Part shown: in pieces, positions 1 through 64,000 of the stretch
How the letters are laid out: each line of letters begins with the position of its first letter
Numbering within the stretch: position 1 is the stretch's first letter
DNA from: Magnetococcales bacterium
Lineage (GTDB): Bacteria > Pseudomonadota > Magnetococcia > Magnetococcales > JADFWT01
NCBI GenBank assembly: GCA_015233785.1
Contig: JADFWT010000001.1
Location: 27,752 to 91,751, forward strand
Length of the DNA stretch: 64,000 nucleotides
Direction: 5' to 3'
The notes under the pieces: model-generated
Database searches by the model: none
What the model was told of the DNA's origin: nothing
Seen by the model: only the letters and a program-made list of their open reading frames with translations
Made by a program: the position numbers and the translations under genes

Positions 1-1634
1 GTCGACGCTGCGGGCTTCCAACTCCCCTGGCGGGTAGGCACCGTGGGGGATTTCGTCACGCGGGCTGGATCTGGAGCCGGTGGCAAGCTCTTCCACGAAA
101 CCGGCGGGCCGGGAGGCTGTTTAGGCATTGGTGCCACGCCGGGAACCGGAGAGATGGGGCCCGTCGTGGCCGTGGTGAGATCGGAAACCCCTTGAGGTGT
201 GGCCGCCATGGGCAGCGGTTGCCCCTTCTGCTGATCCAACGGCACAAAAATCGGCTGATTTTGGAAGCCCAGATAGGGCGCATAGGCCCGTGCATCCGGC
301 GCAACCCCACCGCTGTACTTGGGATGGTTCTGACGCATCAACACCTTAAAGACCGGATCGGCCAGGGAGAGACGCCCTTTGGCCTTCAGCAGTTGATACT
401 GGGCCAGAAGAATCCGATAACGCCCGTTGACCAACGCCTCCTGGGCGGTGAAGAGCTGGTCCTGCGCCCCCAATAGATCAATGGAGCTGCGGGTGCCGAC
501 TTGAAACTCACGATTCACCCCCTGCATCGCCTCACGGGCCGCCCGCTCAGAATAGGCCAGGGCGCTTTGGGCCGCCATGGCGCTTTGCAGATCCAACACC
601 GCCTGCTGCACCTCCCGCACCACCTGTTTGCGCAGCCGCTCCACGGTAGAGCGCTTCTCATCCCGCCCCCAAACCGCTTGCCGGACTTTTGACGCTGTAC
701 GGCCTCCTTGGTAAAGAGGTACCGACAACGAAAGCCCTACAGTGGCCGCATCACTGGGACTGGTGGAGCTGGAGGCGGTCCAGGTGCGACCAGCACTGGA
801 GCTGAGCGAGAGGGTCGGTAGATGACCCGCCTTCTGCACATCCACATTGGAGATAGCGCTCTCCAGACGCAGTTGCGCCGCATGCAGATCCGGGCGCTTT
901 AACCCCTTCTCAGGGGGCGACAGCATCACCTGTTGAATCAACCCCTTCGGTAGCGGCGGCAAGCTCAGATGAAGCGGCGGCGGGGCGCCCACCAGCTCCA
1001 GAAAGGCCGCCTCATGGATACGCACACTGTTTTCAGCATGGATCAGGGCGGCCCGTGTGGAGGCGAGTCGTGCTTCCGCCTGACGCATATCGGTTTGGGT
1101 CAACTCCCCCACTGTAAAACGGGTGCGGGTGGCGGCGGCGTGCTGCTCGGTAACCTGTAGATTTTTTCGCGCCCAATGGGCCATCTCACGGCTTTTCAGT
1201 AGATTATTAGTCTGCTGGGCCACTTGAAAAAAGACCGACTGAATGGCACTCATCAAATCTTGTTCCGCCGCCGTTGGCAACAGGTGAGAGGCGCTGAGTT
1301 TCTCGTAAACACCCATATCAAACAGCGTGTTGGAAAGTGACATCTTCACAGCTGTGGGTTGAGCGTCGCTATCTCCCCCGTCCCACTTGGAAGCCGTATA
1401 GCTGGCAGTAGAGTCCAGCGTGACGGTGGGCAGTAACCCGGCACGGGTCTGAATAATCCCCTCTTCGGCCCCTTTATAGCGTGCCCATGACTCACGCACC
1501 TGCTCATTATGGTTGAGAGCCATGTGCAACGCGCTAAAAAAACCCTGGTGAGGGCCGCTCAAGGCGGGTGTCGGCCACAAAAACAGCATGGCCAATAGAC
1601 ACCAAAAACGACGCAACCATTGTGGACTCATCAT
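1..1634 (-). CDS. TolC-family outer-membrane efflux / type I secretion protein (C-terminal end runs off the window)
   Basis: Manual minus-strand translation from ATGATG at 1634 stays open to position 1. It is absent from the ORF track because no stop lies in the window. The N-terminus is signal-like (MMSPQWLRRFWCLLAMLFLWPTPALS). Typical outer-membrane-efflux repeats follow (ALHMALNHNEQVRESWARYKGAEEGIIQTRAGLLPTVTLDSTASY ... GTRSSIDLLGAQDQLFTAQEALVNGRYRILLAQYQLLKAKGRL). The gene is divergent from an ABC/HlyD pair. Confidence 0.8.
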   Translation of the reverse strand, partial: MMSPQWLRRFWCLLAMLFLWPTPALSGPHQGFFSALHMALNHNEQVRESWARYKGAEEGIIQTRAGLLPTVTLDSTASYTASKWDGGDSDAQPTAVKMSLSNTLFDMGVYEKLSASHLLPTAAEQDLMSAIQSVFFQVAQQTNNLLKSREMAHWARKNLQVTEQHAAATRTRFTVGELTQTDMRQAEARLASTRAALIHAENSVRIHEAAFLELVGAPPPLHLSLPPLPKGLIQQVMLSPPEKGLKRPDLHAAQLRLESAISNVDVQKAGHLPTLSLSSSAGRTWTASSSTSPSDAATVGLSLSVPLYQGGRTASKVRQAVWGRDEKRSTVERLRKQVVREVQQAVLDLQSAMAAQSALAYSERAAREAMQGVNREFQVGTRSSIDLLGAQDQLFTAQEALVNGRYRILLAQYQLLKAKGRLSLADPVFKVLMRQNHPKYSGGVAPDARAYAPYLGFQNQPIFVPLDQQKGQPLPMAATPQGVSDLTTATTGPISPVPGVAPMPKQPPGPPVSWKSLPPAPDPARVTKSPTVPTRQGSWKPAAS

Positions 1635-2079
1635 GGCTTGGACCCATGGCACCGCTGGACCGGCGCACTTCTATTATCGACTTTGTATTTCAATATGTTG
1701 AGCAAACAATACGCCTTACTCAACCCCTATACGAGGTGCTGGACCCACCTCATATATCTCTTCATATCCCTTTCTATGGAAGCAAGTTACGGGCCGATTA
1801 TGTCAAATACCACCCCCGGCCCTGAACCCCCATCAAAGCATCGCGTTCCACTACTATAATGAGGATAAACATCTAATATAACGATGCCAATTAACCCACG
1901 ATTGTTCGTATAGCGCCCTTATCCACATCATATATTCGAAGATATATGGCTGCTTTTCGAATATCAGCAACAATTCGATTCATAAGATCGATCAATCAAC
2001 CGATAAAGTTGGATAACGCCGTGGATTCTTCGAACCATAGTGAGCGTATAACACCAACGGAGAGCGAGTCTTAACGGAT

Positions 2080-4503
2080 ATGCAATCGGGTCTCAAATGT
2101 TTGGCGCTGGTGGGTCGCCACCACGGCCTTGAGATTGGTGTCGAACGGCTTCGCCATGACTACCGCGTGGGGGAGTCCGACGAACCGGACCAGACGCTGA
2201 TGACACGCATGGCCAGTGAGCATGGCCTGAAGGCGCGTCTTGTGACGTTTACCTGGCCAAAGATCCAGACCTTGGGCAAGGCCTTTCCGGTGGTGGCCCC
2301 GCTCAACAACGGCCACTATGTGATTCTTACCGGCTTCAAGAGCGCCCCTGCCGACGGTCAGGGGGAACCCACCGTCATGGTGCTGAATCCCATGCATCCC
2401 GACCAGGGCGTACAGCAGGTGGGGCAGCACGCGTTCAGTAAGCTCTGGAGTGGTGCGCTTCTGCTTTTGAAGCGGGCCTATGAACTGACCGATCTGGAGC
2501 AGCCCTTCTCCAGCTCCTGGGTGCTGGGGGCCTATCTGCGCCAAAAGGGGCTGATGGCCATGCTGGTACTCATCGCCTTTGTGCTGAATCTGTTTGCAGT
2601 GGTTCCGGCGGTGTTTATGATCCTGGTGCTGGATAAGGTGGTCAACTATCAGGCCACCGACACCCTGTACGTGATCTCCATTGGCGTCATTATCGCCTAT
2701 ATTTTCAATGCCATACTTGGGTACCTGCGGGATTACACCATCCTGTTCACCACCAGCCGCCTGGAGGCGCGGCTCAATGTGGATGCCTTTAACCGCATGA
2801 TGAATCTCCCTCTGGAGTTTTTTCAAAAACGGGGCCTGAGCGGCGTCATCAAAACCATGCAGCAGACCTCTACCCTGCGGCAGGTGATCAGTGGTCGCTT
2901 TATCGGGGCTGCCCTGGACTCCACGGCACTGTTGATATTTGTACCGATTCTCTACTTTTACAGTCCGCTGCTATCGTTGATTGTCATCGGCTTTTCAGCG
3001 TTGATCTCCCTGAATGTAATTCTCACCGCCCGGATGCAGAAGAGCCGCTTGCGCCAAGCTATTGAGGCCGATAACCGCAAACAGTCCATCATGATGAACT
3101 CGGTGAGCGGCATCGAAACCATCAAGTCCCTGGCCATTGAACCGGAGCAAAAAAGAAGCTGGGAAGAGGCGGTATTTCAACACATCAGCGCCAACTTTCA
3201 ACTGGGCAAGATCAACGCCCTCTCCAGCCAGATCGGTTCGGCGCTCCAGTCGCTGATGACCGTGGCCGTGATCGTGGTGGGCGTTAACCTGGTCTTTGCC
3301 GGAGAGCTGAGCGCCGGCGTTATTATCGGCATCTCCATGCTGGCGGGTCGGGTCACCGGGCCGCTGGTGCAGTTGGTGACGCTGGAGACCGACCTGGAGA
3401 AGACCAACACCGCCATCCAATCACTGGGCTCCATCCTAAACACCAAAGGAGAGACCGGTCAGGGTCGGCTGACGGTGGAGTTTCTCGGCGGCGTACAGTT
3501 TCGCAACGTCACCCTGGCCTACCCGGATGGCACCATCGCTCTGGACAACCTCAGCTTCACTCTGAAACCGCGCCAGCACGTGGCCATTGTCGGGCGACAA
3601 GGGGCCGGAAAAACCAGCATCGCCCGCCTGCTGCAAAAGATGCTTCAAGTGCAGTCCGGCTCGGTCAATATTGATGCCCAGGATGTGCGCACCATGGATC
3701 CGAACAAGCTGCGCTACAACGTGGCCATGGTGAATGAAAGCACCATTTTGTTTGATGAAACCATCCGGGAGAACATCATCAAGCCTTTCCCGGAGGCGGA
3801 CATGGCCCGCGTAGAGTGGGCCGCCAAAACGGTGGGATTGCATGATGATGTGCTGGCCATGCCGCTCTGTTATGAGACGGTTCTAGTGGATGGCGGGGCC
3901 AATCTGCCGGAGGTGCAACGTAAAAAAATCGCCTTGGCCCGCGCCCTGATTCGCAACCCGAAAATTCTCATTCTGGATGAAATTTTCTCACGACTGGATG
4001 TGGATGGCGGTCTGGCGTTGAAGGCACGCCTTGAGAAGATCGGCAGTGGGCGCACATTGATTCTGCTCTCGGCCCACGTAGCACCCATTCTTAATACGCC
4101 GTTGATCATGGTGATGGAGAAGGGGCGCATCACCGAGTGGGGCAACCATGGGCAGTTGATGCAGCGTGGGCGACTCTACGCCGATCTCTACCATAAGGAG
4201 AGTATGCTCTGGGGTGGCATGCCAGCCACACAACCGGCCCAAAAACAGCGCAACAGGACTCAGCAACCGGCCCAGCCGCCACAGCAGGCCACAGCTCAAC
4301 CCCCTTCTGCCCCAAGCCGGAAGCGTGCGGCCCAACTTCAAACCGCAGAGGGCAACACCCAAGAGAAGAAGACCCAAGAGAAAGTGACCCAACAGAATCG
4401 ACTACAACAGGCCCTGAAGCATCTCCAGACCAAGCAGACGCCCAGTCAGGCCAGCCCGCCGCCGCCTCCAGGACGCCAGGAGCTCCAGCATGGCGACGCC
4501 TGA
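2080..4503 (+). CDS. Type I secretion ABC exporter (short C39-like N-terminal domain, 6-TM domain, NBD, Gln/Pro-rich tail)
   Basis: 807-aa ORF with an in-frame TGA at 2041-2043 upstream. The N-terminus resembles a C39 peptidase-like domain (QSGLKCLALVGRHHGLE ... NGHYVILTGF). Hydrophobic TM segments follow. NBD motifs are Walker A GRQGAGKTS, signature-like LPEVQRKKIALARAL, Walker B ILILDE and an H-loop LLSAH. The stop overlaps the next gene by 14 nt. Confidence 0.85.
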   Translation: MQSGLKCLALVGRHHGLEIGVERLRHDYRVGESDEPDQTLMTRMASEHGLKARLVTFTWPKIQTLGKAFPVVAPLNNGHYVILTGFKSAPADGQGEPTVMVLNPMHPDQGVQQVGQHAFSKLWSGALLLLKRAYELTDLEQPFSSSWVLGAYLRQKGLMAMLVLIAFVLNLFAVVPAVFMILVLDKVVNYQATDTLYVISIGVIIAYIFNAILGYLRDYTILFTTSRLEARLNVDAFNRMMNLPLEFFQKRGLSGVIKTMQQTSTLRQVISGRFIGAALDSTALLIFVPILYFYSPLLSLIVIGFSALISLNVILTARMQKSRLRQAIEADNRKQSIMMNSVSGIETIKSLAIEPEQKRSWEEAVFQHISANFQLGKINALSSQIGSALQSLMTVAVIVVGVNLVFAGELSAGVIIGISMLAGRVTGPLVQLVTLETDLEKTNTAIQSLGSILNTKGETGQGRLTVEFLGGVQFRNVTLAYPDGTIALDNLSFTLKPRQHVAIVGRQGAGKTSIARLLQKMLQVQSGSVNIDAQDVRTMDPNKLRYNVAMVNESTILFDETIRENIIKPFPEADMARVEWAAKTVGLHDDVLAMPLCYETVLVDGGANLPEVQRKKIALARALIRNPKILILDEIFSRLDVDGGLALKARLEKIGSGRTLILLSAHVAPILNTPLIMVMEKGRITEWGNHGQLMQRGRLYADLYHKESMLWGGMPATQPAQKQRNRTQQPAQPPQQATAQPPSAPSRKRAAQLQTAEGNTQEKKTQEKVTQQNRLQQALKHLQTKQTPSQASPPPPPGRQELQHGDA

Positions 4504-6373
4504 GACCAGACCACCTCAGACCCAAGAAGCTCAGGCCCGGCAGGCTCAGGCGTCAGCCCCCATCGTTGCCCAGCGACGATCAGCTCCCAATGCCGCCGGA
4601 CAGCCCTCACCACCCCCCCACCGAGAACATACGCTGGCCCCCGGTCAGTTTGTCTTCGAGGAGGGGGAGATCGGCGATTATGCCTATGTGCTGGTCTCCG
4701 GCTCGGTGGAGATCTGCAAGCTGGGCGGCAGCGAATACATTACCCTGAAAAAGCTGGAGCCGGGGGCGCTGTTTGGCGAAATGGCGCTTCTGGACAAGAC
4801 ACCACGCAGCGCATCGGCCCGCGTTACCACGGCCTCGGTGGTGCGCGAGATTGACGAGCAGGCTCTTAAATCTCACATCCGCCAATCCCCTGCGGTGGCT
4901 ATGGACATGATGCACCGTCTGGCCAGCTATGTTCGGGACTCCAACAAGAGCCTTGGCGGGTCACTCTTTAACGGCCGCAATGGAGATCAAAGCGCCCCCC
5001 TACCGCCCCCTTCCGACCTGGAAGAGAACAAACGGCACAAGAGCCAGGCTGAAAGAGAGCTTGAAGATCTGCTATTGGAGTTTCAATCCCCACGTGAGGC
5101 GCTGGAGAGACGACGCTACCCCATGGCACTGATCTACACCTTTGGGGCCATTCTCTTCATGATTCTCAGCTTTACCCTCTGGGCGTCGTTGTCGGTGATT
5201 GATACCACTGTCTCGGCCCGTGGACGGCTCACCACGACCGTACCCACCATTCCGGTACAGGCCACCGATCACGCCATGGTCAAGGAGATTCTGGTCCAAG
5301 AAGGGGTGCGGGTGGCCAAAGGGGAGCCGATGGTGATTCTGGACGAGACTTTTGCCGTGGCCGATCTGGCTCAGGCAGAGGTCGGCTTCCGGCAACTCAC
5401 CGCAAAAATCCAACGCCTCAGCGCCGAGATGAACCGTGAAAATTTGCAGAGCGCCGCCAACATCGACAGTGAGATTGAGCGCAAGGTGTTTCGCAATCGC
5501 TTGCAGGAGTATCACGCCCGCATTGCCGCCTTTGATCTTGATCTGGTCAATCTGGAGCAGCAGCTGACCACCAGCGAAAACAATGCCCGCCTTAACTGGG
5601 AGCAGCTCTCCATTCAGGCACAAATTGCCCAGGCGCGGCAGCAGCTCTTTGATGAGAAAGTGGGCTCTCAGCTGAATCTACTTCAGGCCCGCAACAGCTA
5701 TCTCAGCAGCCTGAAGAGTTACCACGCCCATCTGGATACCGCCCACCAACTCACCAGCCGGATGGAGAGCATCCGCGCCAATCGTATGGCCTTTATCAGC
5801 GACTGGTTCTCTCAGATTGGCCAGCAGCTCTCCGAATCGCTCAAACAGCGGGATGCTCAAAAAGAGGGACTGGTTAAACTGAATCGGCGCATGAAGAATA
5901 TTCGCATTCTGGCCCCTGCCGATGGGGTGGTGATGGCGCTGGAGAAGACTCTGTTTGTGGGGGCTATCGTCAGCAAGGGCAACACCATTCTCTCCTTGGT
6001 GCCGAGTAATGTCCCTCTTACAGCCGAGCTGGATATCGATCCCCGTGATATCGGCAATCTGATGATGGGGGCGAGTGTCTCCATCAAGCTGGACGCGTTG
6101 CCCTTCCAGAAGCATGGCGAAATGCGCGGCGAGGTCACCTTTATCTCCGAAGACACCGTGGCGGAATCCACCGATGGCACGCCGGGCACCTTCTATCGGG
6201 CCAGAGCCACCATCATAGAGAATAAACTGGAGAAGCTGCCGCCTAACTTCCGACTGGTGCCGGGCATGCTTTTTACCGGGGATATTCTGGCCGGAAGAAG
6301 GCGCTTGATCACCTACTTTATCTATCCGGTGGTGCGCACCATAAACACCAGCTTCACCGAGCCGGGGCAGTGA
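4490..6373 (+). CDS. HlyD-family type I secretion membrane fusion protein with N-terminal cyclic-nucleotide-binding domain
   Basis: 627-aa ORF. Residues ~50-165 look like a CAP/Crp-type cNMP-binding domain (FVFEEGEIGDYAYVLVSGSVEI ... FGEMALLDKTPRSASARV). A single TM follows (MALIYTFGAILFMILSFTLWASL). The remainder is a typical HlyD region (VSARGRLTT ... coiled coil ... lipoyl/beta-barrel part ending YFIYPV). Confidence 0.85.
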   Translation: MATPETRPPQTQEAQARQAQASAPIVAQRRSAPNAAGQPSPPPHREHTLAPGQFVFEEGEIGDYAYVLVSGSVEICKLGGSEYITLKKLEPGALFGEMALLDKTPRSASARVTTASVVREIDEQALKSHIRQSPAVAMDMMHRLASYVRDSNKSLGGSLFNGRNGDQSAPLPPPSDLEENKRHKSQAERELEDLLLEFQSPREALERRRYPMALIYTFGAILFMILSFTLWASLSVIDTTVSARGRLTTTVPTIPVQATDHAMVKEILVQEGVRVAKGEPMVILDETFAVADLAQAEVGFRQLTAKIQRLSAEMNRENLQSAANIDSEIERKVFRNRLQEYHARIAAFDLDLVNLEQQLTTSENNARLNWEQLSIQAQIAQARQQLFDEKVGSQLNLLQARNSYLSSLKSYHAHLDTAHQLTSRMESIRANRMAFISDWFSQIGQQLSESLKQRDAQKEGLVKLNRRMKNIRILAPADGVVMALEKTLFVGAIVSKGNTILSLVPSNVPLTAELDIDPRDIGNLMMGASVSIKLDALPFQKHGEMRGEVTFISEDTVAESTDGTPGTFYRARATIIENKLEKLPPNFRLVPGMLFTGDILAGRRRLITYFIYPVVRTINTSFTEPGQ

Positions 6374-6494
6374 TGCTTCGGTAACCAGATGGAGCCTCTT
6401 GGCTCCTGTCCCAGCGGACGACTTCCAATACCTGTCTCTCTCTCTTCTCCAGGGTTGGGGGTCGTCCGCAGGGTTCATCCAGAAGACCCCAGAC

Positions 6495-6523
6495 AAAAAA
6501 AGGCCTCACCCGAAGGCAAGACC
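6495..6523 (-). terminator. Rho-independent terminator downstream of the acidic-protein gene
   Basis: The minus-strand RNA reads GGUCUUGCC-UUCG-GGUGAGGCC. That is a 9-bp stem including G-U pairs with a UUCG tetraloop, followed by UUUUUUU. It sits 77 nt after the stop at 6600. Confidence 0.6.
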
Positions 6524-6599
6524 CTTTGATTTGAAGAGACGCCAGAATCCCCCCGCAGGCAAGACACCAGAAAGATATCGGCCATAGGCGAGACGTCTA

Positions 6600-7595
6600 T
6601 TATACCACTTCGGCATCCGCCCCCATATCTGGAGGCACACCAGCTCCTGCCATATCGGCCACATCCGGCCCGGTTGCTCCGCCGGGAGACTCCGGCATCG
6701 GCGCGGTATCGGTGGCGGTCTGATCCATGGCGTTGGTCATGGCATCGTCTCCCATATCGGGCATGGGCGGGGGAACCGTTCCAGTACCAGCTGAATCGGG
6801 GGTCTCTCCCATGGGTACATCGGTCGGGGGCGGAGCGCTGTCCGTCGTACTGGCCGTATCGGCACCGTAGCTGGGAATCATTCCAGTACCGGTTCCCGCC
6901 GTGTCAGCTGGCATGTAGCCATCTTCACCCGCTCCTCCCTCTGCTCCCGGTACCGGCGGGACATAGCCGCCGTCAGTGGGATCGTTGGGTTCGCCGCCGT
7001 AGGGACCGGTAGGGGGCGCGCCACCAGCGCCATCCTGTTGAGGAAGATAGTCGTCATTGGGATCGTCGCCAAACGTGCCCGTGGGAGGCGTCATGCCACC
7101 CGGTCCATAACCACCCCCTCCTCCACCATCCCCATCTTGTTGGGGAGGATAATCACCGTTTGGGCCATCACCAAAAGTGCCCGGAGGCGGCACGGTTCCG
7201 CCATAGGGCTCGGCGGCTTCACCTTCTTCATGGTGGCCGTGGTGGCCGTGGTCACCACCATCGTCGTCGTGGTCATCATCATCATCATCATCGTGGGGAG
7301 GAGGCTGATGACCATAACTGGCTGGATCCACATAGCCATCCACCATACCGGCCGAGTCCGCATAGCCAGTCGTACCGGCCGCTGGATCCACATAATCGGC
7401 CTCCATATCGGTAGCGGAGACGGGACTATTTGCAGCCTCACCGTAACTGTTGGGATCTACATAACCGGTGGGTCCTGTATCCGCCGCATCGGTGGGCATC
7501 GGGGCCATATTGCTATCCGTGCCTGGAACCGGGGCAGCTGCGGGATTGGTGGTTGCGGTGTCGGTGGCTGTCGCTGCCGTCGTGTCTTCTGCCAT
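6600..7595 (-). CDS. Hyper-acidic low-complexity (Asp/Gly/Pro/Thr/Tyr-rich) protein with poly-Asp/His tract; function unknown
   Basis: 331-aa ORF, the longest frame in this low-complexity region. A GGGAGG Shine-Dalgarno lies 8 nt upstream of the ATG. Internal repeats include GYVDP x3 and GTFGD(G/D)PN(G/D)DY(P/L)PQQDG x2. There is a DDDDDDDHDDDGGDHGHHGHH tract. Confidence 0.7.
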   Translation of the reverse strand: MAEDTTAATATDTATTNPAAAPVPGTDSNMAPMPTDAADTGPTGYVDPNSYGEAANSPVSATDMEADYVDPAAGTTGYADSAGMVDGYVDPASYGHQPPPHDDDDDDDHDDDGGDHGHHGHHEEGEAAEPYGGTVPPPGTFGDGPNGDYPPQQDGDGGGGGGYGPGGMTPPTGTFGDDPNDDYLPQQDGAGGAPPTGPYGGEPNDPTDGGYVPPVPGAEGGAGEDGYMPADTAGTGTGMIPSYGADTASTTDSAPPPTDVPMGETPDSAGTGTVPPPMPDMGDDAMTNAMDQTATDTAPMPESPGGATGPDVADMAGAGVPPDMGADAEVV

Positions 7596-7920
7596 GAGAA
7601 AGGCCTCCCACAGATCGAATAGGATAGAGTATGTTTATGAAATCAGATTCTTTCGTTGGCCGACACTCTTCTTGGGGAGTCCGTTCCAGCGGGTGCTGCG
7701 GTCATTCGTGAACGAATAAATGAGTGATACAGTTCGCATCACACCCCATTCACCAAACAATTGGACCAAATTGAGATTAATTAATCAATACAAATCGTTC
7801 ATCCCACAAGATTAAATACCCGATCCATATAACAGACAGATCGTTTTCCAACATCGGATATATCAATAACCGATAAGTGGTCAAACAACCTTCATCAGAT
7901 GATGGGGAATCATCTCTCGG

Positions 7921-7944
7921 GAAAAGCTGGCCAGGAAGGCCAGC
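7921..7944 (-). terminator. Candidate Rho-independent terminator after the hemerythrin-rhodanese pair
   Basis: The minus-strand RNA reads GCUGGCC-UUCCU-GGCCAGC followed by UUUUC. It sits about 67 nt downstream of the rhodanese stop. Confidence 0.45.
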
Positions 7945-8010
7945 CAAAATGTCAAAAAAAGCACCGCACGATCTCTTAACGCGTGCATTGAAGCATCAAG
8001 GGGACTTCAT

Positions 8011-8478
8011 TCAGCCGGTGGCGACCTGAGGTAGATCCTCCGGGGTCTCCAACGGATACGCCTGACGTTGCCACTCCACCACACCGCCAATCAGTTCGCA
8101 CGCCTGCAAGCCCCCATCCAGAAAGTGATCCAACGCTATGGCCGTACGCGGCCCTGAACGACAGATCAGTACGTAGCGCACCTCCGGGTCAAAGAGCGAA
8201 GGATCGAACTTGGCCAAAAAATCCTTGGAAAAAGCGCCGGTATCCTGCCGGTTGGCCAGATTATGCTCGCAAGGAAAACAGAGACTGGATGGAATCAACC
8301 CCTCTTGCTGCTCCACCTCGGTGCGCAGGTCCAGCGGCGTCATCTGGGTGAGACCGGCATCCATTAGCTGCTTGAGCTGCTTGACGGAGATCATCTCGTT
8401 GAAAAGAACCTTCTCCATGATCTCTTCAGGATTCTCTTGGGGCTGATTATCCATCATCAATACGCCATCTTTTTTCAA
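8011..8478 (-). CDS. Rhodanese-domain sulfurtransferase-like protein
   Basis: 155-aa ORF. It has a rhodanese active-site loop CRSGPR (VLICRSGPRTAIALDHF) and a C-terminal GGVVEWQRQAYP. The start codon is uncertain because several in-frame Met codons exist. Confidence 0.75.
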   Translation of the reverse strand: MKKDGVLMMDNQPQENPEEIMEKVLFNEMISVKQLKQLMDAGLTQMTPLDLRTEVEQQEGLIPSSLCFPCEHNLANRQDTGAFSKDFLAKFDPSLFDPEVRYVLICRSGPRTAIALDHFLDGGLQACELIGGVVEWQRQAYPLETPEDLPQVATG

Positions 8479-8526
8479 GTTGGGTTAAATCAACATCCAC
8501 CTGCAAACCGTGAAAATACGGATAGG

Positions 8527-8949
8527 CTAATCAACGCCCTTCTCCTGGAAAAAGGCCGAATACCTGACATCGTGATCGTTGATGTGCTCCAGTAACCACT
8601 TGGCGAGAAACGCCTTCACTTCGGTAAAACGACCCGCCTGCCGAGACTCAATCTGCTCCCGAAGCCGGTGCAGAGTATCAATCAGATCTGCATGCTGTTT
8701 AAGGTGCTCTTCCAACTGAGGATAATCGTACGCACGCATCAGCTCCTCTTCCGCCTTGAAGTGAATCTGCGTGTATTTGTCGAACCGCTTAAAGATGGAG
8801 TCCAGTTGGTCCCACTCATCCTCCTCCGCTTCACGCTCGGCAAAACGGTCAGAGAGCCTGTTGAACTCCTGGACATAGAATAGAAGCCGTTGATGATCTT
8901 TATTAAAACGCTCAACACCAACATCGGCAACAAACAGATTCGACATCAC
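8527..8949 (-). CDS. Bacteriohemerythrin (hemerythrin-like metal-binding protein)
   Basis: 140-aa ORF with the spaced His/Glu/Asp ligand pattern of hemerythrins (DHQRLL ... HFKAEEELM ... YPQLEEHLKQH ... WLLEHINDHDVRY). Confidence 0.85.
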   Translation of the reverse strand: MMSNLFVADVGVERFNKDHQRLLFYVQEFNRLSDRFAEREAEEDEWDQLDSIFKRFDKYTQIHFKAEEELMRAYDYPQLEEHLKQHADLIDTLHRLREQIESRQAGRFTEVKAFLAKWLLEHINDHDVRYSAFFQEKGVD

Positions 8950-9081
8950 TTCCTCTCACACTTGGCGGGGCATGGTTTGATCCCTCAAGATCAATTATAC
9001 GCCTGAACTATGCATAAAGGTAGTTATTGCACCGCCCAAGAGAGAAAATAGGGCCTTTTATCTCGTGATGCCTGCCAAACC

Positions 9082-9109
9082 TTGATCCCTTCCAGTATCT
9101 TAATAATTT
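9082..9109 (+). promoter_or_regulatory. Candidate sigma70-type promoter for the first TPR-GT41 array
   Basis: TTGATC (9082-9087), a 16-nt spacer, then TAATTT (9104-9109), about 24 nt upstream of the ATG at 9133. This is a sequence match only. Confidence 0.3.
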
Positions 9110-9132
9110 GTACCCAATGCTCACTGACCGCG

Positions 9133-11358
9133 ATGCCGCTCATGAATCCAATGGCCCCGAATCAAAACCAGCCCAATGCCCATCAGGCCCTCTCCATAGC
9201 AGATGCCCTGGCTCTGGCCATGCAGCACCACCAAAGTGGGAACCTCCCTCAGGCCGAAGCGCTTTATCGGCAGATTCTGGCCACGGACCCCCACCACCCG
9301 GATGCCCTCTATCTACTCGGCATCCTGGCCCAACAGGCAGGGCAACCCACTCAGGCGCTATCCACCCTCAAGCAACTAACCCGGCGCCAACCCAAGTTGG
9401 GACAGGCCTGGTGCGCTTTGGGCGGCGTCCAGAGGGATCTTGGCCAGCTTGCTCAGTCACTTAAAAGCTTGCGCAAGGCACTCTCCATAGCCCCACAGGA
9501 TGCAGAGAGCCGCATGAGCCTCGGCATCACGCTGGGGGCCATGCAACGACTGCCGGAAGCCAAAGCCGCCTTTGATCGCTGCCTGCAGATCGAACCCAAC
9601 CACGCCGAAGCCCACAACAATCTTGGGCTGATCCAACAGCAGCAGGGAGAAACGGAAAAGGCACTGGCCAGCTTTCAACGCGCCATTGAGTTGCAACCGG
9701 ATATGGTGGCGGCCATGAACAACCTGGGAAGCGTTCTACATGCCCAAGGCGCGCTCGAAGAGGCCCGACAGTGGCTGGAAAAAGCGTTGGCCATCCAGCC
9801 GGACCATGGAGATGCCCTGCGCAATACGGGTCATCTATTGCGGGACATGGGGCATGACGACGAGGCCCAGAGCCGATACCAACAAGCACTGGACCTCTAC
9901 CCCCAATGGCCGGAACCCCATGATGATCTGGGCCGACTGCACCAGAAGATGAAACGATTCGATCAGGCCATCGCCTGCTATCAGGAGGTTCTCTCCCGTC
10001 AGCCGGACCATACTGAAGCCCACCACAATCTCTCGGTACTCTTCACCCACTTGGGCCAGTTGGATCAAGCGCTGAATCATGCCCAACAGGCCGCCGAACA
10101 TAGCGGGCTGTTTCGGCGCTGGAAAAATCTGGTCAATCTGATGCTGCTGCACCCCGATACGGACCATCAGCCACTCTATGCGACCTGCCGTGAGGCAAGC
10201 CGACGGGCGGTGATCAAACCCAAACGCAAGGCGGCCCGCCCACCGTCCCCATCCGGCAGAGTGCGCATCGGCTATCTCTCCTCCGATTTTCGTGATCATC
10301 CGGTAGGACGCAACGTACTGCCGCTCATCACCCACCATGATCGGAACAGCTTTGAAATATTCTGCTACGCCGAACCCCGGCAACAAGATGACATCACCAG
10401 GCAGTTCAAGGAGCTGGCGGATCATTGGCGCCCTATCCAAAACCTGAGCGACCAGGAAGTAGCCCGGCAGATCACCAGCGATGGCATCCACATGATGATC
10501 TACCTGGGGGGCATGTTTGACGAAAACCGCTTCACCATCGCCGCCCTACGTCCGGCCCCGCTCCAGCTCAGCTTTCACGGCGGCTCAACCACCGGATTGG
10601 ATGCCATGGACTACTGGATTACCGACAGCACCCTGCACCCTCCCAATCAGAGCCGGGAACAGTTCTCCGAATCGTTGCTGCGTCTGCCGGTTTTCTACAA
10701 CTACCCGCCCCTGGCCGAGACCCCGGATGTGACCCCTCTTCCAGCTCTGGAGAGAGGCTTTATCACCTTTGCCTCCCTTAACAATCCCGACAAGATCAAC
10801 GATGCCGTGATGGCCGCCTGGGGGAAGATTCTCAGCCAGCTCCCCAAGGCCCGTCTGCTGCTTAAATATCGGGATCAACTGGCCATTCCCACGCTCAAAA
10901 TGAACCTCCTTGCCCGCTTCGAAGCCCAAGGCATCTCTCCAGACCGCCTCACGCTGCTCAGCGGCCACGAAGATCACGCCACCCATCTGGCCCACTACCA
11001 GCAGGCCGATATCGCGCTGGACACCTTCCCCTGTACCGGCGCCACCACCACCTTTCAGGCACTCTGGATGGGCGTGCCGGTGGTGACACTGCTTGGCGCG
11101 CGCTTTATCGGGCGCATGGCCGGGGATATCGTGGTGCATGCCGGCGTGACTGAACTGGCTGAGTTGGCCGTTGAGACTCCTGCGGAGTATGTATCTCGTG
11201 CTGTCGCGCTTGCGGAGGATCTGCCCCGATTGGCCGGACTGCGGCATCATCTCCGAGCCGCCCTCTGCGCCTCCCCCATCTGCGATGGTCCCACCTATGC
11301 CAGGCAGATGGAGCAGGCCCTGCATACCATCTGGAATCAACGGGAGAATCAGGCATGA
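9133..11358 (+). CDS. TPR repeat protein fused to GT41 (OGT/SPINDLY-like) glycosyltransferase domain, paralog 1
   Basis: The ORF is open from TTG 9082, but I prefer ATG 9133 (MPLMNPMAP) by alignment with paralog N-termini. TPR units carry AEAHNNLG-type motifs. C-terminal domain motifs RIGYLSSDFRDHPVGRNVLPL and DIALDTFPCTGATTTFQALWMGVPVVTLLG align by eye with human OGT ([39 protein letters not shown]). Confidence 0.85.
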   Translation: MPLMNPMAPNQNQPNAHQALSIADALALAMQHHQSGNLPQAEALYRQILATDPHHPDALYLLGILAQQAGQPTQALSTLKQLTRRQPKLGQAWCALGGVQRDLGQLAQSLKSLRKALSIAPQDAESRMSLGITLGAMQRLPEAKAAFDRCLQIEPNHAEAHNNLGLIQQQQGETEKALASFQRAIELQPDMVAAMNNLGSVLHAQGALEEARQWLEKALAIQPDHGDALRNTGHLLRDMGHDDEAQSRYQQALDLYPQWPEPHDDLGRLHQKMKRFDQAIACYQEVLSRQPDHTEAHHNLSVLFTHLGQLDQALNHAQQAAEHSGLFRRWKNLVNLMLLHPDTDHQPLYATCREASRRAVIKPKRKAARPPSPSGRVRIGYLSSDFRDHPVGRNVLPLITHHDRNSFEIFCYAEPRQQDDITRQFKELADHWRPIQNLSDQEVARQITSDGIHMMIYLGGMFDENRFTIAALRPAPLQLSFHGGSTTGLDAMDYWITDSTLHPPNQSREQFSESLLRLPVFYNYPPLAETPDVTPLPALERGFITFASLNNPDKINDAVMAAWGKILSQLPKARLLLKYRDQLAIPTLKMNLLARFEAQGISPDRLTLLSGHEDHATHLAHYQQADIALDTFPCTGATTTFQALWMGVPVVTLLGARFIGRMAGDIVVHAGVTELAELAVETPAEYVSRAVALAEDLPRLAGLRHHLRAALCASPICDGPTYARQMEQALHTIWNQRENQA

Positions 11359-13538
11359 ATCCGCAACAGCCCATCACCCTTGAGCAGGCGTTGCAATGGG
11401 CCATCGACCACCATCAGGCGGGACGCTTTCAGGAAGCGGAGTCGCTCTATCGTCAGATTTTAAATGCCGACCCCAACCAGCCGGATGCCCTGCATCTACT
11501 CGGTGTCATGGCCCATCAGGCGGGGCAGGCCCAGGATGCCGTGCCGATGATCCAAAAGGCTCTGGCCCTGCGCCCCAGGCAGGCGGAAATGCATAACAAT
11601 CTTGGCAACGCCCTCCGGGATCTCGGCCAGATTGAAGCCGCGATTCAAAGCTGTCGTCGAGCCATTGCCCTCAAAAGACGCTTCCCAGAGGCGTACAACA
11701 ATCTGGGTACCGCGCTCTTGCAGCAAGGGGCCTTTCAGCAAGCCGTAAAGCAATTTCGCAAGGCACTCTCCCAGCAGCCGAACTATGTCGCCGCTCACAA
11801 AAACCTCGGCGTTGCCTTGCGCTCCCTGGGCAACACGGACGCGGCCATCGCCAGCCTGCGCCGGGCATTAAACCTCAAGCCCCACGACCCGGAAATTCAT
11901 ATCAATCTCGGCGGACTGCTCACCGAAACGGCACGCTTCGATGAAGCCATAACACATCTGAATCGAGCCGCAGAACTGGCCCCGGATCACCCGGAGAATC
12001 TACACAATCTGGCCCTATACCATCAGAGACAAGGGTGCTTGGCAGAAGCCATCTCCCACTATCACAAGGTGCTGGCGCACCGCCCCAAGGATGCCGAAGC
12101 ACACTTTAATCTGGCCCAGGCTCTGGATAAAAATCGACAATTGGAAGAGGCCATTCAGAGCTACCGGAAGGCCCTCACCTTGGATCCTGGCCATCTGGGC
12201 AGCCATGATAACCTGGCCATTGTGCTGAGCCGAACCGGTATGCTGGATGAAGCCTTGATCCACGCCGAACAGGCCGCCGCCGGCGGGCAGCCCGCCATGA
12301 TTAAAAACTGGCTCAACCTGCAACTCGCCCATCCCGAGACCACATATGATGCACTGTTTAAAGCCTGCGTGAACTGGCGCGATGCGGCCGTGGATCCGGC
12401 CTGCAAACCCTTGATCCGTCAGATGCCCAAGGAGACTCCACCCCGGCTAAAAATAGGCTACCTCTCCTCTGATTTTCGTGACCATCCGGTGGGGCGTAAC
12501 GTCGCGCCGCTGCTGATGAACCACGATCACGACCGGTTTGAAATCACCCTCTACGCCGAACCTCCCAGAGAGGACCACTGGACCGAGCGATTCCAGAAGG
12601 CCGCTGACCGATGGCAAAATATTGCCGGTCTCAGCGACCTTCAGGTAGCCCGGCGTATCCGCAAAGACGGCATCCACATCATGGTCTATCTGGCCGGGCT
12701 ATTCGATACCAACCGCGTACAGGTGGCCGCCCACCGCCCAGCCCCCATTCAGGTGAGCTACCACAGCGGCACCACCACCGCCCTGGAGCAGATGGATTAC
12801 TGGTTCACAGATGAGGCTCTGCACCCGCCGGAGGCTACCTCGGAACAGTTCAGCGAGACCCTGTTCCGCCTGCCCTGTTTTTACGCCTATCCAGAGCCGG
12901 AGCAGGCCCCACCCATCGAACCGCTCCCAGCGCGCCAAAATGGCTACGTCACCTTTGCATCCCTGAATAATCTAAGTAAAATCAATAATAAGGTTATCCA
13001 ACTATGGGCCGCAATTCTGCATGGTGCAGCCGATGCCAGACTGATGCTTAAATATCGGGATCACTTGGATATTCCCTATCTTAAACAATGCATCATAGAG
13101 AGATTCCAGAAGCACGATATCGATACCGAACGGCTGATTCTGATCAGCGCTTTGGAGGACCACCCAAGCCATATGGCCCGCTACCATCAGGCCGACATCG
13201 CCTTGGATCCCTTCCCTTTTACCGGTGCCACCACCACGTTTCAGGCGCTCTGGATGGGGGTGCCGGTGATCACCTTACTGGGAAAGAACTTTATTGGACG
13301 CATGGCAGGGGATATTTTAATCCATACCGGACTGAAAGAACTGGCAACCGAAAGCAGCGACGCCTATTGTAAACAGGCTCTGGCGCTGGCCGGCGACCTG
13401 GATCGCCTGGAGAGGCTACGTCATACGCTGCGCGATCAACTGCTCGCCTCTCCCATATGTCATGAAAATCAATACGCCCAGAGTGTAGAAAGCAGTTACC
13501 AAACTATGTGGCGACAACGAATGAAAGCGAGAACCTGA
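11355..13538 (+). CDS. TPR-GT41 (OGT-like) glycosyltransferase, paralog 2
   Basis: 727-aa ORF with an ATGA start/stop overlap with paralog 1. Motifs: KIGYLSSDFRDHPVGRNVAPL and DIALDPFPFTGATTTFQALWMGVPVITLLG. Confidence 0.9.
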   Translation: MNPQQPITLEQALQWAIDHHQAGRFQEAESLYRQILNADPNQPDALHLLGVMAHQAGQAQDAVPMIQKALALRPRQAEMHNNLGNALRDLGQIEAAIQSCRRAIALKRRFPEAYNNLGTALLQQGAFQQAVKQFRKALSQQPNYVAAHKNLGVALRSLGNTDAAIASLRRALNLKPHDPEIHINLGGLLTETARFDEAITHLNRAAELAPDHPENLHNLALYHQRQGCLAEAISHYHKVLAHRPKDAEAHFNLAQALDKNRQLEEAIQSYRKALTLDPGHLGSHDNLAIVLSRTGMLDEALIHAEQAAAGGQPAMIKNWLNLQLAHPETTYDALFKACVNWRDAAVDPACKPLIRQMPKETPPRLKIGYLSSDFRDHPVGRNVAPLLMNHDHDRFEITLYAEPPREDHWTERFQKAADRWQNIAGLSDLQVARRIRKDGIHIMVYLAGLFDTNRVQVAAHRPAPIQVSYHSGTTTALEQMDYWFTDEALHPPEATSEQFSETLFRLPCFYAYPEPEQAPPIEPLPARQNGYVTFASLNNLSKINNKVIQLWAAILHGAADARLMLKYRDHLDIPYLKQCIIERFQKHDIDTERLILISALEDHPSHMARYHQADIALDPFPFTGATTTFQALWMGVPVITLLGKNFIGRMAGDILIHTGLKELATESSDAYCKQALALAGDLDRLERLRHTLRDQLLASPICHENQYAQSVESSYQTMWRQRMKART

Positions 13539-15652
13539 TGAGCGAAGAGGATTTTGTTGAGCGGGAAATGTCCGTTGAAAGTGCGTTGTCGATGGGCATC
13601 TCTTACCATCAGAAAGGCAACCTGCAAAAAGCGGAGTGGCTCTATCGGAAGATTCTTGAAAAGGTTCCCGACAATCCCGATGCCCTCCACTTTTTGGGCG
13701 TCATCGCCTATCAGGTTAAACAGCCGGATGTCGCCATTCCGCTGATTAAAAAAGCCATTAAAATACGCCCCAATCACGCCGAATCCCATAGCAACCTGGG
13801 GGCGGCACTGCGGGATGCCGGCCAACTGGATGCATCTATCGCCAGCTGTCGCAAGGCACTGGAACTGCGTGCTAATTTCCCTGAAGCCCAGAACAATCTC
13901 GGTGCTGCTCTACTGCGTCAGGATAAATTGAATCGGGCCAGCGCGGCCTTTCGAACCGCCATTGCCCAAAACCCGGAATACCATGCGCCGCATAAAAATC
14001 TGGCCAATATTCTGCACCGTCAGGGCCGCTCGACAGAGGCCGCACTGAGCCTGGAAAAAGCCATCAATCTGAGCCCTAACGACCACGAATCTTACTGCAA
14101 CATGGCCACCATTCTTTCCGAACTCGGCCAGTTTCAAGCGGCCGTTGATCACGCTCAAAAAGCACTGAATCTCGCACCAACCAACGTCAGCGCCCACAAC
14201 ACCATGGGCCTCATCCTCAAAAAAGTCGGCATTCTTGATGACGCCGAAATTGCGTTTCGGAACGCCATCAGCATTGCCGACGGAGCAGGAATCAGCCATA
14301 GCAACCTGGGTGAGATTCTGCTTTCTCAGGGCCACCAGAAAGAGGCGCTGGCCTCCCATAAACGCGCACTGGATATCAAATTACGTGTCAACAACGTTAA
14401 AAACTATCTTCGCGCTTTGCACTATCAAGAGGGCCTGAGCAACGAAAAGCTCTATCGAAAATGCCGCAAGTGGACCAATAAACTGGTAAAATCCGAAACC
14501 ATCACCCCCATGCCTCCACCGCTGATGAAGGATAGCCCCGAGCGGCTGCGCATCGGCTATCTCTCCTCCGATCTGCATAATCATCCCGTGGCGTTCAACA
14601 TGCTTCCGGTGATGGAGAATCACAACCATGACCAGTTTGAGATCTTTATCTACTACGACTCACCCATAAGTGACACCCCCGACTCATCCATGCATGGCAC
14701 GCTGACAGATAGTTTCCAGCAGTATGCCGACCACTGGCGAACAGTGGGAGCGATCAATGACCAACAGATAGCCGAGAAGATCCGCGCAGACCGAATTCAT
14801 ATCATGGTCTACCTGGCCAGTACGTTTGATAATAACCGATTGCTGGTCCCGGCCTACCGGCCCGCACCGATTCAAGTCAGCTATCATAACTGCTCCTCCT
14901 CCACCATCAACCAGATGGATTACTGGCTCACCGACAGCGTGATCCATCCCCCTCTGGATACCGAAGAGCTTTTCTCCGAGGATCTGGTGCGGATGCCCCA
15001 ATTCTACATCTATCCACCGCCCATCAACCTGCCCGACCCAGGGCCGTTACCCAGTAAGAAAAACGGTTACATCACCTTTGTCTCCCTCAACAATCCATCC
15101 AAAATCACCGGGCAGGTGGTGGAGACATGGGGCCGCATCCTCAAGGCGGTACCCGATGCGCGGTTATTGCTGAAATATCGCAACTTTTATAAAAGCAAGG
15201 CGGTGCTCAAGCGCCTGAAAGAACGCCTCGAAGGGATGGAGATAGATCCAGAACGGCTGGAGTATCGCACCGCCATGGACGACCATCCCGACCATCTTGC
15301 CAACTATCTGGATGCCGATATCGCCCTGGATCCCTTCCCATTTACCGGGGCCACCACCACCTTCCAGGCGCTCTGGATGGGGGTGCCGGTGGTCACATTA
15401 ATGGGCAAGCGCTTCATCAGCCGCATGGCCACCGACATCATCGTCCATGCCGGACTTGAAGAACCCCTTGGTGCTGATAACCTGGATGAATATGTTCGCA
15501 AAGCCGTCGCACTGGCAGAAAACCCCACCCGCTTAGCCGAGCTGAGATCCTCTCTTAGGGAACGCATTGCACAATCTCCACTTGTGGACGGTCCACGTTA
15601 TACCCGTAACTTGGAGAAGACCTATCTAGAACTCTGGGACAAACGGCGCTAA
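13538..15652 (+). CDS. TPR-GT41 (OGT-like) glycosyltransferase, paralog 3
   Basis: The ORF is open from 13508. ATG 13538 (MSEEDF) overlaps the upstream TGA by 1 nt, so I prefer it. Motifs: RIGYLSSDLHNHPVAFNMLPV and DIALDPFPFTGATTTFQALWMGVPVVTLMG. Confidence 0.85.
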   Translation: MSEEDFVEREMSVESALSMGISYHQKGNLQKAEWLYRKILEKVPDNPDALHFLGVIAYQVKQPDVAIPLIKKAIKIRPNHAESHSNLGAALRDAGQLDASIASCRKALELRANFPEAQNNLGAALLRQDKLNRASAAFRTAIAQNPEYHAPHKNLANILHRQGRSTEAALSLEKAINLSPNDHESYCNMATILSELGQFQAAVDHAQKALNLAPTNVSAHNTMGLILKKVGILDDAEIAFRNAISIADGAGISHSNLGEILLSQGHQKEALASHKRALDIKLRVNNVKNYLRALHYQEGLSNEKLYRKCRKWTNKLVKSETITPMPPPLMKDSPERLRIGYLSSDLHNHPVAFNMLPVMENHNHDQFEIFIYYDSPISDTPDSSMHGTLTDSFQQYADHWRTVGAINDQQIAEKIRADRIHIMVYLASTFDNNRLLVPAYRPAPIQVSYHNCSSSTINQMDYWLTDSVIHPPLDTEELFSEDLVRMPQFYIYPPPINLPDPGPLPSKKNGYITFVSLNNPSKITGQVVETWGRILKAVPDARLLLKYRNFYKSKAVLKRLKERLEGMEIDPERLEYRTAMDDHPDHLANYLDADIALDPFPFTGATTTFQALWMGVPVVTLMGKRFISRMATDIIVHAGLEEPLGADNLDEYVRKAVALAENPTRLAELRSSLRERIAQSPLVDGPRYTRNLEKTYLELWDKRR

Positions 15653-17731
15653 ATGAACCAGCCTCTCACCATCGAACAGGCCTTCTCTCTGGCTGTTCAG
15701 CATCACGAAGCCGGAGAACTGGAGACGGCAGTAGGGATCTATCAACAGATTCTGACCGCCTCTCCCGGACAGCCCGATACACTGAACAACCTCAGTATCG
15801 CCCTCAAGGATCTGGGCGATCCAGAGGGCGCCGTAGCCTCTGCTAAAGAGGCCATTGCCGCCCGACGCAACTACCCGGAAGCCCACAATAATCTCGGCAA
15901 CGCCCTGCGAGAGACCGGCCGCTTGAAAGAGGCCGCCATCAGCTATCGGACCGCCCTGAAACAGCGCTCCCGATATGCCGAAGCCCATAACAATCTCGGC
16001 ATCGTAGAGAAAAGCCTGGGACGCATGAAAGAGGCGGTGATCAGCTACCGGAAGGCGCTGGCCATTCAGCCCCGGTTTCCCGAAGCTCTAAACAACCTCG
16101 GCAACGCCCTCATCGCACTGGGCGAGGTGGAACAGGCCCAAGCCTGCTTTGAAAAAGCACTGATCCAAAAGCCCGACTACGCCGAAGCCCATAACAACTT
16201 CAGCAACATGCTGCGAGAAGCGGGCGACTTTAAAGCGGCCATCAAGCAGGCAGAGCAGGCTCTGACACTGAAACCTGACTACGCCGAAGCCCACAATAAT
16301 CTGGCCGCTGCCCACAGCCTCAACCAACGTACCGATCTGGCCCTACCCCACTTTGAGAAGGCCCTGACCCTCAATCCCCAGCACGCCGAATCCCACAGCA
16401 ACCTTGGCAACAGCCTGACCCGACTGGGATGTTTTGATCAGGCTATGCACCACTATCAGGCGGCACTCACCTGCGATGCCGATCTGGAACGGGTGAAGAA
16501 TCTTGTCAACACCATGCTCTATGTGCCCGACCTACCTCAAAAAACCATCTTTGAGGCCCACCAGCGCCACATCAACGCTGCACTTCCGACCGGTATCGCG
16601 CCGCTGCTGAAACCGGGCCGGTTGCCACGCTTGGCGAAAGGAAATCGGCTCAAAATAGGCTATCTCTCCTCGGACCTCAGGGATCATCCGGTGGGGCGAA
16701 ACGTCCTGCCGCTACTCACCCATCATGATCCGAAACAGGTGGAGATTACCGTCTATGCCCAGTGGGATGCAGATGATGAGATCGCTCGTAAATTTAAACA
16801 GGCGGTGCAACGCTGGCGGCCCATCCACGCGCTGAATGACCAACAGGCAGCACAGCGAATCCATAAGGATGGTATCCATATTCTGGTCTTTCTGGCCCCG
16901 CTGTTCGACACCAACCGACCTCTGATTGCTGCCTACCGCCCCGCCCCCATCCAGGTGAGCTTTCACAATGGGGCCACCACCGGACTCGATGCCATGGACT
17001 ACTGGATCACCGACAACGTGCTCCACCCGGAAGGCGCCGTGCAGGAGTCCTTTACCGAACAGCTCTTTCGACTGCCGGTGTTCTACAACTACCCCCCCAT
17101 TGAAGATGCGCCGGATCTGTCGCCTCTACCGCTGGAGCGTCAAGGCCACGTCACCTTCGGCTCTCTCAACAACCCCTCCAAGATCAACACACAAGTCATT
17201 GACCTATGGGCCGGAATTCTCAACAAGATTCCAGATTCCCGGTTGATTCTCAAGTACCAGGATGCCCTGCATGATCCCCCGGTCAAAGCGCGCATTCTGG
17301 AGCAATTCGAAGGGCTGGGTATCCATGGGGATCGCCTGGAGTTGATCTGCGAAAAAGATGGACTCTCCCAGCATCTGGCGCTCTATCAACGCGTGGACAT
17401 TGCACTGGATCCATTCCCATTTACCGGGGCCACCACCACCTTCCAGGCGCTCTGGATGGGGGTACCGGTCATCACGCTACTCGGTGAGAGCTTTATCCAA
17501 CGCATGGCGGCGGACATCATCATCCATAGCGGCCTGCAAGAGCTGGCTGCGGAGAATAAGGAACAGTACCAATCCCTGGCGGTGGAACTGGCCAATGCCC
17601 CCGCTCGACTGGCAACCCTGCGTCAGGAGCTGAGACAACGCCTGATGGACTCTCCCATCTGCGATGCGTCGCGCTATGCCGAACATGTTGAACGGGCCTA
17701 TCTTGAGATGTGGCAGCGCCTGGATGGTTAA
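15653..17731 (+). CDS. TPR-GT41 (OGT-like) glycosyltransferase, paralog 4
   Basis: 692-aa ORF whose ATG directly abuts the upstream TAA. It has six consecutive TPR units with (Y)(A/P)EAHNNLG, plus KIGYLSSDLRDHPVGRNVLPL and DIALDPFPFTGATTTFQALWMGVPVITLLG. Confidence 0.9.
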   Translation: MNQPLTIEQAFSLAVQHHEAGELETAVGIYQQILTASPGQPDTLNNLSIALKDLGDPEGAVASAKEAIAARRNYPEAHNNLGNALRETGRLKEAAISYRTALKQRSRYAEAHNNLGIVEKSLGRMKEAVISYRKALAIQPRFPEALNNLGNALIALGEVEQAQACFEKALIQKPDYAEAHNNFSNMLREAGDFKAAIKQAEQALTLKPDYAEAHNNLAAAHSLNQRTDLALPHFEKALTLNPQHAESHSNLGNSLTRLGCFDQAMHHYQAALTCDADLERVKNLVNTMLYVPDLPQKTIFEAHQRHINAALPTGIAPLLKPGRLPRLAKGNRLKIGYLSSDLRDHPVGRNVLPLLTHHDPKQVEITVYAQWDADDEIARKFKQAVQRWRPIHALNDQQAAQRIHKDGIHILVFLAPLFDTNRPLIAAYRPAPIQVSFHNGATTGLDAMDYWITDNVLHPEGAVQESFTEQLFRLPVFYNYPPIEDAPDLSPLPLERQGHVTFGSLNNPSKINTQVIDLWAGILNKIPDSRLILKYQDALHDPPVKARILEQFEGLGIHGDRLELICEKDGLSQHLALYQRVDIALDPFPFTGATTTFQALWMGVPVITLLGESFIQRMAADIIIHSGLQELAAENKEQYQSLAVELANAPARLATLRQELRQRLMDSPICDASRYAEHVERAYLEMWQRLDG
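15875..16411 (+). repeat. 102-nt periodic intragenic tandem repeat (six TPR units) inside paralog 4
   Basis: The block GCCGAAGCCCA(C/T)AA(C/T)AA(C/T)CT and its variants recur at 15875, 15977, 16079, 16181, 16283 and 16385. The spacing is exactly 102 nt, i.e. 34 codons. Confidence 0.9.
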
Positions 17732-17743
17732 CCGGACCACGGA

Positions 17744-19642
17744 TCAGGTGAGAAACTCACGCCAGAGCGGCTCCAGAGAGTCCCGATAGTTCTCCCAGGC
17801 CATCACCGAACTGCTGTAGATGGGCTTACGAACCTGACTGACGCTGGCTGTGGTCACCACCCGCTTGTTCTTATGAAACGCCATGCAGCGCGCATCCCAC
17901 CCCAGGTTGCAGTGCTCCAGAAGCAGGCGGGTCTCCCGCTCCTGATCCGCCACCAGCGCCTCGTAAGAGAGATCATAAATTCTGCCGGGCGCCACCCGAT
18001 GCCAATGCGCCATCAACGACTGATAGGCCCGGTAGTAACGCCCCAACTCGGAGAGGTGGTAGGCGTAGGGATGCGGCTCGCTGAACAGGGTCTTGAAGAT
18101 GGAAAAACAGGTGCCCATGGGATGGCGCACGCAGTGGATAATCTTCGCCTTGGGCAGCGCCGAGAGAATCCATCCTATATGCATATAATTATTGGGCATC
18201 TTATCAACAATATAGGGCGACTCAGGCGCACAGGCATGCAGTGCCTCCAGATAGCGCTGGCCCATGGTGCGAATCTGCTCGCCACTCAAGGCCCGGCTAT
18301 CCTGCCGCCAGCTCACCGGCGGACCAACTCGCCCTCCTGAGTTATGAGAAATCTCCCGCCAGAGCTTCTGCACCTCCAGCGGCATCTGTACCCGCTCTCC
18401 GGCGCCATACACCTGCGGGTGGCTGGAGAGTATCTGCTCAGCCAACGTGGTGCCGGAACGAGGCATGCCGAGAATAAAAATCGGTGCTTTATCCTCAACA
18501 CCGAACCTCTGCCAGCGAGCCAGGAAATCGGCATCCATCATCTCTTGGAGAAATCCAAAGCGCGCCTCGTCCTCCGTGACAAAGTAGCGATGACGCGTCC
18601 GCTCCATGCGATTGCCCGCCGCCAGATGATCAAAGGCGCGACGATGATCCCCAAGATCCTCATGCAGCTTGCCTAACGCAAAGGCTAGATTGGTGCGCTC
18701 AAAACGGCTGATGCCGCGCTTGGTGTAGAGCCGCTGCATCGCCTCGGTATAATGATTGGTCTCCCGCATCCGCCCGCAGGAGACCATGTGCCGATAGGCG
18801 ATGGCGCAAGAGGGATCGATGGTGACCGCCTGCTCAAAAGCTGTCCGTGCCTCCTCCAGACGCCCCAACCCTTTGAGTGTCACCCCAAGATTGTTGTAGG
18901 TGGCGGCTTGTTGCGGGTTCAGCTCCAGTGCCTGCCGATAGCACACCTCCGCCTCTTCCAGTCGCTCCAGCATCCGTAATGTATTGCCGAGATTACCCAG
19001 GGCATCCGGGTAGTTGGGACGTATCTTCAACGCTTGACGAAAATGGTCGTGGGCCTCCTGGAAGCGGTTTTTGGAGACCAAAAGATTGCCCAAATTATTA
19101 TGGGCAGCAGCCAGAGTGGGCTTGTGATGAATGGCGCGCTCAAAACTGCGCATCGCCTCTTGAATCTGACCGCGATCCTTATGGGTCAGCCCGAGATTGT
19201 TGTGGGCCTCCGCCAGATCGGGCTTAAGAACAATCGCCCGATGCAAGGCCACCCCCGCCGCCTCCAAACGCCCCTGAAGACGCAACAGATGGCCCAAATT
19301 GTTATAGGCCATGGGGTTGTTGGGCTGTAGCGCCAACGCCTTGCGGTAGCAGGCCATGGCACCGCTTCTATCTCCCAAATCAAAACGCGTGATGCCAAGA
19401 TTATTCAGCGCCGGAGCCATCTTCGGATTGGCGGCCAGGGCATATTCAATCAACCGCCTGGCATCCTGCATCCGGCCCTGCTGCCGAGCAATGAGACCCT
19501 GTCTGTGCAGCGCCTCGGCATAGTGGGCGTCCGCCGGTGAGATGGCCTCAAATCGGGCCAGCGCTTCATCCAATGCCCCCTGCTGATGCAGCGCCATTCC
19601 CTGCTGAAAAATCGCCTGAAAGTTGGACGCCTGGGCCACCAT
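17744..19642 (-). CDS. TPR repeat protein fused to a sulfotransferase domain (TPST/RaxST-like PAPS-binding motifs)
   Basis: The ORF is open to 19714. I prefer ATG 19642 (MVAQASNF), which has GGGGGAG about 7 nt upstream. N-terminal TPRs are followed by FILGMPRSGTTLAEQIL (5'-phosphosulfate-binding loop) and IIHCVRHPMGTCFS (3'-phosphate motif region). Confidence 0.85.
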   Translation of the reverse strand: MVAQASNFQAIFQQGMALHQQGALDEALARFEAISPADAHYAEALHRQGLIARQQGRMQDARRLIEYALAANPKMAPALNNLGITRFDLGDRSGAMACYRKALALQPNNPMAYNNLGHLLRLQGRLEAAGVALHRAIVLKPDLAEAHNNLGLTHKDRGQIQEAMRSFERAIHHKPTLAAAHNNLGNLLVSKNRFQEAHDHFRQALKIRPNYPDALGNLGNTLRMLERLEEAEVCYRQALELNPQQAATYNNLGVTLKGLGRLEEARTAFEQAVTIDPSCAIAYRHMVSCGRMRETNHYTEAMQRLYTKRGISRFERTNLAFALGKLHEDLGDHRRAFDHLAAGNRMERTRHRYFVTEDEARFGFLQEMMDADFLARWQRFGVEDKAPIFILGMPRSGTTLAEQILSSHPQVYGAGERVQMPLEVQKLWREISHNSGGRVGPPVSWRQDSRALSGEQIRTMGQRYLEALHACAPESPYIVDKMPNNYMHIGWILSALPKAKIIHCVRHPMGTCFSIFKTLFSEPHPYAYHLSELGRYYRAYQSLMAHWHRVAPGRIYDLSYEALVADQERETRLLLEHCNLGWDARCMAFHKNKRVVTTASVSQVRKPIYSSSVMAWENYRDSLEPLWREFLT

Positions 19643-19717
19643 GACACGCTCCCCCTGCTGAAGTGATCGAAAAAGAGATATTAACACGCATGACGACGCG
19701 GTTGAATGCGACAATTA

Positions 19718-22087
19718 TCAATTTGTCGTCAACGCCTTAAAAACCTTCTCCGCACCAGGTGGAATGCTGGTGAGATGCAGCTGCAACGTCCCCGCCTCTT
19801 CATCCTGGGCCATCACCTTGCCGTAGAGCTGATCGGAGATAGAGAGACCATCGGCATCAAACAGCTCCAGTTGCAAATTGGTCAGACGCCGCGCCTTGAG
19901 ACGGGTTGCAATCTCCAAGAGCTTACCGTCCATGGCGCTGATACGACCGGCATGACGCGCCTTATCACTCCGTTTGCCCTCCAGAACCGCCATCATCACC
20001 TCCGGGCCATTCTCCAGAAACTTTAACTCAGGAGGCCTCGGCTCCGGCAACTGAATGCCGTAAAGGCCTCGAATACCGCCAATCAGGTAGATGGGAACCG
20101 GCTCGGGAACCCCCTTTAAGGAGACCCGCCATTCATCATCGATGCGGGCCAGATTGTTGCACCCCTTCAGGGTGGTCTCAGAGATCAACACCTGCCCACC
20201 AATGGTTTGCGACTCCACCCGTGCCGCCAGATTGATGGTCGCCCCCACGACGCCGTACTTGGCCCGCAGATCCGAACCGATATTTCCAGCTACCACCGAT
20301 CCGCTGTTGATGCCAATCCCCATGGCCGCTTCGGGAAAGCCACGAGCACCGAACTTGGCATTCACCTCCGGCATCGCTTTCTGCATCTCCAGGGCGCAGG
20401 CCACCGCCCGCTGGGGATCATCCTCATGGGTAACCGGCGCGCCAAACAGCGCCAGAATGCCATCGCCAAGGAACTCAATGATGGTGCCGCTATATTTCAG
20501 GATGATCTCGGTCATGCGCTCCAGATAGATGTTGAGCATGGAGATCACCTCTTCCGGCGGCAAGCGCTCGCTAATGGCGGTGAAGCCCCGCAGGTCGGAC
20601 ATCATCACCGTCACCTCCTTCTGCTCACCCCCCAGACGCAACCCCTCGGGTCGATCCAGAATCGATGCCACCACCTCATCGGACATATAGCGCCCAAAGG
20701 TCTTGCGAATAAACAGGTTGGCCCGATTCAGCCCCTCATTGAGGTGCTTCTGCTCAAACAACATATGCTCCAACTCTTTGTTGAGCTGACCCTTCTCCTC
20801 CGTGGCCTGCTCGGCACTCTCCAAAGCCTTCTGCAACTCCTCTTGCGTGTGTTTGCGCTCCACCGCCACCTGCAACACAAACGCCAGTTGGTCGATCACC
20901 TCACGCGCCTCATCGGTGATCTGTATCGCCCCTTCCAGATGGAGAAAAAAGAGCGCAAAAACAGTATCACGCCCCGGTGAGAAGAGCGGAATCAACAGTC
21001 GTGCGCCATCCAGATCTTCGGGAAACTGCTCCTCATAGCCATGCTGGTGGTGCACCTTCCAACTACTGCGATCCTGAGAGAAGTAACGCATGAACTGGAG
21101 GGGGAGCATCACCACTTCGCCCGCATAGCCGCTCTCGGCACTCAGACGAAGCCCCTGACCATTGTCGCGAAGGGTGTAGAACTCCATGCCGGCGGCGGGA
21201 AGCATTCGGCGAGTAATCTCCAGAAGCGCTTCCACAATCTGGTCAAACTCCCGGTGGGCAACCATCGCCTCTTTAATATCCCGCAACATATCGTTGAGCG
21301 TGGTCAGCCGTCGCACATCGGTACTATCTGCCGCTTTCAGATAGAGCCCGCAATCCAATTTTTTCAGGCGGCTGAAAATCTCGGGGACCAGGTGACCGGG
21401 AATAATGGAGCCGTGCTGGGGGGCTATCATGCCGAGCTCCAGCTTCTCCAGCTTCAAAAGCCCATTGAGCAGCACCTCTCGGCTAGGCATGTAGTGCTCG
21501 TGAAATGGGCGCATCGCCTCAAAATAGTCGGCATCCCGAGCCACCAATGTCCAGTCGTCGGTAAAGCCGCCAAACAGATCGCTGGAGAATAGAATGCGAC
21601 TCTCCTCATCATAGGTGCAGAACGCCCCAGGAAAGTGCAAATAGGGGGTGAAGACAAATTTCAGCCGACGACTGCCAAGATCAAGATGCCAGCCGTGATC
21701 CTGCTCGATACACTTTAATGGCATTTTGAGATCATAATGCTTAAGCAGTACGTTGGCCCGCCAATGGCTGAGAAGATAGGCATCATCCCGCGTCACCATG
21801 GCGTCAATGGTGGGCATGATGGCTGTGATGTCGGGATCCTGATGCTGGCAGAGAAAATATCGAATATTACTGAATTCGGTAATCTTCTTGATCTTTTCCA
21901 GGGTGTGATCAAAGGTGAGCTTGGAGCCGGGATCAAACAGAACCGATTGATCGCCGTTCTCAATCAGATAGGCGTGGCACTGAAAAGGATCCCCAGGAAG
22001 ATAGTGGCCAACCCACCAGGTGCGATCTGCAATCTCAATGGGATGATCGGCGGAGGCGTATTGAATGTGATCTAAAGGGTCGCTCAT
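19718..22087 (-). CDS. Class III nucleotidyl cyclase with N-terminal metallo-beta-lactamase/flavodiiron-like domain and GAF-like linker (cyclase 1)
   Basis: The ORF is open to 22171, but I prefer ATG 22087 (MSDPLDHIQY). The N-terminus reads WWVGHYL...CHAYLIENGDQSVLFDPG...LCQHQDPDITA...HFPGAF...SSDLFGG...APQHGSII. The catalytic domain reads VTVMMSDLRGFT...IIEFLGDGILALFGAP...KYGVVGATINLAARVES. Confidence 0.85.
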   Translation of the reverse strand: MSDPLDHIQYASADHPIEIADRTWWVGHYLPGDPFQCHAYLIENGDQSVLFDPGSKLTFDHTLEKIKKITEFSNIRYFLCQHQDPDITAIMPTIDAMVTRDDAYLLSHWRANVLLKHYDLKMPLKCIEQDHGWHLDLGSRRLKFVFTPYLHFPGAFCTYDEESRILFSSDLFGGFTDDWTLVARDADYFEAMRPFHEHYMPSREVLLNGLLKLEKLELGMIAPQHGSIIPGHLVPEIFSRLKKLDCGLYLKAADSTDVRRLTTLNDMLRDIKEAMVAHREFDQIVEALLEITRRMLPAAGMEFYTLRDNGQGLRLSAESGYAGEVVMLPLQFMRYFSQDRSSWKVHHQHGYEEQFPEDLDGARLLIPLFSPGRDTVFALFFLHLEGAIQITDEAREVIDQLAFVLQVAVERKHTQEELQKALESAEQATEEKGQLNKELEHMLFEQKHLNEGLNRANLFIRKTFGRYMSDEVVASILDRPEGLRLGGEQKEVTVMMSDLRGFTAISERLPPEEVISMLNIYLERMTEIILKYSGTIIEFLGDGILALFGAPVTHEDDPQRAVACALEMQKAMPEVNAKFGARGFPEAAMGIGINSGSVVAGNIGSDLRAKYGVVGATINLAARVESQTIGGQVLISETTLKGCNNLARIDDEWRVSLKGVPEPVPIYLIGGIRGLYGIQLPEPRPPELKFLENGPEVMMAVLEGKRSDKARHAGRISAMDGKLLEIATRLKARRLTNLQLELFDADGLSISDQLYGKVMAQDEEAGTLQLHLTSIPPGAEKVFKALTTN

Positions 22088-22424
22088 GACTAACGAACAG
22101 CTCCTGATTGCACAGTAAAGCTCTACCGGCACGACCACACTTTGCGCCGACGGACTTGCCTCCCCCCACAATCTGGCTGCATCAATTCATACCATGAAGC
22201 GAAGCCTTCCCCTCTTTCGGCCCCAGCATAACTCCTGCATGATTATGAACCATTTATTATTATTGTCGGATCATACAGAACATGAGATAAAACGACCACT
22301 TTTTTGTGACGTACCTTCCGGTTTCATCCATTGCAGACCCTGATGGTTCAGGAGAGACTACCCTCTACTTTCAGTTATGGAGCGACCTCCTGACAACCAC
22401 CCTTCAAGTCATTGATCCTCTACC

Positions 22425-24653
22425 ATGGCAACGCCTCCCACTCCCACGACACTCATTGAGCTATTCCACCTGGGCGTAGAACACCACCATGCCGGACGAC
22501 TCCCAGAAGCGGAGACACTCTACCGGCAGATTCTGGAAGCCGACCCCTTGCAGGCCGAAGTGTGGCATCAAATAGGCCTGCTTGCCTACCAGTTGGGCCA
22601 GCCCCAACAAGCGACCCAACTGATCGGAGAAGCCCTGCGCCTGCGCCCCGACGATGCCGCCGCCCATTGCAACATGGGCAACGCCTTGGCCGACTGCGGC
22701 GCGTGGGATCAAGCCGTGGCACACTTGCACCAGGCAACCACCTTGCAGCCCGCCATGCCGGAAGCCCATCTCAATCTGGGCAACACACTGCGCAGGCGCG
22801 GCGGACCAGGGGATCTGGAGGCCTCCCTGGAGAGCTGTCAAGCGGCCATCCGGCTGCGTCCAGCCATGCCGGAAGCCCACCTGAACTGTGGCAATGCCTT
22901 GAAAGCGTTGGCGCGTTACGATCAAGCCGTCACAGCCTTTGGCAGAGCGATCCGGTTGGCCCCCGATTATGCCGATGCCTACAGCAATCTCGGCAGCACG
23001 CAACAAGCGTTAGGCCAATTGGATGAGGCCATTGCCAATCATCATCATGCCATCTCCCTAAATCCCAACCAGGGACTCTTTCATGGAAATCTTGGCCATG
23101 CATTGCGGGAGAAAGGGCTACTTGAACAAGCACTTAAAAGCTTCCGCACCGCCGCCACACTGAGCCCGGACCAGGCCAAAGTTCATGACGATCTTGGTCA
23201 AATTCTCTCGCAACTGGCATGCCCAGACCAGGCCCTGGCCTGCTTTGAGACCGCCCTGAAACTGGAGCCGGATAGCGCTCACCTCCTCCAGCAGATGGCC
23301 CTACAACTCAACGATATGGGGCGTACCGAAGAGGCGCTGACATCGCTCCAACAAGCAGTGGCATTGGCCCCAGACCGCCCTGAACTACACGCCTCCTTGA
23401 TCTTTACCAAAGACATGACGCCGGGTATTGAGATACAGGCTCAACAAACAGAGCGACAACGCTGGGTGAAGCGCTACTGCTCCAAGGTCCATGCCGGGAC
23501 GCACCACCCTAACAATCCTGACCCGGCACGGCGATTACGAGTCGGCTATGTCTCTGCCGATTTTCATCTCCACTCGGCAGCCTCTACCTTCGGGGCCTGC
23601 CTGCTGCACTACGATAGAGATCAATTCGAACTGTACGCGTACGCCAACAACCGCACACGCCCCGATCAACCGGATGATGCCGTCACCGAAAAGTTTCGGC
23701 GCTCGGTGGACCACTGGCGGGATATCGCCCATCTGGACGATGATGCCCTGGCCACTTTGGTTCGCCGAGACCGCATTGATATTCTGGTGGATCTCTCCGG
23801 TCACTCCACCGGCAACCGGCTGGAGCTCTTCGCCCGGCGTCCAGCCCCTATTCAATGCACAGGCTGGGGCTACATCCAGGGAACCGGCATGAAGACCATC
23901 GACTATCTGATTACAGATCCAGTGATTCTTCCTCCGATTCAGCGTCCAACAATTACGGAAGAGGTACTGGATCTACCTTGCGGCGTGCATCTGCAACCCC
24001 TTGGAAAATGGCCGGAACCTGCGCCCATTCCAGCCTTGAAGCGTGGCTTCATCACCTTTGGAACCTTCCACCGCACCGACAAGATCAACGCCAAAACACT
24101 CAAGCTCTGGGCCAAGGTTTTGGCAGCGGTTCCCCATTCGAGACTTCTGATCAAAATTCCCAAAAATAGCACCGATTTTTTTGGGGGCTATTATCGGCAG
24201 AGCTTCAAGAGTCACGGCGTTGATCCTCAACGTATTGAGCTTTTAGGGGCCACCTCTCAATTTGATCATCTGGCCTGCTTCAATAAGGTGGATATCGCCT
24301 TGGACCCCACGCCGCACTGTGGCGGCGTTACATCGCTGGAGGCACTTCGCATGGGAACGCCGGTAGCAACGCTCTGGTGCGAGACCATCGCAGGCCGGCT
24401 CTCCGCATCATTTAACGCCACCCTGAACTTGGCATCCTGGACCGCAGAGTCCGAGTCGCAATTCATTGAGATTGTTAAGATAAAATCATCCGATATTTCA
24501 AACCTATCCAAGCTAAACAGCAGCCTTCGAGAGCGCTTTGACCGCTCTATCCTGGGAGATCATAAGCTCTATATGCACCATCTGGAGGCACTCTACCGGC
24601 AGATCTGGCAACGATGGGTAGCCGACCATCTCCCCAGCCATGACGCAAGCTGA
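22425..24653 (+). CDS. TPR-GT41 (OGT-like) glycosyltransferase, paralog 5 (subfamily B)
   Basis: 742-aa ORF with variant motifs RVGYVSADFHLHSAASTFGACLL and DIALDPTPHCGGVTSLEALRMGTPVATL. Confidence 0.85.
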   Translation: MATPPTPTTLIELFHLGVEHHHAGRLPEAETLYRQILEADPLQAEVWHQIGLLAYQLGQPQQATQLIGEALRLRPDDAAAHCNMGNALADCGAWDQAVAHLHQATTLQPAMPEAHLNLGNTLRRRGGPGDLEASLESCQAAIRLRPAMPEAHLNCGNALKALARYDQAVTAFGRAIRLAPDYADAYSNLGSTQQALGQLDEAIANHHHAISLNPNQGLFHGNLGHALREKGLLEQALKSFRTAATLSPDQAKVHDDLGQILSQLACPDQALACFETALKLEPDSAHLLQQMALQLNDMGRTEEALTSLQQAVALAPDRPELHASLIFTKDMTPGIEIQAQQTERQRWVKRYCSKVHAGTHHPNNPDPARRLRVGYVSADFHLHSAASTFGACLLHYDRDQFELYAYANNRTRPDQPDDAVTEKFRRSVDHWRDIAHLDDDALATLVRRDRIDILVDLSGHSTGNRLELFARRPAPIQCTGWGYIQGTGMKTIDYLITDPVILPPIQRPTITEEVLDLPCGVHLQPLGKWPEPAPIPALKRGFITFGTFHRTDKINAKTLKLWAKVLAAVPHSRLLIKIPKNSTDFFGGYYRQSFKSHGVDPQRIELLGATSQFDHLACFNKVDIALDPTPHCGGVTSLEALRMGTPVATLWCETIAGRLSASFNATLNLASWTAESESQFIEIVKIKSSDISNLSKLNSSLRERFDRSILGDHKLYMHHLEALYRQIWQRWVADHLPSHDAS

Positions 24654-24762
24654 TCGTGGAATCATAAGGCCCATCTCTTTAAACGACTGAAAAGAACGCT
24701 TAGGATGAGTGCCTATCGAACCCATAGACCGTTCACCACCGCTGGAATCATCCGAGCCCACC

Positions 24763-26988
24763 ATGCCCACATCGCCCCACTTGCCTACCCCGGAAGAAGC
24801 ACTCCAACGCGCCATCGAACACCATGAAGCGGGGCATCTCACGGATGCAGAAGCGCTCTATCGCCAACTCCTGACCACGCACCCCCAACACGCCATGGCC
24901 TGGCATCGACTGGGACTGCTGGCGCTTCAGGTGGGACAGCCCCAGCAAGCCTCCCAGTTTATCGGCGAGTCCCTGCGCCTGGAGCCCAACGATGTCGCCG
25001 CCCTCTGCAACATGGGCCATGCCCTGGCCAGCTTCGGTGAATTCGACACCGCCATCACCCATCTACAACAGGCCACAGCCCTGCAACCAAACATGCCCGA
25101 GGCCCACCTTAATCTGGGTGAATTCCTACGTCTACGAGGAGCCGTTGGAGATTTGACGGCGTCGGAAGCCAGTTGCAGAGAGGCCATCCGCCTGCGTCCC
25201 AGCATGCCGGAGGCACACAATAATCTTGGCACGCTCCTCAAAGAGAGAAAACGTTACGGTGAGGCGGTCGAGGCCTTTGAAAAGGCGCTCCGCTTGGCCC
25301 CGAAATATGCCGACGCCCACACCAATCTCGGCACGACCTATGAGGCAATGGGACGTCTGGACGAGGCGATTGCCAGCCACAAGAAGGCCATTGACATCGC
25401 CCCTGAAAGCGGTCTGTATCACAGCAATCTAAGCCATGCTCTGATGACCAAAGGAGATCTGAAAGCCGCCAGAGAAAGCGGCGAGATGGCGGTTAAGCTA
25501 CACCCCGATTTGGCAAAGATTCACGCCAACCTTGGGCAGGCCCATATTCGTCTCGGCAGGCCCGATCAAGCGCTCATCTGCTTTCAAAAGGCTACCGAGC
25601 TTGAACCCAATCACGCCACTTATCTCAACCAGATCGGTGCCAATCTGGCCGATATGGGGCGCTGCACGGAAGCACTGGAGCCCTTAAGACGTGCATCCGC
25701 CATGGATCCCGGCAACCCGGAACTACATAATGCGCTGATCTTCTTTCTGGATATGACCCCTGGCGTCCAAACCGGTGATCATCAGCAAGAGCGACAGCGA
25801 TGGGTGGAACGCTTCCTGGCGGACACGGTTCCGTTTGGAAAGCACCATAACGATCCAGACCCACAACGCCCGCTTCGGGTGGGGTATCTCTCCTCCGATT
25901 TTCACAGCCACTCGGCAGCCTCCACTTTCGGAGCCTGTCTGCTGCACTACGATCGAACGCAATATGAGCTGTTCTGCTACGCCAACAATCAGCAGGGAGT
26001 CGGTAAGTGCGAAGATGAGGTGACCAATCGATTCCGTCAGTCGGTGGATCACTGGCGAGAAATCTCCCATCTGGACGATGAGGAAGTGACCCAAATGATT
26101 CGCTCGGATTGCATTGATATTCTGGTGGACCTATCCGGCCACACCACCGGCAACCGGCTTCGGGTCATGGCCCGACGTCCGGCCCCGATTCAATGCACCG
26201 GCTGGGGCTATAATCTCGGCACCGGGCTCTCCGCCATCGACTATCTGGTGATCGACCCGATCATGCTCCCCCCGGAAGAGCGCCCCCTTTTTGCCGAACA
26301 AGCGATGGATCTCCCCTGCGGTATCCATCTGCAACCGTTAACCGATTGGCCTGAACCAGCTCCGCTCCCGGCCCTGACCCATGGTACCATCACCTTCGGC
26401 TCGTTTAACCGCACCTGCAAAATCAACCCGGAGTTGCTGGCCTTATGGGGCCGACTGCTGGTCGCTGTTCCCGAATCGCGCATGCTCTTCAAAATCCCCA
26501 AACTGGAGACCGACTTCTACCTCAACTACTATCGTGAGGTGCTGGCTTCCCACGGCGTGGAGCCGCAACGGGTGGAGGTGCTGGGATCTACTTCACAATA
26601 TGAGCATCTGGCAGCCTTCAACCAGGTGGATATCGCCCTGGATCCCATCCCTCAAGGAGGCGGCATCACCTCGCTGGAAGCACTGCGTATGGGCGTGCCG
26701 GTCCTGACGTTGAAATACCCCACCATCACCGGGCGTCTGACCGCTTCGTTCTGCCATGCTTTGGATTTGGAGGATTGGGTCGCAGAGCGCCCGGAGGCCT
26801 GGATCGCCATCGCCCAAAAAAAAGCCCAAGATCTCGATGCTCTGGCTGCGCTTCGACGGGGACTTAGAGTGCGCTTTGACGACTCCATACTCGGCAATCA
26901 TGCCCTCTATATGCACCACCTGGAGCGACTCTATCGACAGATGTGGAAACGCTGGTCGGCTGGCCAATCAGAGCGTGCCCAGCTTTAA
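24763..26988 (+). CDS. TPR-GT41 (OGT-like) glycosyltransferase, paralog 6 (subfamily B)
   Basis: The ORF is open from GTG 24709. ATG 24763 (MPTSPHLPTPEEALQRAIEHHEAG) fits paralog N-termini better. Motifs: RVGYLSSDFHSHSAASTFGACLL and DIALDPIPQGGGITSLEALRMGVPVLTL. Confidence 0.8.
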   Translation: MPTSPHLPTPEEALQRAIEHHEAGHLTDAEALYRQLLTTHPQHAMAWHRLGLLALQVGQPQQASQFIGESLRLEPNDVAALCNMGHALASFGEFDTAITHLQQATALQPNMPEAHLNLGEFLRLRGAVGDLTASEASCREAIRLRPSMPEAHNNLGTLLKERKRYGEAVEAFEKALRLAPKYADAHTNLGTTYEAMGRLDEAIASHKKAIDIAPESGLYHSNLSHALMTKGDLKAARESGEMAVKLHPDLAKIHANLGQAHIRLGRPDQALICFQKATELEPNHATYLNQIGANLADMGRCTEALEPLRRASAMDPGNPELHNALIFFLDMTPGVQTGDHQQERQRWVERFLADTVPFGKHHNDPDPQRPLRVGYLSSDFHSHSAASTFGACLLHYDRTQYELFCYANNQQGVGKCEDEVTNRFRQSVDHWREISHLDDEEVTQMIRSDCIDILVDLSGHTTGNRLRVMARRPAPIQCTGWGYNLGTGLSAIDYLVIDPIMLPPEERPLFAEQAMDLPCGIHLQPLTDWPEPAPLPALTHGTITFGSFNRTCKINPELLALWGRLLVAVPESRMLFKIPKLETDFYLNYYREVLASHGVEPQRVEVLGSTSQYEHLAAFNQVDIALDPIPQGGGITSLEALRMGVPVLTLKYPTITGRLTASFCHALDLEDWVAERPEAWIAIAQKKAQDLDALAALRRGLRVRFDDSILGNHALYMHHLERLYRQMWKRWSAGQSERAQL

Positions 26989-28469
26989 ACGTCGTCCCCA
27001 AATATTCTATGCCGTTTGGTATTCTGACGCTCATACTGCTGGATATCAATACGCTTGGACATGTAATCCTGCCACACTTCACGACGACGACGTGCAATGT
27101 AACCCCTCTCCACGCCCTCCAAACGAATATTCTCCTTGGACCAGCGAATATCAAATCCGTCAAAATCGTCGTGAAACAGCTTCTCCTCCAGACATTGACG
27201 GTAGAGCGCCGTTCCAGGCAGAGGGTTGACAATGGAGAATGAGAGACGATCAAACCCATACTGGGTCGCCCGCTGAAAAGTGTGATCTATCTGCTCTTTG
27301 GTCTCACCAGGAAAACCCACCATAAAGACCCCCTCGGTAATCAATCCTGCCTTCTGGCACTTTTCCACAATCTTCTCAATACGATCCAAATTGACCCGCT
27401 TGGCCACCATGCGGTCCTGCACTTCCGCATTGGCACTCTCTACGGCAAGAAAAATCTTATTGAATCCCGCCTCCGCCATCAGTTCGATCATCTCATCGTC
27501 AAATGCGTTGACCTCCCCGCCACTGGGTACCTGGTAACGGAGGTCAGGCGTCTCCCGAATCACCCGCCGGAGCAACGTTTTGACCCGTTTGCGATGGATA
27601 AAAAAATTGTCGTCCCAAAAATGGATCTCGTCGGGATTGTAACGCGCCCGATTGTGGTGAATCTCGGCCATCACGTCGTCGATTTCACGCAGCCGATAGT
27701 GTCGCCGACTGGTCATGGGAGCCGTGCAGAAACCGCAGTTATGGGGACAGCCGCGAGAGGTGAGCATAATCATGAAGCGCTTCTCTCCTTCATGCACCTC
27801 ATAGTCGGCCAACCCGGCCTGCCAATACCGCTGAAGATCGACCTTGTCCCAGGCAGGCCAGGGTAGATCCTCCACCAAAGGGGGCTGGTAGTCCTCCACC
27901 TGATGAAAGCCTGCTGTGGTTTTGTAGATAAGCTGTCCGACCCTATCCAGAGGATGCCCGCCGTTGATCGCCCTGATCAGCCTTGGAAGCGCCAAATCAG
28001 ACTCGCCAAAGAGCAGATAGTCCACATGGGGATCAAGCACCATCTCCGGCATTCCAGAGGGGTGCTGCCCCCCCATCACCAGATGGGCTTCCGGGCATGT
28101 CTGTTTGGCCATCTTTGCCAATTTCAACACATCCTGAGCCCTGTTTGAAAAGGGACAACTGATCCCTATCATGTCAGGCTTATAGGCTTCCAGTTTGCGG
28201 CGGATGGCCGCATCGTCCAGGCCATAATAGATGGTACGACCCACCACACGCTCCTGCTGATACCCCTCAATCAAGGCATCAAGAATCTCCACCTGCACAT
28301 CAAGCAACTGAAGCTGCGCAGCCAGATAGGCTAATCCAAGAGGTGGAACAGCCAGCTTACGCTCCCTGGAACCCTCTTTGGTGAGGGTGATCTTGCCCGC
28401 TGGAGCGATAAGAAGCACCCGGCGGATCGGAGAACGTAAAGTAGGATAGAGTGCATGTGGAGTAGTCAT
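26985..28469 (-). CDS. B12-binding-domain radical SAM enzyme (class B radical SAM)
   Basis: 494-aa ORF. The N-terminus is a Rossmann-like B12-binding region (RVLLIAP...DMIGISCPFSN...HLVMGGQHPS). The radical SAM cluster motif is SRGCPHNCGFCTAP (CX3CX2C). Its stop overlaps the convergent paralog 6 stop by 4 nt. Confidence 0.85.
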   Translation of the reverse strand: MTTPHALYPTLRSPIRRVLLIAPAGKITLTKEGSRERKLAVPPLGLAYLAAQLQLLDVQVEILDALIEGYQQERVVGRTIYYGLDDAAIRRKLEAYKPDMIGISCPFSNRAQDVLKLAKMAKQTCPEAHLVMGGQHPSGMPEMVLDPHVDYLLFGESDLALPRLIRAINGGHPLDRVGQLIYKTTAGFHQVEDYQPPLVEDLPWPAWDKVDLQRYWQAGLADYEVHEGEKRFMIMLTSRGCPHNCGFCTAPMTSRRHYRLREIDDVMAEIHHNRARYNPDEIHFWDDNFFIHRKRVKTLLRRVIRETPDLRYQVPSGGEVNAFDDEMIELMAEAGFNKIFLAVESANAEVQDRMVAKRVNLDRIEKIVEKCQKAGLITEGVFMVGFPGETKEQIDHTFQRATQYGFDRLSFSIVNPLPGTALYRQCLEEKLFHDDFDGFDIRWSKENIRLEGVERGYIARRRREVWQDYMSKRIDIQQYERQNTKRHRIFGDDV

Positions 28470-28759
28470 AACGGGGTGGGACTATAGCATGGGCGGTGCC
28501 TACCATTCCATGCACGCCTTGCCAATTGACCCCACCGTACATTATGTGCCGTAAAAAGACGATAATGGTTCATCTTGATACAGAGTATTAATATGGTATC
28601 ATGATGCGGGTGCTTTTTAAGTTACATAGTGGTTCTGGGGGCTCTATCGAACAACCCCATGCTACACCATTTTTCGCATCGTAGTATTTATGAAATATCA
28701 AATTTTGACCACTCTCTATAAAGGATAAAACGTCCACACAGGGGGTCTGGAGAGCAGGT

Positions 28760-30388
28760 ATGCCAAATTTTGGCCCTATTACATCAAAAACCATTTTTGA
28801 ACATCTATGCGCCTTTCTGGATGGCCTTCCCACGCCATCCACCCTGCTTCTCAATTTTACAGATAAGCGGCGCGGCGGTCTTCTCCATCGTCGGCTATTC
28901 AATGGTAGTACGGCCCGCATTGAGTTCTCTCTGACCATCCTTACCGCCATTTTTGCACTTTCCTTTGGGATCATCCTCTACCTTCAGGGGATTAAAATTG
29001 AACAACTCAGCGCCATGCTATTTTCCCGTGGTCTTGAGAATCTTGGACAAGAGGCGCTGGCAAGAGCCAATTTTTTGAATCATGCCGCCTGGGTGCTGTT
29101 CTTATCGATCCCTGGCATTGGATTTATCGGCGGATTGAAGCGCAAATTGTTTACGTTGCGCCTTATGTATATTGTTGACGTGATGAAAAAGATCACCGAT
29201 GGCGATCACACGCAACGCATCCACATCAGCCCCGGCAATCAAAGCATTCTCTATACCCATATCGGTCGGATGATCAACACCCTGACCGACACCCTCAACA
29301 AAGAGGAAGCTGGACGGGAACAGGCCAATGCCAAACTGCTGAAATCCCTGGACCAAGAGCGGGCCACTACCCAACGCCTGGACAAGGCCAACCGCGTCAT
29401 TCGTCACACCTTCGGGCGCTATATGTCTCCAGATGTCATGGAGGCTATTCTGGATCGACCCGACGGCCTGAAGCTGGGCGGGAAAAAAATGACCGTTACC
29501 GTCATGATGACCGATCTGCGTGGCTTCACCTCCATCAGTGACCGCATGGATTCGGAACAACTGCTTTCCATGCTCAACATGTACCTGGAGGTGATGACCA
29601 AAATCATCCTGGACCATAAGGGCACGATCATCGAATTTCTGGGGGATGGCATTCTCATGCTGTTTGGGGCGCCTTTCAATCGCCCAGACGACCCCCAACG
29701 CGCCGTGCGTTGCGCGCTGAAAATGCAAAAATCCATGGAACAGGTCAACCGCAGAAACCGCAAACACGGCTTTCCCGAATTGGCCATGGGGGTGGGCATC
29801 ACTACTGGAGATGTGGTGGCCGGTAATATTGGTTCCAATATACGCAGCAAATATGGCGTGGTGGGTACAAGTATCAATTTGGCAGCCCGGATTGAGTCCC
29901 TCACGGTAGGAGGACAGATCCTGATCTCAATGAATACCTACCTCGCATGTGAAAATCTACTCCGCATTGGCCAGCAGTTCGACACCACCCCAAAGGGATT
30001 TAAAAAACCCATCGCCATCTATGAGGTGACCGGAATCGGCGGCACGTATGATCTCTATCTGGATGTCACAAAAAACGAGCATCTCGCCCCCGTTTCCCCA
30101 GCCAAGATGGTCAGGTTCAGCCTATTGAGGAACAAATACCCTGACGCCATCTGCCATGATGGCTGGCTCACCAGCCTGACCCTGCCCAATGCCGAAATCC
30201 GCACCATCACCATGCTGGATGAGCGCAGTGATATTCAGATACAGCTTTTTGACAATCGCGGGGTCTTTGTCAGCGATCAACTCTACGGAAAAGTCACAGC
30301 GGTGGATAGAAAGAAGAAGATCCTTGAGGTCACCTTCACCTCGGTTCACCCCGATGCACGCGCCTATATAGAGAGTGATCGTTTTTGA
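28760..30388 (+). CDS. Membrane-anchored HAMP-like class III nucleotidyl cyclase (cyclase 2)
   Basis: 542-aa ORF with GGAGAG 5 nt upstream of the ATG. There are two hydrophobic helices (FSLTILTAIFALSFGIILYL, AAWVLFLSIPGIGFIGGL) and a HAMP-like linker. The catalytic domain reads VTVMMTDLRGFT...IIEFLGDGILMLFGAP...KYGVVGTSINLAARIES. Confidence 0.85.
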   Translation: MPNFGPITSKTIFEHLCAFLDGLPTPSTLLLNFTDKRRGGLLHRRLFNGSTARIEFSLTILTAIFALSFGIILYLQGIKIEQLSAMLFSRGLENLGQEALARANFLNHAAWVLFLSIPGIGFIGGLKRKLFTLRLMYIVDVMKKITDGDHTQRIHISPGNQSILYTHIGRMINTLTDTLNKEEAGREQANAKLLKSLDQERATTQRLDKANRVIRHTFGRYMSPDVMEAILDRPDGLKLGGKKMTVTVMMTDLRGFTSISDRMDSEQLLSMLNMYLEVMTKIILDHKGTIIEFLGDGILMLFGAPFNRPDDPQRAVRCALKMQKSMEQVNRRNRKHGFPELAMGVGITTGDVVAGNIGSNIRSKYGVVGTSINLAARIESLTVGGQILISMNTYLACENLLRIGQQFDTTPKGFKKPIAIYEVTGIGGTYDLYLDVTKNEHLAPVSPAKMVRFSLLRNKYPDAICHDGWLTSLTLPNAEIRTITMLDERSDIQIQLFDNRGVFVSDQLYGKVTAVDRKKKILEVTFTSVHPDARAYIESDRF

Positions 30389-30452
30389 CCTTCCAGCAAC
30401 AGTATTCGTAGGTCCGGCACGTGATTTACACCCCCCACCGTAAGGAAGTACC

Positions 30453-32444
30453 GTGGATCCATCGCAACCGATGAGCCTAGCCGATGCCCTACAGTCAGGC
30501 ATCTCCCACCATCAAGCCGGTGATCTCCAACAGGCCGAATCCATCTACCGACAGATACTGGCTGCCGATCCCAATCAAGCCGATGCTTTGAACCTGCTTG
30601 GATTAATCGCCTTACAGGTGGAAGCCTTTGATCAGGCCATTCCTCTCATTGAAAGGGCCATTGAACTCCAACCCAATGAGGCCGAAGCCCACGGCAATCT
30701 CGGCAACGCCTACCGAGAGACCGGTCAATTGAACAAGGCCGTCGCCAGATATCAGAGGGCGCTGAAACTGAAGCCCGATTTTTCCGATGGTTACAATAAC
30801 TATGGCCTGGCCCTCCAGAAGATGGACCAACAGACCCAGGCCGAGGCGCAATTTCGCCGCGCCATCGCCCTGAACCCGAACAACCCAAAACTCCACAACA
30901 ATCTCGGCGTTACCTTGGCCGCCCAGAACCGTAACAATGAGGCGCAACAGAGCTACCGGGAAACCCTGCGCCTGGACCCTCAATTCGTCGGGACCTATAA
31001 CAATCTGTGCCTGCTTCTCCAGGATGCCGGCGAGCTGGATGAGGCGCTAAAGTGTGGCCGCAAGGCGATTGATCTTGCCCCGGAATACGCTGATGCCTAC
31101 GACAATGTGGGCAATGTACTCCGCAACCTTGGGCAACTCGACGAGGCGTTACAGAGCTATCGCAAGGGCCTGAAGATCGCCCCCAACCTAAACATCGCCC
31201 GCCACCTGATCAACACCATGCTCTATCATCCGGCCACCCGCCCGGAAGCACTCTTTCAGAACTGCCAATCTCAGATTCGCGCCGCTTTGCCGCCGCAAAT
31301 AAAACCATTGACCCATGACGCCAAAACGCTCTCCAACCACCAGACCGGCCCTCTACGTATCGGCTACCTCTCGGCGGATTTTCGCAATCATCCGGTGGGA
31401 CACAATGTGCTGCCACTCATCCGCCATCACGACCCCAACGCGGTAGAGCTTTTTCTATATGCAGAACCTACCTGGCGGGATGATGTGACCAAGCAGTTCG
31501 AGAAAGCTGCCCATCACTGGCGACCGACCCACGGACTGAACGATGCCCAACTGGCGGACATGATCCGCGCAGACGGCATCCAGGTCATGATCTATCTGGC
31601 CACGGGATTTGACCAGAACCGACCCGGTATCGCCGCCTATCGACCGGCTCCGGTACAGGTGAGTTTTCACAGCGGTGTCACCAGCGGTCTGCAAGAGATG
31701 GATTACTGGCTGACCGACGAGGTACTCCACCCCAAGGAGGCGACTCGGGAGCTGTTCACCGAGCAGCTCTTCCGGCTACCTATCTTCTACAACTATCCCA
31801 TCCCGGATCAGGCACCCCCAGTCGGACCGTTGCCGGCGGATCGGAACGGTCACATCACCTTTGCCTCCTTTAACGCAACCACCAAGCTCAACCCGGAGGT
31901 GATCGCCTGCTGGTCCAAAATTCTAACGGCACTACCCGATGCCCGGCTGATACTCAAGCACCACAACAAACTGGGCAACCCCTCGCTACGCAAACTGATT
32001 CTGACACGCTTTAAGAGCCATGGGATTGATTCAGAGAGCGTGCAACTAATCAGTGCCCATGAACCACTTCAGGATCATTTAGCACGTTACCACGAAGCCG
32101 ATATCGCCCTGGATCCATTCCCCTTCACCGGAGCCACCACAACCTTTCAGGCCCTCTGGATGGGGGTGCCGGTGATCACTCTGCTGGGGGAACGTTTTGT
32201 GGGTCGCATGGCCGGAGATATTATCTGCCACGCAGGCCTAAAGACGCCCCTGACCACTGACAATCAGGAAGGGTATGTTGAAAGGGCGCTTACACTGGCC
32301 GGAAAACGGGAAGAGCTACGGGAAATGCGTGCGACCATGCGACAACGCCTTATGGATTCGCCTCTATGCGATGGCCCCGGATATGCCCGGAACCTTGAAG
32401 CGGCCTATCGCACCATGTGGCAAGCTGCGGCGAAGCCCGAATAA
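30453..32444 (+). CDS. TPR-GT41 (OGT-like) glycosyltransferase, paralog 7
   Basis: 663-aa ORF with a GTG start preceded by AAGGAAG. Motifs: RIGYLSADFRNHPVGHNVLPL and DIALDPFPFTGATTTFQALWMGVPVITLLG. Confidence 0.85.
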   Translation: MDPSQPMSLADALQSGISHHQAGDLQQAESIYRQILAADPNQADALNLLGLIALQVEAFDQAIPLIERAIELQPNEAEAHGNLGNAYRETGQLNKAVARYQRALKLKPDFSDGYNNYGLALQKMDQQTQAEAQFRRAIALNPNNPKLHNNLGVTLAAQNRNNEAQQSYRETLRLDPQFVGTYNNLCLLLQDAGELDEALKCGRKAIDLAPEYADAYDNVGNVLRNLGQLDEALQSYRKGLKIAPNLNIARHLINTMLYHPATRPEALFQNCQSQIRAALPPQIKPLTHDAKTLSNHQTGPLRIGYLSADFRNHPVGHNVLPLIRHHDPNAVELFLYAEPTWRDDVTKQFEKAAHHWRPTHGLNDAQLADMIRADGIQVMIYLATGFDQNRPGIAAYRPAPVQVSFHSGVTSGLQEMDYWLTDEVLHPKEATRELFTEQLFRLPIFYNYPIPDQAPPVGPLPADRNGHITFASFNATTKLNPEVIACWSKILTALPDARLILKHHNKLGNPSLRKLILTRFKSHGIDSESVQLISAHEPLQDHLARYHEADIALDPFPFTGATTTFQALWMGVPVITLLGERFVGRMAGDIICHAGLKTPLTTDNQEGYVERALTLAGKREELREMRATMRQRLMDSPLCDGPGYARNLEAAYRTMWQAAAKPE

Positions 32445-32528
32445 CCCGCTCACCCAGGATGACTGAACGGCTCTCCATTCAGAGAAGATAAAGAGCACGT
32501 TCAAATCATCCAAGGGGAGCCGAGTGGC

Positions 32529-33158
32529 TTACTTCATAAAGAAGGAGGCCGCCTTCCAGAGCGAAAGCACAGCCAGAATAAGAAAGAAGATACCGCTGAC
32601 TCTGTGCAAGGTCTCTTCAGGAATCTTACTGAGGAGCTTGCTACCCGCCACAATGCCCAGTGCCGAGATGAAGATCAAGGCTACTGTACCACCAATCCAA
32701 ACAGAAACGGGGTCATAGCTACCAGAGAGTGCCGCAACGGCAATCTGGGTCTTGTCGCCAAACTCCGCCACAAAGATCAGAATGAAAGTGGTGATCAGAA
32801 CACTACGACCACTCTTCTCGGTGATCTCTTCGTCATCTTCCTCTTCATCATCGCCCCGCAACATCTGAATGCCGAACACGCCAAACAGAAGACCAACAGC
32901 AAGCGCCACCACCCACTCCGGCACCCAGGCCGCCACCGAAGCTCCAAAAGCCACAGCCAGGACATTGAGGATGATAAACGCCAGTGAAACCCCCGCCAGC
33001 ACAGGTAAACCGCGATGACGGGCCGCCAGTGTCATACAGACCAACTGGCTCTTGTCGCCAATCTCAGCCAAAGAGATCAACGCGAAGGTGGTCCCAATCA
33101 CAGAAACATTGGAGAGACCGCTTTGTGTACCAGAGAGAAAAAGATCAAGATCCATCAT
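32529..33158 (-). CDS. UPF0016 (TMEM165/GDT1-family) putative Mn2+/Ca2+ transporter
   Basis: There are two E-x-G-D-K-(S/T) motifs (LAEIGDKSQL, VAEFGDKTQIA) in a polytopic hydrophobic protein. The ORF is open to 33239. I prefer ATGATG at 33158 (MMDLDLF), because the upstream part overlaps the riboswitch expression platform and AAAGG lies just upstream. Confidence 0.85.
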   Translation of the reverse strand: MMDLDLFLSGTQSGLSNVSVIGTTFALISLAEIGDKSQLVCMTLAARHRGLPVLAGVSLAFIILNVLAVAFGASVAAWVPEWVVALAVGLLFGVFGIQMLRGDDEEEDDEEITEKSGRSVLITTFILIFVAEFGDKTQIAVAALSGSYDPVSVWIGGTVALIFISALGIVAGSKLLSKIPEETLHRVSGIFFLILAVLSLWKAASFFMK

Positions 33159-33240
33159 GAAACCTTTACAGAGGGCCGGGCTTAACAAACACGATAGGCG
33201 TAACCGCACGCCCAGCCCTCTTCGCTGAGACGCGATCACG

Positions 33241-33354
33241 CCTAAAGTCTTGCCAAGCCGTTCTTATTAAGAACGACCGCGCATGCCATGGTGGATTCAC
33301 CAAGTATGTTGACATGCGCCCACTGTAACGGTGAGGAGGCTACTCCCCTTAGGC
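33241..33354 (-). promoter_or_regulatory. yybP-ykoY family Mn2+ riboswitch
   Basis: The minus-strand RNA reads CCUAAGGGGAGUAGCCUCCUCACCG...GCGCAUGUCAACAUAC...hairpins...CGGCUUGGCAAGACUUUAGG. It contains the hallmark GGGGAGUAGC, UCAACAUAC and UUGGCAAGAC blocks. P1 pairing is between CCUAAG and CUUUAGG. It lies upstream of a UPF0016 transporter, a known gene context for this riboswitch class. Confidence 0.8.
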
Positions 33355-33361
33355 AAGAGAC

Positions 33362-33390
33362 AGGCTAAACCAGCTCAGCGGCGCTGTCAA
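33362..33390 (-). promoter_or_regulatory. Candidate sigma70 promoter driving the Mn2+ riboswitch/UPF0016 transcript
   Basis: On the minus strand: TTGACA (33390-33385), a 17-nt spacer, TAGCCT (33367-33362), then about 7 nt to the start of the riboswitch P1 helix. Confidence 0.5.
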
Positions 33391-33574
33391 CGACTATAAA
33401 TGATTCTCACTGAATATTCTGCACTGCCTGCCGGCATACCTTTCCTCACACACTCTGTTGACATACCCCCGATGTTGACGTGGTGACCCCTTAATCTGCT
33501 GATGGTTTACCCTATACATCCTCTATTTTCAGCACGTTTATGACATTTTGTCGATATTATTCAGCAACAATCCA

Positions 33575-34246
33575 TCACACTCTCTTCCCCACCCAGACCA
33601 CACGGCCAATAATCTCAGCCTTATCAATGCTATGCTCATCCAAAATAACATTCTCGATATTTCGATTGTCACTCTTGATCAGCATTCTGCCGCCGGGGAC
33701 TATCTGTAGACGTTTGACATAGAGCTTCATATCTAGCCGCATGACATATATTCGCCCATCAATAACCTCTTTTTCCCTTTGATTTACCAGCAAAACATCG
33801 CCATCCGTCAAAGTTGGCTCCATGGTGTCGCCTTCCACACGCACCAAAGAGAGACGCCCCAGAGGAAACCCTTCCTTCATCAGCCATTCACGTCGAAACG
33901 CCAAACAGCGCGCACTACGCTCTTCATAAACCTCCCCACCCAGCCCCGCAGAGGCTACCGGCGAATAGTAGGGAATGACCATGAACTCCTCGGAAATACG
34001 CGTACCATCGGGATCACTTACCACCGCTTCATGCGTATGACGCGGCTCTTCTCCGGTCAACAACCACTCCGGCCTAACCGCTAACGCTTTGGCCAGAATA
34101 AGAATATCGGCCAACTTTGGCGACCGCACACCGCGCTCATAATTCGACAATCTTCCCTGTGAACGCCATCCACACCGAGCTTCCACTACACCTTGTCGAA
34201 GACCCAATGACTTACGCGCTCGCTTCAGACGATCATGAAACCCCAT
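33575..34246 (-). CDS. HTH (XRE-type) + S24 peptidase repressor (LexA/CI-like)
   Basis: The N-terminal HTH reads LKRARKSLGLRQGVVEARCGWRSQGRLSNYERGVRSP. The C-terminal S24 domain reads VRVEGDTMEPTLTDGDVLLV...YVKRL. The ORF is open to 34261; I prefer ATG 34246 (MGFHDRL). Confidence 0.8.
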   Translation of the reverse strand: MGFHDRLKRARKSLGLRQGVVEARCGWRSQGRLSNYERGVRSPKLADILILAKALAVRPEWLLTGEEPRHTHEAVVSDPDGTRISEEFMVIPYYSPVASAGLGGEVYEERSARCLAFRREWLMKEGFPLGRLSLVRVEGDTMEPTLTDGDVLLVNQREKEVIDGRIYVMRLDMKLYVKRLQIVPGGRMLIKSDNRNIENVILDEHSIDKAEIIGRVVWVGKRV

Positions 34247-34703
34247 ACGCACCCCCCACACAATACATTACTCGCCATATCGTCTATTAATACGACAATA
34301 TGATTAATGACACAATCATCAAACGGATGCATACCTGCCTAGATATACAAATTCCTGCCTTTTTTCGCTTCTGAATAGGGTTTTTAGAATACCTACTATA
34401 GCCAAGATCGGGTATTCTTATGCGAGGTCTCGACTATGGATACTCAAGATTTGAGCGCATGTCAGCCTCCCATTAGGTGAATTGGGGTAGTGCTTCAGAA
34501 TTTTAGCATATATAGATTATCAAAATTTTAACTATAGAGGATTTTCAATAATTTACGGGATTTTCAGACATATGTGATACGCCTATTACGTACCCACTCT
34601 ATACAGCTAAACTGGAGGACCTTCGCGATCATCACCATGACGGTCTCCATCAAATGCAACCAGTTGCTGCACCGCTTTCTTTGGGAACGATTGGCAGCGC
34701 CCG

Positions 34704-37052
34704 ATGTCAGAAATGAACGCCACTCTGTTGAGGAGTACCCTCATGCATGACGAAAACAGACAGGAAACCGGGCGCCAGGTCACTCTGAAAGAGGCACTGG
34801 AGATGGCGGTTCAACACCATCGTGCCGGTGAGTTGAACCAGGCGGAAACGCTCTATCGCCAAATTCTGAATGCCGACCCCAGGCAGGCTGATGCACTCCA
34901 CCTTCTCGGTGTGATCGCCCATCAGGCGGAACAGCTTGATCAGGCCGAACGACTGATGAAGCAAGCCCTGGAGTCACAACCGGACATGATCGGCGTCAAC
35001 GGCAATCTCGGCGGTGTCTATTGGGATCGAGGGCTGCTGGATGCGGCCATCCGCTGCTACGAAGCCGAACTATGCCTCCAGCCGAATGATATGGGCATGC
35101 TCAACAATTTAGCTGTGGCCCTCACCCAACAGGAGCGCGCTGAAGAGGCCCTGGTACATATTGAACACGCCTTGAAGATCGAGCCCGATAATTTCAGCGC
35201 CCACATCAACCACGGAAAAGCTCTCAAGGCGGTCGGCGACTATTCCGCCGCTGAACTGGCCTTCCTTGAAGGGGCGAAGATCCAGACCGAATCGGCCGAA
35301 CTCTACAATAACTTAGGCCAACTTTTTCAAGAGCAGAGCATCCTGGACCGGGCGCTGGAGTGCTATCAAAAAGCACTGGACCTCGATGATGGCGATCATC
35401 CCGATCCACATAACAATCTGGGTACGGTTCTGGTGGCTATGGGACGCCCGGAAGAGGCGGTGGCGCATTACCAACACGCCTTGGATATGCGCCCCAACGA
35501 CGTCATGATTCTGCGCAATATCGGCCACGCCTTTCGCGATACAGGCAATATGGAAGAAGCCATCTCCAGCTATCGGGCCGCTCTGGAGCGCCACCCCGGC
35601 AATGCGGATATTCACAACGATCTGGGCGCTATCTATGTCGAGATGGGACGCTATGATGACGCTGAACCCCTCTATCGGGCAGGATTAATGCTCAACCCCC
35701 GCCACACGGACATGATGAGCAATCTGGGACTGCTGATGGTGGAGTTGGGACGCACAGGAGAGGCGGTGGCCTGCTACCAAAAGGCGCTGACACACAACCC
35801 CACGCCGCACGTAGTAAAAAGCTTGCTGGGATCACTTCTCTACCTGCCGGACATGAATCCCATTGTGCTGTTCGATGCCTTCCGGCGTCATATGGCGCAC
35901 ACGCTTCCGGAGCAGAGCCCGCTCACCCCCAATCCTGAGCCACACCCCAAACGACTACGCATTGGCTACCTCTCCAGCGACCTGTGCGACCACCCTGTGG
36001 GGCACAACGTAGGACCGCTCATGGAACACCACGACGCTGAACGCTTTGAAGTGTTCTGCTACGCGGAAACCACCAGAGAAGATGCCATTTCGGCCCGTTT
36101 TCAGGAACATTGCCACCACTGGCTGGAGATAGGCCACCTCAACGACCGACAGATCGCCGAACGCATTCACAGCGACGGCATCCATATCATGGTCTACCTT
36201 GCAGGGCTGTTTGACAACAATCGTCTCCTCGTGGCGGCTCACCGCCCGGCCCCGGTTCAGGTCAGCTTCCACAGCGGTGCAACCACCACACTACAGCAGA
36301 TGGATTACTGGCTTACCGATGGTGTGCTACACCCTGAGGAGGCAACCCTGGAGCGCTTTTCAGAGCGCCTCTTTCGACTGCCTATGTTCTACAACTATCC
36401 TATCCCGGACCATGCTCCCCCCATCTCGCCACTACCTGCCGATGAGAAGGGACACATTGGCTTTATCTCACTCAACAACCCCTCCAAAGTGAATGATGCA
36501 GTGGTGGATCTGTGGTCTTCCATTCTGCGCAGAATCCCCGATGCCACCCTGACGTTGAAATATCGCAATCGCTATGAAACCACATCACTTAGAGCTCGGC
36601 TGGGCAAAGCATTCAAACAGCGCGGCATCGATACCCGACGCATACTCTTTCTCAGCGCCTTAGACCAACTGGATGAACATCTGGCACTCTATGATCAGGC
36701 TGATATTGCCTTGGACCCCTTTCCATTCAGTGGGGCAACCACCACCTTCCAGGCCCTCTGGATGGGCGTACCGGTGATCTCGTTGCTTGGTGATAATTTT
36801 TGCGGACGAATGGCAGCGGATATTCTGGTGCACACCGGCCTTGAAGAGCTGACGGCTAAAGATAAATCCTCCTATATCAATCTGGCAGTAACATTGGCCA
36901 ATGACCGAAACAGACTACGCAAACTGCGTGCAAGCATACGGAAGCAGGTCATGGCATCACCGATCTGTGATGGGAAAGGATATGCTCAGAGTATGGAGAA
37001 AGCTTATGAAGAGATGTGGAAGAAACGAATACTTGGGCAGGTTCCGGAGTAG
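34704..37052 (+). CDS. TPR-GT41 (OGT-like) glycosyltransferase, paralog 8
   Basis: 782-aa ORF, the longest TPR array in the set. Motifs: RIGYLSSDLCDHPVGHNVGPL and DIALDPFPFSGATTTFQALWMGVPVISLLG. Confidence 0.9.
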   Translation: MSEMNATLLRSTLMHDENRQETGRQVTLKEALEMAVQHHRAGELNQAETLYRQILNADPRQADALHLLGVIAHQAEQLDQAERLMKQALESQPDMIGVNGNLGGVYWDRGLLDAAIRCYEAELCLQPNDMGMLNNLAVALTQQERAEEALVHIEHALKIEPDNFSAHINHGKALKAVGDYSAAELAFLEGAKIQTESAELYNNLGQLFQEQSILDRALECYQKALDLDDGDHPDPHNNLGTVLVAMGRPEEAVAHYQHALDMRPNDVMILRNIGHAFRDTGNMEEAISSYRAALERHPGNADIHNDLGAIYVEMGRYDDAEPLYRAGLMLNPRHTDMMSNLGLLMVELGRTGEAVACYQKALTHNPTPHVVKSLLGSLLYLPDMNPIVLFDAFRRHMAHTLPEQSPLTPNPEPHPKRLRIGYLSSDLCDHPVGHNVGPLMEHHDAERFEVFCYAETTREDAISARFQEHCHHWLEIGHLNDRQIAERIHSDGIHIMVYLAGLFDNNRLLVAAHRPAPVQVSFHSGATTTLQQMDYWLTDGVLHPEEATLERFSERLFRLPMFYNYPIPDHAPPISPLPADEKGHIGFISLNNPSKVNDAVVDLWSSILRRIPDATLTLKYRNRYETTSLRARLGKAFKQRGIDTRRILFLSALDQLDEHLALYDQADIALDPFPFSGATTTFQALWMGVPVISLLGDNFCGRMAADILVHTGLEELTAKDKSSYINLAVTLANDRNRLRKLRASIRKQVMASPICDGKGYAQSMEKAYEEMWKKRILGQVPE

Positions 37053-37074
37053 GCAATGGAGGAAAAACAAACAA

Positions 37075-39195
37075 TCAGGTAAAGTCCCGCATTTTCTCTT
37101 CCACACGCTGTGGTACCGATGTGAAGTAGACCGTCAAAACCCCCTCACAGACGTCTAAAACTTTACCAAAAAGCTGATCGGAGACCTGTTCGCCACGCTT
37201 GTTGAACAGCTCCACCTTCAGGTTGGTCATACGATCCACATTAAGGGGCGTCGTGATTTCAGTGAGCGGATAGTTAATGGCCGTAATACGACCATCATAA
37301 ATTTCTTCAGCCGCATACTTCCCATCCATGATCATCAGCCGCACCTGATGAGCATAGTGGAGAGGATGCACAACAATCTGGTCCATCTCGGGAAGACGGA
37401 TCTGATAGACCCCCTCGATACCACCCACCTGGAAAACTGAAATCGGCTTGGAAACCCCCTTGGGAGCCACGCGCCACTCGTCATCAATACGCAGAATAGG
37501 GCCACAAGCATTACGGGTGCTCTCAGAGATCAAGATCTGTCCGCCCACGGTCAGAGACTCAATGCGTGCCGTCAGGTTGATGGCATTGCCCACCACGCCA
37601 TACTTACTGCGTTTATCGGAGCCGATGTTGCCGGCAATCACCAGGCCGGTGTTAATCCCTCCGCCCATCACCATTTGCGGATAACCCAGTTCACGATTTT
37701 TCTCGTTTACCTTGGGCATCGCCAACTGCATGGCCAACGCGCAGGCCACCGCCCGCTGAGCATCATCCTCCCTGGGAATCGGAGCACCAAACAGCACCAG
37801 TATACCATCACCCAAAAACTCAATGATGGTGCCGTTGTACTGATGGATAATCTCGGTCATCGCCTCCAGATAGAGGTTCAGCATGGTAATAACATCTTCC
37901 GGAGCCATGCGTTCACTAACCGCCGTAAAGCCGCGCAGGTCGGTCATCATCACCGTCACCTCACGCTGCTCGCCCCCCAACTCCAATCCATCCGGGGTGT
38001 CCAGAATGGTCTTGACCACCTCGTCGGACATATAGCGACCAAAGGTCTTTCGGATAAAGTGGTTGGCGCGGTCCAGCTTTTCGTTGGCCTCTTTCTCATC
38101 CGCCAACGCCTTGCGTACCCGATCATCCATCTCATGACGCTGGATAATCACCGACAGAATCGAGGCGATGGATCTTAGAAAATCTTCATTCTCCTGAGAG
38201 AGCTGCTGACCCACATTCAAGTAGAGATTCATCACACCCAATACCCGCTCATCCGCCAAAATGGGAATGCAGCAGTGTCGGTGGGGAGTCTCCATCTCCA
38301 GGGATTTGATATCATGCCGTGGGTCGTCAAAGTCGGCGTGAATAATCTCACGTTCCAGAGCAGCCCGACCACAGATGCAGCGTCCAAACGGCACCCGGCC
38401 GCAGGTATCAAACAGATGCCGTACATCTTCCGAATAGGCACGCAGCACCAGATCTCCTGTATCTGGATCGGTAATAAATATCGCCCCTTTAGGCTGAACC
38501 TGAAGCCAAGGTAGATAAAAAAGCATGATCAATACTTGGTCCAACTGATCCTGGAGCGGAACCGGCTCCATAGCGGAGTGGAGAAGCATCTGGATCAGTT
38601 GAGAGCCATCCATGGACTGGGTAAGCTCTTTTTCGGTTTTACTCCGCTGAATCATTTCCGCCAGGGTGCCGGCGGCTGTACTGAGAAACACCTCCTCATC
38701 AGAATCGCGCACATGACCCTCAGGAAGATAGAGCGTCAAAACCCCTTGAAGCTCCATATCTTTGGAGAGAATCGGCACACAATAGTGACCATGCGGATGA
38801 ATGCCTTCCACCTGAGTTTCATGGGAATCGTGAGACGATACAAACACCAACTCCTTGAGCTCCGCCGCTTTTCCGCAGAGACATTTTCCCACTGGTATCT
38901 CGGAGCAGGTTTTCACCATATCCGGCAGAAAGTTACGGTGTGCGGTCAGAGTGAGGTTGTTACGTTTCTTATCAAAAAGAAAAATGGCCGCTCGATCATC
39001 CATCAGGGACCAAGAAACACTGAGAATGATGCCCAATGCAATTTCAAACTGCTCCTGAAGAGAGGCGTGGGCTTCAATGCTGGTCTTGAGAAGGGCATTA
39101 ATAGCACGCTGCGACTCATGGTCACGCATCTTGCGCGCCTCTCGCTTTTTTGCCGCAGATCCAGGCCAATTAATTAGATTCATGGAAAATCCCAT
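37075..39195 (-). CDS. GAF-GAF class III nucleotidyl cyclase (cyclase 3)
   Basis: 706-aa ORF. It has two GAF-like domains, each with a C-x7-C-x-C-G-(K/R)-A-A motif and a His/Cys cluster. The catalytic domain reads VTVMMTDLRGFT...IIEFLGDGILVLFGAP...KYGVVGNAINLTARIES. Confidence 0.85.
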   Translation of the reverse strand: MGFSMNLINWPGSAAKKREARKMRDHESQRAINALLKTSIEAHASLQEQFEIALGIILSVSWSLMDDRAAIFLFDKKRNNLTLTAHRNFLPDMVKTCSEIPVGKCLCGKAAELKELVFVSSHDSHETQVEGIHPHGHYCVPILSKDMELQGVLTLYLPEGHVRDSDEEVFLSTAAGTLAEMIQRSKTEKELTQSMDGSQLIQMLLHSAMEPVPLQDQLDQVLIMLFYLPWLQVQPKGAIFITDPDTGDLVLRAYSEDVRHLFDTCGRVPFGRCICGRAALEREIIHADFDDPRHDIKSLEMETPHRHCCIPILADERVLGVMNLYLNVGQQLSQENEDFLRSIASILSVIIQRHEMDDRVRKALADEKEANEKLDRANHFIRKTFGRYMSDEVVKTILDTPDGLELGGEQREVTVMMTDLRGFTAVSERMAPEDVITMLNLYLEAMTEIIHQYNGTIIEFLGDGILVLFGAPIPREDDAQRAVACALAMQLAMPKVNEKNRELGYPQMVMGGGINTGLVIAGNIGSDKRSKYGVVGNAINLTARIESLTVGGQILISESTRNACGPILRIDDEWRVAPKGVSKPISVFQVGGIEGVYQIRLPEMDQIVVHPLHYAHQVRLMIMDGKYAAEEIYDGRITAINYPLTEITTPLNVDRMTNLKVELFNKRGEQVSDQLFGKVLDVCEGVLTVYFTSVPQRVEEKMRDFT

Positions 39196-39601
39196 CCCTC
39201 ACGTCAATCCAGGGTACATCACAGATCAATCCTTACGTAAATTATGGAGGTAAATGGGAAAGAAGACAATTTAAACTCTTCTTCACATAGATCACGAAGT
39301 TTTGATCGGAAAATTATGTCATTATATTAACAAATATGCTCATACGCTGAATTTATATGTGGTTATTTTGCCAACACTTCACAATCGAACCTTCTTCAAG
39401 ACACCATCAATACTGTAAAATACTTTTACAATACATCCCTCTATGCCTCTCCAAAACAGAGGATAATATGTGTATCATACATGCTCGACATAAGTGACGC
39501 CCCCACAGGCTACCAGTCAACCATATAAACTATGCATACGGACCCTTATTGGTCGTACGATAGCGATCCCTGTACGCCACCCTTTGCTGGAAAGAGGCAG
39601 A

Positions 39602-41599
39602 ATGAAACGTCAAACTCCCCGCCAGAGGCAGAATCAACACACTCTGAATCAGACACTCTCCATAGCCATCCAACATCACCAACAAGGGCATCTGGATCAG
39701 GCTGAACCGCTCTACCGGGAGATATTGCGCGGAGTTCCCGACCAGCCCAATGCAACGCATCTGCTAGGTGTTATCTCCATTCAACGCGGTCGCCCGGCCG
39801 AGGCGATCCCGCTCATCCGTAAAGCCCTGAGAAGCCAACCCAACAACACCGATATGTTATGCCATCTGGCCAGCGCCTTCATGGACAACAGCAATCTGGA
39901 TCAAGCAGAACAAAATTTTCGCAAAGCCCTACAATTCCAGCCCAACCTGGCCTTGGCCCACAATAATCTCAGTCTAGTCTTGCACCGCAAAGGACAGCTC
40001 CAGGCTTCCGAAGCCAGTGGCCGACGTGCCGTTGAGCTGGACCCCGATATTGCCGAAGCCCACAACAATCTTGGAATCGCCCTTAAAGATCAAAACAAGT
40101 TGGACGAGGCGGAGCATCACCTCAAGCGGGCACTGGAACTCAACCCAAATTTTCTGGAAGCCTACAACAATTTGGCCGATCTCTTCAGAAAACGCGGGCT
40201 CCTGCAACAATCGGTGGAGTCCTACCAAAAAGCCCTGGAGATCAATCCCAATCACGCGGACACACATAACAATCTTGGCGTGGCCTATCTTGATCAGGGA
40301 CGTTTGGAGCTTGCACGGGCCTGCTATGAAAAATCCCTCTCTATTGCCCAAGACACGCGCATGGTTCGTAATCTTCTGAATGTTCTGCTTTATGATGCCT
40401 CTCTTTCCCCACGAAAGCTGTATGAACTCTATCGACAACATATCAACGCCTGCCGTCCAGCAGAGGCCGCTGCACTCCTATCCGCCAAAGCCCGCGCCAA
40501 ACGCCCAGCCACCAAACGGCTCAGAGTCGGTTACCTCTCCGGCGATTTTCGCAACCACCCAGTGGCCCGTAATATCCTCCCCCTGTTGAACCACCATGAC
40601 CCAGAGGCTGTGGAGCTGTTTTGCTACAGTAACGCCCCCGAACGGGATGAGATGACCAAACAGATCAAAAAGGCCGCCCACCACTGGCGATCCGTCCACG
40701 AAATGACCGACTTTCAGACCGCACGGCGCATCCAGCGCGATCGAATTCAGGTAATGGTCTATCTGGCCGGATCCTTTGATAATAATCCATTTCTGGTGCC
40801 TATCTACAGACCGGCCCCGGTGCAGGTGAGCTTTCACAACGGCACCACCACCGCCTTGGATGAGATGGACTACTGGATGACCGATTCGGTCCTTCATCCC
40901 GAAGAGGACTTCGTTGAGCCGTTCAGCGAAACACTATATCGGCTACCGGTATTCTATAACTATCCCATACCCGATGAGCTGCCGCCCCCCTCATCTTCCC
41001 CTTTTGAGACAAACGGCTTCATCACCTTCGCATCCCTCAGTAACCCCTCGAAAATCAATGATGCCGTCATTGATCTATGGGCAGAGATCATGCGCCTGGT
41101 CCCCGACGCTCGCCTGATGCTTAAATACCGTAACCGCTACGCCGATCCCGGACTCTGCACCCAATTGAGAGAGGCGTTCAAGCACCGCCATGTGGACGCC
41201 CATCGACTACAATTTCTCACCTCCTGGGATAGTGACCAGGAACATATAAAGAGCTATTTCCAAGCCGATATCGCCCTGGACCCCTTCCCATTCAGTGGCG
41301 CCACCACTACCTTTCAGGCGCTCAGCATGGGGGTGCCCGTCGTCACACTGCGAGGTCGCAATTTCATCGGACGCATGGGGACCGATATTCTGGTACATGC
41401 CGGTTTTTCGTCATGGGCTGCACAGGATCATCCAAGCTATGTCAAGCAAGCCGTAGCACTGGCAGAAAACACCAACCAGCTTCGGACCCTTCGTCAAACA
41501 CTTCGACAAAGACTCATAGAGTCGCCAATCTGCGATGCTCGACAGTACGCCCAAAACGTGGAGAACGGATATCGACGGATGTGGGAATCCTCAATATGA
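39602..41599 (+). CDS. TPR-GT41 (OGT-like) glycosyltransferase, paralog 9
   Basis: The ORF is open from 39494. ATG 39602 (MKRQTPRQRQ..LSIAIQHHQQGHL) matches paralog N-termini. Motifs: RVGYLSGDFRNHPVARNILPL and DIALDPFPFSGATTTFQALSMGVPVVTLRG. Confidence 0.8.
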   Translation: MKRQTPRQRQNQHTLNQTLSIAIQHHQQGHLDQAEPLYREILRGVPDQPNATHLLGVISIQRGRPAEAIPLIRKALRSQPNNTDMLCHLASAFMDNSNLDQAEQNFRKALQFQPNLALAHNNLSLVLHRKGQLQASEASGRRAVELDPDIAEAHNNLGIALKDQNKLDEAEHHLKRALELNPNFLEAYNNLADLFRKRGLLQQSVESYQKALEINPNHADTHNNLGVAYLDQGRLELARACYEKSLSIAQDTRMVRNLLNVLLYDASLSPRKLYELYRQHINACRPAEAAALLSAKARAKRPATKRLRVGYLSGDFRNHPVARNILPLLNHHDPEAVELFCYSNAPERDEMTKQIKKAAHHWRSVHEMTDFQTARRIQRDRIQVMVYLAGSFDNNPFLVPIYRPAPVQVSFHNGTTTALDEMDYWMTDSVLHPEEDFVEPFSETLYRLPVFYNYPIPDELPPPSSSPFETNGFITFASLSNPSKINDAVIDLWAEIMRLVPDARLMLKYRNRYADPGLCTQLREAFKHRHVDAHRLQFLTSWDSDQEHIKSYFQADIALDPFPFSGATTTFQALSMGVPVVTLRGRNFIGRMGTDILVHAGFSSWAAQDHPSYVKQAVALAENTNQLRTLRQTLRQRLIESPICDARQYAQNVENGYRRMWESSI

Positions 41600-41846
41600 A
41601 CAATATGCGTAAATTGTCCATTTTTTTCCCCTTTTAGTTAAAAACTGTTCTATACTAGGCACCATTCATCCAAGAAATTCCGTCCGACGGCTACGTTACG
41701 GTGCGATTTGTTTCACGCGGTCTATTCTCGTTTCCAGATTCGTACCTTCTTTACGGCTGCCCTGCGATGTGGTGTAATGGGGATAGATCTTGATTTATCT
41801 GGATCGTCGGACCTGCCCTATCAGAAGATGATTCTCTTGCCGGAGT

Positions 41847-42038
41847 GTGTGCATGATTTTTTCTACGGCGTTTCTGTTTGGTGACGAAGCTGGGTTCATC
41901 CTGGCTGTTTTGGTTGCTCTGGCTATGGTGCTTGGAGCTCTGAAACTCTTTTCCAGCCAAGAGCCGGCCCGAGTTCCGGTTCCGGTTCGTCGCCGCTCTT
42001 CCATGCCTCGTCGCAGGCGCCATCACGACTGGGGATAG
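41847..42038 (+). CDS. Possible small membrane protein (one TM helix plus Arg-rich tail)
   Basis: 63-aa ORF reading MCMIFSTAFLFGDEAGFILAVLVALAMVLGALKLF...RRRSSMPRRRRHHDWG, with GGAG 7 nt upstream. It lies in an unusually long (514 nt) convergent intergenic gap. No homology was recognised. Confidence 0.25.
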   Translation: MCMIFSTAFLFGDEAGFILAVLVALAMVLGALKLFSSQEPARVPVPVRRRSSMPRRRRHHDWG

Positions 42039-42113
42039 GCTGCGAGTTTTCTGCTCTGCCTTTCTATTTGGTATCATGCCGTCATGTACGGTAGCGACAG
42101 CGCCTGGATCCAA

Positions 42114-44294
42114 TCATTTTACTGGGTTATTGATATGATTTTGGACCGCTCGGGCACGCCCTGTTCCAAATGAGGTCGGCTCCTCTCCCCTGCACCAGCG
42201 TCGCCAGGCTATGCGAAGCGCCGTCTCAAACTCAGCAGTGTGCAGGCGGGGGTTCATCAGGTTAGAGGCCTGCATCATTGGCCGGAGGCGCTTTCGATAC
42301 GCGCTCAGCCGCTCTGGGTCCTGGGCCAATGCGACAGCAATCCTGACATACTCTGCGCCATCTCTCGCCGCCAGCTCAGGGGCGCCAATGCGGCTTAAAT
42401 GGCTGTAGGTGTAGCGCCCATAGAGGGTCTCTCCAATTAACGTTACCGTCGGGATCCCCATCCAGAGCGACTCCGCCGACGTGCGCCCCCCCACAAACGG
42501 CAGGGTATCAAGCGCCAAATCTACCCGCTGATAGAGCGCCAAATGTTCCGTCTCCGCCACCAATCCAAGAATCTCCAATCGGGCCGTATCCACACCATAT
42601 TCAGCCAGCCGTGTTTGCAGGCGTTGTTGAATCTCCGGAAGATCGAGGAATTTCCCCTTGAGCAGCAACCGAGCCGTGGGAAGCGCTGTCAGAATCTCCG
42701 CCCATAGATGCAGCAGTCTATCGGAGAGCTTGGCTGGATTGGTAAAGACCCCCAGCGTGACACATCCAGCCTGCTCCGAAGGGGGCGCACCAATGGCAGG
42801 AGCCTGATCAAAGCCGGTCACCTGAAAACCGCCCTCCAACTCAATGATTTTTTCGGTAGCATGGGCCTGCATGGCCCCGTCACGATTGAGCCAACGATCT
42901 CCAATCGCGTAGTCCATGGCGCTGAGTCCGCTGGTCATGCCCTGGCACTGAAAGGCAATCTGAATCGGTGCCGGCTTACGAGCAAATACCGGCAACCGGT
43001 TATCGGCCCAGTGGCCCATGGGGTCGATCAAAATATCAATCTCGTCCGCCACGATGCGGGCAGCAATCTCATCATCCGAGAGGGTATGCACAAAGGTCCA
43101 GTGGTCCACCAAGCCCCGAAGCCGCTCTGTTACCGCATCCGGCCGAGGCACATGGGCGTATATATAGATCTCTACCTGACGGGCATCATGCGCTGCCAAT
43201 ACCGGCTCCAACGAGTAGACCAAAACATGCCGGGCTAAATTGGGCGACAGATAGCCAATCTTTAAACGTCGTTCCGGGTCGGGATCGTTGGCGTGTCGGC
43301 TTGGCCAGTACGAACGGTGCGGAGCCTCAAAGATGGCCCCGGTGTGGCGAGCCTGAGCCAGCACCGCCTCGCCATTAAACTGGGACATGAACGGCATGGA
43401 GACCAGAAGGTTGCTCAACGTAGCACGATGCTCCGGCTGAATGGCCAACACCTGCCGGTAACAGGCTGCCGCTTCACTCATGCGCGCCTGATGTTTCAAA
43501 ACGCCTCCCAGATTGCCCAGCCGGTCGGCGTGGCCGGGCTGGAGCGCCAACGACGCCCGCAAGGCCTGCTCCGCCTCCACCATGCGCCCCTGATCCTCCA
43601 ACACACGCCCCAGATTTGCCAGCGCATCCACATGGTTTGGATTCAGGGCCAAAGCCTCCCCATAGGCCGCCTCCGAGGCCGGCCAAGCCCCCTGCTCATG
43701 AAGCGCCAAGCCGAGGTTGTTCCACACATCGGGCTGCTGTGGGTCACGGGCCAATGTGTATCGATACAGCGTAATGGCCTCCTCCAGCTCGCCAAGCTCC
43801 TGGAGAGCCAGACTAAGATTGGCCATCGCTTTGGGGTGGTCAGGATGGTAGGTCAGACTCTGCCGATAACTGACGACAGCCTGCTGCAACGCCCCGGATG
43901 CGTGCTGAGCGGTTCCAAGATGCGCCCAAAGTTCACCATCTTCCGGAACAGCACACAGAGCTCCCTGAAAATGGGAGACCGCCTCATCCCAATCCCCACG
44001 CCCCTGGGCTATAAATCCAGCAAGCAGCAAAGCATCCGGCTGCTGGGGATCCCTGGCCAATAGATGAACGATCACCCTGGCGGCCTCCTCCAAACGGCCA
44101 AGCTGATAGTCAGCCCGAGCCAGATGAATGGTCGCCCCAAGATGATTAGGCACCACCTGCAACACCTGTTGATACCCCGCCACAGCCTCTTCCAGACGCC
44201 CAGCCATATGGTGGCCAAGGCTATCCTGAAAATGTTGCTCTGCGGTGCGTTCATGCTCTGGATGAGATGGGGTCATTGCGCCTGTTTCTGCCAT
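42114..44294 (-). CDS. TPR-GT41 (OGT-like) glycosyltransferase, paralog 10 (subfamily C, only minus-strand copy)
   Basis: 726-aa ORF with divergent motifs KIGYLSPNLARHVLVYSLEPV and DLALDTLPFVGGRTSAESLWMGIPTVTLIG. Confidence 0.85.
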   Translation of the reverse strand: MAETGAMTPSHPEHERTAEQHFQDSLGHHMAGRLEEAVAGYQQVLQVVPNHLGATIHLARADYQLGRLEEAARVIVHLLARDPQQPDALLLAGFIAQGRGDWDEAVSHFQGALCAVPEDGELWAHLGTAQHASGALQQAVVSYRQSLTYHPDHPKAMANLSLALQELGELEEAITLYRYTLARDPQQPDVWNNLGLALHEQGAWPASEAAYGEALALNPNHVDALANLGRVLEDQGRMVEAEQALRASLALQPGHADRLGNLGGVLKHQARMSEAAACYRQVLAIQPEHRATLSNLLVSMPFMSQFNGEAVLAQARHTGAIFEAPHRSYWPSRHANDPDPERRLKIGYLSPNLARHVLVYSLEPVLAAHDARQVEIYIYAHVPRPDAVTERLRGLVDHWTFVHTLSDDEIAARIVADEIDILIDPMGHWADNRLPVFARKPAPIQIAFQCQGMTSGLSAMDYAIGDRWLNRDGAMQAHATEKIIELEGGFQVTGFDQAPAIGAPPSEQAGCVTLGVFTNPAKLSDRLLHLWAEILTALPTARLLLKGKFLDLPEIQQRLQTRLAEYGVDTARLEILGLVAETEHLALYQRVDLALDTLPFVGGRTSAESLWMGIPTVTLIGETLYGRYTYSHLSRIGAPELAARDGAEYVRIAVALAQDPERLSAYRKRLRPMMQASNLMNPRLHTAEFETALRIAWRRWCRGEEPTSFGTGRARAVQNHINNPVK

Positions 44295-44481
44295 CCCAAT
44301 GATTTATCCACCAAGGGATGATCCTGCTGATAATGTGCGATATCCTGTTTTATATGGACGACTGGCCTCTCCAGCAGCCTAAGGGTACCATCTGAACGAC
44401 GCAACGCCGAAGCGGGATTTGGATCCATCGGCAACGAACCGAACCACAGACACTCCCCTCCTGCATGAGGAGACCCGCTCA

Positions 44482-45354
44482 ATGGCACAGATCGCACCCC
44501 GACTGCTCGACGGCAACCATCTGGCACTCAAAGCCTGTCGTCACGGCCTGATGGCCTATAATAAAAACGACGCCTTTGTCGGGCGGGCGCTGGATCTCTA
44601 CGGCGAGTGGTGCGAAGCGGAGATGGCACTTCTCGGCCAGATTCTACAACCCGGTCAAACCGTGCTTGATATCGGCGCCAATATCGGTACCCATACGCTA
44701 TTTTTCTCCCAACAGGTGACCGGGAAGGAGCAGATAGGCGTCGTACACGCCTTTGAGCCGCAACGATTGGCCTACCAAATGCTGTGCGCCAATCTGGCTA
44801 TCAATGAACGTCTCAACGTCTTCACCCATCAGGTTGCGGTGGGAGATGCCCCAGGAGAGACCCTGATACCCGCCATACATCCCCGTGAGAAAATCAACTT
44901 TTCGGGACTACCGGCCATCGGATATGAACAGGGCGAGACCGTCTCGGTGGTCACCATTGATGGCCTTAACCTGCCAGCCTGTCATCTTATCAAGATTGAT
45001 GTGGAAGGGATGGAGAGTCGCGTTCTTAACGGGGCACGAGAGACCATTGGCCGCTACCGTCCGGTAATCTACACCGAGAACAACACCGAGGAACGCGCAG
45101 CCGAAACCATCGCCACCATGACGTCACTGAACTACCGCTGCTGGTGGCACATCGAAGGCTATTATAACCCGAACAATCACTTCAACAATGAGGAGAATAT
45201 CTTCCAAAAATATGCGCCGGAAGCCAATATGCTCTGCTTTCACCAGGATCTGACAATCAACGTCGATGACTCTTTTCCACCGGTTACCGGGGTGGATGAC
45301 AACTATCTCAAGGCATTGGATCGACGGATGGAGGCACTCAACCCATCGCCATGA
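44482..45354 (+). CDS. FkbM-family SAM-dependent methyltransferase
   Basis: Motifs VLDIGANIGTHTLFFSQ, VHAFEPQ and IKIDVEGME. The ORF is open from 44419; I prefer ATG 44482, which has GAGGAG upstream. Confidence 0.75.
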   Translation: MAQIAPRLLDGNHLALKACRHGLMAYNKNDAFVGRALDLYGEWCEAEMALLGQILQPGQTVLDIGANIGTHTLFFSQQVTGKEQIGVVHAFEPQRLAYQMLCANLAINERLNVFTHQVAVGDAPGETLIPAIHPREKINFSGLPAIGYEQGETVSVVTIDGLNLPACHLIKIDVEGMESRVLNGARETIGRYRPVIYTENNTEERAAETIATMTSLNYRCWWHIEGYYNPNNHFNNEENIFQKYAPEANMLCFHQDLTINVDDSFPPVTGVDDNYLKALDRRMEALNPSP

Positions 45355-45381
45355 GCGATCCAAAGATGACGCCGACTACGA

Positions 45382-48018
45382 TCACTCCGGCGCAACCGCA
45401 TGAAGACGCTTCTCCAGCAGCGCAGGAAACTGCCCAGCCGGGACGGGGGGGCTGAACAGATAACCTTGTAGCTCATTGCACGCCAACTGCTTGAGGAAAG
45501 CCAACTGCTCAGCACTCTCTACCCCCTCGGCGATCACCTCCAACTGGAGCGTGTGGGCCATGGAGATAATGGCAGACACAATGGCGGCATCGTTGGGATC
45601 ATCGGAGAGATCCTTAATGAAAGACCGATCAATCTTCAAAAACTGAATGGGAAATTTTTTCAGCGATCCCAGGGAAGAGTAACCGGTGCCAAAATCATCC
45701 ACCGATATGTAGAGCCCCATGGCCCGCAACAGTTCCATGGTCTCAATGGCTCTGTCCACATCTTCCATGACCATGCTTTCGGTAATTTCCAGCTCCAGAT
45801 ACTCCGGCGGCAGGCCGGTATCTTCCAGAGTTTCCGCCACCAGCCTCACCAGATCATCACTCTCTTGAAACTGGCGCGGCGAGATATTGACCGCTACCCG
45901 GAGCGGCGCTATCCCATCATTCATCCACTGCATGGTCTGAACACAGGCTGTCTTGAGAACCCACCGCCCCATGGGAATCACCAAGCCGCTCTCTTCGGCC
46001 AGCGGAATAAAGGCCCCAGGAGAGATGATGGCGCCATCGGGCTGCACCCAACGCACCAATGCCTCCATGCCGGTCATCCGCCCGCTCTCCAAATCTACTT
46101 TGGGCTGGTAGTAGAGACGGAGCTGATCTTCATCAATGGCGGCCCGCAGCGCCTTCTCCATCTCAAGCCGGGCAACAACACGGGCATTCATTTCAGGGGT
46201 GTAAAAACGGAATGTGGAGCGGCCCGCCTCCTTGGCCTGATACATGGCACTGTCAGCATTTTTGAGAAGATCTTCCAGATTGTCACCATCCTGAGGATAG
46301 ACGGTGACCCCAATACTGCCGGAAACAACCCCCTCACCCGCCTTGAGTCGATACGGTTTGCCCACCTCCTCCAAAATACGACGCGCCACAAACTCCACAT
46401 AACAGACATGGGTCATCTCCGGCAGAATGACGGTAAACTCATCGCCGCCCAATCGTGCCACGGTGTCGTATTTTCTCAGACAGATCTGGATGCGCCGCGC
46501 CGCCTCCTGAAGCAGCTCATCCCCCGCCTCGTGGCCCATGGTATCATTGATCTGTTTGAAACGATCAAGATCGATAAACATCACCACCACCTCCCGCTTG
46601 GAACGGGAGGCGAACTCAATAGCCTGAGCCAGCCGATCCTTAAACAATACACGGTTCGGCAGTTGGGTCAGTTCGTCAAATTCTGCCTGAAATTTAAGCT
46701 GTTGCTCTAACCCTTTACGCTTGATCAATCCCGCAACCGTCGCCCCAACAGCCCCCAGAAATTCGGCCTCTCCTTCCTGAATCTCATAACCTGAAGGGAG
46801 TTGAAGGTGGATCACGCCTACCGGCTGCTTCTCCACCAAAATCGGTAAGCAGTAGTGCGCTTCCGGGTCCGACCGGTGACGAACAGACTCAAGCAGAATC
46901 TCCTCTGACGCCGTATAGAGCGGCCTCGCCTCCCTCATGGCACGCCGGGCAAGCGTCCAACCGGGCTCCATATGGGCACTCTGTTTGAGCTGTGCATCGC
47001 TAAATCCACAATAGGCCGCCAACTCAAGCTCACGCGCCCCCTGCGGTTGGAGAAAGATGGCTCCACGGGGCAGCATGCCTAACCACGGCACCCCGAAAAT
47101 CTCCTCCAAAATACCCTCTAAAAGCTCTGGAAGCGGCATGGGGTCCAAAGATTTTTCCAGCATGCGGCTGATCGCCAGGCGGGCCTGATAATCATGGCGG
47201 GTGCGCCTCTCCGCCGCTTCACGGCTCTCCACCTCCTTCCGAAGCTGATCCACCATCTGATGCAGCCTGAGATGGCTGTCGATGATGCCCATATTCTGGG
47301 TGATGCGACAGAAAAGCTCCTCTTCCTTATAGGGCTTGGCCAGAAAATCGTTGGCACCGGCTTTGATAAACTTTGCCGCCAAGTTGCCGCCATCGTGAGA
47401 TGAGATACCGATGACCGCCAACTCATCTCGGGGGGAACGGCTGCGAATCCTCTTGGTCAGCTCCGCACCGTCCATGTCCGGCATATTGTAGTCGGTAACC
47501 ACCAGGCGAATATCAGGGCTGCTCGACAGGATCTCCAGCGCCTCGCCCGGCCCCTTTGCCTCAAGCACCGGAAAACGATAACGCTCCAGCAACCTACGAA
47601 TCTTGATGCGCGAACTGCTGGAGTCATCTACCACCAAAATGGGATGGGCATGATTTTTCTGTAGGCGATCAATAAAAAACAGCACCGTATCAATAACACC
47701 GATATTGTCTTTTAGAAAATAGTCCAGCACCCCACGAGAGAGCATCTTCTTTTGAAGTTGAAGATCAAAATTTCCGGTTAGCACCACACAGGGAATCTGT
47801 TTGGGAAGAAACAGATCGACAATCTCACCCTCCAAGGCATCCGGCAGGTTGAGGTCCAATACCGCCAGAAAAAAGGGCGCGGCTCCTTCCCGCTCAATCA
47901 CCTGTTCCGCTTCCGCCTTGGTGCGTGCCCAGATGATCTCAAAGGAGAGCTTCCGTTCAAATCGCTGCTTAAGAAGCGACCCGAAGCTCTTGGAGTCTTC
48001 CACCAGGATAATTTTCAT
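45382..48018 (-). CDS. REC-REC-GAF-GGDEF-EAL c-di-GMP turnover protein
   Basis: There are two receiver domains (MKIILVEDS...LDLNLPD; ILVVDDSSSS...TDYNMPDMDG...LAKP) and a GAF-like segment. The GGDEF domain reads RLGGDEFTVIL. The EAL domain reads EALVRW...ELEITES...DDFGTGYSSL...LKID. The ORF is open to 48075; I prefer ATG 48018. Confidence 0.9.
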   Translation of the reverse strand: MKIILVEDSKSFGSLLKQRFERKLSFEIIWARTKAEAEQVIEREGAAPFFLAVLDLNLPDALEGEIVDLFLPKQIPCVVLTGNFDLQLQKKMLSRGVLDYFLKDNIGVIDTVLFFIDRLQKNHAHPILVVDDSSSSRIKIRRLLERYRFPVLEAKGPGEALEILSSSPDIRLVVTDYNMPDMDGAELTKRIRSRSPRDELAVIGISSHDGGNLAAKFIKAGANDFLAKPYKEEELFCRITQNMGIIDSHLRLHQMVDQLRKEVESREAAERRTRHDYQARLAISRMLEKSLDPMPLPELLEGILEEIFGVPWLGMLPRGAIFLQPQGARELELAAYCGFSDAQLKQSAHMEPGWTLARRAMREARPLYTASEEILLESVRHRSDPEAHYCLPILVEKQPVGVIHLQLPSGYEIQEGEAEFLGAVGATVAGLIKRKGLEQQLKFQAEFDELTQLPNRVLFKDRLAQAIEFASRSKREVVVMFIDLDRFKQINDTMGHEAGDELLQEAARRIQICLRKYDTVARLGGDEFTVILPEMTHVCYVEFVARRILEEVGKPYRLKAGEGVVSGSIGVTVYPQDGDNLEDLLKNADSAMYQAKEAGRSTFRFYTPEMNARVVARLEMEKALRAAIDEDQLRLYYQPKVDLESGRMTGMEALVRWVQPDGAIISPGAFIPLAEESGLVIPMGRWVLKTACVQTMQWMNDGIAPLRVAVNISPRQFQESDDLVRLVAETLEDTGLPPEYLELEITESMVMEDVDRAIETMELLRAMGLYISVDDFGTGYSSLGSLKKFPIQFLKIDRSFIKDLSDDPNDAAIVSAIISMAHTLQLEVIAEGVESAEQLAFLKQLACNELQGYLFSPPVPAGQFPALLEKRLHAVAPE

Positions 48019-48373
48019 GCACCCCCGATCCCCCACAATTGCTCCCCATAGCCCATTTAGAGTTGCACGCCGCACCCGACAAATTGCTGATTACCGATTG
48101 CTTTAATGGGGCTGTTAACAATTTCTTATCAATTTTTACACTACCATAACATTGATCAAAGATGGGAACGATTCTCGATCATGGTCAATAATGGGCAATA
48201 ATTGGTAAATTCCAGCCCCGAATCCGCCCTTTTCACCTCTCTTCCGTTCCATTTGGAATGGCAACCACCGCGCCAATCGCGTAGCATGTGGATCATTATT
48301 ACCGGAGGGTAGCCATGACAGAGGCCATCATTCATTCCGTTGGCTTCATTCTATTAAACGAGGGGGAACCCCA

Positions 48374-48808
48374 ATGAGTGATCCAGTGAAGCGGGCAACG
48401 CTGCTTCTGGTTGATGATCTTCCGGCCAACATCAAAATCCTGCTGACCGCACTGCGGGATGAGTTTGAAATTCTAGTGGCTACCAGTGGCCCATTAGCTC
48501 TAAAAACCGTGGCCAACAAACCGGTGGATCTTATCGTCCTGGATATCGTAATGCCGGAGATGGATGGCTATGAGGTGTGTCGCCAACTCAAGGATAATGA
48601 AGCCACCAGCAACATCCCGGTGATATTTCTCACCGGCGGTGATGCCGACTCCGATGAGCGTGAGGGGTTGGCGCTGGGCGCTGTGGATTATGTCACCAAG
48701 CCGGTCAACCCACAGCTTCTAAAACGTCGCATTGAGTCGCAGTTAACCATCCGTGAACTGATGCTGAGAGTGACTGAACTGGAACAGGCGCTGGCAGAAA
48801 AGTCTTAA
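48374..48808 (+). CDS. Single-domain CheY-like response regulator receiver
   Basis: 144-aa ORF with LLLVDDLP, LIVLDIVMPEMDG, PVIFLTG and DYVTKP motifs. Confidence 0.9.
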   Translation: MSDPVKRATLLLVDDLPANIKILLTALRDEFEILVATSGPLALKTVANKPVDLIVLDIVMPEMDGYEVCRQLKDNEATSNIPVIFLTGGDADSDEREGLALGAVDYVTKPVNPQLLKRRIESQLTIRELMLRVTELEQALAEKS

Positions 48809-48845
48809 CTGCGGTTTAATTAACCGCCGTGTACATTGAACTACC

Positions 48846-50237
48846 ATGGATAGAGACCCTATGAAACGTCGCACGCCCCTCGCACGCCCTGGAATCCTGC
48901 TGGCCGTCATGCTGCTGGCCACCCCACTCACCACGGCCCAGGCCGATTGGAAAGAGAAACTGCAAGGTGCCGTGGACGCCACCATGGAGGTTGGCGGAAA
49001 AGCGCTGGATGCCTCCAAAGAGATCGGTGGCAAGGCCCTGGACAGCTCCATGGAGATGGGCGGAAAAGCGCTGGATGCAACCCGTGAGATGAGCCATAAA
49101 GCGCTCGATAAGACCCGCCAGACCCAAGAGGAACTCTCCCGTGGCGTCACCGACCTAAGCCGTTCACCAGAAGATGAAAACGCCCACTTTCAAGAGGTGT
49201 GGAACAGCTCCCTGGGCAAGCTGGAACAAGCTCTGGAGCAGTTCGATAAGATTGAATCTGCCCCTGAATCCAGCTGGTTCGGCACCGACAAAAAATCTGC
49301 ACGGACCGACTTCGAGGAGATCCTGAACGATCTCATCCAGATCCTGGATGACGAACGTATTGGATCCCTGCGTCAGGAGATCCATCAAAGAGAGAGCCGC
49401 ATCAAGGAGCTTCAAGACGACATCCGCCGCTACAAAGAGCAAAAAATTGCCGCTCCCGTGAGCCATATGGTGGAGACCACACGCGGCCAATATGAACAAA
49501 AAATCAAACAGAGTCGCCAAGCCATCACCGAAGAACGCCACGAGATCAATGGCATTAAACGGCGCATGCTGGTGGCCCTTGAGCAGATCGGCGTCCACCT
49601 CACCAAAGATCAACTCTCGGTGCTGCTGGCACGGGTGGACTCCAACGACATCATCCAGATGTCTGCGGTGTTCAACGTGCTCAAGGATATGACCTCCCAG
49701 TTGATGCAGTTGACCGCAGATTCCGGCGAAGATCTCACCGCTGCCCGGCGCTACTACGGCATGCATCTTATGCTGCTGGAGACAGTGGTATTCATGCAGA
49801 CCAAATATATGGACCAAATCGCCACCATCTACATCCCCGGCATCGACCGCATCGGCGATGAAACCCGCAAGCTCAACGCCGACACCCGACGACAGCTCCA
49901 CGCCGAAACCGACGCCAACCGTAAGCGACTCTACCAGCAGAATCTCCACTCCCAGAAGGTAACGCTGAAAGCCACCAAACTCTATTTGAACAACCTCAAG
50001 TCCCAACGCAATAAAGTGGACAAGGCCCGCCAACAGGCGATGAAAAACCGTGCTCTGGCCCGCAACACCTACCGAACCGTGCGAATCAGCGCTGAATTTC
50101 TCACCCTGTTTAAAGCAAGCCAGGAGAGCTTTAAGGCCATCATCAATCTTCAGGTGCCTGAGATTGTGCCGTTCGAAAATCTGGAGGTTCAAAAGAAGTA
50201 TGAGGAGCTATCCTCACGATTGGGAAGCGGCTCCTAA
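48846..50237 (+). CDS. Secreted/periplasmic coiled-coil protein of unknown function
   Basis: 463-aa ORF. It has a signal peptide (MKRRTPLARPGILLAVMLLATPLTTAQA) and four 11-aa GGKALD repeats. The rest is a long, heptad-like charged helical region. A second possible start is at 48861. Confidence 0.7.
   Translation: MDRDPMKRRTPLARPGILLAVMLLATPLTTAQADWKEKLQGAVDATMEVGGKALDASKEIGGKALDSSMEMGGKALDATREMSHKALDKTRQTQEELSRGVTDLSRSPEDENAHFQEVWNSSLGKLEQALEQFDKIESAPESSWFGTDKKSARTDFEEILNDLIQILDDERIGSLRQEIHQRESRIKELQDDIRRYKEQKIAAPVSHMVETTRGQYEQKIKQSRQAITEERHEINGIKRRMLVALEQIGVHLTKDQLSVLLARVDSNDIIQMSAVFNVLKDMTSQLMQLTADSGEDLTAARRYYGMHLMLLETVVFMQTKYMDQIATIYIPGIDRIGDETRKLNADTRRQLHAETDANRKRLYQQNLHSQKVTLKATKLYLNNLKSQRNKVDKARQQAMKNRALARNTYRTVRISAEFLTLFKASQESFKAIINLQVPEIVPFENLEVQKKYEELSSRLGSGS
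48984..49115 (+). repeat. Four tandem 33-nt (11-codon) repeats inside the secreted coiled-coil gene
   Basis: The units start at 48984, 49017, 49050 and 49083. They encode MEVGGKALDAS, KEIGGKALDSS, MEMGGKALDAT and REMSHKALDKT. Units 1 and 3 share the block GGCGGAAAAGCGCTGGATGC. Confidence 0.85.
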
Positions 50238-50261
50238 TCCAGCAACGACAGCCCTAACATT

Positions 50262-52163
50262 ATGAGATCCAATTCTTCTACAGCTTCTCAAGAGCCGACG
50301 GTTGATCAAACCGTTCAACGCGCCCTTACGCATCATCAGGCCGGAGAGCTGGCCGAAGCGGAGCAGCTCTATCGTCAGGTACTGAGTGCCGACCCCAAAC
50401 ATGCAGACGCCCTGCATCTGCTCGGCGTCATCGCCCAACAGGTGGGCCACCCCGAACAGGCGGTGGAGTTGATCCAAAAGGCGCTGCGCCACAATCCCCA
50501 GCAGGCCGAAGCCCACAGCAATCTCGGTAACGCCCTGTATGATCTGGGGCGTTTGAAAGAGGCGGCCCGCGCCTTTCGCAGGGCCATTATCCTACAGCCG
50601 GAATTTGCCAACGCCCACAGCAACCTCGGCAATGCCCTCCTGGGACTCAATCGTCCTGGAGAGGCCATGGCGTGCTGTCAAACGGCCCTGAAACTGGACC
50701 CCGCCTTTGCCGATGCCGAAAACACGCTGGGCAACGCTCACAAAGCGCTGGGAGAGCTGGACAAGGCCGCCCATCACTATCAACGCGCCATGGAGCTGGC
50801 CCCCCAACACCCGCTGGCCTCCTTTAATCTGGGCGGGGTGCTTCTCGATCAGGGACATCTTGAAGGCGCACTCTCCTGCTATCGAGACCGTCTGGCCATT
50901 CAATTTGACTTTCGCATGGCCCGCAGCTATCTCAACGCCTTGCTGTTTCAACCCCAGCTCGACCATGAGACGCTGTTTACCGAGCAGACGCGCCTGATCT
51001 CCCAGGCCATTGCCCTCCAACCGCCCTGCCCAGCCCCTTCCAAGCCAGTCAAGCCTCTTCCAGACTCGACCAACACGCCCCGTTTGAGAATCGGCTATCT
51101 CTCCTCCGACCTCTACGATCACCCGGTAGGCCGTAATGTACTGCCCCTTCTGGCGCACCACGATCACAGCCGTTTTGAAATTTTCTGTTATGCAGAACAC
51201 CCGCGCAGTGATCGCTTTAACGATGCACTCCGCCAATCTGCGGACCATTGGCGGGAGACGGCTGGATACTCCGATGGCGAGGTGGCCAATCAGATCCGGC
51301 AGGATAATGTGCAGATCATGGTCTACCTGGGAGGCTGCTTCAACGACAACCGCATTCTGGTTGCCAACTACCGTCCAGCCCCGGTGCAGATCAGCTTTCA
51401 CGGCGGGGCCAGTACCGGCCTTGAGAACATGGACTACTGGTTAAGCGACAGTGCCATCCATCCTCCATCAGATACCCGCGAGCAGTTCACAGAGACACTG
51501 CATCGACTCCCGGTATTCTACAACTATCCAGCACCTCGGGATGCCCCTCCCATCTCGCCGCTGCCCGCCGAGCGAAACGGCATGATCACCTTTGGCTCCC
51601 TCAACAATCCTGCCAAAATCAATGACGAAGTGATCGCCCTATGGTCGGAGATCCTGCATCAGGTTTCCGATGCAAAAATGCTGCTGAAGTTTCGCAATAT
51701 TTACGATAATCCATCGGTTCGGCAGCGTATGCTGGATGCCTTCGCTGCCCATGACATTCCCGAACAGCGCTTGATGTTCCATAGCGCCCTTGAGCAGCAG
51801 AACCAGCACCTGACGCGTTATCATGTGATCGATATCGCCCTGGACCCGTTCCCCTTCACCGGTGCCACCACCACCTTCCAGGCCCTCTGGATGGGCGTGC
51901 CGGTGGTCACACTGCTCGGGGATCGATTCATCAGCCGTATGGCCGGGGATATTCTTATCCATGGCGGATTTGAATCATGGGCCGTTAGTTCCAAAGAGAC
52001 ATATCGGGAGCGTGCGGTGGCGTTGGCGTCCGACTGGAAACGTCTGGCGGCGCTTCGCACCCAGATTCGCCAGCAACTGGCCGACTCCCCCATCTGTCAG
52101 GGGGCACCCTACGCCGCCTCCGTGGAAACCACTTTTGAAGCCCTCTGGAAGCAACGGAATTGA
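50262..52163 (+). CDS. TPR-GT41 (OGT-like) glycosyltransferase, paralog 11
   Basis: 633-aa ORF. Motifs: RIGYLSSDLYDHPVGRNVLPL and DIALDPFPFTGATTTFQALWMGVPVVTLLG. Confidence 0.9.
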   Translation: MRSNSSTASQEPTVDQTVQRALTHHQAGELAEAEQLYRQVLSADPKHADALHLLGVIAQQVGHPEQAVELIQKALRHNPQQAEAHSNLGNALYDLGRLKEAARAFRRAIILQPEFANAHSNLGNALLGLNRPGEAMACCQTALKLDPAFADAENTLGNAHKALGELDKAAHHYQRAMELAPQHPLASFNLGGVLLDQGHLEGALSCYRDRLAIQFDFRMARSYLNALLFQPQLDHETLFTEQTRLISQAIALQPPCPAPSKPVKPLPDSTNTPRLRIGYLSSDLYDHPVGRNVLPLLAHHDHSRFEIFCYAEHPRSDRFNDALRQSADHWRETAGYSDGEVANQIRQDNVQIMVYLGGCFNDNRILVANYRPAPVQISFHGGASTGLENMDYWLSDSAIHPPSDTREQFTETLHRLPVFYNYPAPRDAPPISPLPAERNGMITFGSLNNPAKINDEVIALWSEILHQVSDAKMLLKFRNIYDNPSVRQRMLDAFAAHDIPEQRLMFHSALEQQNQHLTRYHVIDIALDPFPFTGATTTFQALWMGVPVVTLLGDRFISRMAGDILIHGGFESWAVSSKETYRERAVALASDWKRLAALRTQIRQQLADSPICQGAPYAASVETTFEALWKQRN

Positions 52164-52167
52164 CCGG

Positions 52168-53904
52168 ATGACACCTATCGAAGAGCAGCCCCCGGAGAGA
52201 GAACAGCTCACCCTTGGTGAGGCCTATAATCAAGCTGTCGAACAGTTTAATGCGGGTCGCTTAAACGAGGTAGAACGGATCGGTTCCATCATCCTGCAGG
52301 CTGTTCCCACTCACCTTGAAACCATCAATCTCCTTGGTGTCACGGCCCAGACTCTTCAGCAACATGATCAGGCCGTTGCACAGTTCAGGCATGGGCTTGA
52401 GCTTAATGACCAGGTGGCTACGTTGCACTTTAATCTCGGCATTTCGCTCCAGGCCTTGGGGGCCACGCAGGCGGCCATGTCGGCCTTGCAATCTGCAGTT
52501 GCACTGGAACCGGACAATCCTCAATACAAGGAAACACTGCGCCGCCTCCAGGAGGCCCCCTCATCCGTACCTATACCTGATCAGGCCGACTCGGCAGCCA
52601 TTCAGAGAGGGCTTGATCTGCATCATGCCGGGCAGCTTGATGAGGCATCCGCCTGCTTTCAGGAGATTCTAAGACAGCACCCTGACCACGCCCCGGCTCT
52701 GAACAATCTCGGCAACGTACTCAGTCAGGCCAACCAACTCGAAGAAGCCGTGGCCCATTATCAAAAAGCCATTGCCATCCAACCCGATTCCCCGCATACG
52801 CACTTCAATTTGGGCAATGCCCTCTCCGGCATGAATCGACTGGAAGAGGCGGTGGCCAGCTATCAGCGAGCGATTACCCTTGATGGGCAGCTTGCAGAGT
52901 ACCACTACAATCTTGGCATAGTTGAAGAGAAACGCCACAACACACTGGAAGCGCTCACCTGTTATCAGACCGCCCTCCGCATCAAACCGGACTTTGCAGA
53001 GGCTAGAAAAGCGTATGAAACCTTTCTGAAGCAACAGGTTCCAAACTGGCACTTTGCCATGATGAACGATCTGCCGCGAAATGATGCCTACGAAGCGGCC
53101 ATCAAAGCAGCCGTCACCCCGGACTCAACGGTGTTGGATATTGGAACAGGTGGCGGCTTATTAGCCATGATGGCTGCCAAACATGGAGCCAAAAAGGTCT
53201 ATACCGTAGAGGTCGTCCCAATCATTGCCCAACTTGCCAGAGAGATTATCCAAAAAAATGGCTATGAAGAGGTGATTACGGTTCTCAACAAGGAGTCAAC
53301 TCTTCTTAAGATCGGGCAGGATCTTCCCCAGCGGGCCGACATTTTGGTCACGGAGACCTTTGATGTGGGACTGATTGGCGAACGGGCGATCTCATTCATC
53401 CAACACGCCCATGAACATCTGCTTAAAGAGAACGCCACCATCATTCCACAGCGCGCCGTGGTCTATGGCGCACTACTTGAAAGCGATTCGCTATACAAGA
53501 TGGGAAAAGTTGAGACGGTCTCCGGATTTGATCTCTCTCCGTTCAATATCTGCACAACGCCCTATATGCAACTACCCCTGAAAGACTACGCCCACCACTT
53601 TCTTTCAGACCGTTTTGAAATATTTGATTTTGATTTTGCCAATGGTGAGATCCAAGAAGAGCACAAGATGCTCTCCATCACGCCGACGCAATCAGGAACT
53701 TGCCACGCGGTTGCCTTCTGGTTTCGTCTTTTTTTGGACCAAAACCAACACTACGACACCTCCACCCAGCACAACCCGGACAACCATTGGCAACAGGCCA
53801 TTCACATCGTGGATGACCCCAGATCCGTACAGCCTGGTGAGCCGGTATCGTTGATAACCAGCCACGATAGAAAAACCATTCATTTGGCGCTGGATCAATC
53901 GTAG
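52168..53904 (+). CDS. TPR repeat protein fused to a protein arginine N-methyltransferase (PRMT)-like class I methyltransferase domain
   Basis: The ORF is open from 51862, but that extension overlaps paralog 11. I prefer ATG 52168 (MTPIEEQPPE), 4 nt after the upstream stop. After the TPRs come WHFAMMNDLPRNDAYEAAI, motif I VLDIGTGGGLL, VYTVE, a double-E-loop-like TETFDVGLIGE and a THW-loop-like NHWQQA. Confidence 0.8.
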   Translation: MTPIEEQPPEREQLTLGEAYNQAVEQFNAGRLNEVERIGSIILQAVPTHLETINLLGVTAQTLQQHDQAVAQFRHGLELNDQVATLHFNLGISLQALGATQAAMSALQSAVALEPDNPQYKETLRRLQEAPSSVPIPDQADSAAIQRGLDLHHAGQLDEASACFQEILRQHPDHAPALNNLGNVLSQANQLEEAVAHYQKAIAIQPDSPHTHFNLGNALSGMNRLEEAVASYQRAITLDGQLAEYHYNLGIVEEKRHNTLEALTCYQTALRIKPDFAEARKAYETFLKQQVPNWHFAMMNDLPRNDAYEAAIKAAVTPDSTVLDIGTGGGLLAMMAAKHGAKKVYTVEVVPIIAQLAREIIQKNGYEEVITVLNKESTLLKIGQDLPQRADILVTETFDVGLIGERAISFIQHAHEHLLKENATIIPQRAVVYGALLESDSLYKMGKVETVSGFDLSPFNICTTPYMQLPLKDYAHHFLSDRFEIFDFDFANGEIQEEHKMLSITPTQSGTCHAVAFWFRLFLDQNQHYDTSTQHNPDNHWQQAIHIVDDPRSVQPGEPVSLITSHDRKTIHLALDQS

Positions 53905-54097
53905 GATAGATGATGCAGTCAATGAAGATGTAGCATCCCGCTATTCTCCAGCTACCTGGTTTACATGCAAAACAACAAGCCACTTTTTTGCTGCCCTACC
54001 ATAAACTACATATAAAACTAGATAAACTAAAAGACCATTTGACACCTACTTAATAAGTCCGCATAGTTAAGGTGAAATGAGTCGGTTATTCCCTTAA

Positions 54098-54412
54098 ATG
54101 ATCTGGAAAACCCTGTTAAACCGATGCACAAAGGATATGCCGCTGATGAAAATGTATGAGAAGAATGACCCCTACAAAGTGTTTGTAAAAACGGGTGAAT
54201 CGGTGCGGGTCTGCACCTGTGGTCTTAGCAAGGATCCGCCTTTTTGCGACGACGCTCATGAGGGCAAATCAGAAAAAATACCACTGGTAAATACAGCAGA
54301 GGCCGATACCAACTTGTTTGTGTGCGGATGCGGAAACAGTAAGGATATGCCCTGGTGTGATGGTGCCCATAAATCATGCCCTGAGAATGAGTATTTCAAA
54401 GAGCGCTACTGA
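54098..54412 (+). CDS. CDGSH-type iron-sulfur domain protein (two CDGSH motifs)
   Basis: The first motif is CTCGLSKDPPFCDDAH (Gly to Asp variant). The second, CGCGNSKDMPWCDGAH, is canonical. The start codon is uncertain because several Met codons lie near the N-terminus. Confidence 0.8.
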   Translation: MIWKTLLNRCTKDMPLMKMYEKNDPYKVFVKTGESVRVCTCGLSKDPPFCDDAHEGKSEKIPLVNTAEADTNLFVCGCGNSKDMPWCDGAHKSCPENEYFKERY

Positions 54413-54545
54413 GTTGCATTAAGCGATCCAGGAGAGAGTATCCGGCGGGGCTGCCCCCCGGCCCCGCCACACTATTCATCCTGTTGACAAAGCCCTGCAC
54501 CATTGATGTTCCAGCCCTCATAGACGCCATTAAAGAGTCATTTTC

Positions 54546-56837
54546 ATGAACCTCAACCAGGCATTGACGCTGGCGCTTCAGCACCACCAACAGGGCGACC
54601 TCGGCCAGGCAGAATCCATCTACCGGGAGATCCTGCACATCCGCCCCGATCAACCCGACGCGCTTGCCCTGCTAGGCGGACTCCTCCAGCAAACCAATCA
54701 TATCCAAGAAGCCCATCAAGTTCTGCAACGAGCTGTTGAGACCCACCCCACCCATGTGCCGGCTAACAACAATCTCGGTAACCTCTACCTTAATCAGGGC
54801 CACCTGGAACCGGCTATAGCCTGCTTTCAGAAGGCCCTTGAACAAGCCCCTGAAGTGGCTGAACTGCATAATAATCTTGGCAATGCCTTGAGCAAAAACA
54901 ACGCGCACCATAAAGCATTGCTGCATTTTCAACGCGCTATCCAGCTCCAGCCAGAGTACGCGGCACCCCATAACAATCTTGGACGTACACTTCTGGATAT
55001 GAATCGCCTGCAAGAGGCCATACACCACTTGCAGAAGGCCTTGAATCTGCAACCGGATTCTGCCTCGGCCCATGCCAACATGGGGTGCGCCCAACGCGAA
55101 GCCGGAGAACGGGATCAGGCCATGCACCACTTTCAACACGCCTGCGCTCTTGAACCCAACCATGAAGAACACCTGGTCAACTTGGCAGCGGCCCAGAGCG
55201 ACATGGGTGCGTATACCGGCGCCGAAGAGAGTCTGGCCAAAGCCCTGACCATCAACCCAGAGTGTGCCACTGCCCATGCTAACCTTTGCGATCTGATGTT
55301 AAAAAAAGGGGCGGTAGAACTGGCTAAGAACCATGGCCGTGAAGCATTGCGCCTTACCCCGAATGTGGCCAGCGTGCATGGTCATTGGGGACGCGTTCAG
55401 CTCAATCTTGGACATCTTCAACAGGCCGTGGAGAGTTTTCAAAGAGAACAATCCCTCTCCGGCGGCCAATCAGGGCAGCTCAATCTGGGCGTGGCCCTAC
55501 GCGATCAGGGGCATATCGAGCAGGCAGCCGAATGCTTCCATAAGCATTTGGCCCACCATCCACAAGACCTGAACGGCATGCGCGGTGTACTCACCGCCAG
55601 CCTCTATCAACCCGGCCTCCCTCCAGAGCAACCGTTAAAGCTCGCCCTGCAACAGATGCAGAGCCTCCGCCCCAGCAACCCACTTGAGCCCGCACCACCC
55701 GCAGCGCCATCCCATGGGGAGAGACTGCGTATCGGCTACCTCTCCTCAGACCTGTTCAATCACCCGGTGGGCCGAAATATTCTGCCCATTATTAAGCATC
55801 ACGACCACGCCGCTTTCGAAATATTTCTCTATTCCGAGAGCGAGATAGATGATGAACTCTCCAGGCAGCTCAAGGCATCGTCCCACCACTGGATTGCGAC
55901 CCGCAGGCTCACCGATAGAGAGCTGGCCAAACAGATTCAGTCCGATGGCATCCATGTGATGATCTATCTTGCAGCGTGGTTCAACAACAATCGATTTACC
56001 GTCGCCTTCCACAGGCCCGCGCCACTACAGGTCAGCTTCTATAATGGAGCGACTACCGGTCTGAATGAGATGGATGTCTGGCTGACCGACTCCTTTCTGC
56101 ACCCCCCAGAAGAGACTCAAGAGCAATTCTGTGAACAGTTGGCGCGGCTTCCTGTTTTCTACGCCTACTCACCCCCTAAGAACTTTCCAACCATCGAGCC
56201 GCCCCCTTCCATACGCAACGGTTTCATCACCTTTGTCTCCTTTAACAATCCAGCCAAGCTCAACACCGAGGTCATTGACCTATGGGCTCGAATTCTTCAA
56301 AGACTACCAGAGGCCAGACTCATGCTGAAATATGGCCATCTTATGGAAGATCCTGGCGTTCGAAAGCGACTGCTTGATGGCTTTTTCAAGCACGGTATTG
56401 AAGCCGACAAAATCGAACTCTCCCCAGGAAGCAAAGGGCTCAACAACCGTGACCTCGCCGAGCATCTGTCTCACTACGGTAGAGGGGATATCGCTCTTGA
56501 TCCCTTTCCGTTTAACGGGGCCACTACGACCTATCAGGCCCTCGCTATGGGGGTGCCGGTCATCTCGCTGTTGGGACAACACTTCATCTCCCGCATGGGG
56601 AGCAGTCTTCTACACCACATGGGCCTTCCGGAACTGATCGCAGTGAGCAAGGACGACTATGTTGAGAAGGCTGTTTCGCTGGCCAATGACCCACATAAGC
56701 TGACCGCATGGAGAAACAGACTCCGCACACAACTGGCAGAATCTCCTCTCTGTGACGGGAAAAGCCATGCCCGCCATGTGGAGGATGTCCTGCTTGATCT
56801 TTGGGCTCATCAACAAGAAATCACCTCCACCCATTAA
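54546..56837 (+). CDS. TPR-GT41 (OGT-like) glycosyltransferase, paralog 12
   Basis: 763-aa ORF. Motifs: RIGYLSSDLFNHPVGRNILPI and DIALDPFPFNGATTTYQALAMGVPVISLLG. Confidence 0.9.
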   Translation: MNLNQALTLALQHHQQGDLGQAESIYREILHIRPDQPDALALLGGLLQQTNHIQEAHQVLQRAVETHPTHVPANNNLGNLYLNQGHLEPAIACFQKALEQAPEVAELHNNLGNALSKNNAHHKALLHFQRAIQLQPEYAAPHNNLGRTLLDMNRLQEAIHHLQKALNLQPDSASAHANMGCAQREAGERDQAMHHFQHACALEPNHEEHLVNLAAAQSDMGAYTGAEESLAKALTINPECATAHANLCDLMLKKGAVELAKNHGREALRLTPNVASVHGHWGRVQLNLGHLQQAVESFQREQSLSGGQSGQLNLGVALRDQGHIEQAAECFHKHLAHHPQDLNGMRGVLTASLYQPGLPPEQPLKLALQQMQSLRPSNPLEPAPPAAPSHGERLRIGYLSSDLFNHPVGRNILPIIKHHDHAAFEIFLYSESEIDDELSRQLKASSHHWIATRRLTDRELAKQIQSDGIHVMIYLAAWFNNNRFTVAFHRPAPLQVSFYNGATTGLNEMDVWLTDSFLHPPEETQEQFCEQLARLPVFYAYSPPKNFPTIEPPPSIRNGFITFVSFNNPAKLNTEVIDLWARILQRLPEARLMLKYGHLMEDPGVRKRLLDGFFKHGIEADKIELSPGSKGLNNRDLAEHLSHYGRGDIALDPFPFNGATTTYQALAMGVPVISLLGQHFISRMGSSLLHHMGLPELIAVSKDDYVEKAVSLANDPHKLTAWRNRLRTQLAESPLCDGKSHARHVEDVLLDLWAHQQEITSTH

Positions 56838-56909
56838 GGCACCACCCCTCAGATCCTCAGGCTATGGTATCCTCATCCTGCATCCAATTACTCCAACGCC
56901 ACCCGAGCC

Positions 56910-58982
56910 ATGAACCAACAACGTCTATCGATCCCGGAAGCGATCCAACACGCCTGCCAACGCCACCAGAGTGGTGAATTGGAGGCTGCCGAACAGATCT
57001 ATCGTGATATTCTCAAGGCAGACCCGCACAATGCCGATGCCCTGCACCTGCTGGGCGTGCTGGTGCAGCAAAAAGGGGATCCTGCACAGGCTCTGGGCTG
57101 GATTCGGCAGGCTATCGCCGTCATGCCCAACCAACCGGCCTTTCATATCAACCTTGGCGAGGTGTTTCGAGCCATGGGAGAGCCTCAAGAGGCGATTCCA
57201 TGCTATGAAGCGGCCCTGAAGCTGGATGACAATATGGCTCAGGCCCACTTCAACATGGCCCACGCCCTCCAGCAACTCAACCAAGCCGAACAGGCCATCA
57301 CCAGCTTCCATCAGGCGCTGGCACTGGACCCCACCCTGCTGGGGGCCTGGAACGATCTGGGCAATCTTCATAAACGCAGGGGATCACTCAAAGAGGCCAT
57401 TACCTGCTACCAAAAGGTGTTGGAGCAGCACCCGGACCACTTGGAGACACTCTATAACCTGGCCAACACCCTGAGTGCCGCCGGAGAGTTGGATGAAGCG
57501 GCTAGGCTCTTCACGCGGGCGATTGCCCTGAAACCGGGGTTTTTCCAGGCCCAGTGCAACCTTGGCCACACTCTGCGGGAAATGGGCCGACTGGATGAGG
57601 CGGCAGAGGGGTTGGAACAGGCTCTGACCACACGCCCTGATGATCCACGCATTCTTAATAATCTGGGTAATGCGCGTCTGGCGCTGGGAGAGCTGGATCA
57701 AGCCGTCACATGCTACAACAAGGCGCTGACGCTGGGGCGTGACTTCAATATGATGAAGAACCTCATCAGCGCCATGCTCTACCATCCAGGCACCCGCAAC
57801 GATACCCTGTTCGAAACCTGTCGCAGCCAGATGCGCGCTTGCCAACCCACCATGCAGATGGCCACCCTATCGCCCCCCAAGGGGCCTATTCATGGTAGAA
57901 TGCGCATCGGCTACCTCTCCTCCGACTTTCGCGGCCACCCGGTGGCAGACAATATTCTGCCGCTCCTGCAACACCACGACCCGCAACAGGTGGAGATCTT
58001 CGCCTATGTGGAGACCGCCCAAAGCGATGCGGTTACCAAAGAGCTGCGTCGCCATGTACACCACTGGCGCCCCACCGATGGCCTTAGCGATGAACAGGCC
58101 GCGGAGATGATCCGCCAGGATGGCATTCATGTCATGGTCTATCTGGCTGGGCTGTTCGATACCAATCGACTGATGATCGCCAGCCATCGCCCGGCTCCGG
58201 TGCAGGTGAGCTTTCACAACGGCTGCACCACCGCCATGGATCAGATGGACTTCTGGATCAGTGACGCCCTGCTCCATCCACCACAGGCTACCCAGGAGCG
58301 CTTTTCCGAGACGCTCTGTCGACTGCCGGTCTTCTACACCTTTCCGCCTCCCAAGGAGACCCCGGATGTGGGGCCGTTGCCAGTGGATAATAATGGCTTC
58401 ATCACCTTCATTTCACTCAATAATCCTGCAAAAATTACCGCGCCTACCGTACATCTTTGGTCGGAAATTCTCACCGCGCTGCCCGACGCCCGTCTGATTC
58501 TTAAATACCGTAACCATCTGGAGAATGAATCTCTACGACAGCGGCTGTTCAACCAATTCTCAGAGCGCGACATACACCCCGAGCGGCTGGAGATGATCAG
58601 CGCCCGAGACCGACACCAACACCATCTATCCCTCTACAACCGAGCCGATATTGCCCTGGATCCGTTCCCTTTTACCGGAGCCACCACCACCTTTCAGGCC
58701 CTCTGGATGGGGGTGCCGGTCATCTCCTTGTTGGGGGACCGCTTTATCAGCCGCATGGCGGGGGATATCCTCTTTCATGCTGGTCTTGCCGAGCTGCTGG
58801 CCGACACGCCGGAACGCTATGCAGAAAACGCCGCCGCGCTTGCCGGAAACACAACCCGGTTGCGAACACTGCGAGCCGGACTCCGAGACCAACTCAAGGC
58901 ATCGCCGCTGCTGGATGGTGCCACCTATGCCCGCCATATGGAGCAGGCCTACCGCATGATGTGGAACCATCAAAGTGGCTGA
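56910..58982 (+). CDS. TPR-GT41 (OGT-like) glycosyltransferase, paralog 13
   Basis: 690-aa ORF. Motifs: RIGYLSSDFRGHPVADNILPL and DIALDPFPFTGATTTFQALWMGVPVISLLG. Confidence 0.9.
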   Translation: MNQQRLSIPEAIQHACQRHQSGELEAAEQIYRDILKADPHNADALHLLGVLVQQKGDPAQALGWIRQAIAVMPNQPAFHINLGEVFRAMGEPQEAIPCYEAALKLDDNMAQAHFNMAHALQQLNQAEQAITSFHQALALDPTLLGAWNDLGNLHKRRGSLKEAITCYQKVLEQHPDHLETLYNLANTLSAAGELDEAARLFTRAIALKPGFFQAQCNLGHTLREMGRLDEAAEGLEQALTTRPDDPRILNNLGNARLALGELDQAVTCYNKALTLGRDFNMMKNLISAMLYHPGTRNDTLFETCRSQMRACQPTMQMATLSPPKGPIHGRMRIGYLSSDFRGHPVADNILPLLQHHDPQQVEIFAYVETAQSDAVTKELRRHVHHWRPTDGLSDEQAAEMIRQDGIHVMVYLAGLFDTNRLMIASHRPAPVQVSFHNGCTTAMDQMDFWISDALLHPPQATQERFSETLCRLPVFYTFPPPKETPDVGPLPVDNNGFITFISLNNPAKITAPTVHLWSEILTALPDARLILKYRNHLENESLRQRLFNQFSERDIHPERLEMISARDRHQHHLSLYNRADIALDPFPFTGATTTFQALWMGVPVISLLGDRFISRMAGDILFHAGLAELLADTPERYAENAAALAGNTTRLRTLRAGLRDQLKASPLLDGATYARHMEQAYRMMWNHQSG

Positions 58983-60723
58983 ACAGACCCTCACCCTGCC
59001 GGAGGCCCTGGCCCTGGCACAGCAACACCATAACGCCGGAGAACTACCCCAGGCCGAGCAGATCTATCGGCAGATACTTCAGGCAGAGCCCAACCAGCCC
59101 GATGCACTGCACCTTCTCGGTCTGCTGGCCCAGCAGGTGGAACAGTTTGAACTGGCCATCCCGCTGATTCGTCGGTCACTGGAGATCAACCCCCATAACG
59201 CCGATGCCCACTGCAACCTTGGCAACGCCTTTCGAGCCGTGGGAGACCTTGCCGAAGCCGTTGCCAGTTGCCGAAGCGCCATCGCTCTGGAACCACAGAT
59301 GGCCGAGGCGCATAATAATCTTGGAAACGCCCTGCGGGATTTGGGGGATCTGGACGGTGCGCTGGAGAGCTTCAGTACAGCTTGCCAATGCCAGTCAAAG
59401 GCTGGTTGCGGCGACTTCAATATGGTGAAAAATCTCATCAGTGCCCTACTCTATCAGCCCGATCTCAGCCATCAGGCGCTGTTCGACAGATGCGCTGGAG
59501 AGATGGCCGCCTGTCGTCCGCCCCATGCTCGGCACAGCCTCTCCAAAATTGACAATGAATGCCGCTCAATACCCGCTAAATCGCCTCCTGAACAGGACGA
59601 TTCGGCAGGCAAAATACGCATTGGCTATCTCTCCTCCGATTTTTACAACCACCCGGTGGGTCAAAACATCCGACCCCTACTGGCCCATCATGACCACAGC
59701 CGGTTTGAGATATTCTGCTACGCCGAGCGCCCCCAAGGAGATGAGATCACCGAAGAGCTGCGCCGCCATAGTGACCATTGGCGGGACACCCACTTAATGA
59801 ACGACGCTCAAACAGCCAACCAGATCCGCCAGGACGGCATTCAGATTATGGTCTATCTGGCCGGTTTTTTTGATGCCAACCGACTGATGGTGGCCACCTA
59901 TCGCCCGGCTCCGGTTCAGGTGAGCTTTCACAACCTCACCAGTACCACCCTTCCCGAGATGGACTACTGGCTTACCGATGAGCTGCTTCACCCTACGGAA
60001 GACACCTATGAATTATTCTCGGAGCAGCTCTGCCGCCTGCCCAATTTCTACATCTATCCAACCCTGGACCAAGCCCCATCGGTTGGGCCTCTTCCAGCGC
60101 TGAAAAACGGCTTTATCACCTTTGCATCGTTTAATAATCCCACCAAGATTAACAACGCGGTCATCCGACTTTGGTCGCATATTCTCAAGGCGGTTCCAGG
60201 TTCCCGGCTACTGCTGAAATACCGAAACCATCTCGCCAACAGCGCCCTTCAGGAGCGGTTGATCCAGGGATTTACCCGGCATGACATTCCCGCACACCGC
60301 CTGGAGCTAATCAGCGCCCGTGACCAGCACCGTGCCCACTTGGACCACTACAACCGCGCCGATATCGCCCTGGATCCGTTCCCATTCACTGGGGCCACCA
60401 CCACCTTTCAGGCCCTCTGGATGGGGGTGCCGGTGGTGACGCTCAAAGGGGAACGTTTTATTCATCGCATGGCAGCAGATATCGTCACCCATGGCGGTTT
60501 TCCTGAACTGGCTGTGGACTCCCACCTGGATTATCTGGCAAAGGCAGTGCAGATGACTAACAATTGGCAACAATTGCAGATAATCAGAGCAGAACTTCGA
60601 GAGAAGATCTCAGCATCGCCTTTGTGCGATGGTCTTCAATATGCAAAAAATATTGAGGCTCTCTATGCCACCATGAAGCATAAAAAAGCACCTCCAGATC
60701 CCCCCACCAACACCACCACATGA
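58975..60723 (+). CDS. TPR-GT41 (OGT-like) glycosyltransferase, paralog 14 (shortest TPR array)
   Basis: 582-aa ORF with a GTG start overlapping the upstream stop by 8 nt. The N-terminus (AEQTLTLPEALALAQQHHNAGEL) aligns with the other paralogs. Motifs: RIGYLSSDFYNHPVGQNIRPL and DIALDPFPFTGATTTFQALWMGVPVVTLKG. Confidence 0.85.
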   Translation: MAEQTLTLPEALALAQQHHNAGELPQAEQIYRQILQAEPNQPDALHLLGLLAQQVEQFELAIPLIRRSLEINPHNADAHCNLGNAFRAVGDLAEAVASCRSAIALEPQMAEAHNNLGNALRDLGDLDGALESFSTACQCQSKAGCGDFNMVKNLISALLYQPDLSHQALFDRCAGEMAACRPPHARHSLSKIDNECRSIPAKSPPEQDDSAGKIRIGYLSSDFYNHPVGQNIRPLLAHHDHSRFEIFCYAERPQGDEITEELRRHSDHWRDTHLMNDAQTANQIRQDGIQIMVYLAGFFDANRLMVATYRPAPVQVSFHNLTSTTLPEMDYWLTDELLHPTEDTYELFSEQLCRLPNFYIYPTLDQAPSVGPLPALKNGFITFASFNNPTKINNAVIRLWSHILKAVPGSRLLLKYRNHLANSALQERLIQGFTRHDIPAHRLELISARDQHRAHLDHYNRADIALDPFPFTGATTTFQALWMGVPVVTLKGERFIHRMAADIVTHGGFPELAVDSHLDYLAKAVQMTNNWQQLQIIRAELREKISASPLCDGLQYAKNIEALYATMKHKKAPPDPPTNTTT

Positions 60724-60754
60724 CGTTCTGCATAAGACAATCTGCATTCGAATC

Positions 60755-62629
60755 ATGGATCAACCCACAAGCAATCACGGTGAAATGATTAACAGCACGC
60801 CACCAAACAATCCCCAAACCATGACCCTGGAAGAGGCCCTCAACCACGCTCTGGGTCTGCATAATGCCGGGAACCTCGCCGAGGCCGAACAGATCTACCG
60901 GCAGGTTTTGGCGGTGGAGCCAAACCACGCCATCGCCCTGCACCTGCTGAGCGTCATCGCGCTCCAAGCCGGACGGCCCGACCTTGCAGAACCCCTGATG
61001 CATCAAGCCCTGGCCTCCAACCCAGACTTGGCAGAGACCCATATCAATCTGGCCGACCTGCTGCACCAGCGTGGAGAGCACAAAGCCTCCGTGAACCACT
61101 GCCGACGCGCCATCGAACTAAATCCGCAGTTACCGGAAGGACATAACAACCTGGGCAACGTGCTGCGCACCCTGGGACAGCTTAATGAATCCGTCGACGC
61201 ATGCCGGCAGGCCATCAGGTTGCAACCCGACTTCAACAAGGCCTATCACAATCTCGGCAACGCCCTACGGGATCTGGGATCCATGCATGAGGCCATGACC
61301 AACTACCGCAAAGCTCTGGATCTTGGACCTATATCGCTAAACATCGTTAAGAGCTATCTAAGCGGGCTGCTCTACCTGACGGACGTTACGCCGGATGAAC
61401 TGTTCGACACCATTCGCCGGGAGATGGCCCCGCTGATCGCCGAAGCCTCCCCTCTATATCAAGATCAACCCCCGTCAAAGAGCAGAGCCACTCCACCACT
61501 GCGTATCGGCTATCTCTCATCAGACATGAACAATCACCCGGTGGGTCGCAATGTGCTGCCGCTTCTGCTGCACCACAATCCCGAAGCTTTTGAGGTCTAC
61601 GCCTACTCCGATGCCCCCTTTCACGACCCAATCAGTGCCCGGATTAAAGAAGCGGTGCATGGCTGGCGAGAGACGCGGTCACTCTCGGATCGACAGGTGG
61701 CAGAGTTGATTCATCAAGACGGCATCCAGGTGATGATCTATCTGGCCGGACTGTTCGACGGCAACCGCGATACCGTAGCGGCCCATCGTCCGGCCCCTAT
61801 TCAGGTGAGCTTTCACAGTGGAACCACAAGCGGCCTGGAGACCATGGACTACTGGCTGACCGATCGCGTTATCCATCCACCAGATGAGACCCAGGAACGA
61901 TTCTCCGAGCAGCTCTACCGACTTCCGGTATTCTACAACTATCCCCCGCTGGAGCCCGCCCCGGAGATCAACCCACCGCCGATGGAGAAGAACGGCTTCA
62001 TCACCTTCGCCTCCTTTAACAATCCCACCAAGATTAACGGTAAGGTGATGGATCTGTGGGCACGGATTCTTAAAGCCCTCCCGGATGCCCGATTGATGAT
62101 CAAATATAAATACGTGCTGGGTGATCCGCAGATGCAGGAACGCATGGTGCACCAGTTCGAACGGCGGGGCGTGGTAGCCGGCAGGCTAACGCTGATTGGC
62201 GTACAGGAGAATCTCATCGACCATCTGGCCTACTACCACCAAGCCGATATCGCCCTGGATCCCTTTCCGTTTACCGGTGCCACCACCACCTTTCAGGCCC
62301 TCTGGATGGGCGTGCCGGTGGTGACGCTGATGGGAGATCGCTTCATCGGACGCATGGCCGGAGATATTGTGATCCACGCCGGGTTGGAGGAACTGGCCGC
62401 CCCATCCCCCGATCACTACGTCGCAGCCGCCTTGAAGCTGGCCGATGATCCCGTCCATCTACGCCACCTGAGAGAGACATTGAGAGAGCGACTTAAATCT
62501 TCACGCCTCTGTGACGGCGCATCCTATGCCCGCTCTGTAGAACACGCCTATCAGAGCATGTGGAAGAAGCAAGAGACCGATCACCCTCATCTCTCCCACA
62601 CTCAACCGCCCCCCTCTACCCTTGCCTAA
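60755..62629 (+). CDS. TPR-GT41 (OGT-like) glycosyltransferase, paralog 15
   Basis: 624-aa ORF. Motifs: RIGYLSSDMNNHPVGRNVLPL and DIALDPFPFTGATTTFQALWMGVPVVTLMG. Confidence 0.9.
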   Translation: MDQPTSNHGEMINSTPPNNPQTMTLEEALNHALGLHNAGNLAEAEQIYRQVLAVEPNHAIALHLLSVIALQAGRPDLAEPLMHQALASNPDLAETHINLADLLHQRGEHKASVNHCRRAIELNPQLPEGHNNLGNVLRTLGQLNESVDACRQAIRLQPDFNKAYHNLGNALRDLGSMHEAMTNYRKALDLGPISLNIVKSYLSGLLYLTDVTPDELFDTIRREMAPLIAEASPLYQDQPPSKSRATPPLRIGYLSSDMNNHPVGRNVLPLLLHHNPEAFEVYAYSDAPFHDPISARIKEAVHGWRETRSLSDRQVAELIHQDGIQVMIYLAGLFDGNRDTVAAHRPAPIQVSFHSGTTSGLETMDYWLTDRVIHPPDETQERFSEQLYRLPVFYNYPPLEPAPEINPPPMEKNGFITFASFNNPTKINGKVMDLWARILKALPDARLMIKYKYVLGDPQMQERMVHQFERRGVVAGRLTLIGVQENLIDHLAYYHQADIALDPFPFTGATTTFQALWMGVPVVTLMGDRFIGRMAGDIVIHAGLEELAAPSPDHYVAAALKLADDPVHLRHLRETLRERLKSSRLCDGASYARSVEHAYQSMWKKQETDHPHLSHTQPPPSTLA

Positions 62630-62699
62630 CCCAGAGTTCAACCTGTATGGATAAGGTCACCCAGAGTCGTTCAATCACCCAGCAGGAGCTATTCGCCCC

Positions 62700-64000
62700 A
62701 TGGATTTCGAAGACCCTTTTATGGATACGACGGATCCATTTGATGCGGGCCATCTACCCTTTGAGAACCCTGCTGCCGCCTCCGACCCGACTCATGCAGA
62801 GGGTGCCGATCCCATATTGGCGGTTCTTAACGACACCTTTGGCTACGATGCCTTTCGCGGCTTTCAGAGGCAGGTGATCGATCATGTCATCGCCGGGCAG
62901 GACGCCCTGGTGCTGATGCCAACCGGCGGCGGAAAGTCGCTCTGCTTTCAGATTCCGGCGCTGATTCGAAGGGGAATCGGTATCGTGGTATCCCCCCTCA
63001 TCGCGCTGATGCAGGATCAAGTGAACGCCCTGCTGCTCAATGGCGTACGGGCAGCCTTTATCAACTCGACCCAGGAAGGGTTTGAGAGCGCCGAGGTGAT
63101 GCGCCAAGCCCGAAATGGCGAACTGGACCTGCTCTACATGGCCCCCGAGCGACTCACCATGCCCGGCACACTGGATTTTCTCTCCAGCCTTCCGGTGGCC
63201 CTGTTTGCCATTGATGAGGCCCACTGCGTCTCCCAATGGGGCCACGATTTTCGGCCAGACTATCTGGGACTGTCGGTGTTGGCGGATCGCTTTCCCGGCA
63301 CTCCGCGTCTGGCGCTTACCGCCACCGCCGATGCCCCCACCCGTACCGAGATCATCCAACGGCTGCGCATGGACCAGGCAGAGATCTACGTGGCCGGATT
63401 CGACCGTCCCAATATTCGCTACCGGGTGATGCCCAAAGATAGACCCAAAGAGCAGTTGGAGCGCTTTCTCTCCGCTGAACATGAAGGAGACGCAGGCATC
63501 GTCTACTGCCTCTCCCGGCGCAAGGTGGAGGATACCGCCGATTGGCTCCAGGCCCGTGGATACAACGCCCTGCCCTACCACGCCGGACTCCCCCACGCCA
63601 TGCGCCAGAGCCATCAGGACCGCTTTCTGCGTGAAGAGGGCGTGATCATCGTCGCCACCATCGCCTTCGGCATGGGGATCGATAAGCCGGACGTACGCTT
63701 TGTGGCACATCTTGACCTGCCGAAAAACCTGGAAGCCTACTATCAGGAGACCGGACGCGCCGGACGGGATGGACACCCCTCAACCGCCTTCATGACCTAC
63801 GGCTATGAAGATGTGATCATGCTACGACGCTGGCTGGTGGAATCCAACGCAGAAGAGCGCATCAAACGAATTGAAAACCAAAAGCTGGACGCCATCCTCG
63901 GCTTTTGCGAAACCACCTCCTGCCGTCGTCAGGCGCTACTCAACTACTTTGGCGAAGAGCACCACGACCGCTGCGAAAACTGTGATGCCTGCCTGGAGCC
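62700..64000 (+). CDS. recQ: ATP-dependent DNA helicase RecQ (C-terminal part beyond the window)
   Basis: Manual translation from ATG 62700 stays open to the window end. It is not in the track because there is no stop in the window. Motifs: [70 protein letters not shown], and a Zn-binding [12 protein letters not shown]...CENCDAC. An in-frame TAA at 62652-62654 bounds the N-terminus. Confidence 0.9.

Follow-up and report, generated by a model that had tools for sequence, protein, structure and literature searches.

Separate and probably old TPR fusions of glycosyltransferases, a sulfotransferase and an arginine methyltransferase at a Magnetococcales locus

The 64 kb window analyzed here, i.e. 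the whole stretch of Magnetococcales genomic DNA under study, encodes three kinds of enzymes headed by TPR arrays, namely 15 GT41 glycosyltransferases, one sulfotransferase (ST), and one protein arginine methyltransferase (PRMT). This raises the question whether a common head was shuffled onto three catalytic domains within the island, as a preliminary description had proposed, or whether separate fusions are assembled at this locus. Our results favor, with a probability of about 0.65, three separate and anciently fused kinds of TPR enzymes whose heads were not exchanged within the locus, and which probably belong to one pathway or act on related clients. The 15 glycosyltransferases would be old paralogs of the SPINDLY-like GT41 type, the ST one member of a very large bacterial family combining TPRs with a TPST-like PF13469 domain, and the PRMT one member of a bacterial family of TPR-headed, PRMT7/9-like arginine methyltransferases. 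Each gene would have taken over head and catalytic domain together.

Most extensively represented are the GT41 enzymes. On the plus strand, four tandem genes overlap or abut at 9082-17731 (9082-11358, 11355-13538, 13508-15652, and 15653-17731), a divergent pair occupies 22425-26988 (22425-24653 and 24709-26988), single paralogs lie at 30453-32444, 34704-37052, 39494-41599, and, directly upstream of the PRMT gene, at 50262-52163, and four further paralogs are found at 54546-62629 (54546-56837, 56910-58982, 58975-60723, and 60755-62629). The most divergent paralog is encoded on the minus strand (42114-44294). The proposed TPR fusion of these paralogs was confirmed. PF13844 was matched by all four of the 15 paralogs that were scanned (E 1e-38 to 1e-42; 132-146 bits, cut-off 25), and every paralog has 4-10 TPR units of 34-aa periodicity upstream of a catalytic domain that aligns to SPY and contains NNxxK[ILV] and DIALDPFPFxGATTT or close variants. 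The catalytic Lys and the G-x-T-T motif, which binds the nucleotide phosphate, presumably map to K842 and T921/T922 of human OGT. SPY (E 2.6e-70) and TtOGT (E 2.4e-67) align contiguously with the catalytic domain over its full length, but the match to human OGT is split into two stretches. The intervening domain of the metazoan OGT subtype is therefore absent, and the paralogs are of the SPY-like or bacterial rather than the metazoan OGT type.

SPINDLY, an O-fucosyltransferase of plants and protists, and bacterial GT41 OGTs (T. terrenum OGT, XcOGT, S. elongatus Ogt) likewise have a TPR superhelix fused N-terminally to a GT-B GT41 domain. These are encoded by one or two genes, in contrast to the 15 diverged paralogs at the locus described here, whose catalytic domains share 28-62% identity. 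Only the pair at 22425 and 24709 (62% catalytic and 56% head identity) consists of paralogs that are nearest to each other by both head and catalytic domain.

The ST gene (17744-19642, minus strand) encodes 632 aa comprising eight contiguous TPRs, a helical linker, and a TPST-like domain, and a protein identical to its product is present at NCBI for a Magnetococcales MAG (P0001). Pfam searches verified the described architecture, with matches to TPR_1 (E 6e-59) and to Sulfotransfer_3, PF13469 (aa 387-583; E 1.8e-50; 172.7 bits, cut-off 27). The array spans aa 8-279 (18827-19621, minus strand), with units starting at aa 8, 42, 76, 110, 144, 178, 212, and 246, each step being 34 aa. The catalytic domain, aa 387-583 (17894-18484, minus strand), contains a PRSGTT 5'-phosphosulfate loop and a RHPMGTCFS 3'-phosphate motif. 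PF13469, the PRSGTT loop, and the R-x-P...S 3'-phosphate motif are common to this protein, TPST1/2, and RaxST. Human TPST1 (5wrj) was the best PDB match, although the similarity is limited to E 3e-9, and a Gly-Glu in the ST is aligned with a Gly-Glu of TPST1 in this low-scoring alignment (39 bits). In TPST2, Glu99, which follows the PSB loop, is the catalytic base. Eukaryotic TPSTs are lumenal and anchored in the Golgi membrane, whereas the N-terminus of the window ST is the TPR array, with no hydrophobic segment and no membrane anchor of the type II kind, and the protein would be soluble. Nearly all of its best 120 matches are full-length TPR+PF13469 proteins. We found neither a characterized member of this very large bacterial family nor an NCBIfam model for it.

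The PRMT gene (52168-53904, plus strand; 578 aa) starts 4 nt past the stop codon of the GT41 gene 50262-52163. A library protein (P0361) has the same length and is identical across aa 1-175. In this case, too, the architecture was borne out by Pfam, with matches to TPR_1 (E 4.6e-37), PrmA (aa 312-395; E 8e-10), and the PRMT_C beta-barrel, PF22528 (aa 428-564; E 4e-9; 36.9 bits, cut-off 27). The head of seven repeats is bipartite. Block A (about aa 13-118; 52204-52521, plus strand) comprises a cap and two TPRs and is followed by a linker (about aa 119-140; 52522-52587, plus strand) that interrupts the 34-aa periodicity and is the hallmark of this head type. Block B (aa 141-276; 52588-52995, plus strand) has four TPRs. 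Across the linker, consecutive units start 57 aa apart, compared to 50-62 aa in 21 representatives and in three genes of a related Magnetococcales MAG (locus L003). No such break occurs in the whole ST protein or in the first four repeats of the window GT41s, where the steps are about 34 aa. The preliminary description had the PRMT protein open with the motif IQRGLDLHHAGQLDEASACFQEIL. In fact, this motif is located at aa 141 and forms the first repeat of block B.

Block B is in register with the complete 150-aa head of a 439-aa bacterial TPR-PRMT family (query 145-280, subject 6-141), and TPR-PRMT proteins are present in many bacteria. The catalytic module (53035-53901, plus strand) contains motif I VLDIGTGGG, the double-E loop ETFDVGLIGE, and an NHW loop of the THW type, all of which align with mouse PRMT7, as well as the beta-barrel. 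Among the PDB matches were PRMT7 (4c4a, E 6e-51) and PRMT9 (6pdm, E 8e-48). The PRMT9-like chain 8rbk_A gave a single alignment spanning the junction of TPRs and catalytic module (query 209-551, chain 51-426), and the aligned part of the head consists of the last two TPRs of block B and the junction. PRMT9 and PRMT7 are type II and type III protein arginine methyltransferases of animals. As in the window PRMT, the TPRs of PRMT9 directly precede the catalytic module, but the head of the window protein is longer and bipartite. Furthermore, PRMT7 and PRMT9 combine an active module and a pseudo-module in tandem, whereas the window PRMT ends after a single module; both halves of PRMT7 and of PRMT9 align to one and the same region of it.

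By analogy with OGT, SPINDLY, FlmG, and PRMT9, the enzymes are expected to be soluble and cytoplasmic, with a TPR superhelix that selects protein clients and a C-terminal domain that would transfer sugar, sulfate (from PAPS), or methyl groups (from SAM). Reactions typical of the three families are O-glycosylation of protein Ser/Thr with UDP-GlcNAc or GDP-Fuc, sulfation of Tyr in proteins or peptides, and methylation of protein arginine. In FlmG of Caulobacter, client selection is the task of the N-terminal TPR domain, and the C-terminal transferase domain, which is separable from it, modifies flagellin (PMC7591256); head swaps have been shown to retarget this modification. A further precedent for TPR-guided client choice is S. 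elongatus Ogt, which acts on pilin (PMC9306852). FlmG follows a modular logic like that of the window enzymes, but belongs to another catalytic family and uses another sugar. Enzymes of the FlmG type bind flagellin through their TPR domain and are linked to genes for flagellin and nonulosonic acids. The scanned window ORFs included no flagellin gene, and a nonulosonic-acid pathway was likewise not seen in the window.

Genes for TPR-PRMT, TPR-ST, TPR-GT41, and TPR-methyltransferases form repeated clusters in several unrelated bacteria, the foreign GT41 genes having been recovered with an HMM made from the 15 window GT41 catalytic domains. TPR-PRMT genes were located near TPR-ST or TPR-GT41 genes at 7 out of 23 loci, in contrast to 0 out of 57 loci with head-less PRMTs (Fisher p = 8e-5). 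The combination of the three enzymes had been regarded as unusual, but a Thiotrichaceae MAG contains five consecutive genes encoding TPR-ST, TPR-methyltransferase, TPR-GT41, TPR-ST, and TPR-PRMT. Clustered TPR-headed enzymes may work together, and one might speculate that they share clients.

Clusters of up to five consecutive TPR-headed enzyme genes (L018; also L082 and L083) would also be compatible with heads that do not select clients but assemble the co-encoded enzymes into a complex, or that mediate autoinhibition or oligomerization. In this case, clustering would reflect complex formation. The long superhelical arrays of 4-10 repeats could dock mutually, and the TPRs of SPINDLY and OGT mediate dimerization too. 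Nevertheless, to our knowledge TPRs bind the substrate protein in every characterized relative (OGT, SPY, FlmG). Moreover, the heads within the clusters L018 and L045 share only 20-36% identity, a divergence more in keeping with different partners than with a shared docking surface. Considering also the binding of the substrate protein by the TPRs of FlmG (PMC7591256), we regard this explanation as unlikely.

An alternative would be substrates that are not proteins or not made by the ribosome, e.g. glycans of the cell surface, lipids, or peptide natural products; the resemblance to eukaryotic protein-modifying enzymes would then be one of fold only. PF13469 includes polyketide sulfotransferases, and the CurM enzymes 4gbm and 4gox were also among the PDB matches of the ST protein. 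Links to operons for peptide secondary metabolites have been described for PRMT-like and sulfotransferase domains of bacteria (PMC3417536; PMC2938197). L082 and L083 are flanked by genes for sugar-nucleotide enzymes (NTP-transferase, epimerase), GT2, and PMT-like membrane proteins, so that glycan rather than protein substrates would fit as well. In addition, the window encodes two enzymes of the FkbM and B12-radical-SAM kinds without TPR heads, i.e. an FkbM-family methyltransferase (44419-45354, plus strand; PF05050, E 2e-17; TIGR01444) and a B12-binding radical SAM enzyme (26985-28469, minus strand; profile matches). On the other hand, the nearest solved relatives modify proteins, namely TPST1/2, PRMT7/9 (E 1e-48 to 1e-51, complete double-E loop), and SPY and TtOGT (E about 1e-70), and TPR arrays are protein-binding modules. 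Furthermore, no NRPS, PKS, or glycan-polymerization genes were seen among the scanned window ORFs of at least 150 aa. Non-protein substrates therefore appear doubtful.

The reading of three separate, old fusions draws on the comparison of the heads. The preliminary description considered the ST and PRMT heads to be of the same style as those of the GT41 paralogs, based on a cap pattern, HHQAGxLxxAExxYRQIL. The first repeats of the 15 GT41s share a mean identity of 47%. By comparison, unit 1 of the ST shares a mean of 23.5% with them, less than 92 out of 107 foreign sulfotransferase first repeats, which reach up to 50.8% mean identity, and the PRMT motif IQRGLDLHHAGQLDEASACFQEIL shares 32%. Foreign sulfotransferases thus agree with the pattern better than the local ST does, and the pattern does not hold as a link between the local genes. 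Both motifs are cap-type first repeats, a generic trait of such arrays. On the DNA level, the ST and PRMT genes matched the GT41 genes only over 87 nt or less, at about 70% identity and with E values no better than 5e-6. By contrast, matches among the GT41 paralogs are at 65-82% identity.

The best match of the ST head was that of its foreign ortholog P0003 (57% over 333 aa; 55% over the 271 aa of pure TPR). Local GT41 heads first appeared at ranks 89-107 in this search, whose ranking is biased toward ST heads since the foreign set was chosen for its resemblance to the full-length ST protein. The ST array showed a median identity of 34.4% to the local GT41 arrays and of 38.9% to the foreign ST arrays other than P0003; apart from this ortholog, the foreign ST arrays are barely closer to it than the local GT41 arrays are. 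As the GT41 heads are themselves only 27-56% alike (median 35.5%), identity alone does not distinguish the ST (34%) and PRMT (32%) heads from a GT41 head that has strongly diverged. The head phylogeny that had been suggested supported only the grouping of ST with P0003 (89% bootstrap) and of the GT41 pair at 22425 and 24709 (95%). Backbone support was 3% or less, the PRMT head was unplaced, and the local GT41 heads were not monophyletic. In proteins whose heads are closest to a local GT41 head, the attached domain is GT41, SAM methyltransferase, 2OG-oxygenase, or GT9, or there is no additional domain. Engineered consensus TPR proteins were the top PDB match of both the full-length PRMT protein and the GT41 paralog starting at 11355, and match the window heads at least as well as the local heads match one another. 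What the window heads have in common is a consensus-like TPR array opened by a cap-type repeat, and this accounts for their resemblance. The heads of the three enzyme types fall into unrelated lineages whose similarity does not go beyond the generic TPR consensus, an outcome that the preliminary description itself had named as refuting its proposal. No sign of shuffling was seen within the island, and each window fusion, an architecture that is widespread, is probably old and arrived whole.

Recent shuffling of one head within the island, which would have provided a shared scaffold and shared clients, is highly improbable given the low cap identities, the short DNA matches, the grouping of the ST head with a foreign one, the good match of engineered TPRs, and a bipartite PRMT head found in no local GT41, even though cap-type first repeats and consensus-like arrays are common to all three enzyme types, the PRMT gene closely follows a GT41 gene, and real head sharing of this kind occurs in a related MAG.

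The latter case is found at L003, where three adjacent genes encode GT9-like, PRMT, and GT41-like proteins that share one bipartite head. Identity among these heads is 56% at the protein level and 68% at the DNA level (over 1,140 nt), and the next-best class reaches 42%. This trio served as a positive control, indicating that our approach picks up genuine head sharing. Its N-termini were also the best matches of block A of the window PRMT (39-42% identity, E 1e-26 to 1e-27; next match E 1e-17). The bipartite head type was seen on at least six catalytic families, including GT41, ST, radical SAM, and methyltransferase. Hence, the idea of interchangeable TPR heads failed inside the window but holds elsewhere, and heads have demonstrably been swapped between TPR enzyme families over longer evolutionary times. 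Repeated clustering and head swapping make it probable that enzymes of the window type serve a single pathway or have related clients.

Some side genes may be mentioned. The B12-binding radical SAM class, represented in the window by a head-less gene, is fused to the bipartite TPR head elsewhere. In systems of the RaxX-RaxSTAB type, the sulfotransferase gene is accompanied by genes for an ABC exporter with a peptidase domain, a membrane-fusion protein, and a secreted precursor that contains Tyr. The window encodes a C39-domain ABC exporter (2080-4503) and a protein of the HlyD type (4490-6373), 10 kb from the ST gene and on the opposite strand. In the C39 domain, the catalytic Cys is apparently replaced, with QSG at the N-terminus as judged by eye. 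An acidic ORF with 14 Tyr, a putative gene, adjoins the exporter and HlyD-type genes.

The TPR fusion architectures noted in the preliminary description are real, as judged by Pfam domains and motifs. An N-terminal TPR array is combined with a C-terminal GT41 domain (PF13844) in 15 ORFs of the window. They are located on the forward strand at 9082-11358, 11355-13538, 13508-15652, 15653-17731, 22425-24653, 24709-26988, 30453-32444, 34704-37052, 39494-41599, 50262-52163, 54546-56837, 56910-58982, 58975-60723, and 60755-62629, and on the reverse strand at 42114-44294. PF13844 was matched with E-values of 1e-38 to 1e-42 in the four paralogs scanned with Pfam, and the conserved GT41 motifs, including the Lys motif and the G-A-T-T-T motif, were found in all 15. 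The TPR-sulfotransferase (17744-19642, reverse strand) carries Sulfotransfer_3 (PF13469, E 1.8e-50, aa 387-583) behind its TPRs and is a 100% match to P0001, an NCBI protein of a Magnetococcales MAG annotated just as 'tetratricopeptide repeat protein'. In the TPR-methyltransferase, hereafter PRMT (52168-53904, forward strand), the TPRs are followed by PrmA (E 8e-10) and PRMT beta-barrel (PF22528, E 4e-9) matches. Hydrophobic N-terminal segments are absent from these focal proteins, and the catalytic motifs of the enzymes are intact. GC content is even across the window (0.49-0.60), large ORFs predominate, and gene spacing is tight: the PRMT gene starts 4 nt past a GT41 stop, and tandem GT41 genes overlap or abut. 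The window also encodes an FkbM methyltransferase (44419-45354, forward strand).

The nearest solved relatives of the sulfotransferase domain are human TPST1 and TPST2 (5wrj, E 3e-9). The PRSGTT 5'-phosphosulfate loop and the RHP...S 3'-phosphate motif are matched, and in this low-scoring alignment a Gly-Glu lines up with the catalytic base position. The PRMT domain matches mouse PRMT7 (4c4a, E 6e-51) and PRMT9 (6pdm, E 8e-48) and contains motif I (VLDIGTGGG), the double-E loop (ETFDVGLIGE), and the NHW loop. It is a single module, whereas PRMT7 and PRMT9 are tandem module pairs. The catalytic domain of the GT41 paralog 11355-13538 aligned end to end with Arabidopsis SPINDLY (SPY; E 2.6e-70) and Thermobaculum OGT (E 2.4e-67), and with human OGT in two pieces only (E 1.7e-38); the enzyme is therefore of SPY-like or bacterial type, without the intervening domain of metazoan OGT. 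Calling these modules eukaryote-like is fair with regard to their folds, yet each of the three families is also well populated by bacterial members. Of the best 120 matches to the sulfotransferase, nearly all are TPR+PF13469 proteins over their full length (sources include methanotrophs, Burkholderiaceae, and Desulfobacteraceae), and relatives of the window PRMT occur in at least 534 loci of a one-genome-per-species collection. NCBIfam holds no family or model for any of the three fusion types. The window proteins are uncharacterised members of catalogued architectures.

It had further been suggested that a single TPR head was shuffled within this island onto OGT-like, TPST-like, and PRMT-like modules. 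For comparison, the proteins were split into heads and catalytic parts, and 34-aa TPR units were located with an HMM built from these data. In an all-versus-all BLAST of heads, whose ranking is biased by the choice of foreign sulfotransferases with the whole protein and by a sulfotransferase-specific linker included in the sulfotransferase 'head', the latter was closest to the head of P0003, its ortholog in another MAG (57% over 333 aa), and the first local GT41 head followed at rank 107 (150 bits, 34%). Local GT41 heads matched foreign sulfotransferase heads (43-46%, up to 248 bits) better than the local sulfotransferase head (142 bits, 36%) and the local PRMT head (105 bits, 30%). The bias was addressed by using pure TPR arrays as well as cap-only and three-repeat comparisons, the cap being the first repeat. 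As a pure array, the sulfotransferase head is 55% identical to P0003, with medians of 38.9% to other foreign sulfotransferases and 34.4% to the local GT41 paralogs. The 15 GT41 caps share a mean mutual identity of 47%; mean identity to them is 23.5% for the sulfotransferase cap and 32% for the PRMT motif of the preliminary description. Foreign sulfotransferase caps reach a mean of 35% and a maximum of 50.8% (e.g. IRQALEHAVQHHTAGRLSEAESIYQQILQAEPNQ in the protein P0033), and 92 out of 107 resemble the local GT41 caps more than the local sulfotransferase cap does. At the DNA level, no similarity between the sulfotransferase or PRMT genes and the GT41 genes was detected beyond stretches of at most 87 nt at about 70% identity; among the GT41 paralogs, identity is 65-82% over hundreds of bases.

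A neighbour-joining tree of the first three repeats (capped distances, 119 taxa, 200 bootstraps) grouped the sulfotransferase with P0003 (support 89%) and left the PRMT head unplaced (3% or less). The smallest split with all 15 local GT41 heads takes in 100 of the 119 taxa, and the pair 22425-24653/24709-26988 (95%) is the sole supported local clade. By caps, DNA, arrays, and head tree, the sulfotransferase and PRMT heads are not the same as those of the GT41 proteins, so that the preliminary observation holds in part. Domain shuffling in this island was therefore abandoned as an explanation, since the heads derive from unrelated lineages. The GT41 paralogs themselves are old duplicates; their catalytic identity of 28-62% (median 48%) is weakly correlated (Spearman 0.33-0.40) with their head identity of 27-56% (median 35.5%).

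The best PDB match of both the full-length PRMT (E 4e-79) and the GT41 paralog 11355-13538 (E 4e-112) is the engineered consensus TPR protein 9qhb. Individual sulfotransferase repeats are 32-53% identical to the best of about 115 local GT41 repeats and likewise 32-53% to the family consensus repeat. Searching 5.8 billion proteins with the head of 11355-13538 alone returned heads of 31-50% identity. By hand count, these were fused to GT41 (19), class I SAM methyltransferase (43), TylF-type methyltransferase (5), 2OG-Fe oxygenase (8), and GT9 (7) domains, or to nothing else. Consensus-like TPR arrays look alike by eye and call for caution: real relatives score below engineered consensus TPR proteins, so that a shared module cannot be deduced from similar motifs.

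The head of the window PRMT is bipartite. Three repeats (block A, the cap and two detected units) are followed by a linker off the 34-aa period and four further repeats (block B), with repeat starts at aa 50 and 84 and then at 141, 175, 209, and 243. This break is absent from all 15 local GT41 heads and from the sulfotransferase head. Block B (aa 145-280) can be aligned in register along the full 150-aa head of a bacterial TPR-PRMT family of about 439 aa. The nearest catalytic relatives (46-54%) are mostly TPR-headed, and the remoter ones (about 309 aa) are head-less. A single alignment with the PRMT9-like chain 8rbk_A (query 209-551, chain 51-426; window 52795-53821) begins in the last two TPRs, crosses the junction, and continues in the catalytic domain (KPDFAEARKAY...VPNWHFAMMND versus NPDFNDAKENF...VERWHFIMLND). 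Block B register, catalytic relatives, and junction alignment together mark the TPR-PRMT fusion as old and of PRMT9 type. The junction alignment suggests that the PRMT9 architecture is older than animals or was acquired from bacteria. TPR-headed TPST-like sulfotransferases constitute a widespread, uncharacterised bacterial family; the TPR-headed PRMT7/9-like family is rarer, and its junction match to PRMT9 bears on the origin of PRMT9-type enzymes.

Block A is nearest to the N-termini of three proteins of L003, a locus in the Magnetococcales MAG nJSWbin3 (39-42%, E 1e-26 to 1e-27 versus 1e-17 for the next match). A HMMER scan of 1.84 billion representatives with PRMT aa 1-175 yielded 48 collinear N-terminal matches among the best 150 examined, and in 21 out of 21 checked the bipartite break was present (step of 50-62 aa). 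The C-terminal domains behind these heads were GT41 (27), PF13469 sulfotransferase (3, and 1 more found by Pfam), PRMT (2), radical SAM (2), class I methyltransferase (1), and several GT9-like domains, the rest being unknown. The occurrence of one head type on several catalytic domains shows that heads have been swapped between exactly these families over evolutionary time, yet not within this window.

Scanning one genome per species with aligned PRMT catalytic domains yielded 80 loci. The closest were found in magnetotactic or related organisms: an alphaproteobacterial MAG (59%), L003 (56%), and L004 (53%), the latter from Magnetovibrio blakemorei MV-1, a named strain and not a MAG, which possesses a TPR-PRMT. 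In L003 the same bipartite head is carried by three adjacent genes coding for a GT9-like protein (1456-3639), a PRMT (3688-5805), and a divergent GT41 protein (5856-8741). Identity between the PRMT and GT41 heads is 56.4% over 401 aa, and each shares 44-49% with the head of the GT9-like gene. DNA identity of the heads is 67.8% over 1,140 nt. The next-best head class attains just 42%. The C-terminal domain of the first protein has no match in Pfam or PDB and was classified as GT9-like solely because of its similarity to TPR proteins with PF01075 (E 1e-12 to 1e-24). Since head sharing in L003 was detected by the same comparisons as applied to the window, it serves as a positive control that the method finds sharing where present. 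This natural head swap may be regarded as nature's experiment on whether heads choose clients.

Of the PRMT ORFs in these 80 loci, 23 carry two or more TPRs and 57 are without detected TPRs. A TPR-sulfotransferase or GT41 neighbour within 10 kb was found for 7 of the 23 and for none of the 57 (Fisher p = 8e-5; p = 3e-4 once a duplicate is removed), a count in which L032, with a sulfotransferase neighbour and a PRMT ORF cut at the contig end and lacking detectable TPRs, sits uncounted in the latter group; taken as a head-less case it changes the result to 7/23 versus 1/57. In a Thiotrichaceae MAG (L018, 798-10864) five successive TPR-headed enzymes are encoded, namely sulfotransferase, class I SAM methyltransferase, GT41, sulfotransferase, and PRMT, and L019 shows the same arrangement. 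A TPR-sulfotransferase gene is located directly upstream of a TPR-PRMT gene in three alphaproteobacterial loci (L045, L049, and L056), of which L045 additionally has a TPR-TylF methyltransferase. The locus of the closest sulfotransferase ortholog (L001) contains two GT41 genes at 1.4-3.4 kb, and tandem arrays of four TPR-sulfotransferase paralogs and one TPR-GT41 each are present in L082 (2112-20691) and L083 (3771-21964), flanked by sugar-nucleotide and GT2 genes, among them genes for a nucleotidyltransferase and an epimerase, and by genes for GDSL-type and PMT-like membrane proteins. At two further sulfotransferase loci neighbours of TPR-GT41 or sulfotransferase type are absent. Clustering of TPR-PRMT, sulfotransferase, GT41, and methyltransferase genes is thus non-random in Alpha- and Gammaproteobacteria and Magnetococcales, which suggests one pathway. 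Heads within L018 and L045 are dissimilar (20-36%; 20-29% among those of L018). The preliminary interpretation is supported in part: shuffling did not take place in the island, yet head exchange among these families and their non-random clustering are real elsewhere.

The GT41 and sulfotransferase heads of L082 and L083 are 54-61% identical; a specific exchange was dropped as explanation, as their identity to heads of unrelated architectures from other samples equals this value (51-62%). Genes next to these arrays also include one for a 991-aa protein, a possible client, in which Flg_new repeats are combined with an Lcl_C domain. At L001, an uninterrupted TPR-GT41 ORF of 652 aa (3593-5548, reverse strand) corresponds in the public record to one shorter gene on each strand, 3590-4417 (-) and 4775-5563 (+), probably a gene-calling error.

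Given the head exchange and clustering elsewhere, a functional link among these enzyme families is plausible. By analogy with OGT, SPY, FlmG (PMC7591256), PRMT9, and the S. elongatus Ogt acting on pilin (PMC9306852), FlmG and Ogt being precedents for client choice by TPRs, each TPR superhelix would pick protein clients for its own transferase domain. Different heads would then mean different clients, or different sites on clients, and the clustered enzymes would belong to one pathway. Alternatively, the heads may serve to bring the enzymes together in a complex, or the enzymes may act on glycans or peptide natural products. Clusters such as those of the window, L018, L003, and L045 may even encode a combinatorial bacterial protein-modification toolkit with interchangeable TPR heads and common cytoplasmic or exported clients, possibly under cyclic-nucleotide control in the window, with bacterial TPR-PRMTs as source of the animal PRMT9 architecture, in parallel to the kinship of TPR-GT41 proteins with SPY and OGT. 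To this joint reading we give a chance of roughly one in five. If it were true, glycosylation, sulfation, arginine methylation, other methylations, and radical-SAM chemistry would be steered by heads.

The open-access literature contains precedents (FlmG, Ogt, SPY, Aravind-group surveys), but nothing was found there on TPR-enzyme clusters or on TPR-headed bacterial PRMTs or sulfotransferases. A derivation of eukaryotic PRMTs and tyrosine sulfotransferases from bacterial peptide-modifying radiations was proposed earlier on comparative grounds (PMC2938197, PMC3417536). The new elements are the cluster-level pattern and the PRMT9-type junction.

Several further genes of the window deserve mention. 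Between the genes for TPR enzymes lie others for cyclic-nucleotide signalling. Class III nucleotide cyclases are encoded three times (19718-22171 and 37075-39195 on the reverse, 28760-30388 on the forward strand), once with an ODP/metallo-beta-lactamase domain and once with two GAF domains. The others are a GGDEF and EAL domain response regulator (45382-48075, reverse strand) and an HlyD-type protein with a cNMP-binding domain (4490-6373, forward strand), partner of a C39-domain ABC exporter (together 2080-6373). A gap of 75 nt separates the start of the sulfotransferase gene from a cyclase gene upstream on the same strand. The B12-binding radical SAM enzyme of the window (26985-28469, reverse strand) is most similar to the Sden_1168 P-methyltransferase family, at 218.8 bits far under the cut-off of 575; in other organisms bipartite TPR heads are fused to radical SAM domains (P0413, P0407). 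GT41 paralog 11355-13538 scores 229.9 bits against the NCBIfam equivalog 'magnetosome protein MamA' (cut-off 200), solely from summed TPR repeats, and in this way MamA may be mis-annotated in magnetotactic genomes. A 463-aa protein (48846-50237, forward strand) with a hydrophobic N-terminal segment and long charged repeat-like stretches (KALDxSxExGGKALD) has no match in Pfam or NCBIfam. A candidate ORF of 331 aa (6600-7595, reverse strand), without a family match, adjoins the exporter genes. It lacks Lys, Arg, Cys, and Trp, comprises 62 Asp/Glu, 59 Gly, 50 Pro, and 14 Tyr, and includes the His/Asp run HDDDDDDDHDDDGGDHGHHGHH; Tyr occurs several times in acidic contexts (e.g. EADYVDP, GDYPPQQD, DDYLPQQD). 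Its putative product may be exported by type I secretion and may be a candidate for Tyr sulfation or metal binding.

Follow-up and report, generated by a model that had tools for sequence, protein, structure and literature searches.

Which acceptor is sulfated by the enzyme encoded at 17744-19642 of the window (the whole stretch of 64,000 nucleotides analysed here), and which of the neighbouring genes belong to its function? We consider a protein-directed, PAPS-dependent sulfotransferase the most likely function. The best explanation, to which we give a probability of about one half, is a soluble cytoplasmic PAPS-using O-sulfotransferase whose protein substrate would be docked by its TPR domain and which would be a member of a TPR-guided modifier battery. 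The gene and its parts are located as follows.

17744-19642, minus strand: TPR-sulfotransferase gene, 632 aa, stop codon included (ORF and translation)
18779-19621, minus strand: TPR superhelix, residues 8-288 (Pfam TPR_1/TPR_2, repeat register)
18485-18778, minus strand: conserved helical linker from TPR to catalytic domain, residues 289-386 (homologue alignments, AF2)
17747-18484, minus strand: Sulfotransfer_3 catalytic domain, residues 387-632 (PF13469, AF2, Foldseek, profile against PDB)
18443-18469, minus strand: 5'-phosphosulfate-binding (5'-PSB) loop GMPRSGTTL with R395, residues 392-400 (invariant in the family)
18395-18406, minus strand: motif GAGE, whose E416 is the candidate catalytic base (invariant Glu, profile alignment)
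18101-18130, minus strand: 3'-phosphate-binding (3'-PB) region VRHPMGTCFS, residues 505-514 (R506 and S514 invariant)

The start codon given in the earlier note is correct, since a Shine-Dalgarno sequence (GGGGAG) is situated 7 nt upstream of the ATG at 19642. The product comprises eight TPR repeats followed by the helical linker and the Sulfotransfer_3 domain; six of the repeats keep an exact 34-residue register with the motif xxxxNNLG, further N-terminal repeats being degenerate. The Pfam profile Sulfotransfer_3 (PF13469) matches residues 387-583 at 172.7 bits (E-value 1.8e-50), the gathering score being 27, and the match spans profile positions 1-215 of 216. Judged by this score the assignment is far beyond chance, and the description of the ORF as a TPR-sulfotransferase is borne out by the reading frame, the TPR repeats and the PF13469 match. 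Neither a signal peptide nor a hydrophobic segment was found on direct reading of the N-terminus, the TPR helices beginning from the start. A Magnetococcales MAG protein with the name 'tetratricopeptide repeat protein' has the identical sequence (100%).

In the AF2 model of the full-length protein (pLDDT 91.6, pTM 0.82) TPR, linker and catalytic domain are confidently predicted as a single unit; the model of the catalytic domain reached a pLDDT of 88.6 and a pTM of 0.89, and the linker appears as confident helices in both. The linker is conserved, too: homologue alignments of TPR-sulfotransferases with residues 1-330 continue beyond the last TPR repeat, and conserved columns reach residue 348.

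Among proteins of solved structure TPST1, TPST2 and the tick TPST were the best relatives in a single-sequence search (3e-9). The family profile run against the PDB gave the same enzymes (TPST1 5e-20, tick TPST 1.3e-19, TPST2 4e-18), followed by the OLS/CurM sulfotransferases at about 1e-11, behind the TPSTs by 8-9 orders of magnitude, and by all others at 2.5e-7 or worse. With the model of the catalytic domain as query, ranks 1-13 of the Foldseek search were all TPSTs (E-values of 6e-12 to 5e-10), with 20-24% identity. Animal TPST1 and TPST2 (PDB 5WRJ, 5WRI, 3AP1) and tick TPST (8W5Z) have Pfam PF13469 in common with the window protein and presumably the PAPS donor as well. A TPST-like catalytic domain, as proposed before, is thus supported by profile, predicted fold and conserved catalytic residues.

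In the alignments from single sequence and family profile GMPRSGTTL pairs with GVPRSGTTL of TPST1, the PRSGTTL core being identical, so that the loop was rightly recognised as a 5'-PSB loop of the TPST type. VRHPMGTCFS pairs with VRDGRASVHS of TPST1 in both alignments, too; the earlier note had the 3'-PB region right with VRHP..T, while the residues conserved in the family are R506 and S514 and not the Thr. By the Negishi criteria (PMC6637879) a PAPS sulfotransferase should have a residue of positive charge in its 5'-PSB and an invariant Ser in its 3'-PB, with a His or Glu between the two motifs as the catalytic base. These residues are found here as R395, S514 and E416, none of which varies in the family alignments; E416 is situated between the two PAPS motifs and aligned by profile with the second Glu of the TPST1 motif CGEE. 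Together with K481 and the C-terminal S600 the predicted catalytic set appears intact; the Arg of PRSG, the Glu of CGEE, the Lys of the D/N-K motif (NKDP) and the 3'-PB Arg and Ser of TPST all have equivalents. Compared to the family, the window protein carries an insertion of 8-10 residues (the ISHNSGGRVGPP region) after the Glu base.

TPSTs are type II membrane proteins with a luminal catalytic domain (PMC6094398). The window protein does not share this topology; it lacks the transmembrane anchor and has a TPR superhelix and linker fused N-terminally instead. A possible further difference concerns substrate recognition. In TPST2, for which residue roles are said to have been assigned by Teramoto et al. 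in 2013, R101 and R105 reportedly bind acidic residues of the substrate. Where the family profile aligns with R102 and R106 of TPST1 it shows no conserved Arg, the window protein having V418 and L422/E423 there, in a loop whose alignment is uncertain. We counted this apparent lack of conservation against our best explanation.

The closest natural fold matches of the TPR part of the full-length model were the TPR domains of SPINDLY and OGT (E-values of about 1e-14 to 1e-15), with 28% identity to the OGT TPR over about 340 columns. The architecture logic of these GT41 enzymes, an N-terminal TPR superhelix and a C-terminal transferase, is the same, whereas their catalytic fold is GT-B and that of the window protein a sulfotransferase fold. 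By analogy with OGT, the TPR domain, which is confidently modelled as joined to the catalytic domain, may dock a protein substrate and present it to the sulfotransferase cleft. The acceptor hydroxyl could be that of Tyr, as in TPST, of Ser/Thr, or of a sugar placed by a neighbouring glycosyltransferase. With a TPR-docked protein substrate the enzyme would therefore take its place in a battery of protein modifiers that are guided by TPR domains. That the substrate is a protein we infer throughout, since in the literature searched for bacterial TPR-sulfotransferases no paper characterising any family member was found. TPR domains can also serve as scaffolds instead of substrate docks, which we weighed against the best explanation, too.

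The context of the gene is a 55-kb island with 15 OGT-like TPR-GT41 paralogues and one TPR-arginine methyltransferase. The following parts of it concern us here.

9082-17731, plus strand: four consecutive TPR-GT41 (OGT-like) genes (Pfam Glyco_transf_41 and TPR)
19643-19717, minus strand: 75-nt gap between cyclase and sulfotransferase genes, holding the Shine-Dalgarno sequence GGGGAG
19718-22087, minus strand: ODP di-iron metallo-beta-lactamase-fold protein with class III nucleotide cyclase (PF19583 1e-59, PF00211 3.9e-27)
22425-26988, plus strand: two TPR-GT41 genes, divergent from the cyclase/sulfotransferase pair
51862-53904, plus strand: TPR-protein arginine methyltransferase fusion (Pfam PrmA 1.1e-9, PRMT_C 6.1e-9, TPR)

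The last of the four GT41 genes (15653-17731) faces the sulfotransferase gene in convergent orientation, with 13 nt between their ends. On the other side the distance of 75 nt to the cyclase gene on the same strand, reported earlier, was confirmed, and a terminator scan of this gap found no terminator-like hairpin. Expression of the sulfotransferase and of the cyclase gene upstream is probably coupled. At a second locus (L081) the C-terminal fragment of a cyclase precedes a sulfotransferase orthologue of 61% identity, with which an orthologue of the GT41 gene 15653-17731 (E 2e-223) is likewise convergent; the order cyclase, sulfotransferase, convergent GT41 is conserved there. Two other loci with Magnetococcales paralogues (L012, L016) had no neighbours in common with the window. 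An orthologue search of metagenome contigs with search patterns in the TPR returned generic TPR proteins alone. A recent swap of the TPR from the neighbouring GT41 genes could be ruled out, since the TPR region scores 194-357 bits against other TPR-sulfotransferases and at most 151 bits against the TPRs of the GT41 proteins in the window.

Within its family the window protein is unremarkable; the family is a very large bacterial one, with 18,332 clusters at E <= 1e-30. At E <= 1e-10 there were 7,679 homologues, the best 120 being nearly all TPR plus PF13469 with 93-100% query coverage; homologues of the same architecture show 35-61% identity over the full length, and plasmid-borne members with the NCBI name 39-40% in the catalytic domain. 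The N-terminal TPR array, the C-terminal PF13469 domain and the full-length homology to named members place it in the NCBI 'Tetratricopeptide repeat-containing sulfotransferase family protein', from which there is no essential difference in architecture, only the genomic setting of the window copy being unusual. In our survey of the neighbours at 80 loci of family members about 65 had no informative neighbour, a further point that we held against our best explanation. All-against-all clustering of the flanking ORFs found no strongly conserved neighbour family (at most 7 of the 80 loci), and extra TPR-sulfotransferase paralogues were nearby at 15. Autotransporter genes lie beside family members at three loci (L020, L040, L046) and on plasmids of Enterobacter 638, Kluyvera and Thalassospira. 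Because of these neighbours the targets would probably be proteins modified in the cytoplasm before export. The adjacent passengers are rich in Ser, Thr, Gly and Asn, contain few Tyr in four of six cases (the exceptions being L020 and L046) and have a low acid content except at L046; this speaks against acidic-Tyr sites of the classical kind in these passengers.

The most serious alternative, which we think clearly less probable than a docked protein substrate yet worth keeping in mind, is a non-protein acceptor such as a polysaccharide, an LPS or capsule sugar, a glycolipid or a small metabolite, as for NodH, KpsS or Stf, the TPR serving only for assembly or regulation. NodH acts on a lipo-chitooligosaccharide and the CurM/OLS sulfotransferases on beta-hydroxyacyl-ACP; their domains have the superfamily fold and the PAPS motifs in common with the window protein. 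PF13469 also includes NodH, a GlcNAc-6-O-sulfotransferase (PMC11625862). The plasmid search gave no NodH hit at E <= 1e-3, and mycobacterial Stf9 and Stf1 as well as heparan-sulfate 3-O-sulfotransferases are detectable fold relatives in Foldseek. We counted both the presence of NodH in PF13469 and the action of the next-best structural relatives, CurM/OLS, on acyl-ACP against the best explanation. Moreover, most family loci have no protein-modification neighbour, and the glycosyltransferases in the window could equally belong to a glycan pathway. However, the carbohydrate sulfotransferases all trail the TPSTs, with E-values at least 8 orders of magnitude worse in the profile search and at least 4 worse in Foldseek. 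The TPR domain belongs to the OGT/SPY type and is confidently modelled with the catalytic domain. The neighbouring glycosyltransferases are of the GT41 type, known for protein glycosylation (OGT, SPINDLY, HMW1C), the TPR-arginine methyltransferase of the island can act on proteins only, and genes for polysaccharide export or polymerase were not found in the window.

Within the preferred reading of a protein-directed enzyme, the sulfate might be placed on an O-linked sugar installed by the adjacent TPR-GT41 and not on tyrosine. We treat this sub-case separately because a glycoprotein acceptor contradicts the tyrosine chemistry proposed earlier, and regard it as rather unlikely, somewhat behind the non-protein acceptor. 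TPR-GT41 genes flank the sulfotransferase gene on both sides, and they adjoin or lie near family members in several phyla (10 of the 80 loci), with no GT41 nearby in the other 70. In Enterobacter and Kluyvera the sulfotransferase gene overlaps that of a TPR protein carrying a glycosyltransferase annotation, and an autotransporter whose passenger is rich in Ser and Thr follows downstream; two loci (L020, L056) encode fusions of the sulfotransferase with a domain of this Enterobacter-type protein. However, the label 'Glycosyl transferase family 8' of the Enterobacter protein found no support from Pfam, PDB or NCBIfam; there was just one signal, a weak match of the heptosyltransferase kind (E 0.008). 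A further point against a sugar acceptor is that the nearest enzymes in fold and catalytic set sulfate a phenol and not a sugar.

The earlier note had proposed a system of the RaxST/RaxX/RaxAB type. By this analogy the enzyme would sulfate tyrosines (GDYPP, DDYLP) of an acidic ORF in the cytoplasm, and HlyB, HlyD and TolC components (1-6373) would then export the product. The genes in question are:

1 to about 1670, minus strand: TolC-like outer-membrane factor whose ORF continues beyond the window start (Pfam OEP in two stretches, 2.1e-51)
2080-4503, plus strand: HlyB-type T1SS ABC transporter with non-catalytic C39-like domain (HlyB 2e-103, TIGR01846)
4490-6373, plus strand: HlyD-family T1SS adaptor with N-terminal cyclic-nucleotide-binding domain (cNMP_binding 4.4e-20, HlyD_3)
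6600-7595, minus strand: orphan acidic G/P/D-rich ORF of 331 aa (translation, Tyr-centred repeats)

RaxST and the window protein are both bacterial, cytoplasmic and members of PF13469, and a T1SS is located somewhere nearby in both cases. RaxST comprises 267 aa with Arg-11 at the N-terminus and no TPR. For an orthologue we set at least about 40% identity and a similar length of about 267 aa; comparison of the family profile with RaxST (hhalign) yielded a probability of 89%, an E-value of 2e-6 and 18% identity over 107 columns, and the window protein has 632 aa with the TPR fusion. The relation to RaxST is thus a remote one. The rax genes are packed into an operon of 5 kb, in which the double-glycine precursor has 60 aa and RaxB contains a peptidase, and raxST homologues elsewhere are not linked to raxA/B (PMC6637879). 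In the window, the sulfotransferase gene is about 11 kb away from the T1SS and on the opposite strand to the ABC transporter and HlyD genes (2080-6373), with seven genes between. No short (about 60 aa) RaxX/PSY-like double-glycine precursor was seen beside it, and the gaps of 75 nt upstream and 13 nt downstream leave no room for a RaxX-like gene. A conserved linkage of the family to T1SS could be ruled out, too (1 of 80 loci).

Of the parts listed in the earlier note the ABC transporter, HlyD and TolC components are present; the C39-like domain of the transporter is non-catalytic, Ser3 taking the place of the catalytic Cys in the alignment with the C39 domain of LahT. The transporter resembles HlyB (2e-103) more than PCAT1 (4e-70) in the PDB and matches TIGR01846 (HlyB type) with 468.6 bits compared to 268 bits for bacteriocin_ABC, the latter match not including the N-terminal domain. 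Leader-peptide processing as by RaxB is therefore not to be expected from this transporter. The HlyD protein (NCBI name HlyD family T1SS adaptor) scored 267 bits with TIGR01843, above the cut-off, and no relatives of this cNMP-HlyD adaptor were found in metagenome contigs.

The acidic ORF 6600-7595 contains no Lys, Arg or Cys, is rich in Gly and Asp and ends with E-V-V, traits which we take to fit a T1SS cargo. A good Shine-Dalgarno sequence (GGGAGG) lies 8 nt before its ATG, and it converges on the 3' end of hlyD with the stop codons 227 nt apart. A T1SS cargo is a possible identity. The first 30 residues contain no double glycine, and no RTX GGxGxD repeats were found in any window ORF of at least 100 aa. 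The coding score of 0.088 is the best of the six frames, yet marginal, at the bottom of the gene range; a search of 5.8 billion proteins gave no homologue, and a protein collection that includes the neighbouring HlyD does not contain the exact sequence. Its tyrosines had been regarded as abundant and acidic in context. The Tyr content of 4.2% is ordinary, and their acidic neighbourhood corresponds to the compositional expectation (shuffle P 0.5-0.65). There are three copies of YVDP, and GDYPP and DDYLP lie in a 27-aa repeat of 18/27 identity. GDYPP, the sole RaxX-like element seen, is identical to part of the sulfated site of RaxX around Tyr-41 (HVGGGDYPPPGANPKHDPPPR, PMC4646787) and had a chance of 0.008 in shuffles of the ORF, a post hoc test; GDGPNGDYPPQQDG and GDDPNDDYLPQQDG are the candidate substrate peptides. 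The sole tie of the ORF to the sulfotransferase is their proximity of about 10 kb. Despite the TPST-like catalytic domain, the repeated tyrosines and the cargo-like ORF next to the T1SS, we consider sulfation and export of this ORF in the manner of RaxX highly improbable in view of the remote RaxST match, the HlyB-type transporter, the distance and strand of the genes, the single T1SS among 80 family loci and the composition, marginal coding score and missing homologues of the ORF.

A bolder extension of the preferred reading, which we put forward tentatively as it is less likely true than false, would apply to the whole family (at least 18,000 clusters). Its members would be true protein O-sulfotransferases, choosing their targets via the OGT-like TPR and sulfating Tyr or Ser/Thr in the cytoplasm before export; in the window 15 GT41s, one PRMT and this one sulfotransferase would together make up a battery of TPR-guided modifiers linked to cyclic nucleotides, with the adjacent T1SS cargo carrying RaxX-like GDYPP repeats as one possible target. 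Protein sulfation would then be a widespread bacterial post-translational modification, beyond a curiosity of Xanthomonas. In the literature searched, RaxST is the only characterised bacterial tyrosine sulfotransferase, and the abundant family described here has a catalytic domain closer to the animal TPSTs than that of RaxST, fused to a putative OGT-type docking domain. If the enzymes sulfate proteins, tractable model operons are at hand, e.g. on pENTE01 of Enterobacter sp. 638. The island of TPR-fused modifying enzymes is a more unusual feature of the window than the sulfotransferase gene; a literature search for Magnetococcales GT41 arrays gave no paper. Its divergent GT41 pair (22425-26988) is 63% identical mutually and about 33% identical to the other paralogues.

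The open reading frame at 17744-19642 on the minus strand encodes a TPR-sulfotransferase of 632 aa. The ATG at 19642 assumed as its start in the earlier note is likely the right one, since GGGGAG is found 7 nt upstream of it; the longest form of the frame begins with a TTG at 19714. Multiple TPR matches (Pfam) cover residues ~10-290, and a Sulfotransfer_3 domain (PF13469) was detected at residues 387-583 (E 1.8e-50, 172.7 bits, cut-off 27), containing the following motifs:

18443-18469, minus strand: GMPRSGTTL, 5'-PSB motif (residues 392-400)
18101-18130, minus strand: VRHPMGTCFS, 3'-PB motif (residues 505-514)

Because neither a signal peptide nor a hydrophobic segment is present in the N-terminal sequence, the protein should be located in the cytoplasm, where PAPS is made. 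A 100% identical protein, named only "tetratricopeptide repeat protein", is encoded on a 93-kb contig of a Magnetococcales MAG.

The likeness of these motifs to tyrosylprotein sulfotransferases (TPSTs) had been observed correctly, and TPSTs ranked first by sequence, profile and fold. In a single-sequence search of the PDB, human TPST1 (3e-9), tick TPST (4.3e-7) and TPST2 (7e-7) were followed by the sulfotransferase domains of OLS (4e-6) and CurM (1.8e-4). A family profile of 18 catalytic domains retrieved TPST1 (5e-20), tick TPST (1.3e-19) and TPST2 (4e-18), then OLS and CurM (~1e-11) and all other sulfotransferases at 2.5e-7 or worse. With an AlphaFold2 model of the catalytic domain (pLDDT 88.6, pTM 0.89), ranks 1-13 in Foldseek were all TPSTs (E 6e-12 to 5e-10, TM ~0.62), and CurM ST (6e-8), OLS ST, Stf9, Stf1 and the rest were placed below. 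Residues R395, E416, K481, R506 and S514 are invariant in the family alignments; T598 and S600 do not vary among the 18 catalytic domains and show conservation of 90% or more in 31 full-length sequences. The key 3'-PB residues are R506 and S514 and not the "T" singled out before, and E416 is aligned with the second Glu of "CGEE" in TPST1 (profile alignment). Roles of residues R78, E99, K158 and S285 of TPST2 were reportedly described by Teramoto et al. in 2013. The general sulfotransferase features given in PMC6637879 (basic 5'-PSB residue, 3'-PB Ser, His or Glu base between the two motifs) are all found among the family-conserved residues of the TPR-sulfotransferase.

The resemblance to RaxST, also proposed in the earlier note, turned out to be remote. 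RaxST (sequence from the supplement of PMC6637879) belongs to PF13469 as well (E 2.3e-14), and the family profile matched it with a probability of 89% (E 2e-6) and 18% identity over 107 columns, spanning 5'-PSB to 3'-PB only. RaxST has the loop GLPRAGSSL with its Arg as residue 11 and carries no TPR, whereas our protein has GMPRSGTTL with R395 and is TPR-fused. Due to this remote alignment and the missing TPR in RaxST, orthology to RaxST was rejected. The TPR-sulfotransferase is nearer to animal TPSTs than RaxST is.

At least 7,679 homologous proteins were found at E <= 1e-10, and nearly all of the best 120 among these combine TPR and PF13469. When 1.84 billion cluster representatives were searched exhaustively with a profile, 18,332 reached E <= 1e-30 and 31,068 reached E <= 1e-10; with one genome scanned per species, at least 600 stretches matched, 597 of 600 encoding relatives. 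Some members (P0121, P0131 and others) possess 2-5 sulfotransferase domains per polypeptide (up to 2,819 aa). In NCBI, members (plasmid copies among them) are labelled [quoted passage not shown], and our literature search revealed no paper characterising any of them.

The genomic context was inspected in 80 loci, which come from Pseudomonadota, Thermodesulfobacteriota, Verrucomicrobia, Planctomycetota, Nitrospinota and others; 47 of the 80 have a length of at least 15 kb. A single locus (L008) has an ABC+HlyD pair close to the sulfotransferase, and a TolC-like ORF likewise occurs in 1 of 80, which speaks against the suggested link to type I secretion (T1SS). In 10 loci TPR-GT41 genes adjoin the sulfotransferase or lie no more than 10 kb away, and extra TPR-sulfotransferase paralogues are present in 15; no other neighbour family is common to more than 7 of the 80. 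Autotransporters flank the gene in three loci (L020, L040, L046). On the plasmids pENTE01 of Enterobacter sp. 638 (L082 7702-13915) and pKATP2 of Kluyvera (L084), the stop of the TPR-sulfotransferase gene overlaps the start of the gene for a TPR protein annotated as "glycosyl transferase family 8", and an autotransporter comes next; on Thalassospira pCSC3H3 (L087 3729-7723) the autotransporter comes first and the TPR-sulfotransferase 36 nt later. The TPR-sulfotransferase of pENTE01 is ENT638_RS21830 and its autotransporter RS21840. Relatives of the "GT8" protein adjoin or are fused to the sulfotransferase in four loci (L020, L052, L056, L059), and the sulfotransferase ORF of 1,142 aa in L020 (3602-12598) also matches the Enterobacter TPR protein annotated as glycosyltransferase. 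The annotation of the "GT8" protein as a glycosyltransferase was not borne out, a weak heptosyltransferase-like match (E 0.008) being the only signal. The autotransporter passengers are rich in Ser/Thr/Gly/Asn, mostly have few Tyr and are acid-poor except in L046; by composition they look more like glycosylation-type substrates than like classical TPST sites.

The window itself represents an island of enzymes fused to TPRs. Its TPR-GT41 (OGT-like) genes, fifteen within ~54 kb (9082-62629) and mostly on the plus strand, start at 9082, 11355, 13508, 15653, 22425, 24709, 30453, 34704, 39494, 42114 (minus strand), 50262, 54546, 56910, 58975 and 60755. Further genes are listed below, the first three located among the TPR-GT41 genes:

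26985-28469, minus strand: B12-binding radical SAM protein
44419-45354, plus strand: FkbM-family methyltransferase
45382-48075, minus strand: response-regulator-GAF-GGDEF-EAL protein
51862-53904, plus strand: TPR-arginine methyltransferase fusion (PrmA and PRMT_C matches)

Twelve of the GT41 catalytic domains share 46-58% identity, two form a pair with 63% identity and only ~33% identity to the rest, and one is an outlier; by these domains, the GT41s are old paralogues. No paper on such a TPR-GT41 array in Magnetococcales was found in the literature search. The arginine methyltransferase ORF and the GT41 ORF before it share ~300 nt, therefore the true start of the former is probably later.

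Within this island the sulfotransferase gene forms a minus-strand unit of two genes with the cyclase gene (19718-22087) that precedes it. The cyclase carries at its N-terminus a di-iron metallo-beta-lactamase domain of the ODP family (E 1e-59), a possible O2/NO sensor. The gap of 75 nt between these genes was confirmed and contains no terminator-like hairpin; the two are probably co-transcribed. The nearest relative, P0003 (61% identity), is encoded in a locus (L081) with a matching gene order: a C-terminal cyclase fragment, the sulfotransferase and a convergent orthologue of the GT41 at 15653-17731 (E 2e-223). In L081 the latter two are separated by a called PPK2 (polyphosphate kinase 2 family) gene (L081 2404-3261), whereas the window has none and its sulfotransferase and GT41 are 13 nt apart. 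The window and two other Magnetococcales paralogue loci have no neighbours in common. The TPR region scored 194-357 bits against other TPR-sulfotransferases but at most 151 bits against the TPRs of the neighbouring GT41s, which argues that the TPR-sulfotransferase fusion is old.

A full-length AlphaFold2 model (632 residues, 31 homologues, pLDDT 91.6, pTM 0.82) consists of helix pairs at residues 2-288, more helices up to 378 and the alpha/beta sulfotransferase domain. Its best natural matches in Foldseek, among designed consensus TPRs, were the TPRs of SPINDLY and OGT (E ~1e-14 to 1e-15; OGT 28% identity over ~340 columns). The reading we favour, with a probability of roughly 0.5, is that the protein acts in the cytoplasm as a PAPS-dependent sulfotransferase and that its TPR domain would select a protein or glycoprotein substrate, with Tyr, Ser/Thr or a protein-linked sugar as candidate acceptors. 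In its Magnetococcales host it would be one of many TPR-guided modifiers, its expression coupled to that of the cyclase gene. Alternatively it might be that the acceptor is no protein, as PF13469 includes NodH and most family loci are uninformative; this we consider a serious rival, though a less probable one.

Sulfation of an exported protein as in the RaxST/RaxX system had been proposed from these genes at the window start:

Running off the window start, minus strand: TolC/OEP ORF
2080-4503, plus strand: ABC transporter with Peptidase_C39 match (Pfam)
4490-6373, plus strand: HlyD-family T1SS adaptor (Pfam)
6600-7595, minus strand: acidic ORF of 331 aa

ABC, HlyD and TolC are thus present, but the transporter is of HlyB type and not of RaxB type. 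Its top PDB match is HlyB (2e-103), PCAT1 scoring 4e-70 with the N-terminal domain absent from the alignment, and it scored 468.6 bits with TIGR01846 (HlyB type) versus 267.7 bits with the peptide-cleavage model bacteriocin_ABC. Since these matches are HlyB-type and Ser3 takes the place of the catalytic Cys when the sequence is aligned with the C39 domain of LahT, the N-terminal domain is classed as C39-like, resembling that of HlyB. HlyB-type systems export large unprocessed proteins, not double-glycine peptides. A Gln/Pro-rich C-terminal tail of ~90 residues was also seen, its coding region overlapping the hlyD start by 14 nt. A cyclic-nucleotide-binding domain (E 4.4e-20) is found at the N-terminus of the HlyD adaptor, and the window encodes three class III cyclases (19718-22087, 28760-30388, 37075-39195); secretion may be regulated by cNMP.

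The acidic ORF has the Shine-Dalgarno sequence GGGAGG 8 nt before its ATG and a coding score of 0.088, the highest among its six frames yet hardly above the lowest value seen for genes (0.233 +/- 0.053, minimum 0.080). A search of 5.8 billion proteins detected no homologue at E <= 1e-3, and the ORF's exact sequence is absent from the protein collection, in which the adjoining HlyD is present (MBF0587508.1). It contains 17.8% G, 15.1% P, 14.8% D and 14 Tyr (4.2%), neither Lys/Arg nor Cys, and ends with E-V-V. Such an acidic, Gly/Asp-rich protein is a reasonable cargo candidate for a T1SS. The tyrosines lie within repeats, namely three YVDP and a 27-residue unit occurring twice (18/27 identity) with GDYPPQQDG and DDYLPQQDG; candidate peptides for sulfation would be GDGPNGDYPPQQDG, GDDPNDDYLPQQDG and the YVDP repeats. 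A DDDDDDDHDDDGGDHGHHGHH tract is present, too. The acidic context claimed for the tyrosines did not hold, acidic residues being no more common near Tyr than in shuffles (at -1 P 0.51, within +/-5 P 0.65). RaxX is sulfated at a site with this GDYPP, too (HVGGGDYPPPGANPKHDPPPR; shuffle probability of GDYPP in the ORF 0.008 in a post hoc test), but with an HlyB-type transporter bearing Ser3 and ~10 kb proximity as the sole tie between ORF and sulfotransferase, a RaxX-like scheme is very unlikely.

Two other ORFs have no Pfam match, one at 48846-50237 (plus strand, 463 aa) with a high coding score (0.324) and one at 62754-63776 (minus strand) with only 0.097. Over the window (1-64000), read on the plus strand, the GC skew falls below zero in every 2-kb step except one (cumulative -3.34) and the AT skew is mostly positive, although most genes are on the plus strand.

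Follow-up and report, generated by a model that had tools for sequence, protein, structure and literature searches.

Synthesis of a cyclic nucleotide and sensing of iron and oxygen may be joined in a single polypeptide in a Magnetococcales bacterium. One gene in the 64-kb stretch of DNA analyzed here (the window) encodes, from the N to the C terminus, an oxygen-binding diiron protein (ODP) domain, a GAF-like domain, a helical linker with a cyclase transducer element (CTE), a nucleotidyl cyclase domain of the Cya2 type, and a PilZ-like domain (Table 1). The reading that we favor, at a probability of roughly 60%, is that the ODP module acts as a diiron sensor, which passes its signal through the GAF-like domain and the helical linker to a Cya2-type guanylate cyclase, so that the enzyme would be regulated by Fe(II) and O2.

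The gene is intact, and the earlier observation on positions 19718-22087 was confirmed as real. All four motifs that the initial annotation had quoted are present, namely LCQHQDPD (aa 79-86), HFPGAF (aa 151-156), SSDLFGG (aa 168-174), and APQHGSII (aa 222-229). The reading frame is uninterrupted and begins with an ATG at 22087, with AGGAG located 14 nt 5' of this codon. A relative that is 85% identical (P0002) has the same N-terminal residues, and the family alignment shows almost no variation at M1. An in-frame TTG at 22171, upstream of the ATG, is a possible alternative start. Scanning for promoters and terminators around the gene gave results at chance level. The product is 100% identical to P0001, which is listed at NCBI as 'hypothetical protein HQL53_00165' of a Magnetococcales bacterium MAG; the host is a magnetotactic-type bacterium.

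Table 1. Coordinates of the ODP-cyclase gene, its domains, and its predicted key residues in the window.
Feature	Position	Strand	Residues and evidence
Complete CDS	19718..22087	(-)	789 aa + stop; ORF list and translation
ODP (oxygen-binding diiron protein) metallo-beta-lactamase-fold sensor domain	21338..22042	(-)	aa ~16-250; PF19583, PDB, AF2, Foldseek
H82-Q-D84-P-D86, MBL motif 2 in ODP form	21830..21844	(-)	Three predicted iron ligands; HQDPD identical in both solved ODPs
H151 (LHFPG), motif 3	21635..21637	(-)	Predicted iron ligand; aligns with His of LHS(T/P)G in solved ODPs
D170 (SSD), motif 4	21578..21580	(-)	Predicted bridging ligand; aligns with Asp of FSGD in solved ODPs
Q224-H225 (APQHG), motif 5	21413..21418	(-)	MIAPQHG identical in both solved ODPs
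Divergent GAF-like alpha/beta domain	20915..21325	(-)	aa ~255-391; AF2 topology, weak profile matches
Long helical linker ending in cyclase transducer element (CTE)	20648..20914	(-)	aa 392-~460; FIRKTFGRY aa 459-467
Class III nucleotidyl cyclase domain, Cya2 type	20072..20623	(-)	aa 489-672; PF00211, 2w01
E538, base-specifying residue	20474..20476	(-)	TIIEFLGDG; Cya2 TIDEFMGDG
G612, second specificity position	20252..20254	(-)	KYGVVGA identical to Cya2
PilZ-like beta-barrel and helix, ~110 aa	19721..20050	(-)	aa ~680-789; AF2, Foldseek

The N-terminal domain belongs to the ODP family and is not a flavodiiron protein. The Pfam model PF19583 ('ODP family beta lactamase') matches aa 35-226 over profile positions 1-194 of 194 (E=1e-59), with a score of 202.2 bits against a curated cut-off of 27.2. 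The best sequence matches in the PDB are likewise ODPs, with E=6e-24 for 6qrq (together with 6qwo) and E=7e-22 for 6qnm (together with 6r9n), and flavodiiron proteins follow at about 1e-12. Identity to the two solved ODPs is about 23-26%. The domain was modeled by AF2 with a pLDDT of 89.7, and the comparison with flavodiiron and ODP structures that had been proposed earlier put ODP structures on top: ranks 1-8 of the Foldseek search are ODP chains, at E about 1e-16 and TM 0.79-0.86 normalised to the ODP chain. Superposition on these chains gave an rmsd of 2.8-3.2 A for most of them over about 245 columns. The order in the fold search is ODPs, the peroxo-diiron form 6r9n among them, then flavodiiron proteins, and finally hydrolytic MBLs.

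The predicted ligands H82, D84, D86, H151, D170, Q224, and H225 are all invariant in 118 relatives (7/7). In the ODP of T. maritima, a Gln at motif 5 stands in for the third His of motif 2 (PMC7785958). Judged by these alignments, ODPs normally use H-x-D-x-D and the Gln of PQHG as ligands. The initial annotation had rightly noted H-x-D-x-D in place of H-x-E-x-D-H; among ODPs this motif is the norm and no deviation. It had also called the domain flavodiiron/ODP-like, and of this pair the ODP part is borne out by sequence and fold. A flavodiiron enzyme was rejected, since the motif is H-Q-D-P-D-I rather than H-x-E-x-D-H and a flavodoxin match is absent, and the NCBIfam models for flavorubredoxin reach 45 bits where more than 600 would be required. 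In passages of PMC7319448 and PMC6978683 that summarise Muok et al. 2019, ODP is described as a sensor of Fe(II) and O2 that has been recruited to several signaling pathways. We infer that the present domain would also bind Fe and O2.

Predicted topology and weak profile matches suggest that the segment after the ODP domain is GAF-like, as had been supposed at the outset. In the AF2 model, aa ~255-391 form two helices, three strands, two helices, and three strands before the long linker helix begins; pLDDT is mostly 84-96, and this topology is compatible with a GAF domain. The GAF_3 model matches the protein with E=0.016, under its curated cut-off. When a 27-member alignment of the middle domain was used for the Pfam scan, GAF_3 reached about 1e-3 (best 0.00086), also below the cut-off, with 2 of the 27 members matching. 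Comparison with a bona fide GAF domain by hhalign covered the last 52 columns only (P=0.0014), and a profile search of the PDB with the middle domain gave zero matches. In this ODP subfamily, the GAF-like domain is present whether the output is a GGDEF domain, a histidine kinase, or a cyclase. It is followed by one predicted helix that covers aa 392-469 (AF2). The distance from VAVER to FGRY is exactly 52 aa in 4/4 ODP-cyclases, and FIRKTFGRY (aa 459-467) aligns with the Cya2 linker in 6fht. Both the concept of the cyclase transducer element and the FGRY motif have been described before (PMC5995499).

The catalytic domain had been proposed to be an intact class III cyclase, and this proved correct. 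PF00211 matches aa 489-669 with E=4e-27, and all catalytic residues are present, including the class III hallmarks, namely metal-binding D498 and D542 and transition-state N619 and R623. Cya2 (2w01) matches with E=3e-60 and 50% identity across 197 ungapped columns. Every one of the eight Cya2 active-site positions is kept (D498, R500, E538, D542, G612, N619, R623, and K658), with an offset of +50 relative to D448/R450/E488/D492/G562/N569/R573/K608 in the Cya2 list of PMC6005667. Glu occupies the E538 position in 199/204 family members and Gly the G612 position in 197/221. At the former, the engineered adenylate-cyclase chimera 6fht carries Lys (TIDKFMGDG), whereas the target and native Cya2 carry Glu.

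The base-specifying position is Lys in adenylate cyclases and Glu in guanylate cyclases, and the second specificity position is Asp or Thr in adenylate cyclases, Cys or Ser in animal guanylate cyclases, and Gly in Cya2. These two residues do not always reveal the substrate of a class III cyclase, and a mutational study of Ma1120 reportedly addresses the substrate preferences of this class. The initial annotation did not mention the Glu-Gly pair of the guanylate-cyclase type. Cya2 is GTP-specific via this pair (PMC6005667), and the single exchange E488K switches it to ATP, i.e. to an adenylate cyclase (PMC5995499). With the Glu-Gly pair in a Cya2-type domain, the predicted product is likely cGMP formed from GTP, not cAMP.

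Beyond the catalytic domain, the protein continues with a domain of ~110 aa that was missing from the initial annotation. AF2 models it with six strands and a C-terminal helix (pLDDT 83.8), and the top Foldseek matches are PilZ domains (4xrn, Alg44 4rt0/4rt1, BcsA, and MapZ) at TM 0.5-0.67. Pfam gave no match to this domain, even at E<=10. A canonical c-di-GMP-binding PilZ domain was rejected, as neither RxxxR nor (D/N)xSxxG is present and the Pfam PilZ match is absent. Conserved residues are G704, K705, G714, N737, Y755, K757, T773, and P776, and less strictly H712 and D744. The domain also occurs in REC-, CHASE2-, and GAF-linked relatives. It was recovered with a 341-aa query; a query of the C-terminal 113 aa matched nothing, itself included, owing to a word-index limit. 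Among the CHASE2-linked proteins is P0357, a close Cya2 relative (E=1.5e-79 against the Cya2 catalytic domain 2w01), whose alignment to the query extends to aa 784. Truncation of the Cya2 C-terminal extension in chimeras nearly abolished activity (PMC5995499).

Both halves of the protein are modular. In most of the best 120 matches, the module of ODP, GAF-like domain, and 'VAVER' helix is attached to GGDEF (~600 aa) or hybrid histidine-kinase (~1185 aa) outputs, and many of these matches come from organisms of iron/O2 gradients (Magnetococcales, Mariprofundaceae, and Ca. Magnetobacterium). The cassette of CTE, cyclase, and C-terminal domain is found behind REC, CHASE2, GAF, and HK-REC inputs. 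The ODP module often carries a GGDEF or histidine-kinase output; its fusion to a cyclase is rare. Among the best 150 matches of a search of 1.84 billion representatives, four sequences in one 50%-identity cluster carry this fusion, and more distant fusions would score lower. One of them, P0003 in JGI, sits on a 4.3-kb contig. A scan of GTDB species representatives, which catches close relatives only, found ODP-other and cyclase-other relatives and no ODP-cyclase. ODPs fused to signaling domains are already a known concept: according to a summary in PMC7319448, the discoverers of ODP spotted such fusions bioinformatically, and the idea is therefore not new. The literature searched yielded no publication about ODP-cyclases or ODP-GGDEF enzymes, no described or characterized ODP-cyclase, and no experiment on an ODP fused to an enzyme.

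Several other readings of the sensor half have to be considered. The ODP domain could respond to NO, H2O2, the redox state of the diiron site, or another metal (Zn, Mn) instead of O2 and Fe(II), which we regard as unlikely. Its fold and part of its ligand set are common to the flavodiiron NO/O2 reductases. A zinc-reconstituted ODP also exists (title of PDB entry 6qwo), so the sequence leaves the native metal of the domain unproven, and with 23-26% identity to the characterized ODPs, the second-sphere residues that tune O2 versus NO/H2O2 reactivity may differ. However, the domain has precisely the ligands of the ODPs for which Fe(II)/O2 sensing is reported in the summaries cited above, and the module is frequent in organisms of Fe(II)/O2 interfaces. 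Sequence alone cannot discriminate the candidate ligands. It is highly improbable that the domain has hydrolase activity, such as that of a cyclic-nucleotide phosphodiesterase, which would make the protein a bifunctional synthase/hydrolase. The MBL superfamily is mostly hydrolytic, and PF00753 also matches the N-terminal domain (E=1.5e-11), but the H-x-H-x-D-H zinc motif of hydrolytic MBLs is replaced by HQDPDI, that is, by H-x-D-x-D-I, and hydrolytic MBLs score far below ODPs and flavodiiron proteins in sequence and fold searches. The initial annotation had itself allowed that the domain might model as an ordinary hydrolase-type MBL; in the fold search, hydrolases appear below position 40. 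That the same ODP module is also joined to GGDEF and kinase outputs is in keeping with a role as an input domain.

As for the enzyme half, the same architecture may have a cAMP output, in keeping with the names that relatives bear in databases: P0003 is labeled 'class 3 adenylate cyclase' in JGI, REC-linked relatives are labeled 'adenylate cyclase', and this is also the PDB molecule name of 2w01. Such labels are automatic or historical, and 2w01 is itself the GTP-specific Cya2. The adenylate-cyclase form of Cya2 needs the exchange E488K, whereas the target, 50% identical to Cya2, has Glu538 and Gly612, which makes a cAMP output quite improbable. Finally, the chance that the fusion is an artefact of assembly or binning, or a decaying gene, is negligible. 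The source is a MAG, and the matches listed contain only four sequences with this architecture. These four full-length ODP-cyclases, however, each have a record of their own, two in NCBI and one each in JGI and Logan, and they are 63-85% identical from end to end with an identical 52-aa linker at the junction; the ORF is unbroken, and catalytic and ligand residues are all intact.

The protein combines features of systems that are known separately. With the ODPs of Treponema denticola and Thermotoga maritima (6qnm, 6r9n, 6qrq, and 6qwo), it shares the fold and the H-x-D-x-D/H/D/Q-H pattern; both lack a flavodoxin domain, and the proposed role is that of a sensor, not an enzyme. The characterized ODPs are stand-alone proteins of ~250 aa that act on an adjacently encoded chemoreceptor, whereas the ODP of the target is covalently joined to a cyclase. 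The ODP-GGDEF proteins and ODP-hybrid histidine kinases, which are uncharacterized and abundant in metagenomes, resemble the target in their sensor module, with 40-55% identity across aa 1-~415, GAF-like domain and 'LQVAVER' helix included. They signal through c-di-GMP synthesis or phosphorelay, whereas the target has a cyclase output. The catalytic domain resembles the guanylate cyclase Cya2 of Synechocystis PCC 6803 (2w01; chimera 6fht), with which it shares the Glu-Gly pair and the other six active-site residues, and both proteins have an FGRY transducer element and similarly sized C-terminal extensions. Cya2 sits in the membrane and carries its CHASE2 sensor on the extracellular side (PMC5995499), whereas the target is cytoplasmic and has an ODP/GAF-like sensor. 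Flavodiiron proteins (FprA, ROO, and the flavorubredoxin NorV) have a related diiron MBL-fold domain, but they combine H-x-E-x-D-H with a fused flavodoxin and turn over O2 or NO catalytically, and the target has neither this motif nor a flavodoxin. In haem-based gas-sensing cyclases (soluble guanylate cyclase and globin-coupled diguanylate cyclases) and in hemerythrin-domain sensors, production of a second messenger is under the control of a metal centre that binds a gas and acts by way of a helical linker. The same logic is proposed for the target, whose predicted centre would be a non-haem diiron site in an MBL fold rather than a haem or a four-helix hemerythrin.

In the mechanism that we propose for the ODP-regulated guanylate cyclase, the protein would be a soluble sensor-enzyme and probably a homodimer. 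The ODP domain would bind two iron ions via its seven candidate ligands and switch between metal-free, ferrous, and O2-bound (peroxo-diferric) conformations, as stand-alone chemotaxis ODPs do, and would in this way act as a readout of available Fe(II) and of O2. The signal may pass through the GAF-like domain to the helical linker of constrained length, which presumably forms a coiled coil in the dimer, and on to the CTE with its FGRY motif, which would position the two catalytic domains relative to each other. The Cya2-type domain with its Glu-Gly pair would then make cGMP from GTP. The PilZ-like barrel is probably part of the cyclase cassette and, by analogy with the Cya2 C-terminal extension, may be needed for full activity.

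A hemerythrin nearby had been pointed out, and the window does contain a hemerythrin ORF of 140 aa (8527-8949, minus strand; PF01814, E=2e-13). It lies about 10.8 kb from the ODP-cyclase gene with several unrelated genes in between, and it is thus not an operon partner. Neither a cGMP receptor nor a phosphodiesterase was found among the genes of the window, which alone carries three Cya2-type cyclases with different sensors.

Little is known about which natural signals regulate bacterial guanylate cyclases. Bacterial cGMP signaling has been called "poorly understood" (PMC3770947, on Xanthomonas XC_0250), and the few known cases include Cya2 and those of Rhodospirillum centenum and Xanthomonas XC_0250. 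Our literature search found no paper on cGMP in magnetotactic bacteria. More tentatively, and at somewhat less than even odds, the protein would be the first case of a guanylate cyclase gated directly by a non-haem diiron MBL-fold sensor of gas and iron, Magnetococcales would convert their position in the Fe(II)/O2 gradient into cGMP within a sizeable cGMP network, and the PilZ-like barrel might be a hitherto unrecognised regulatory or nucleotide-binding module of bacterial guanylate cyclases. If regulation by Fe/O2 is absent, the ODP-cyclase would represent ordinary domain shuffling.

The fusion offers a testable pair of input and output, as the ODP has stand-alone relatives with Fe(II)/O2 chemistry and crystal structures, and the cyclase can draw on the structures and the specificity switch of Cya2. 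It could serve as a non-haem counterpart to soluble guanylate cyclase and as a model for how the conformational states of an ODP are transmitted inside one polypeptide, and it is possibly usable as an O2- or iron-responsive cGMP tool. For magnetotactic bacteria, cGMP may be a route for oxygen and iron sensing beside c-di-GMP and chemotaxis, and the ODP-cyclase fusion would tie iron and oxygen levels to this bacterial second messenger.

The protein is encoded by an intact reading frame (table below) and matches, with 100% identity, an NCBI entry of a Magnetococcales MAG that is annotated only as "hypothetical protein HQL53_00165". Translation could also start at a TTG lying in frame 84 nt before the ATG, but an 85%-identical homologue shares its first residues with the target, and Met1 hardly varies across the family alignment. 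The initial annotation had described a nucleotidyl cyclase with an N-terminal metallo-beta-lactamase (MBL)-fold sensor, and this observation is real and well above chance. All of the motifs it quoted were found, namely LCQHQDPD (aa 79-86), HFPGAF (151-156), SSDLFGG (168-174), and APQHGSII (222-229).

The N-terminal domain is assigned, from sequence and a predicted structure, to the oxygen-binding diiron proteins (ODPs). Pfam PF19583, "ODP family beta lactamase", matches with E=1e-59 over its entire 194-position profile. The best PDB sequence matches are the solved ODPs from T. maritima (6qrq/6qwo, E=6e-24) and T. denticola (6qnm/6r9n, E=7e-22); next come flavodiiron proteins (E about 1e-12) and, only at E of about 1e-2, an ordinary MBL-fold protein. 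HQDPD, the motif 3 His, the motif 4 Asp, and MIAPQHG are common to the target and both solved ODPs; the residue after H-x-D-x-D is Val in the latter and Ile in the target. Across 118 aligned family members, seven residues (H82, D84, D86, H151, D170, Q224, and H225) do not vary. According to an MBL superfamily survey (PMC7785958), the ODP of T. maritima has a Gln at motif 5 in place of the third His of motif 2. Combined with the PQHG Gln, H-x-D-x-D, previously taken as a substitute for H-x-E-x-D-H, is in reality the ODP signature. Residues 1-470 were modeled with AlphaFold2 (mean pLDDT 89.7), and in a fold search of the PDB the model retrieved ODP chains at ranks 1-8, among them the peroxo-diiron form 6r9n (E about 1e-16; TM normalised to the ODP chain 0.79-0.86; about 3 A across roughly 245 columns). 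These were followed by flavodiiron proteins, with hydrolytic beta-lactamases only from about rank 41 onward, so that a check for an ordinary hydrolase-type fold also placed the model closest to ODPs. Of the flavodiiron/ODP-like domain originally proposed, the ODP part is upheld by sequence, fold, and ligand residues. A flavodiiron identity was rejected because the H-x-E-x-D-H motif and the flavodoxin domain are absent and ODPs rank higher in both searches.

A GAF-like segment had also been proposed, and the modeled topology of aa ~255-391 (two helices, three strands, two helices, three strands) is compatible with it. At the sequence level, GAF is weakly supported: GAF_3 scored below threshold (E=0.016 to about 1e-3) and matched 2 of 27 family members, a profile search of the PDB found no match, and hhalign against the bona fide GAF domains of a neighbouring cyclase aligned only the final strand-strand-helix part (52 columns, P=0.0014). 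The domain is therefore called GAF-like by predicted topology only. The scarcity of conserved polar positions in the family alignment suggests a transducer, not a second ligand-binding site. A single long helix (392-469) follows in the model. The middle domain and the "LQVAVER" helix travel with the ODP subfamily regardless of output domain, and VAVER and FGRY lie exactly 52 residues apart in each of the four ODP-cyclases despite only 63-85% identity, as would be expected for a register-sensitive helical linker.

The intact class III catalytic domain claimed for the C-terminal half is borne out by PF00211 (E=4e-27) and by the active site. The best PDB match is 6fht, a phytochrome chimera of the Synechocystis guanylate cyclase Cya2 (E=8e-71), whose alignment also takes in the linker and the FIRKTFGRY transducer element. 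For 2w01, the catalytic domain of Cya2, the match has E=3e-60, with 50% of 197 ungapped columns identical. Cya2 was the first bacterial guanylate cyclase to be structurally characterized, and its GTP specificity derives from an unusual Glu-Gly pair (PMC6005667). All eight of its active-site residues (D448, R450, E488, D492, G562, N569, R573, and K608; PMC6005667) are retained at a constant offset of +50 as D498, R500, E538, D542, G612, N619, R623, and K658. The specificity position is Glu in the target and native 2w01, and Lys in engineered 6fht. Among collected relatives, Glu occupies this position in 199/204 and the partner Gly is present in 197/221. E488K by itself makes Cya2 an adenylate cyclase (PMC5995499). 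Database entries naming members of this Cya2-type family "adenylate cyclase" are therefore probably mislabeled throughout, and the target is predicted to make cGMP.

The initial annotation had passed over the ~110 aa after the catalytic domain, for which Pfam returns nothing even with the E cutoff relaxed to 10. AlphaFold2, with an alignment of 122 relatives, predicts a six-stranded barrel plus C-terminal helix (pLDDT 83.8), whose top Foldseek matches are PilZ domains (4xrn, Alg44, BcsA, and MapZ; TM 0.5-0.67). A canonical c-di-GMP-binding PilZ identity was rejected, as the binding motifs RxxxR and D/NxSxxG are both absent. Conserved residues are G704, K705, G714, N737, Y755, K757 (invariant), T773, and P776, and less strictly H712 and D744. 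This PilZ-like barrel with its invariant Lys lies at 19721-20050 (-) and recurs in the cassette-bearing relatives P0121-P0239, P0340, and P0357. The cassette of transducer element, cyclase, and barrel occurs behind REC, CHASE2, GAF, and HK-REC inputs. Because the CHASE2 protein P0357, a close Cya2 relative (E=1.5e-79 to 2w01), carries it, the barrel is probably the "structurally uncharacterized C-terminal extension" of Cya2, without which chimeric cyclases are almost inactive (PMC5995499).

Both modules are abundant, with 1823 significant matches for the ODP sensor and 5877 for the cyclase cassette; their combination is rare. The best 120 of the 1823 are mostly ~600-aa ODP-GGDEF proteins and several ~1185-aa ODP-hybrid kinases, many from Magnetococcales, Mariprofundaceae, Ca. 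Magnetobacterium, Competibacteraceae, and Rhodospirillales. Among the matches listed, only the target and three further sequences (P0002-P0004) contain both halves. When 1.84 billion cluster representatives were searched exhaustively with HMMER, P0002 alone among the best 150 matches spanned both query halves, and the others covered one half each; distant ODP-cyclases of other subfamilies would score below these 150. No further fusion was found in a scan for close relatives in 185,579 species-representative genomes. P0002 (HQL53_03585, on a 37.7-kb contig) has the same locus-tag prefix as the target, so the MAG apparently holds two copies, 85% identical, and P0002 stems either from a recent duplication or from a second strain within the bin.

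This analysis establishes which domains are present, which residues are conserved, and that the architecture is modular; we infer metal and gas binding, the direction of regulation, the substrate, and what the barrel does. In the best-supported reading, the diiron ODP domain would report Fe(II)/O2 status, the signal would pass through the GAF-like domain and helical linker to the transducer element, and it would thereby control a homodimeric Cya2-type guanylate cyclase. It is rather unlikely that the metal site responds to something else, for example NO, H2O2, redox state, or a different metal. Somewhat less probable is cAMP as the output, against which stands the Glu538-Gly612 pair shared with GTP-specific Cya2, where ATP use came with E488K. 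A hydrolase function of the N-terminal domain is very improbable and was rejected, given the absence of H-x-H-x-D-H and the low rank of hydrolytic MBLs behind ODPs in sequence and fold searches, and a fusion created by misassembly is scarcely credible.

Features of the window
Feature	Position	Strand	Remarks
ODP-cyclase (target), intact	19718-22087	-	789 codons + stop
Type I secretion ABC permease/ATPase (HlyB-like), then HlyD-family adaptor	2080-6373	+	
Hemerythrin	8527-8949	-	140 aa; PF01814, E=2e-13
TPR + GT41 paralogues	9082-17731, 22425-26988, 30453-32444, 50262-62629 and others		
TPR-sulfotransferase	17744-19714	-	
B12-binding radical SAM protein	26985-28469	-	
Class III cyclase	28760-30388	+	Glu-Gly cassette; N-terminal ~180 aa without Pfam match
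GDT1/TerC-like divalent cation transporter	32529-33239	-	
HTH + S24-peptidase (LexA/CI-like) repressor	33575-34261	-	
Class III cyclase	37075-39195	-	Glu-Gly cassette; GAF-GAF input
FkbM methyltransferase	44419-45354		
REC-GGDEF-EAL protein	45382-48075	-	
Single-domain response regulator	48374-48808	+	

The window is dominated by at least 15 paralogues of ~600-780 aa that combine TPR repeats at the N terminus with a GT41 (O-GlcNAc-transferase-like) domain, an unusually dense tandem glycosyltransferase array. The TPR-sulfotransferase gene starts <=3 bp from the target stop; no terminator-like site was found between them, and no functional link is evident. The nearby hemerythrin gene that had been reported is present, though ~10.8 kb away; a rhodanese-domain protein adjoins it, and the pair spans 8011-8949 (-). 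Both further cyclases have the FGRY element, the Glu-Gly pair, and a PilZ-like C-terminal domain, and one of the two shares 50% identity with the C-terminal half of the target across 353 aa. Genes for c-di-GMP signalling are interspersed among the cyclases. No cNMP-binding effector or phosphodiesterase was found within the window. Three predicted guanylate cyclases in 64 kb suggest a sizeable cGMP network.

According to a summary in PMC7319448, the group that discovered ODPs had already pointed out ODP domains fused to signalling domains, and Pfam has the family; the target is therefore a rare new variant with predicted cGMP output and not a novel type of system. No literature description or experimental characterization of an ODP-cyclase was found, and the target represents the first such architecture found. 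The domain swap would not astonish a specialist; it would nevertheless make the control of bacterial cGMP synthesis directly testable, via two modules with existing structures.
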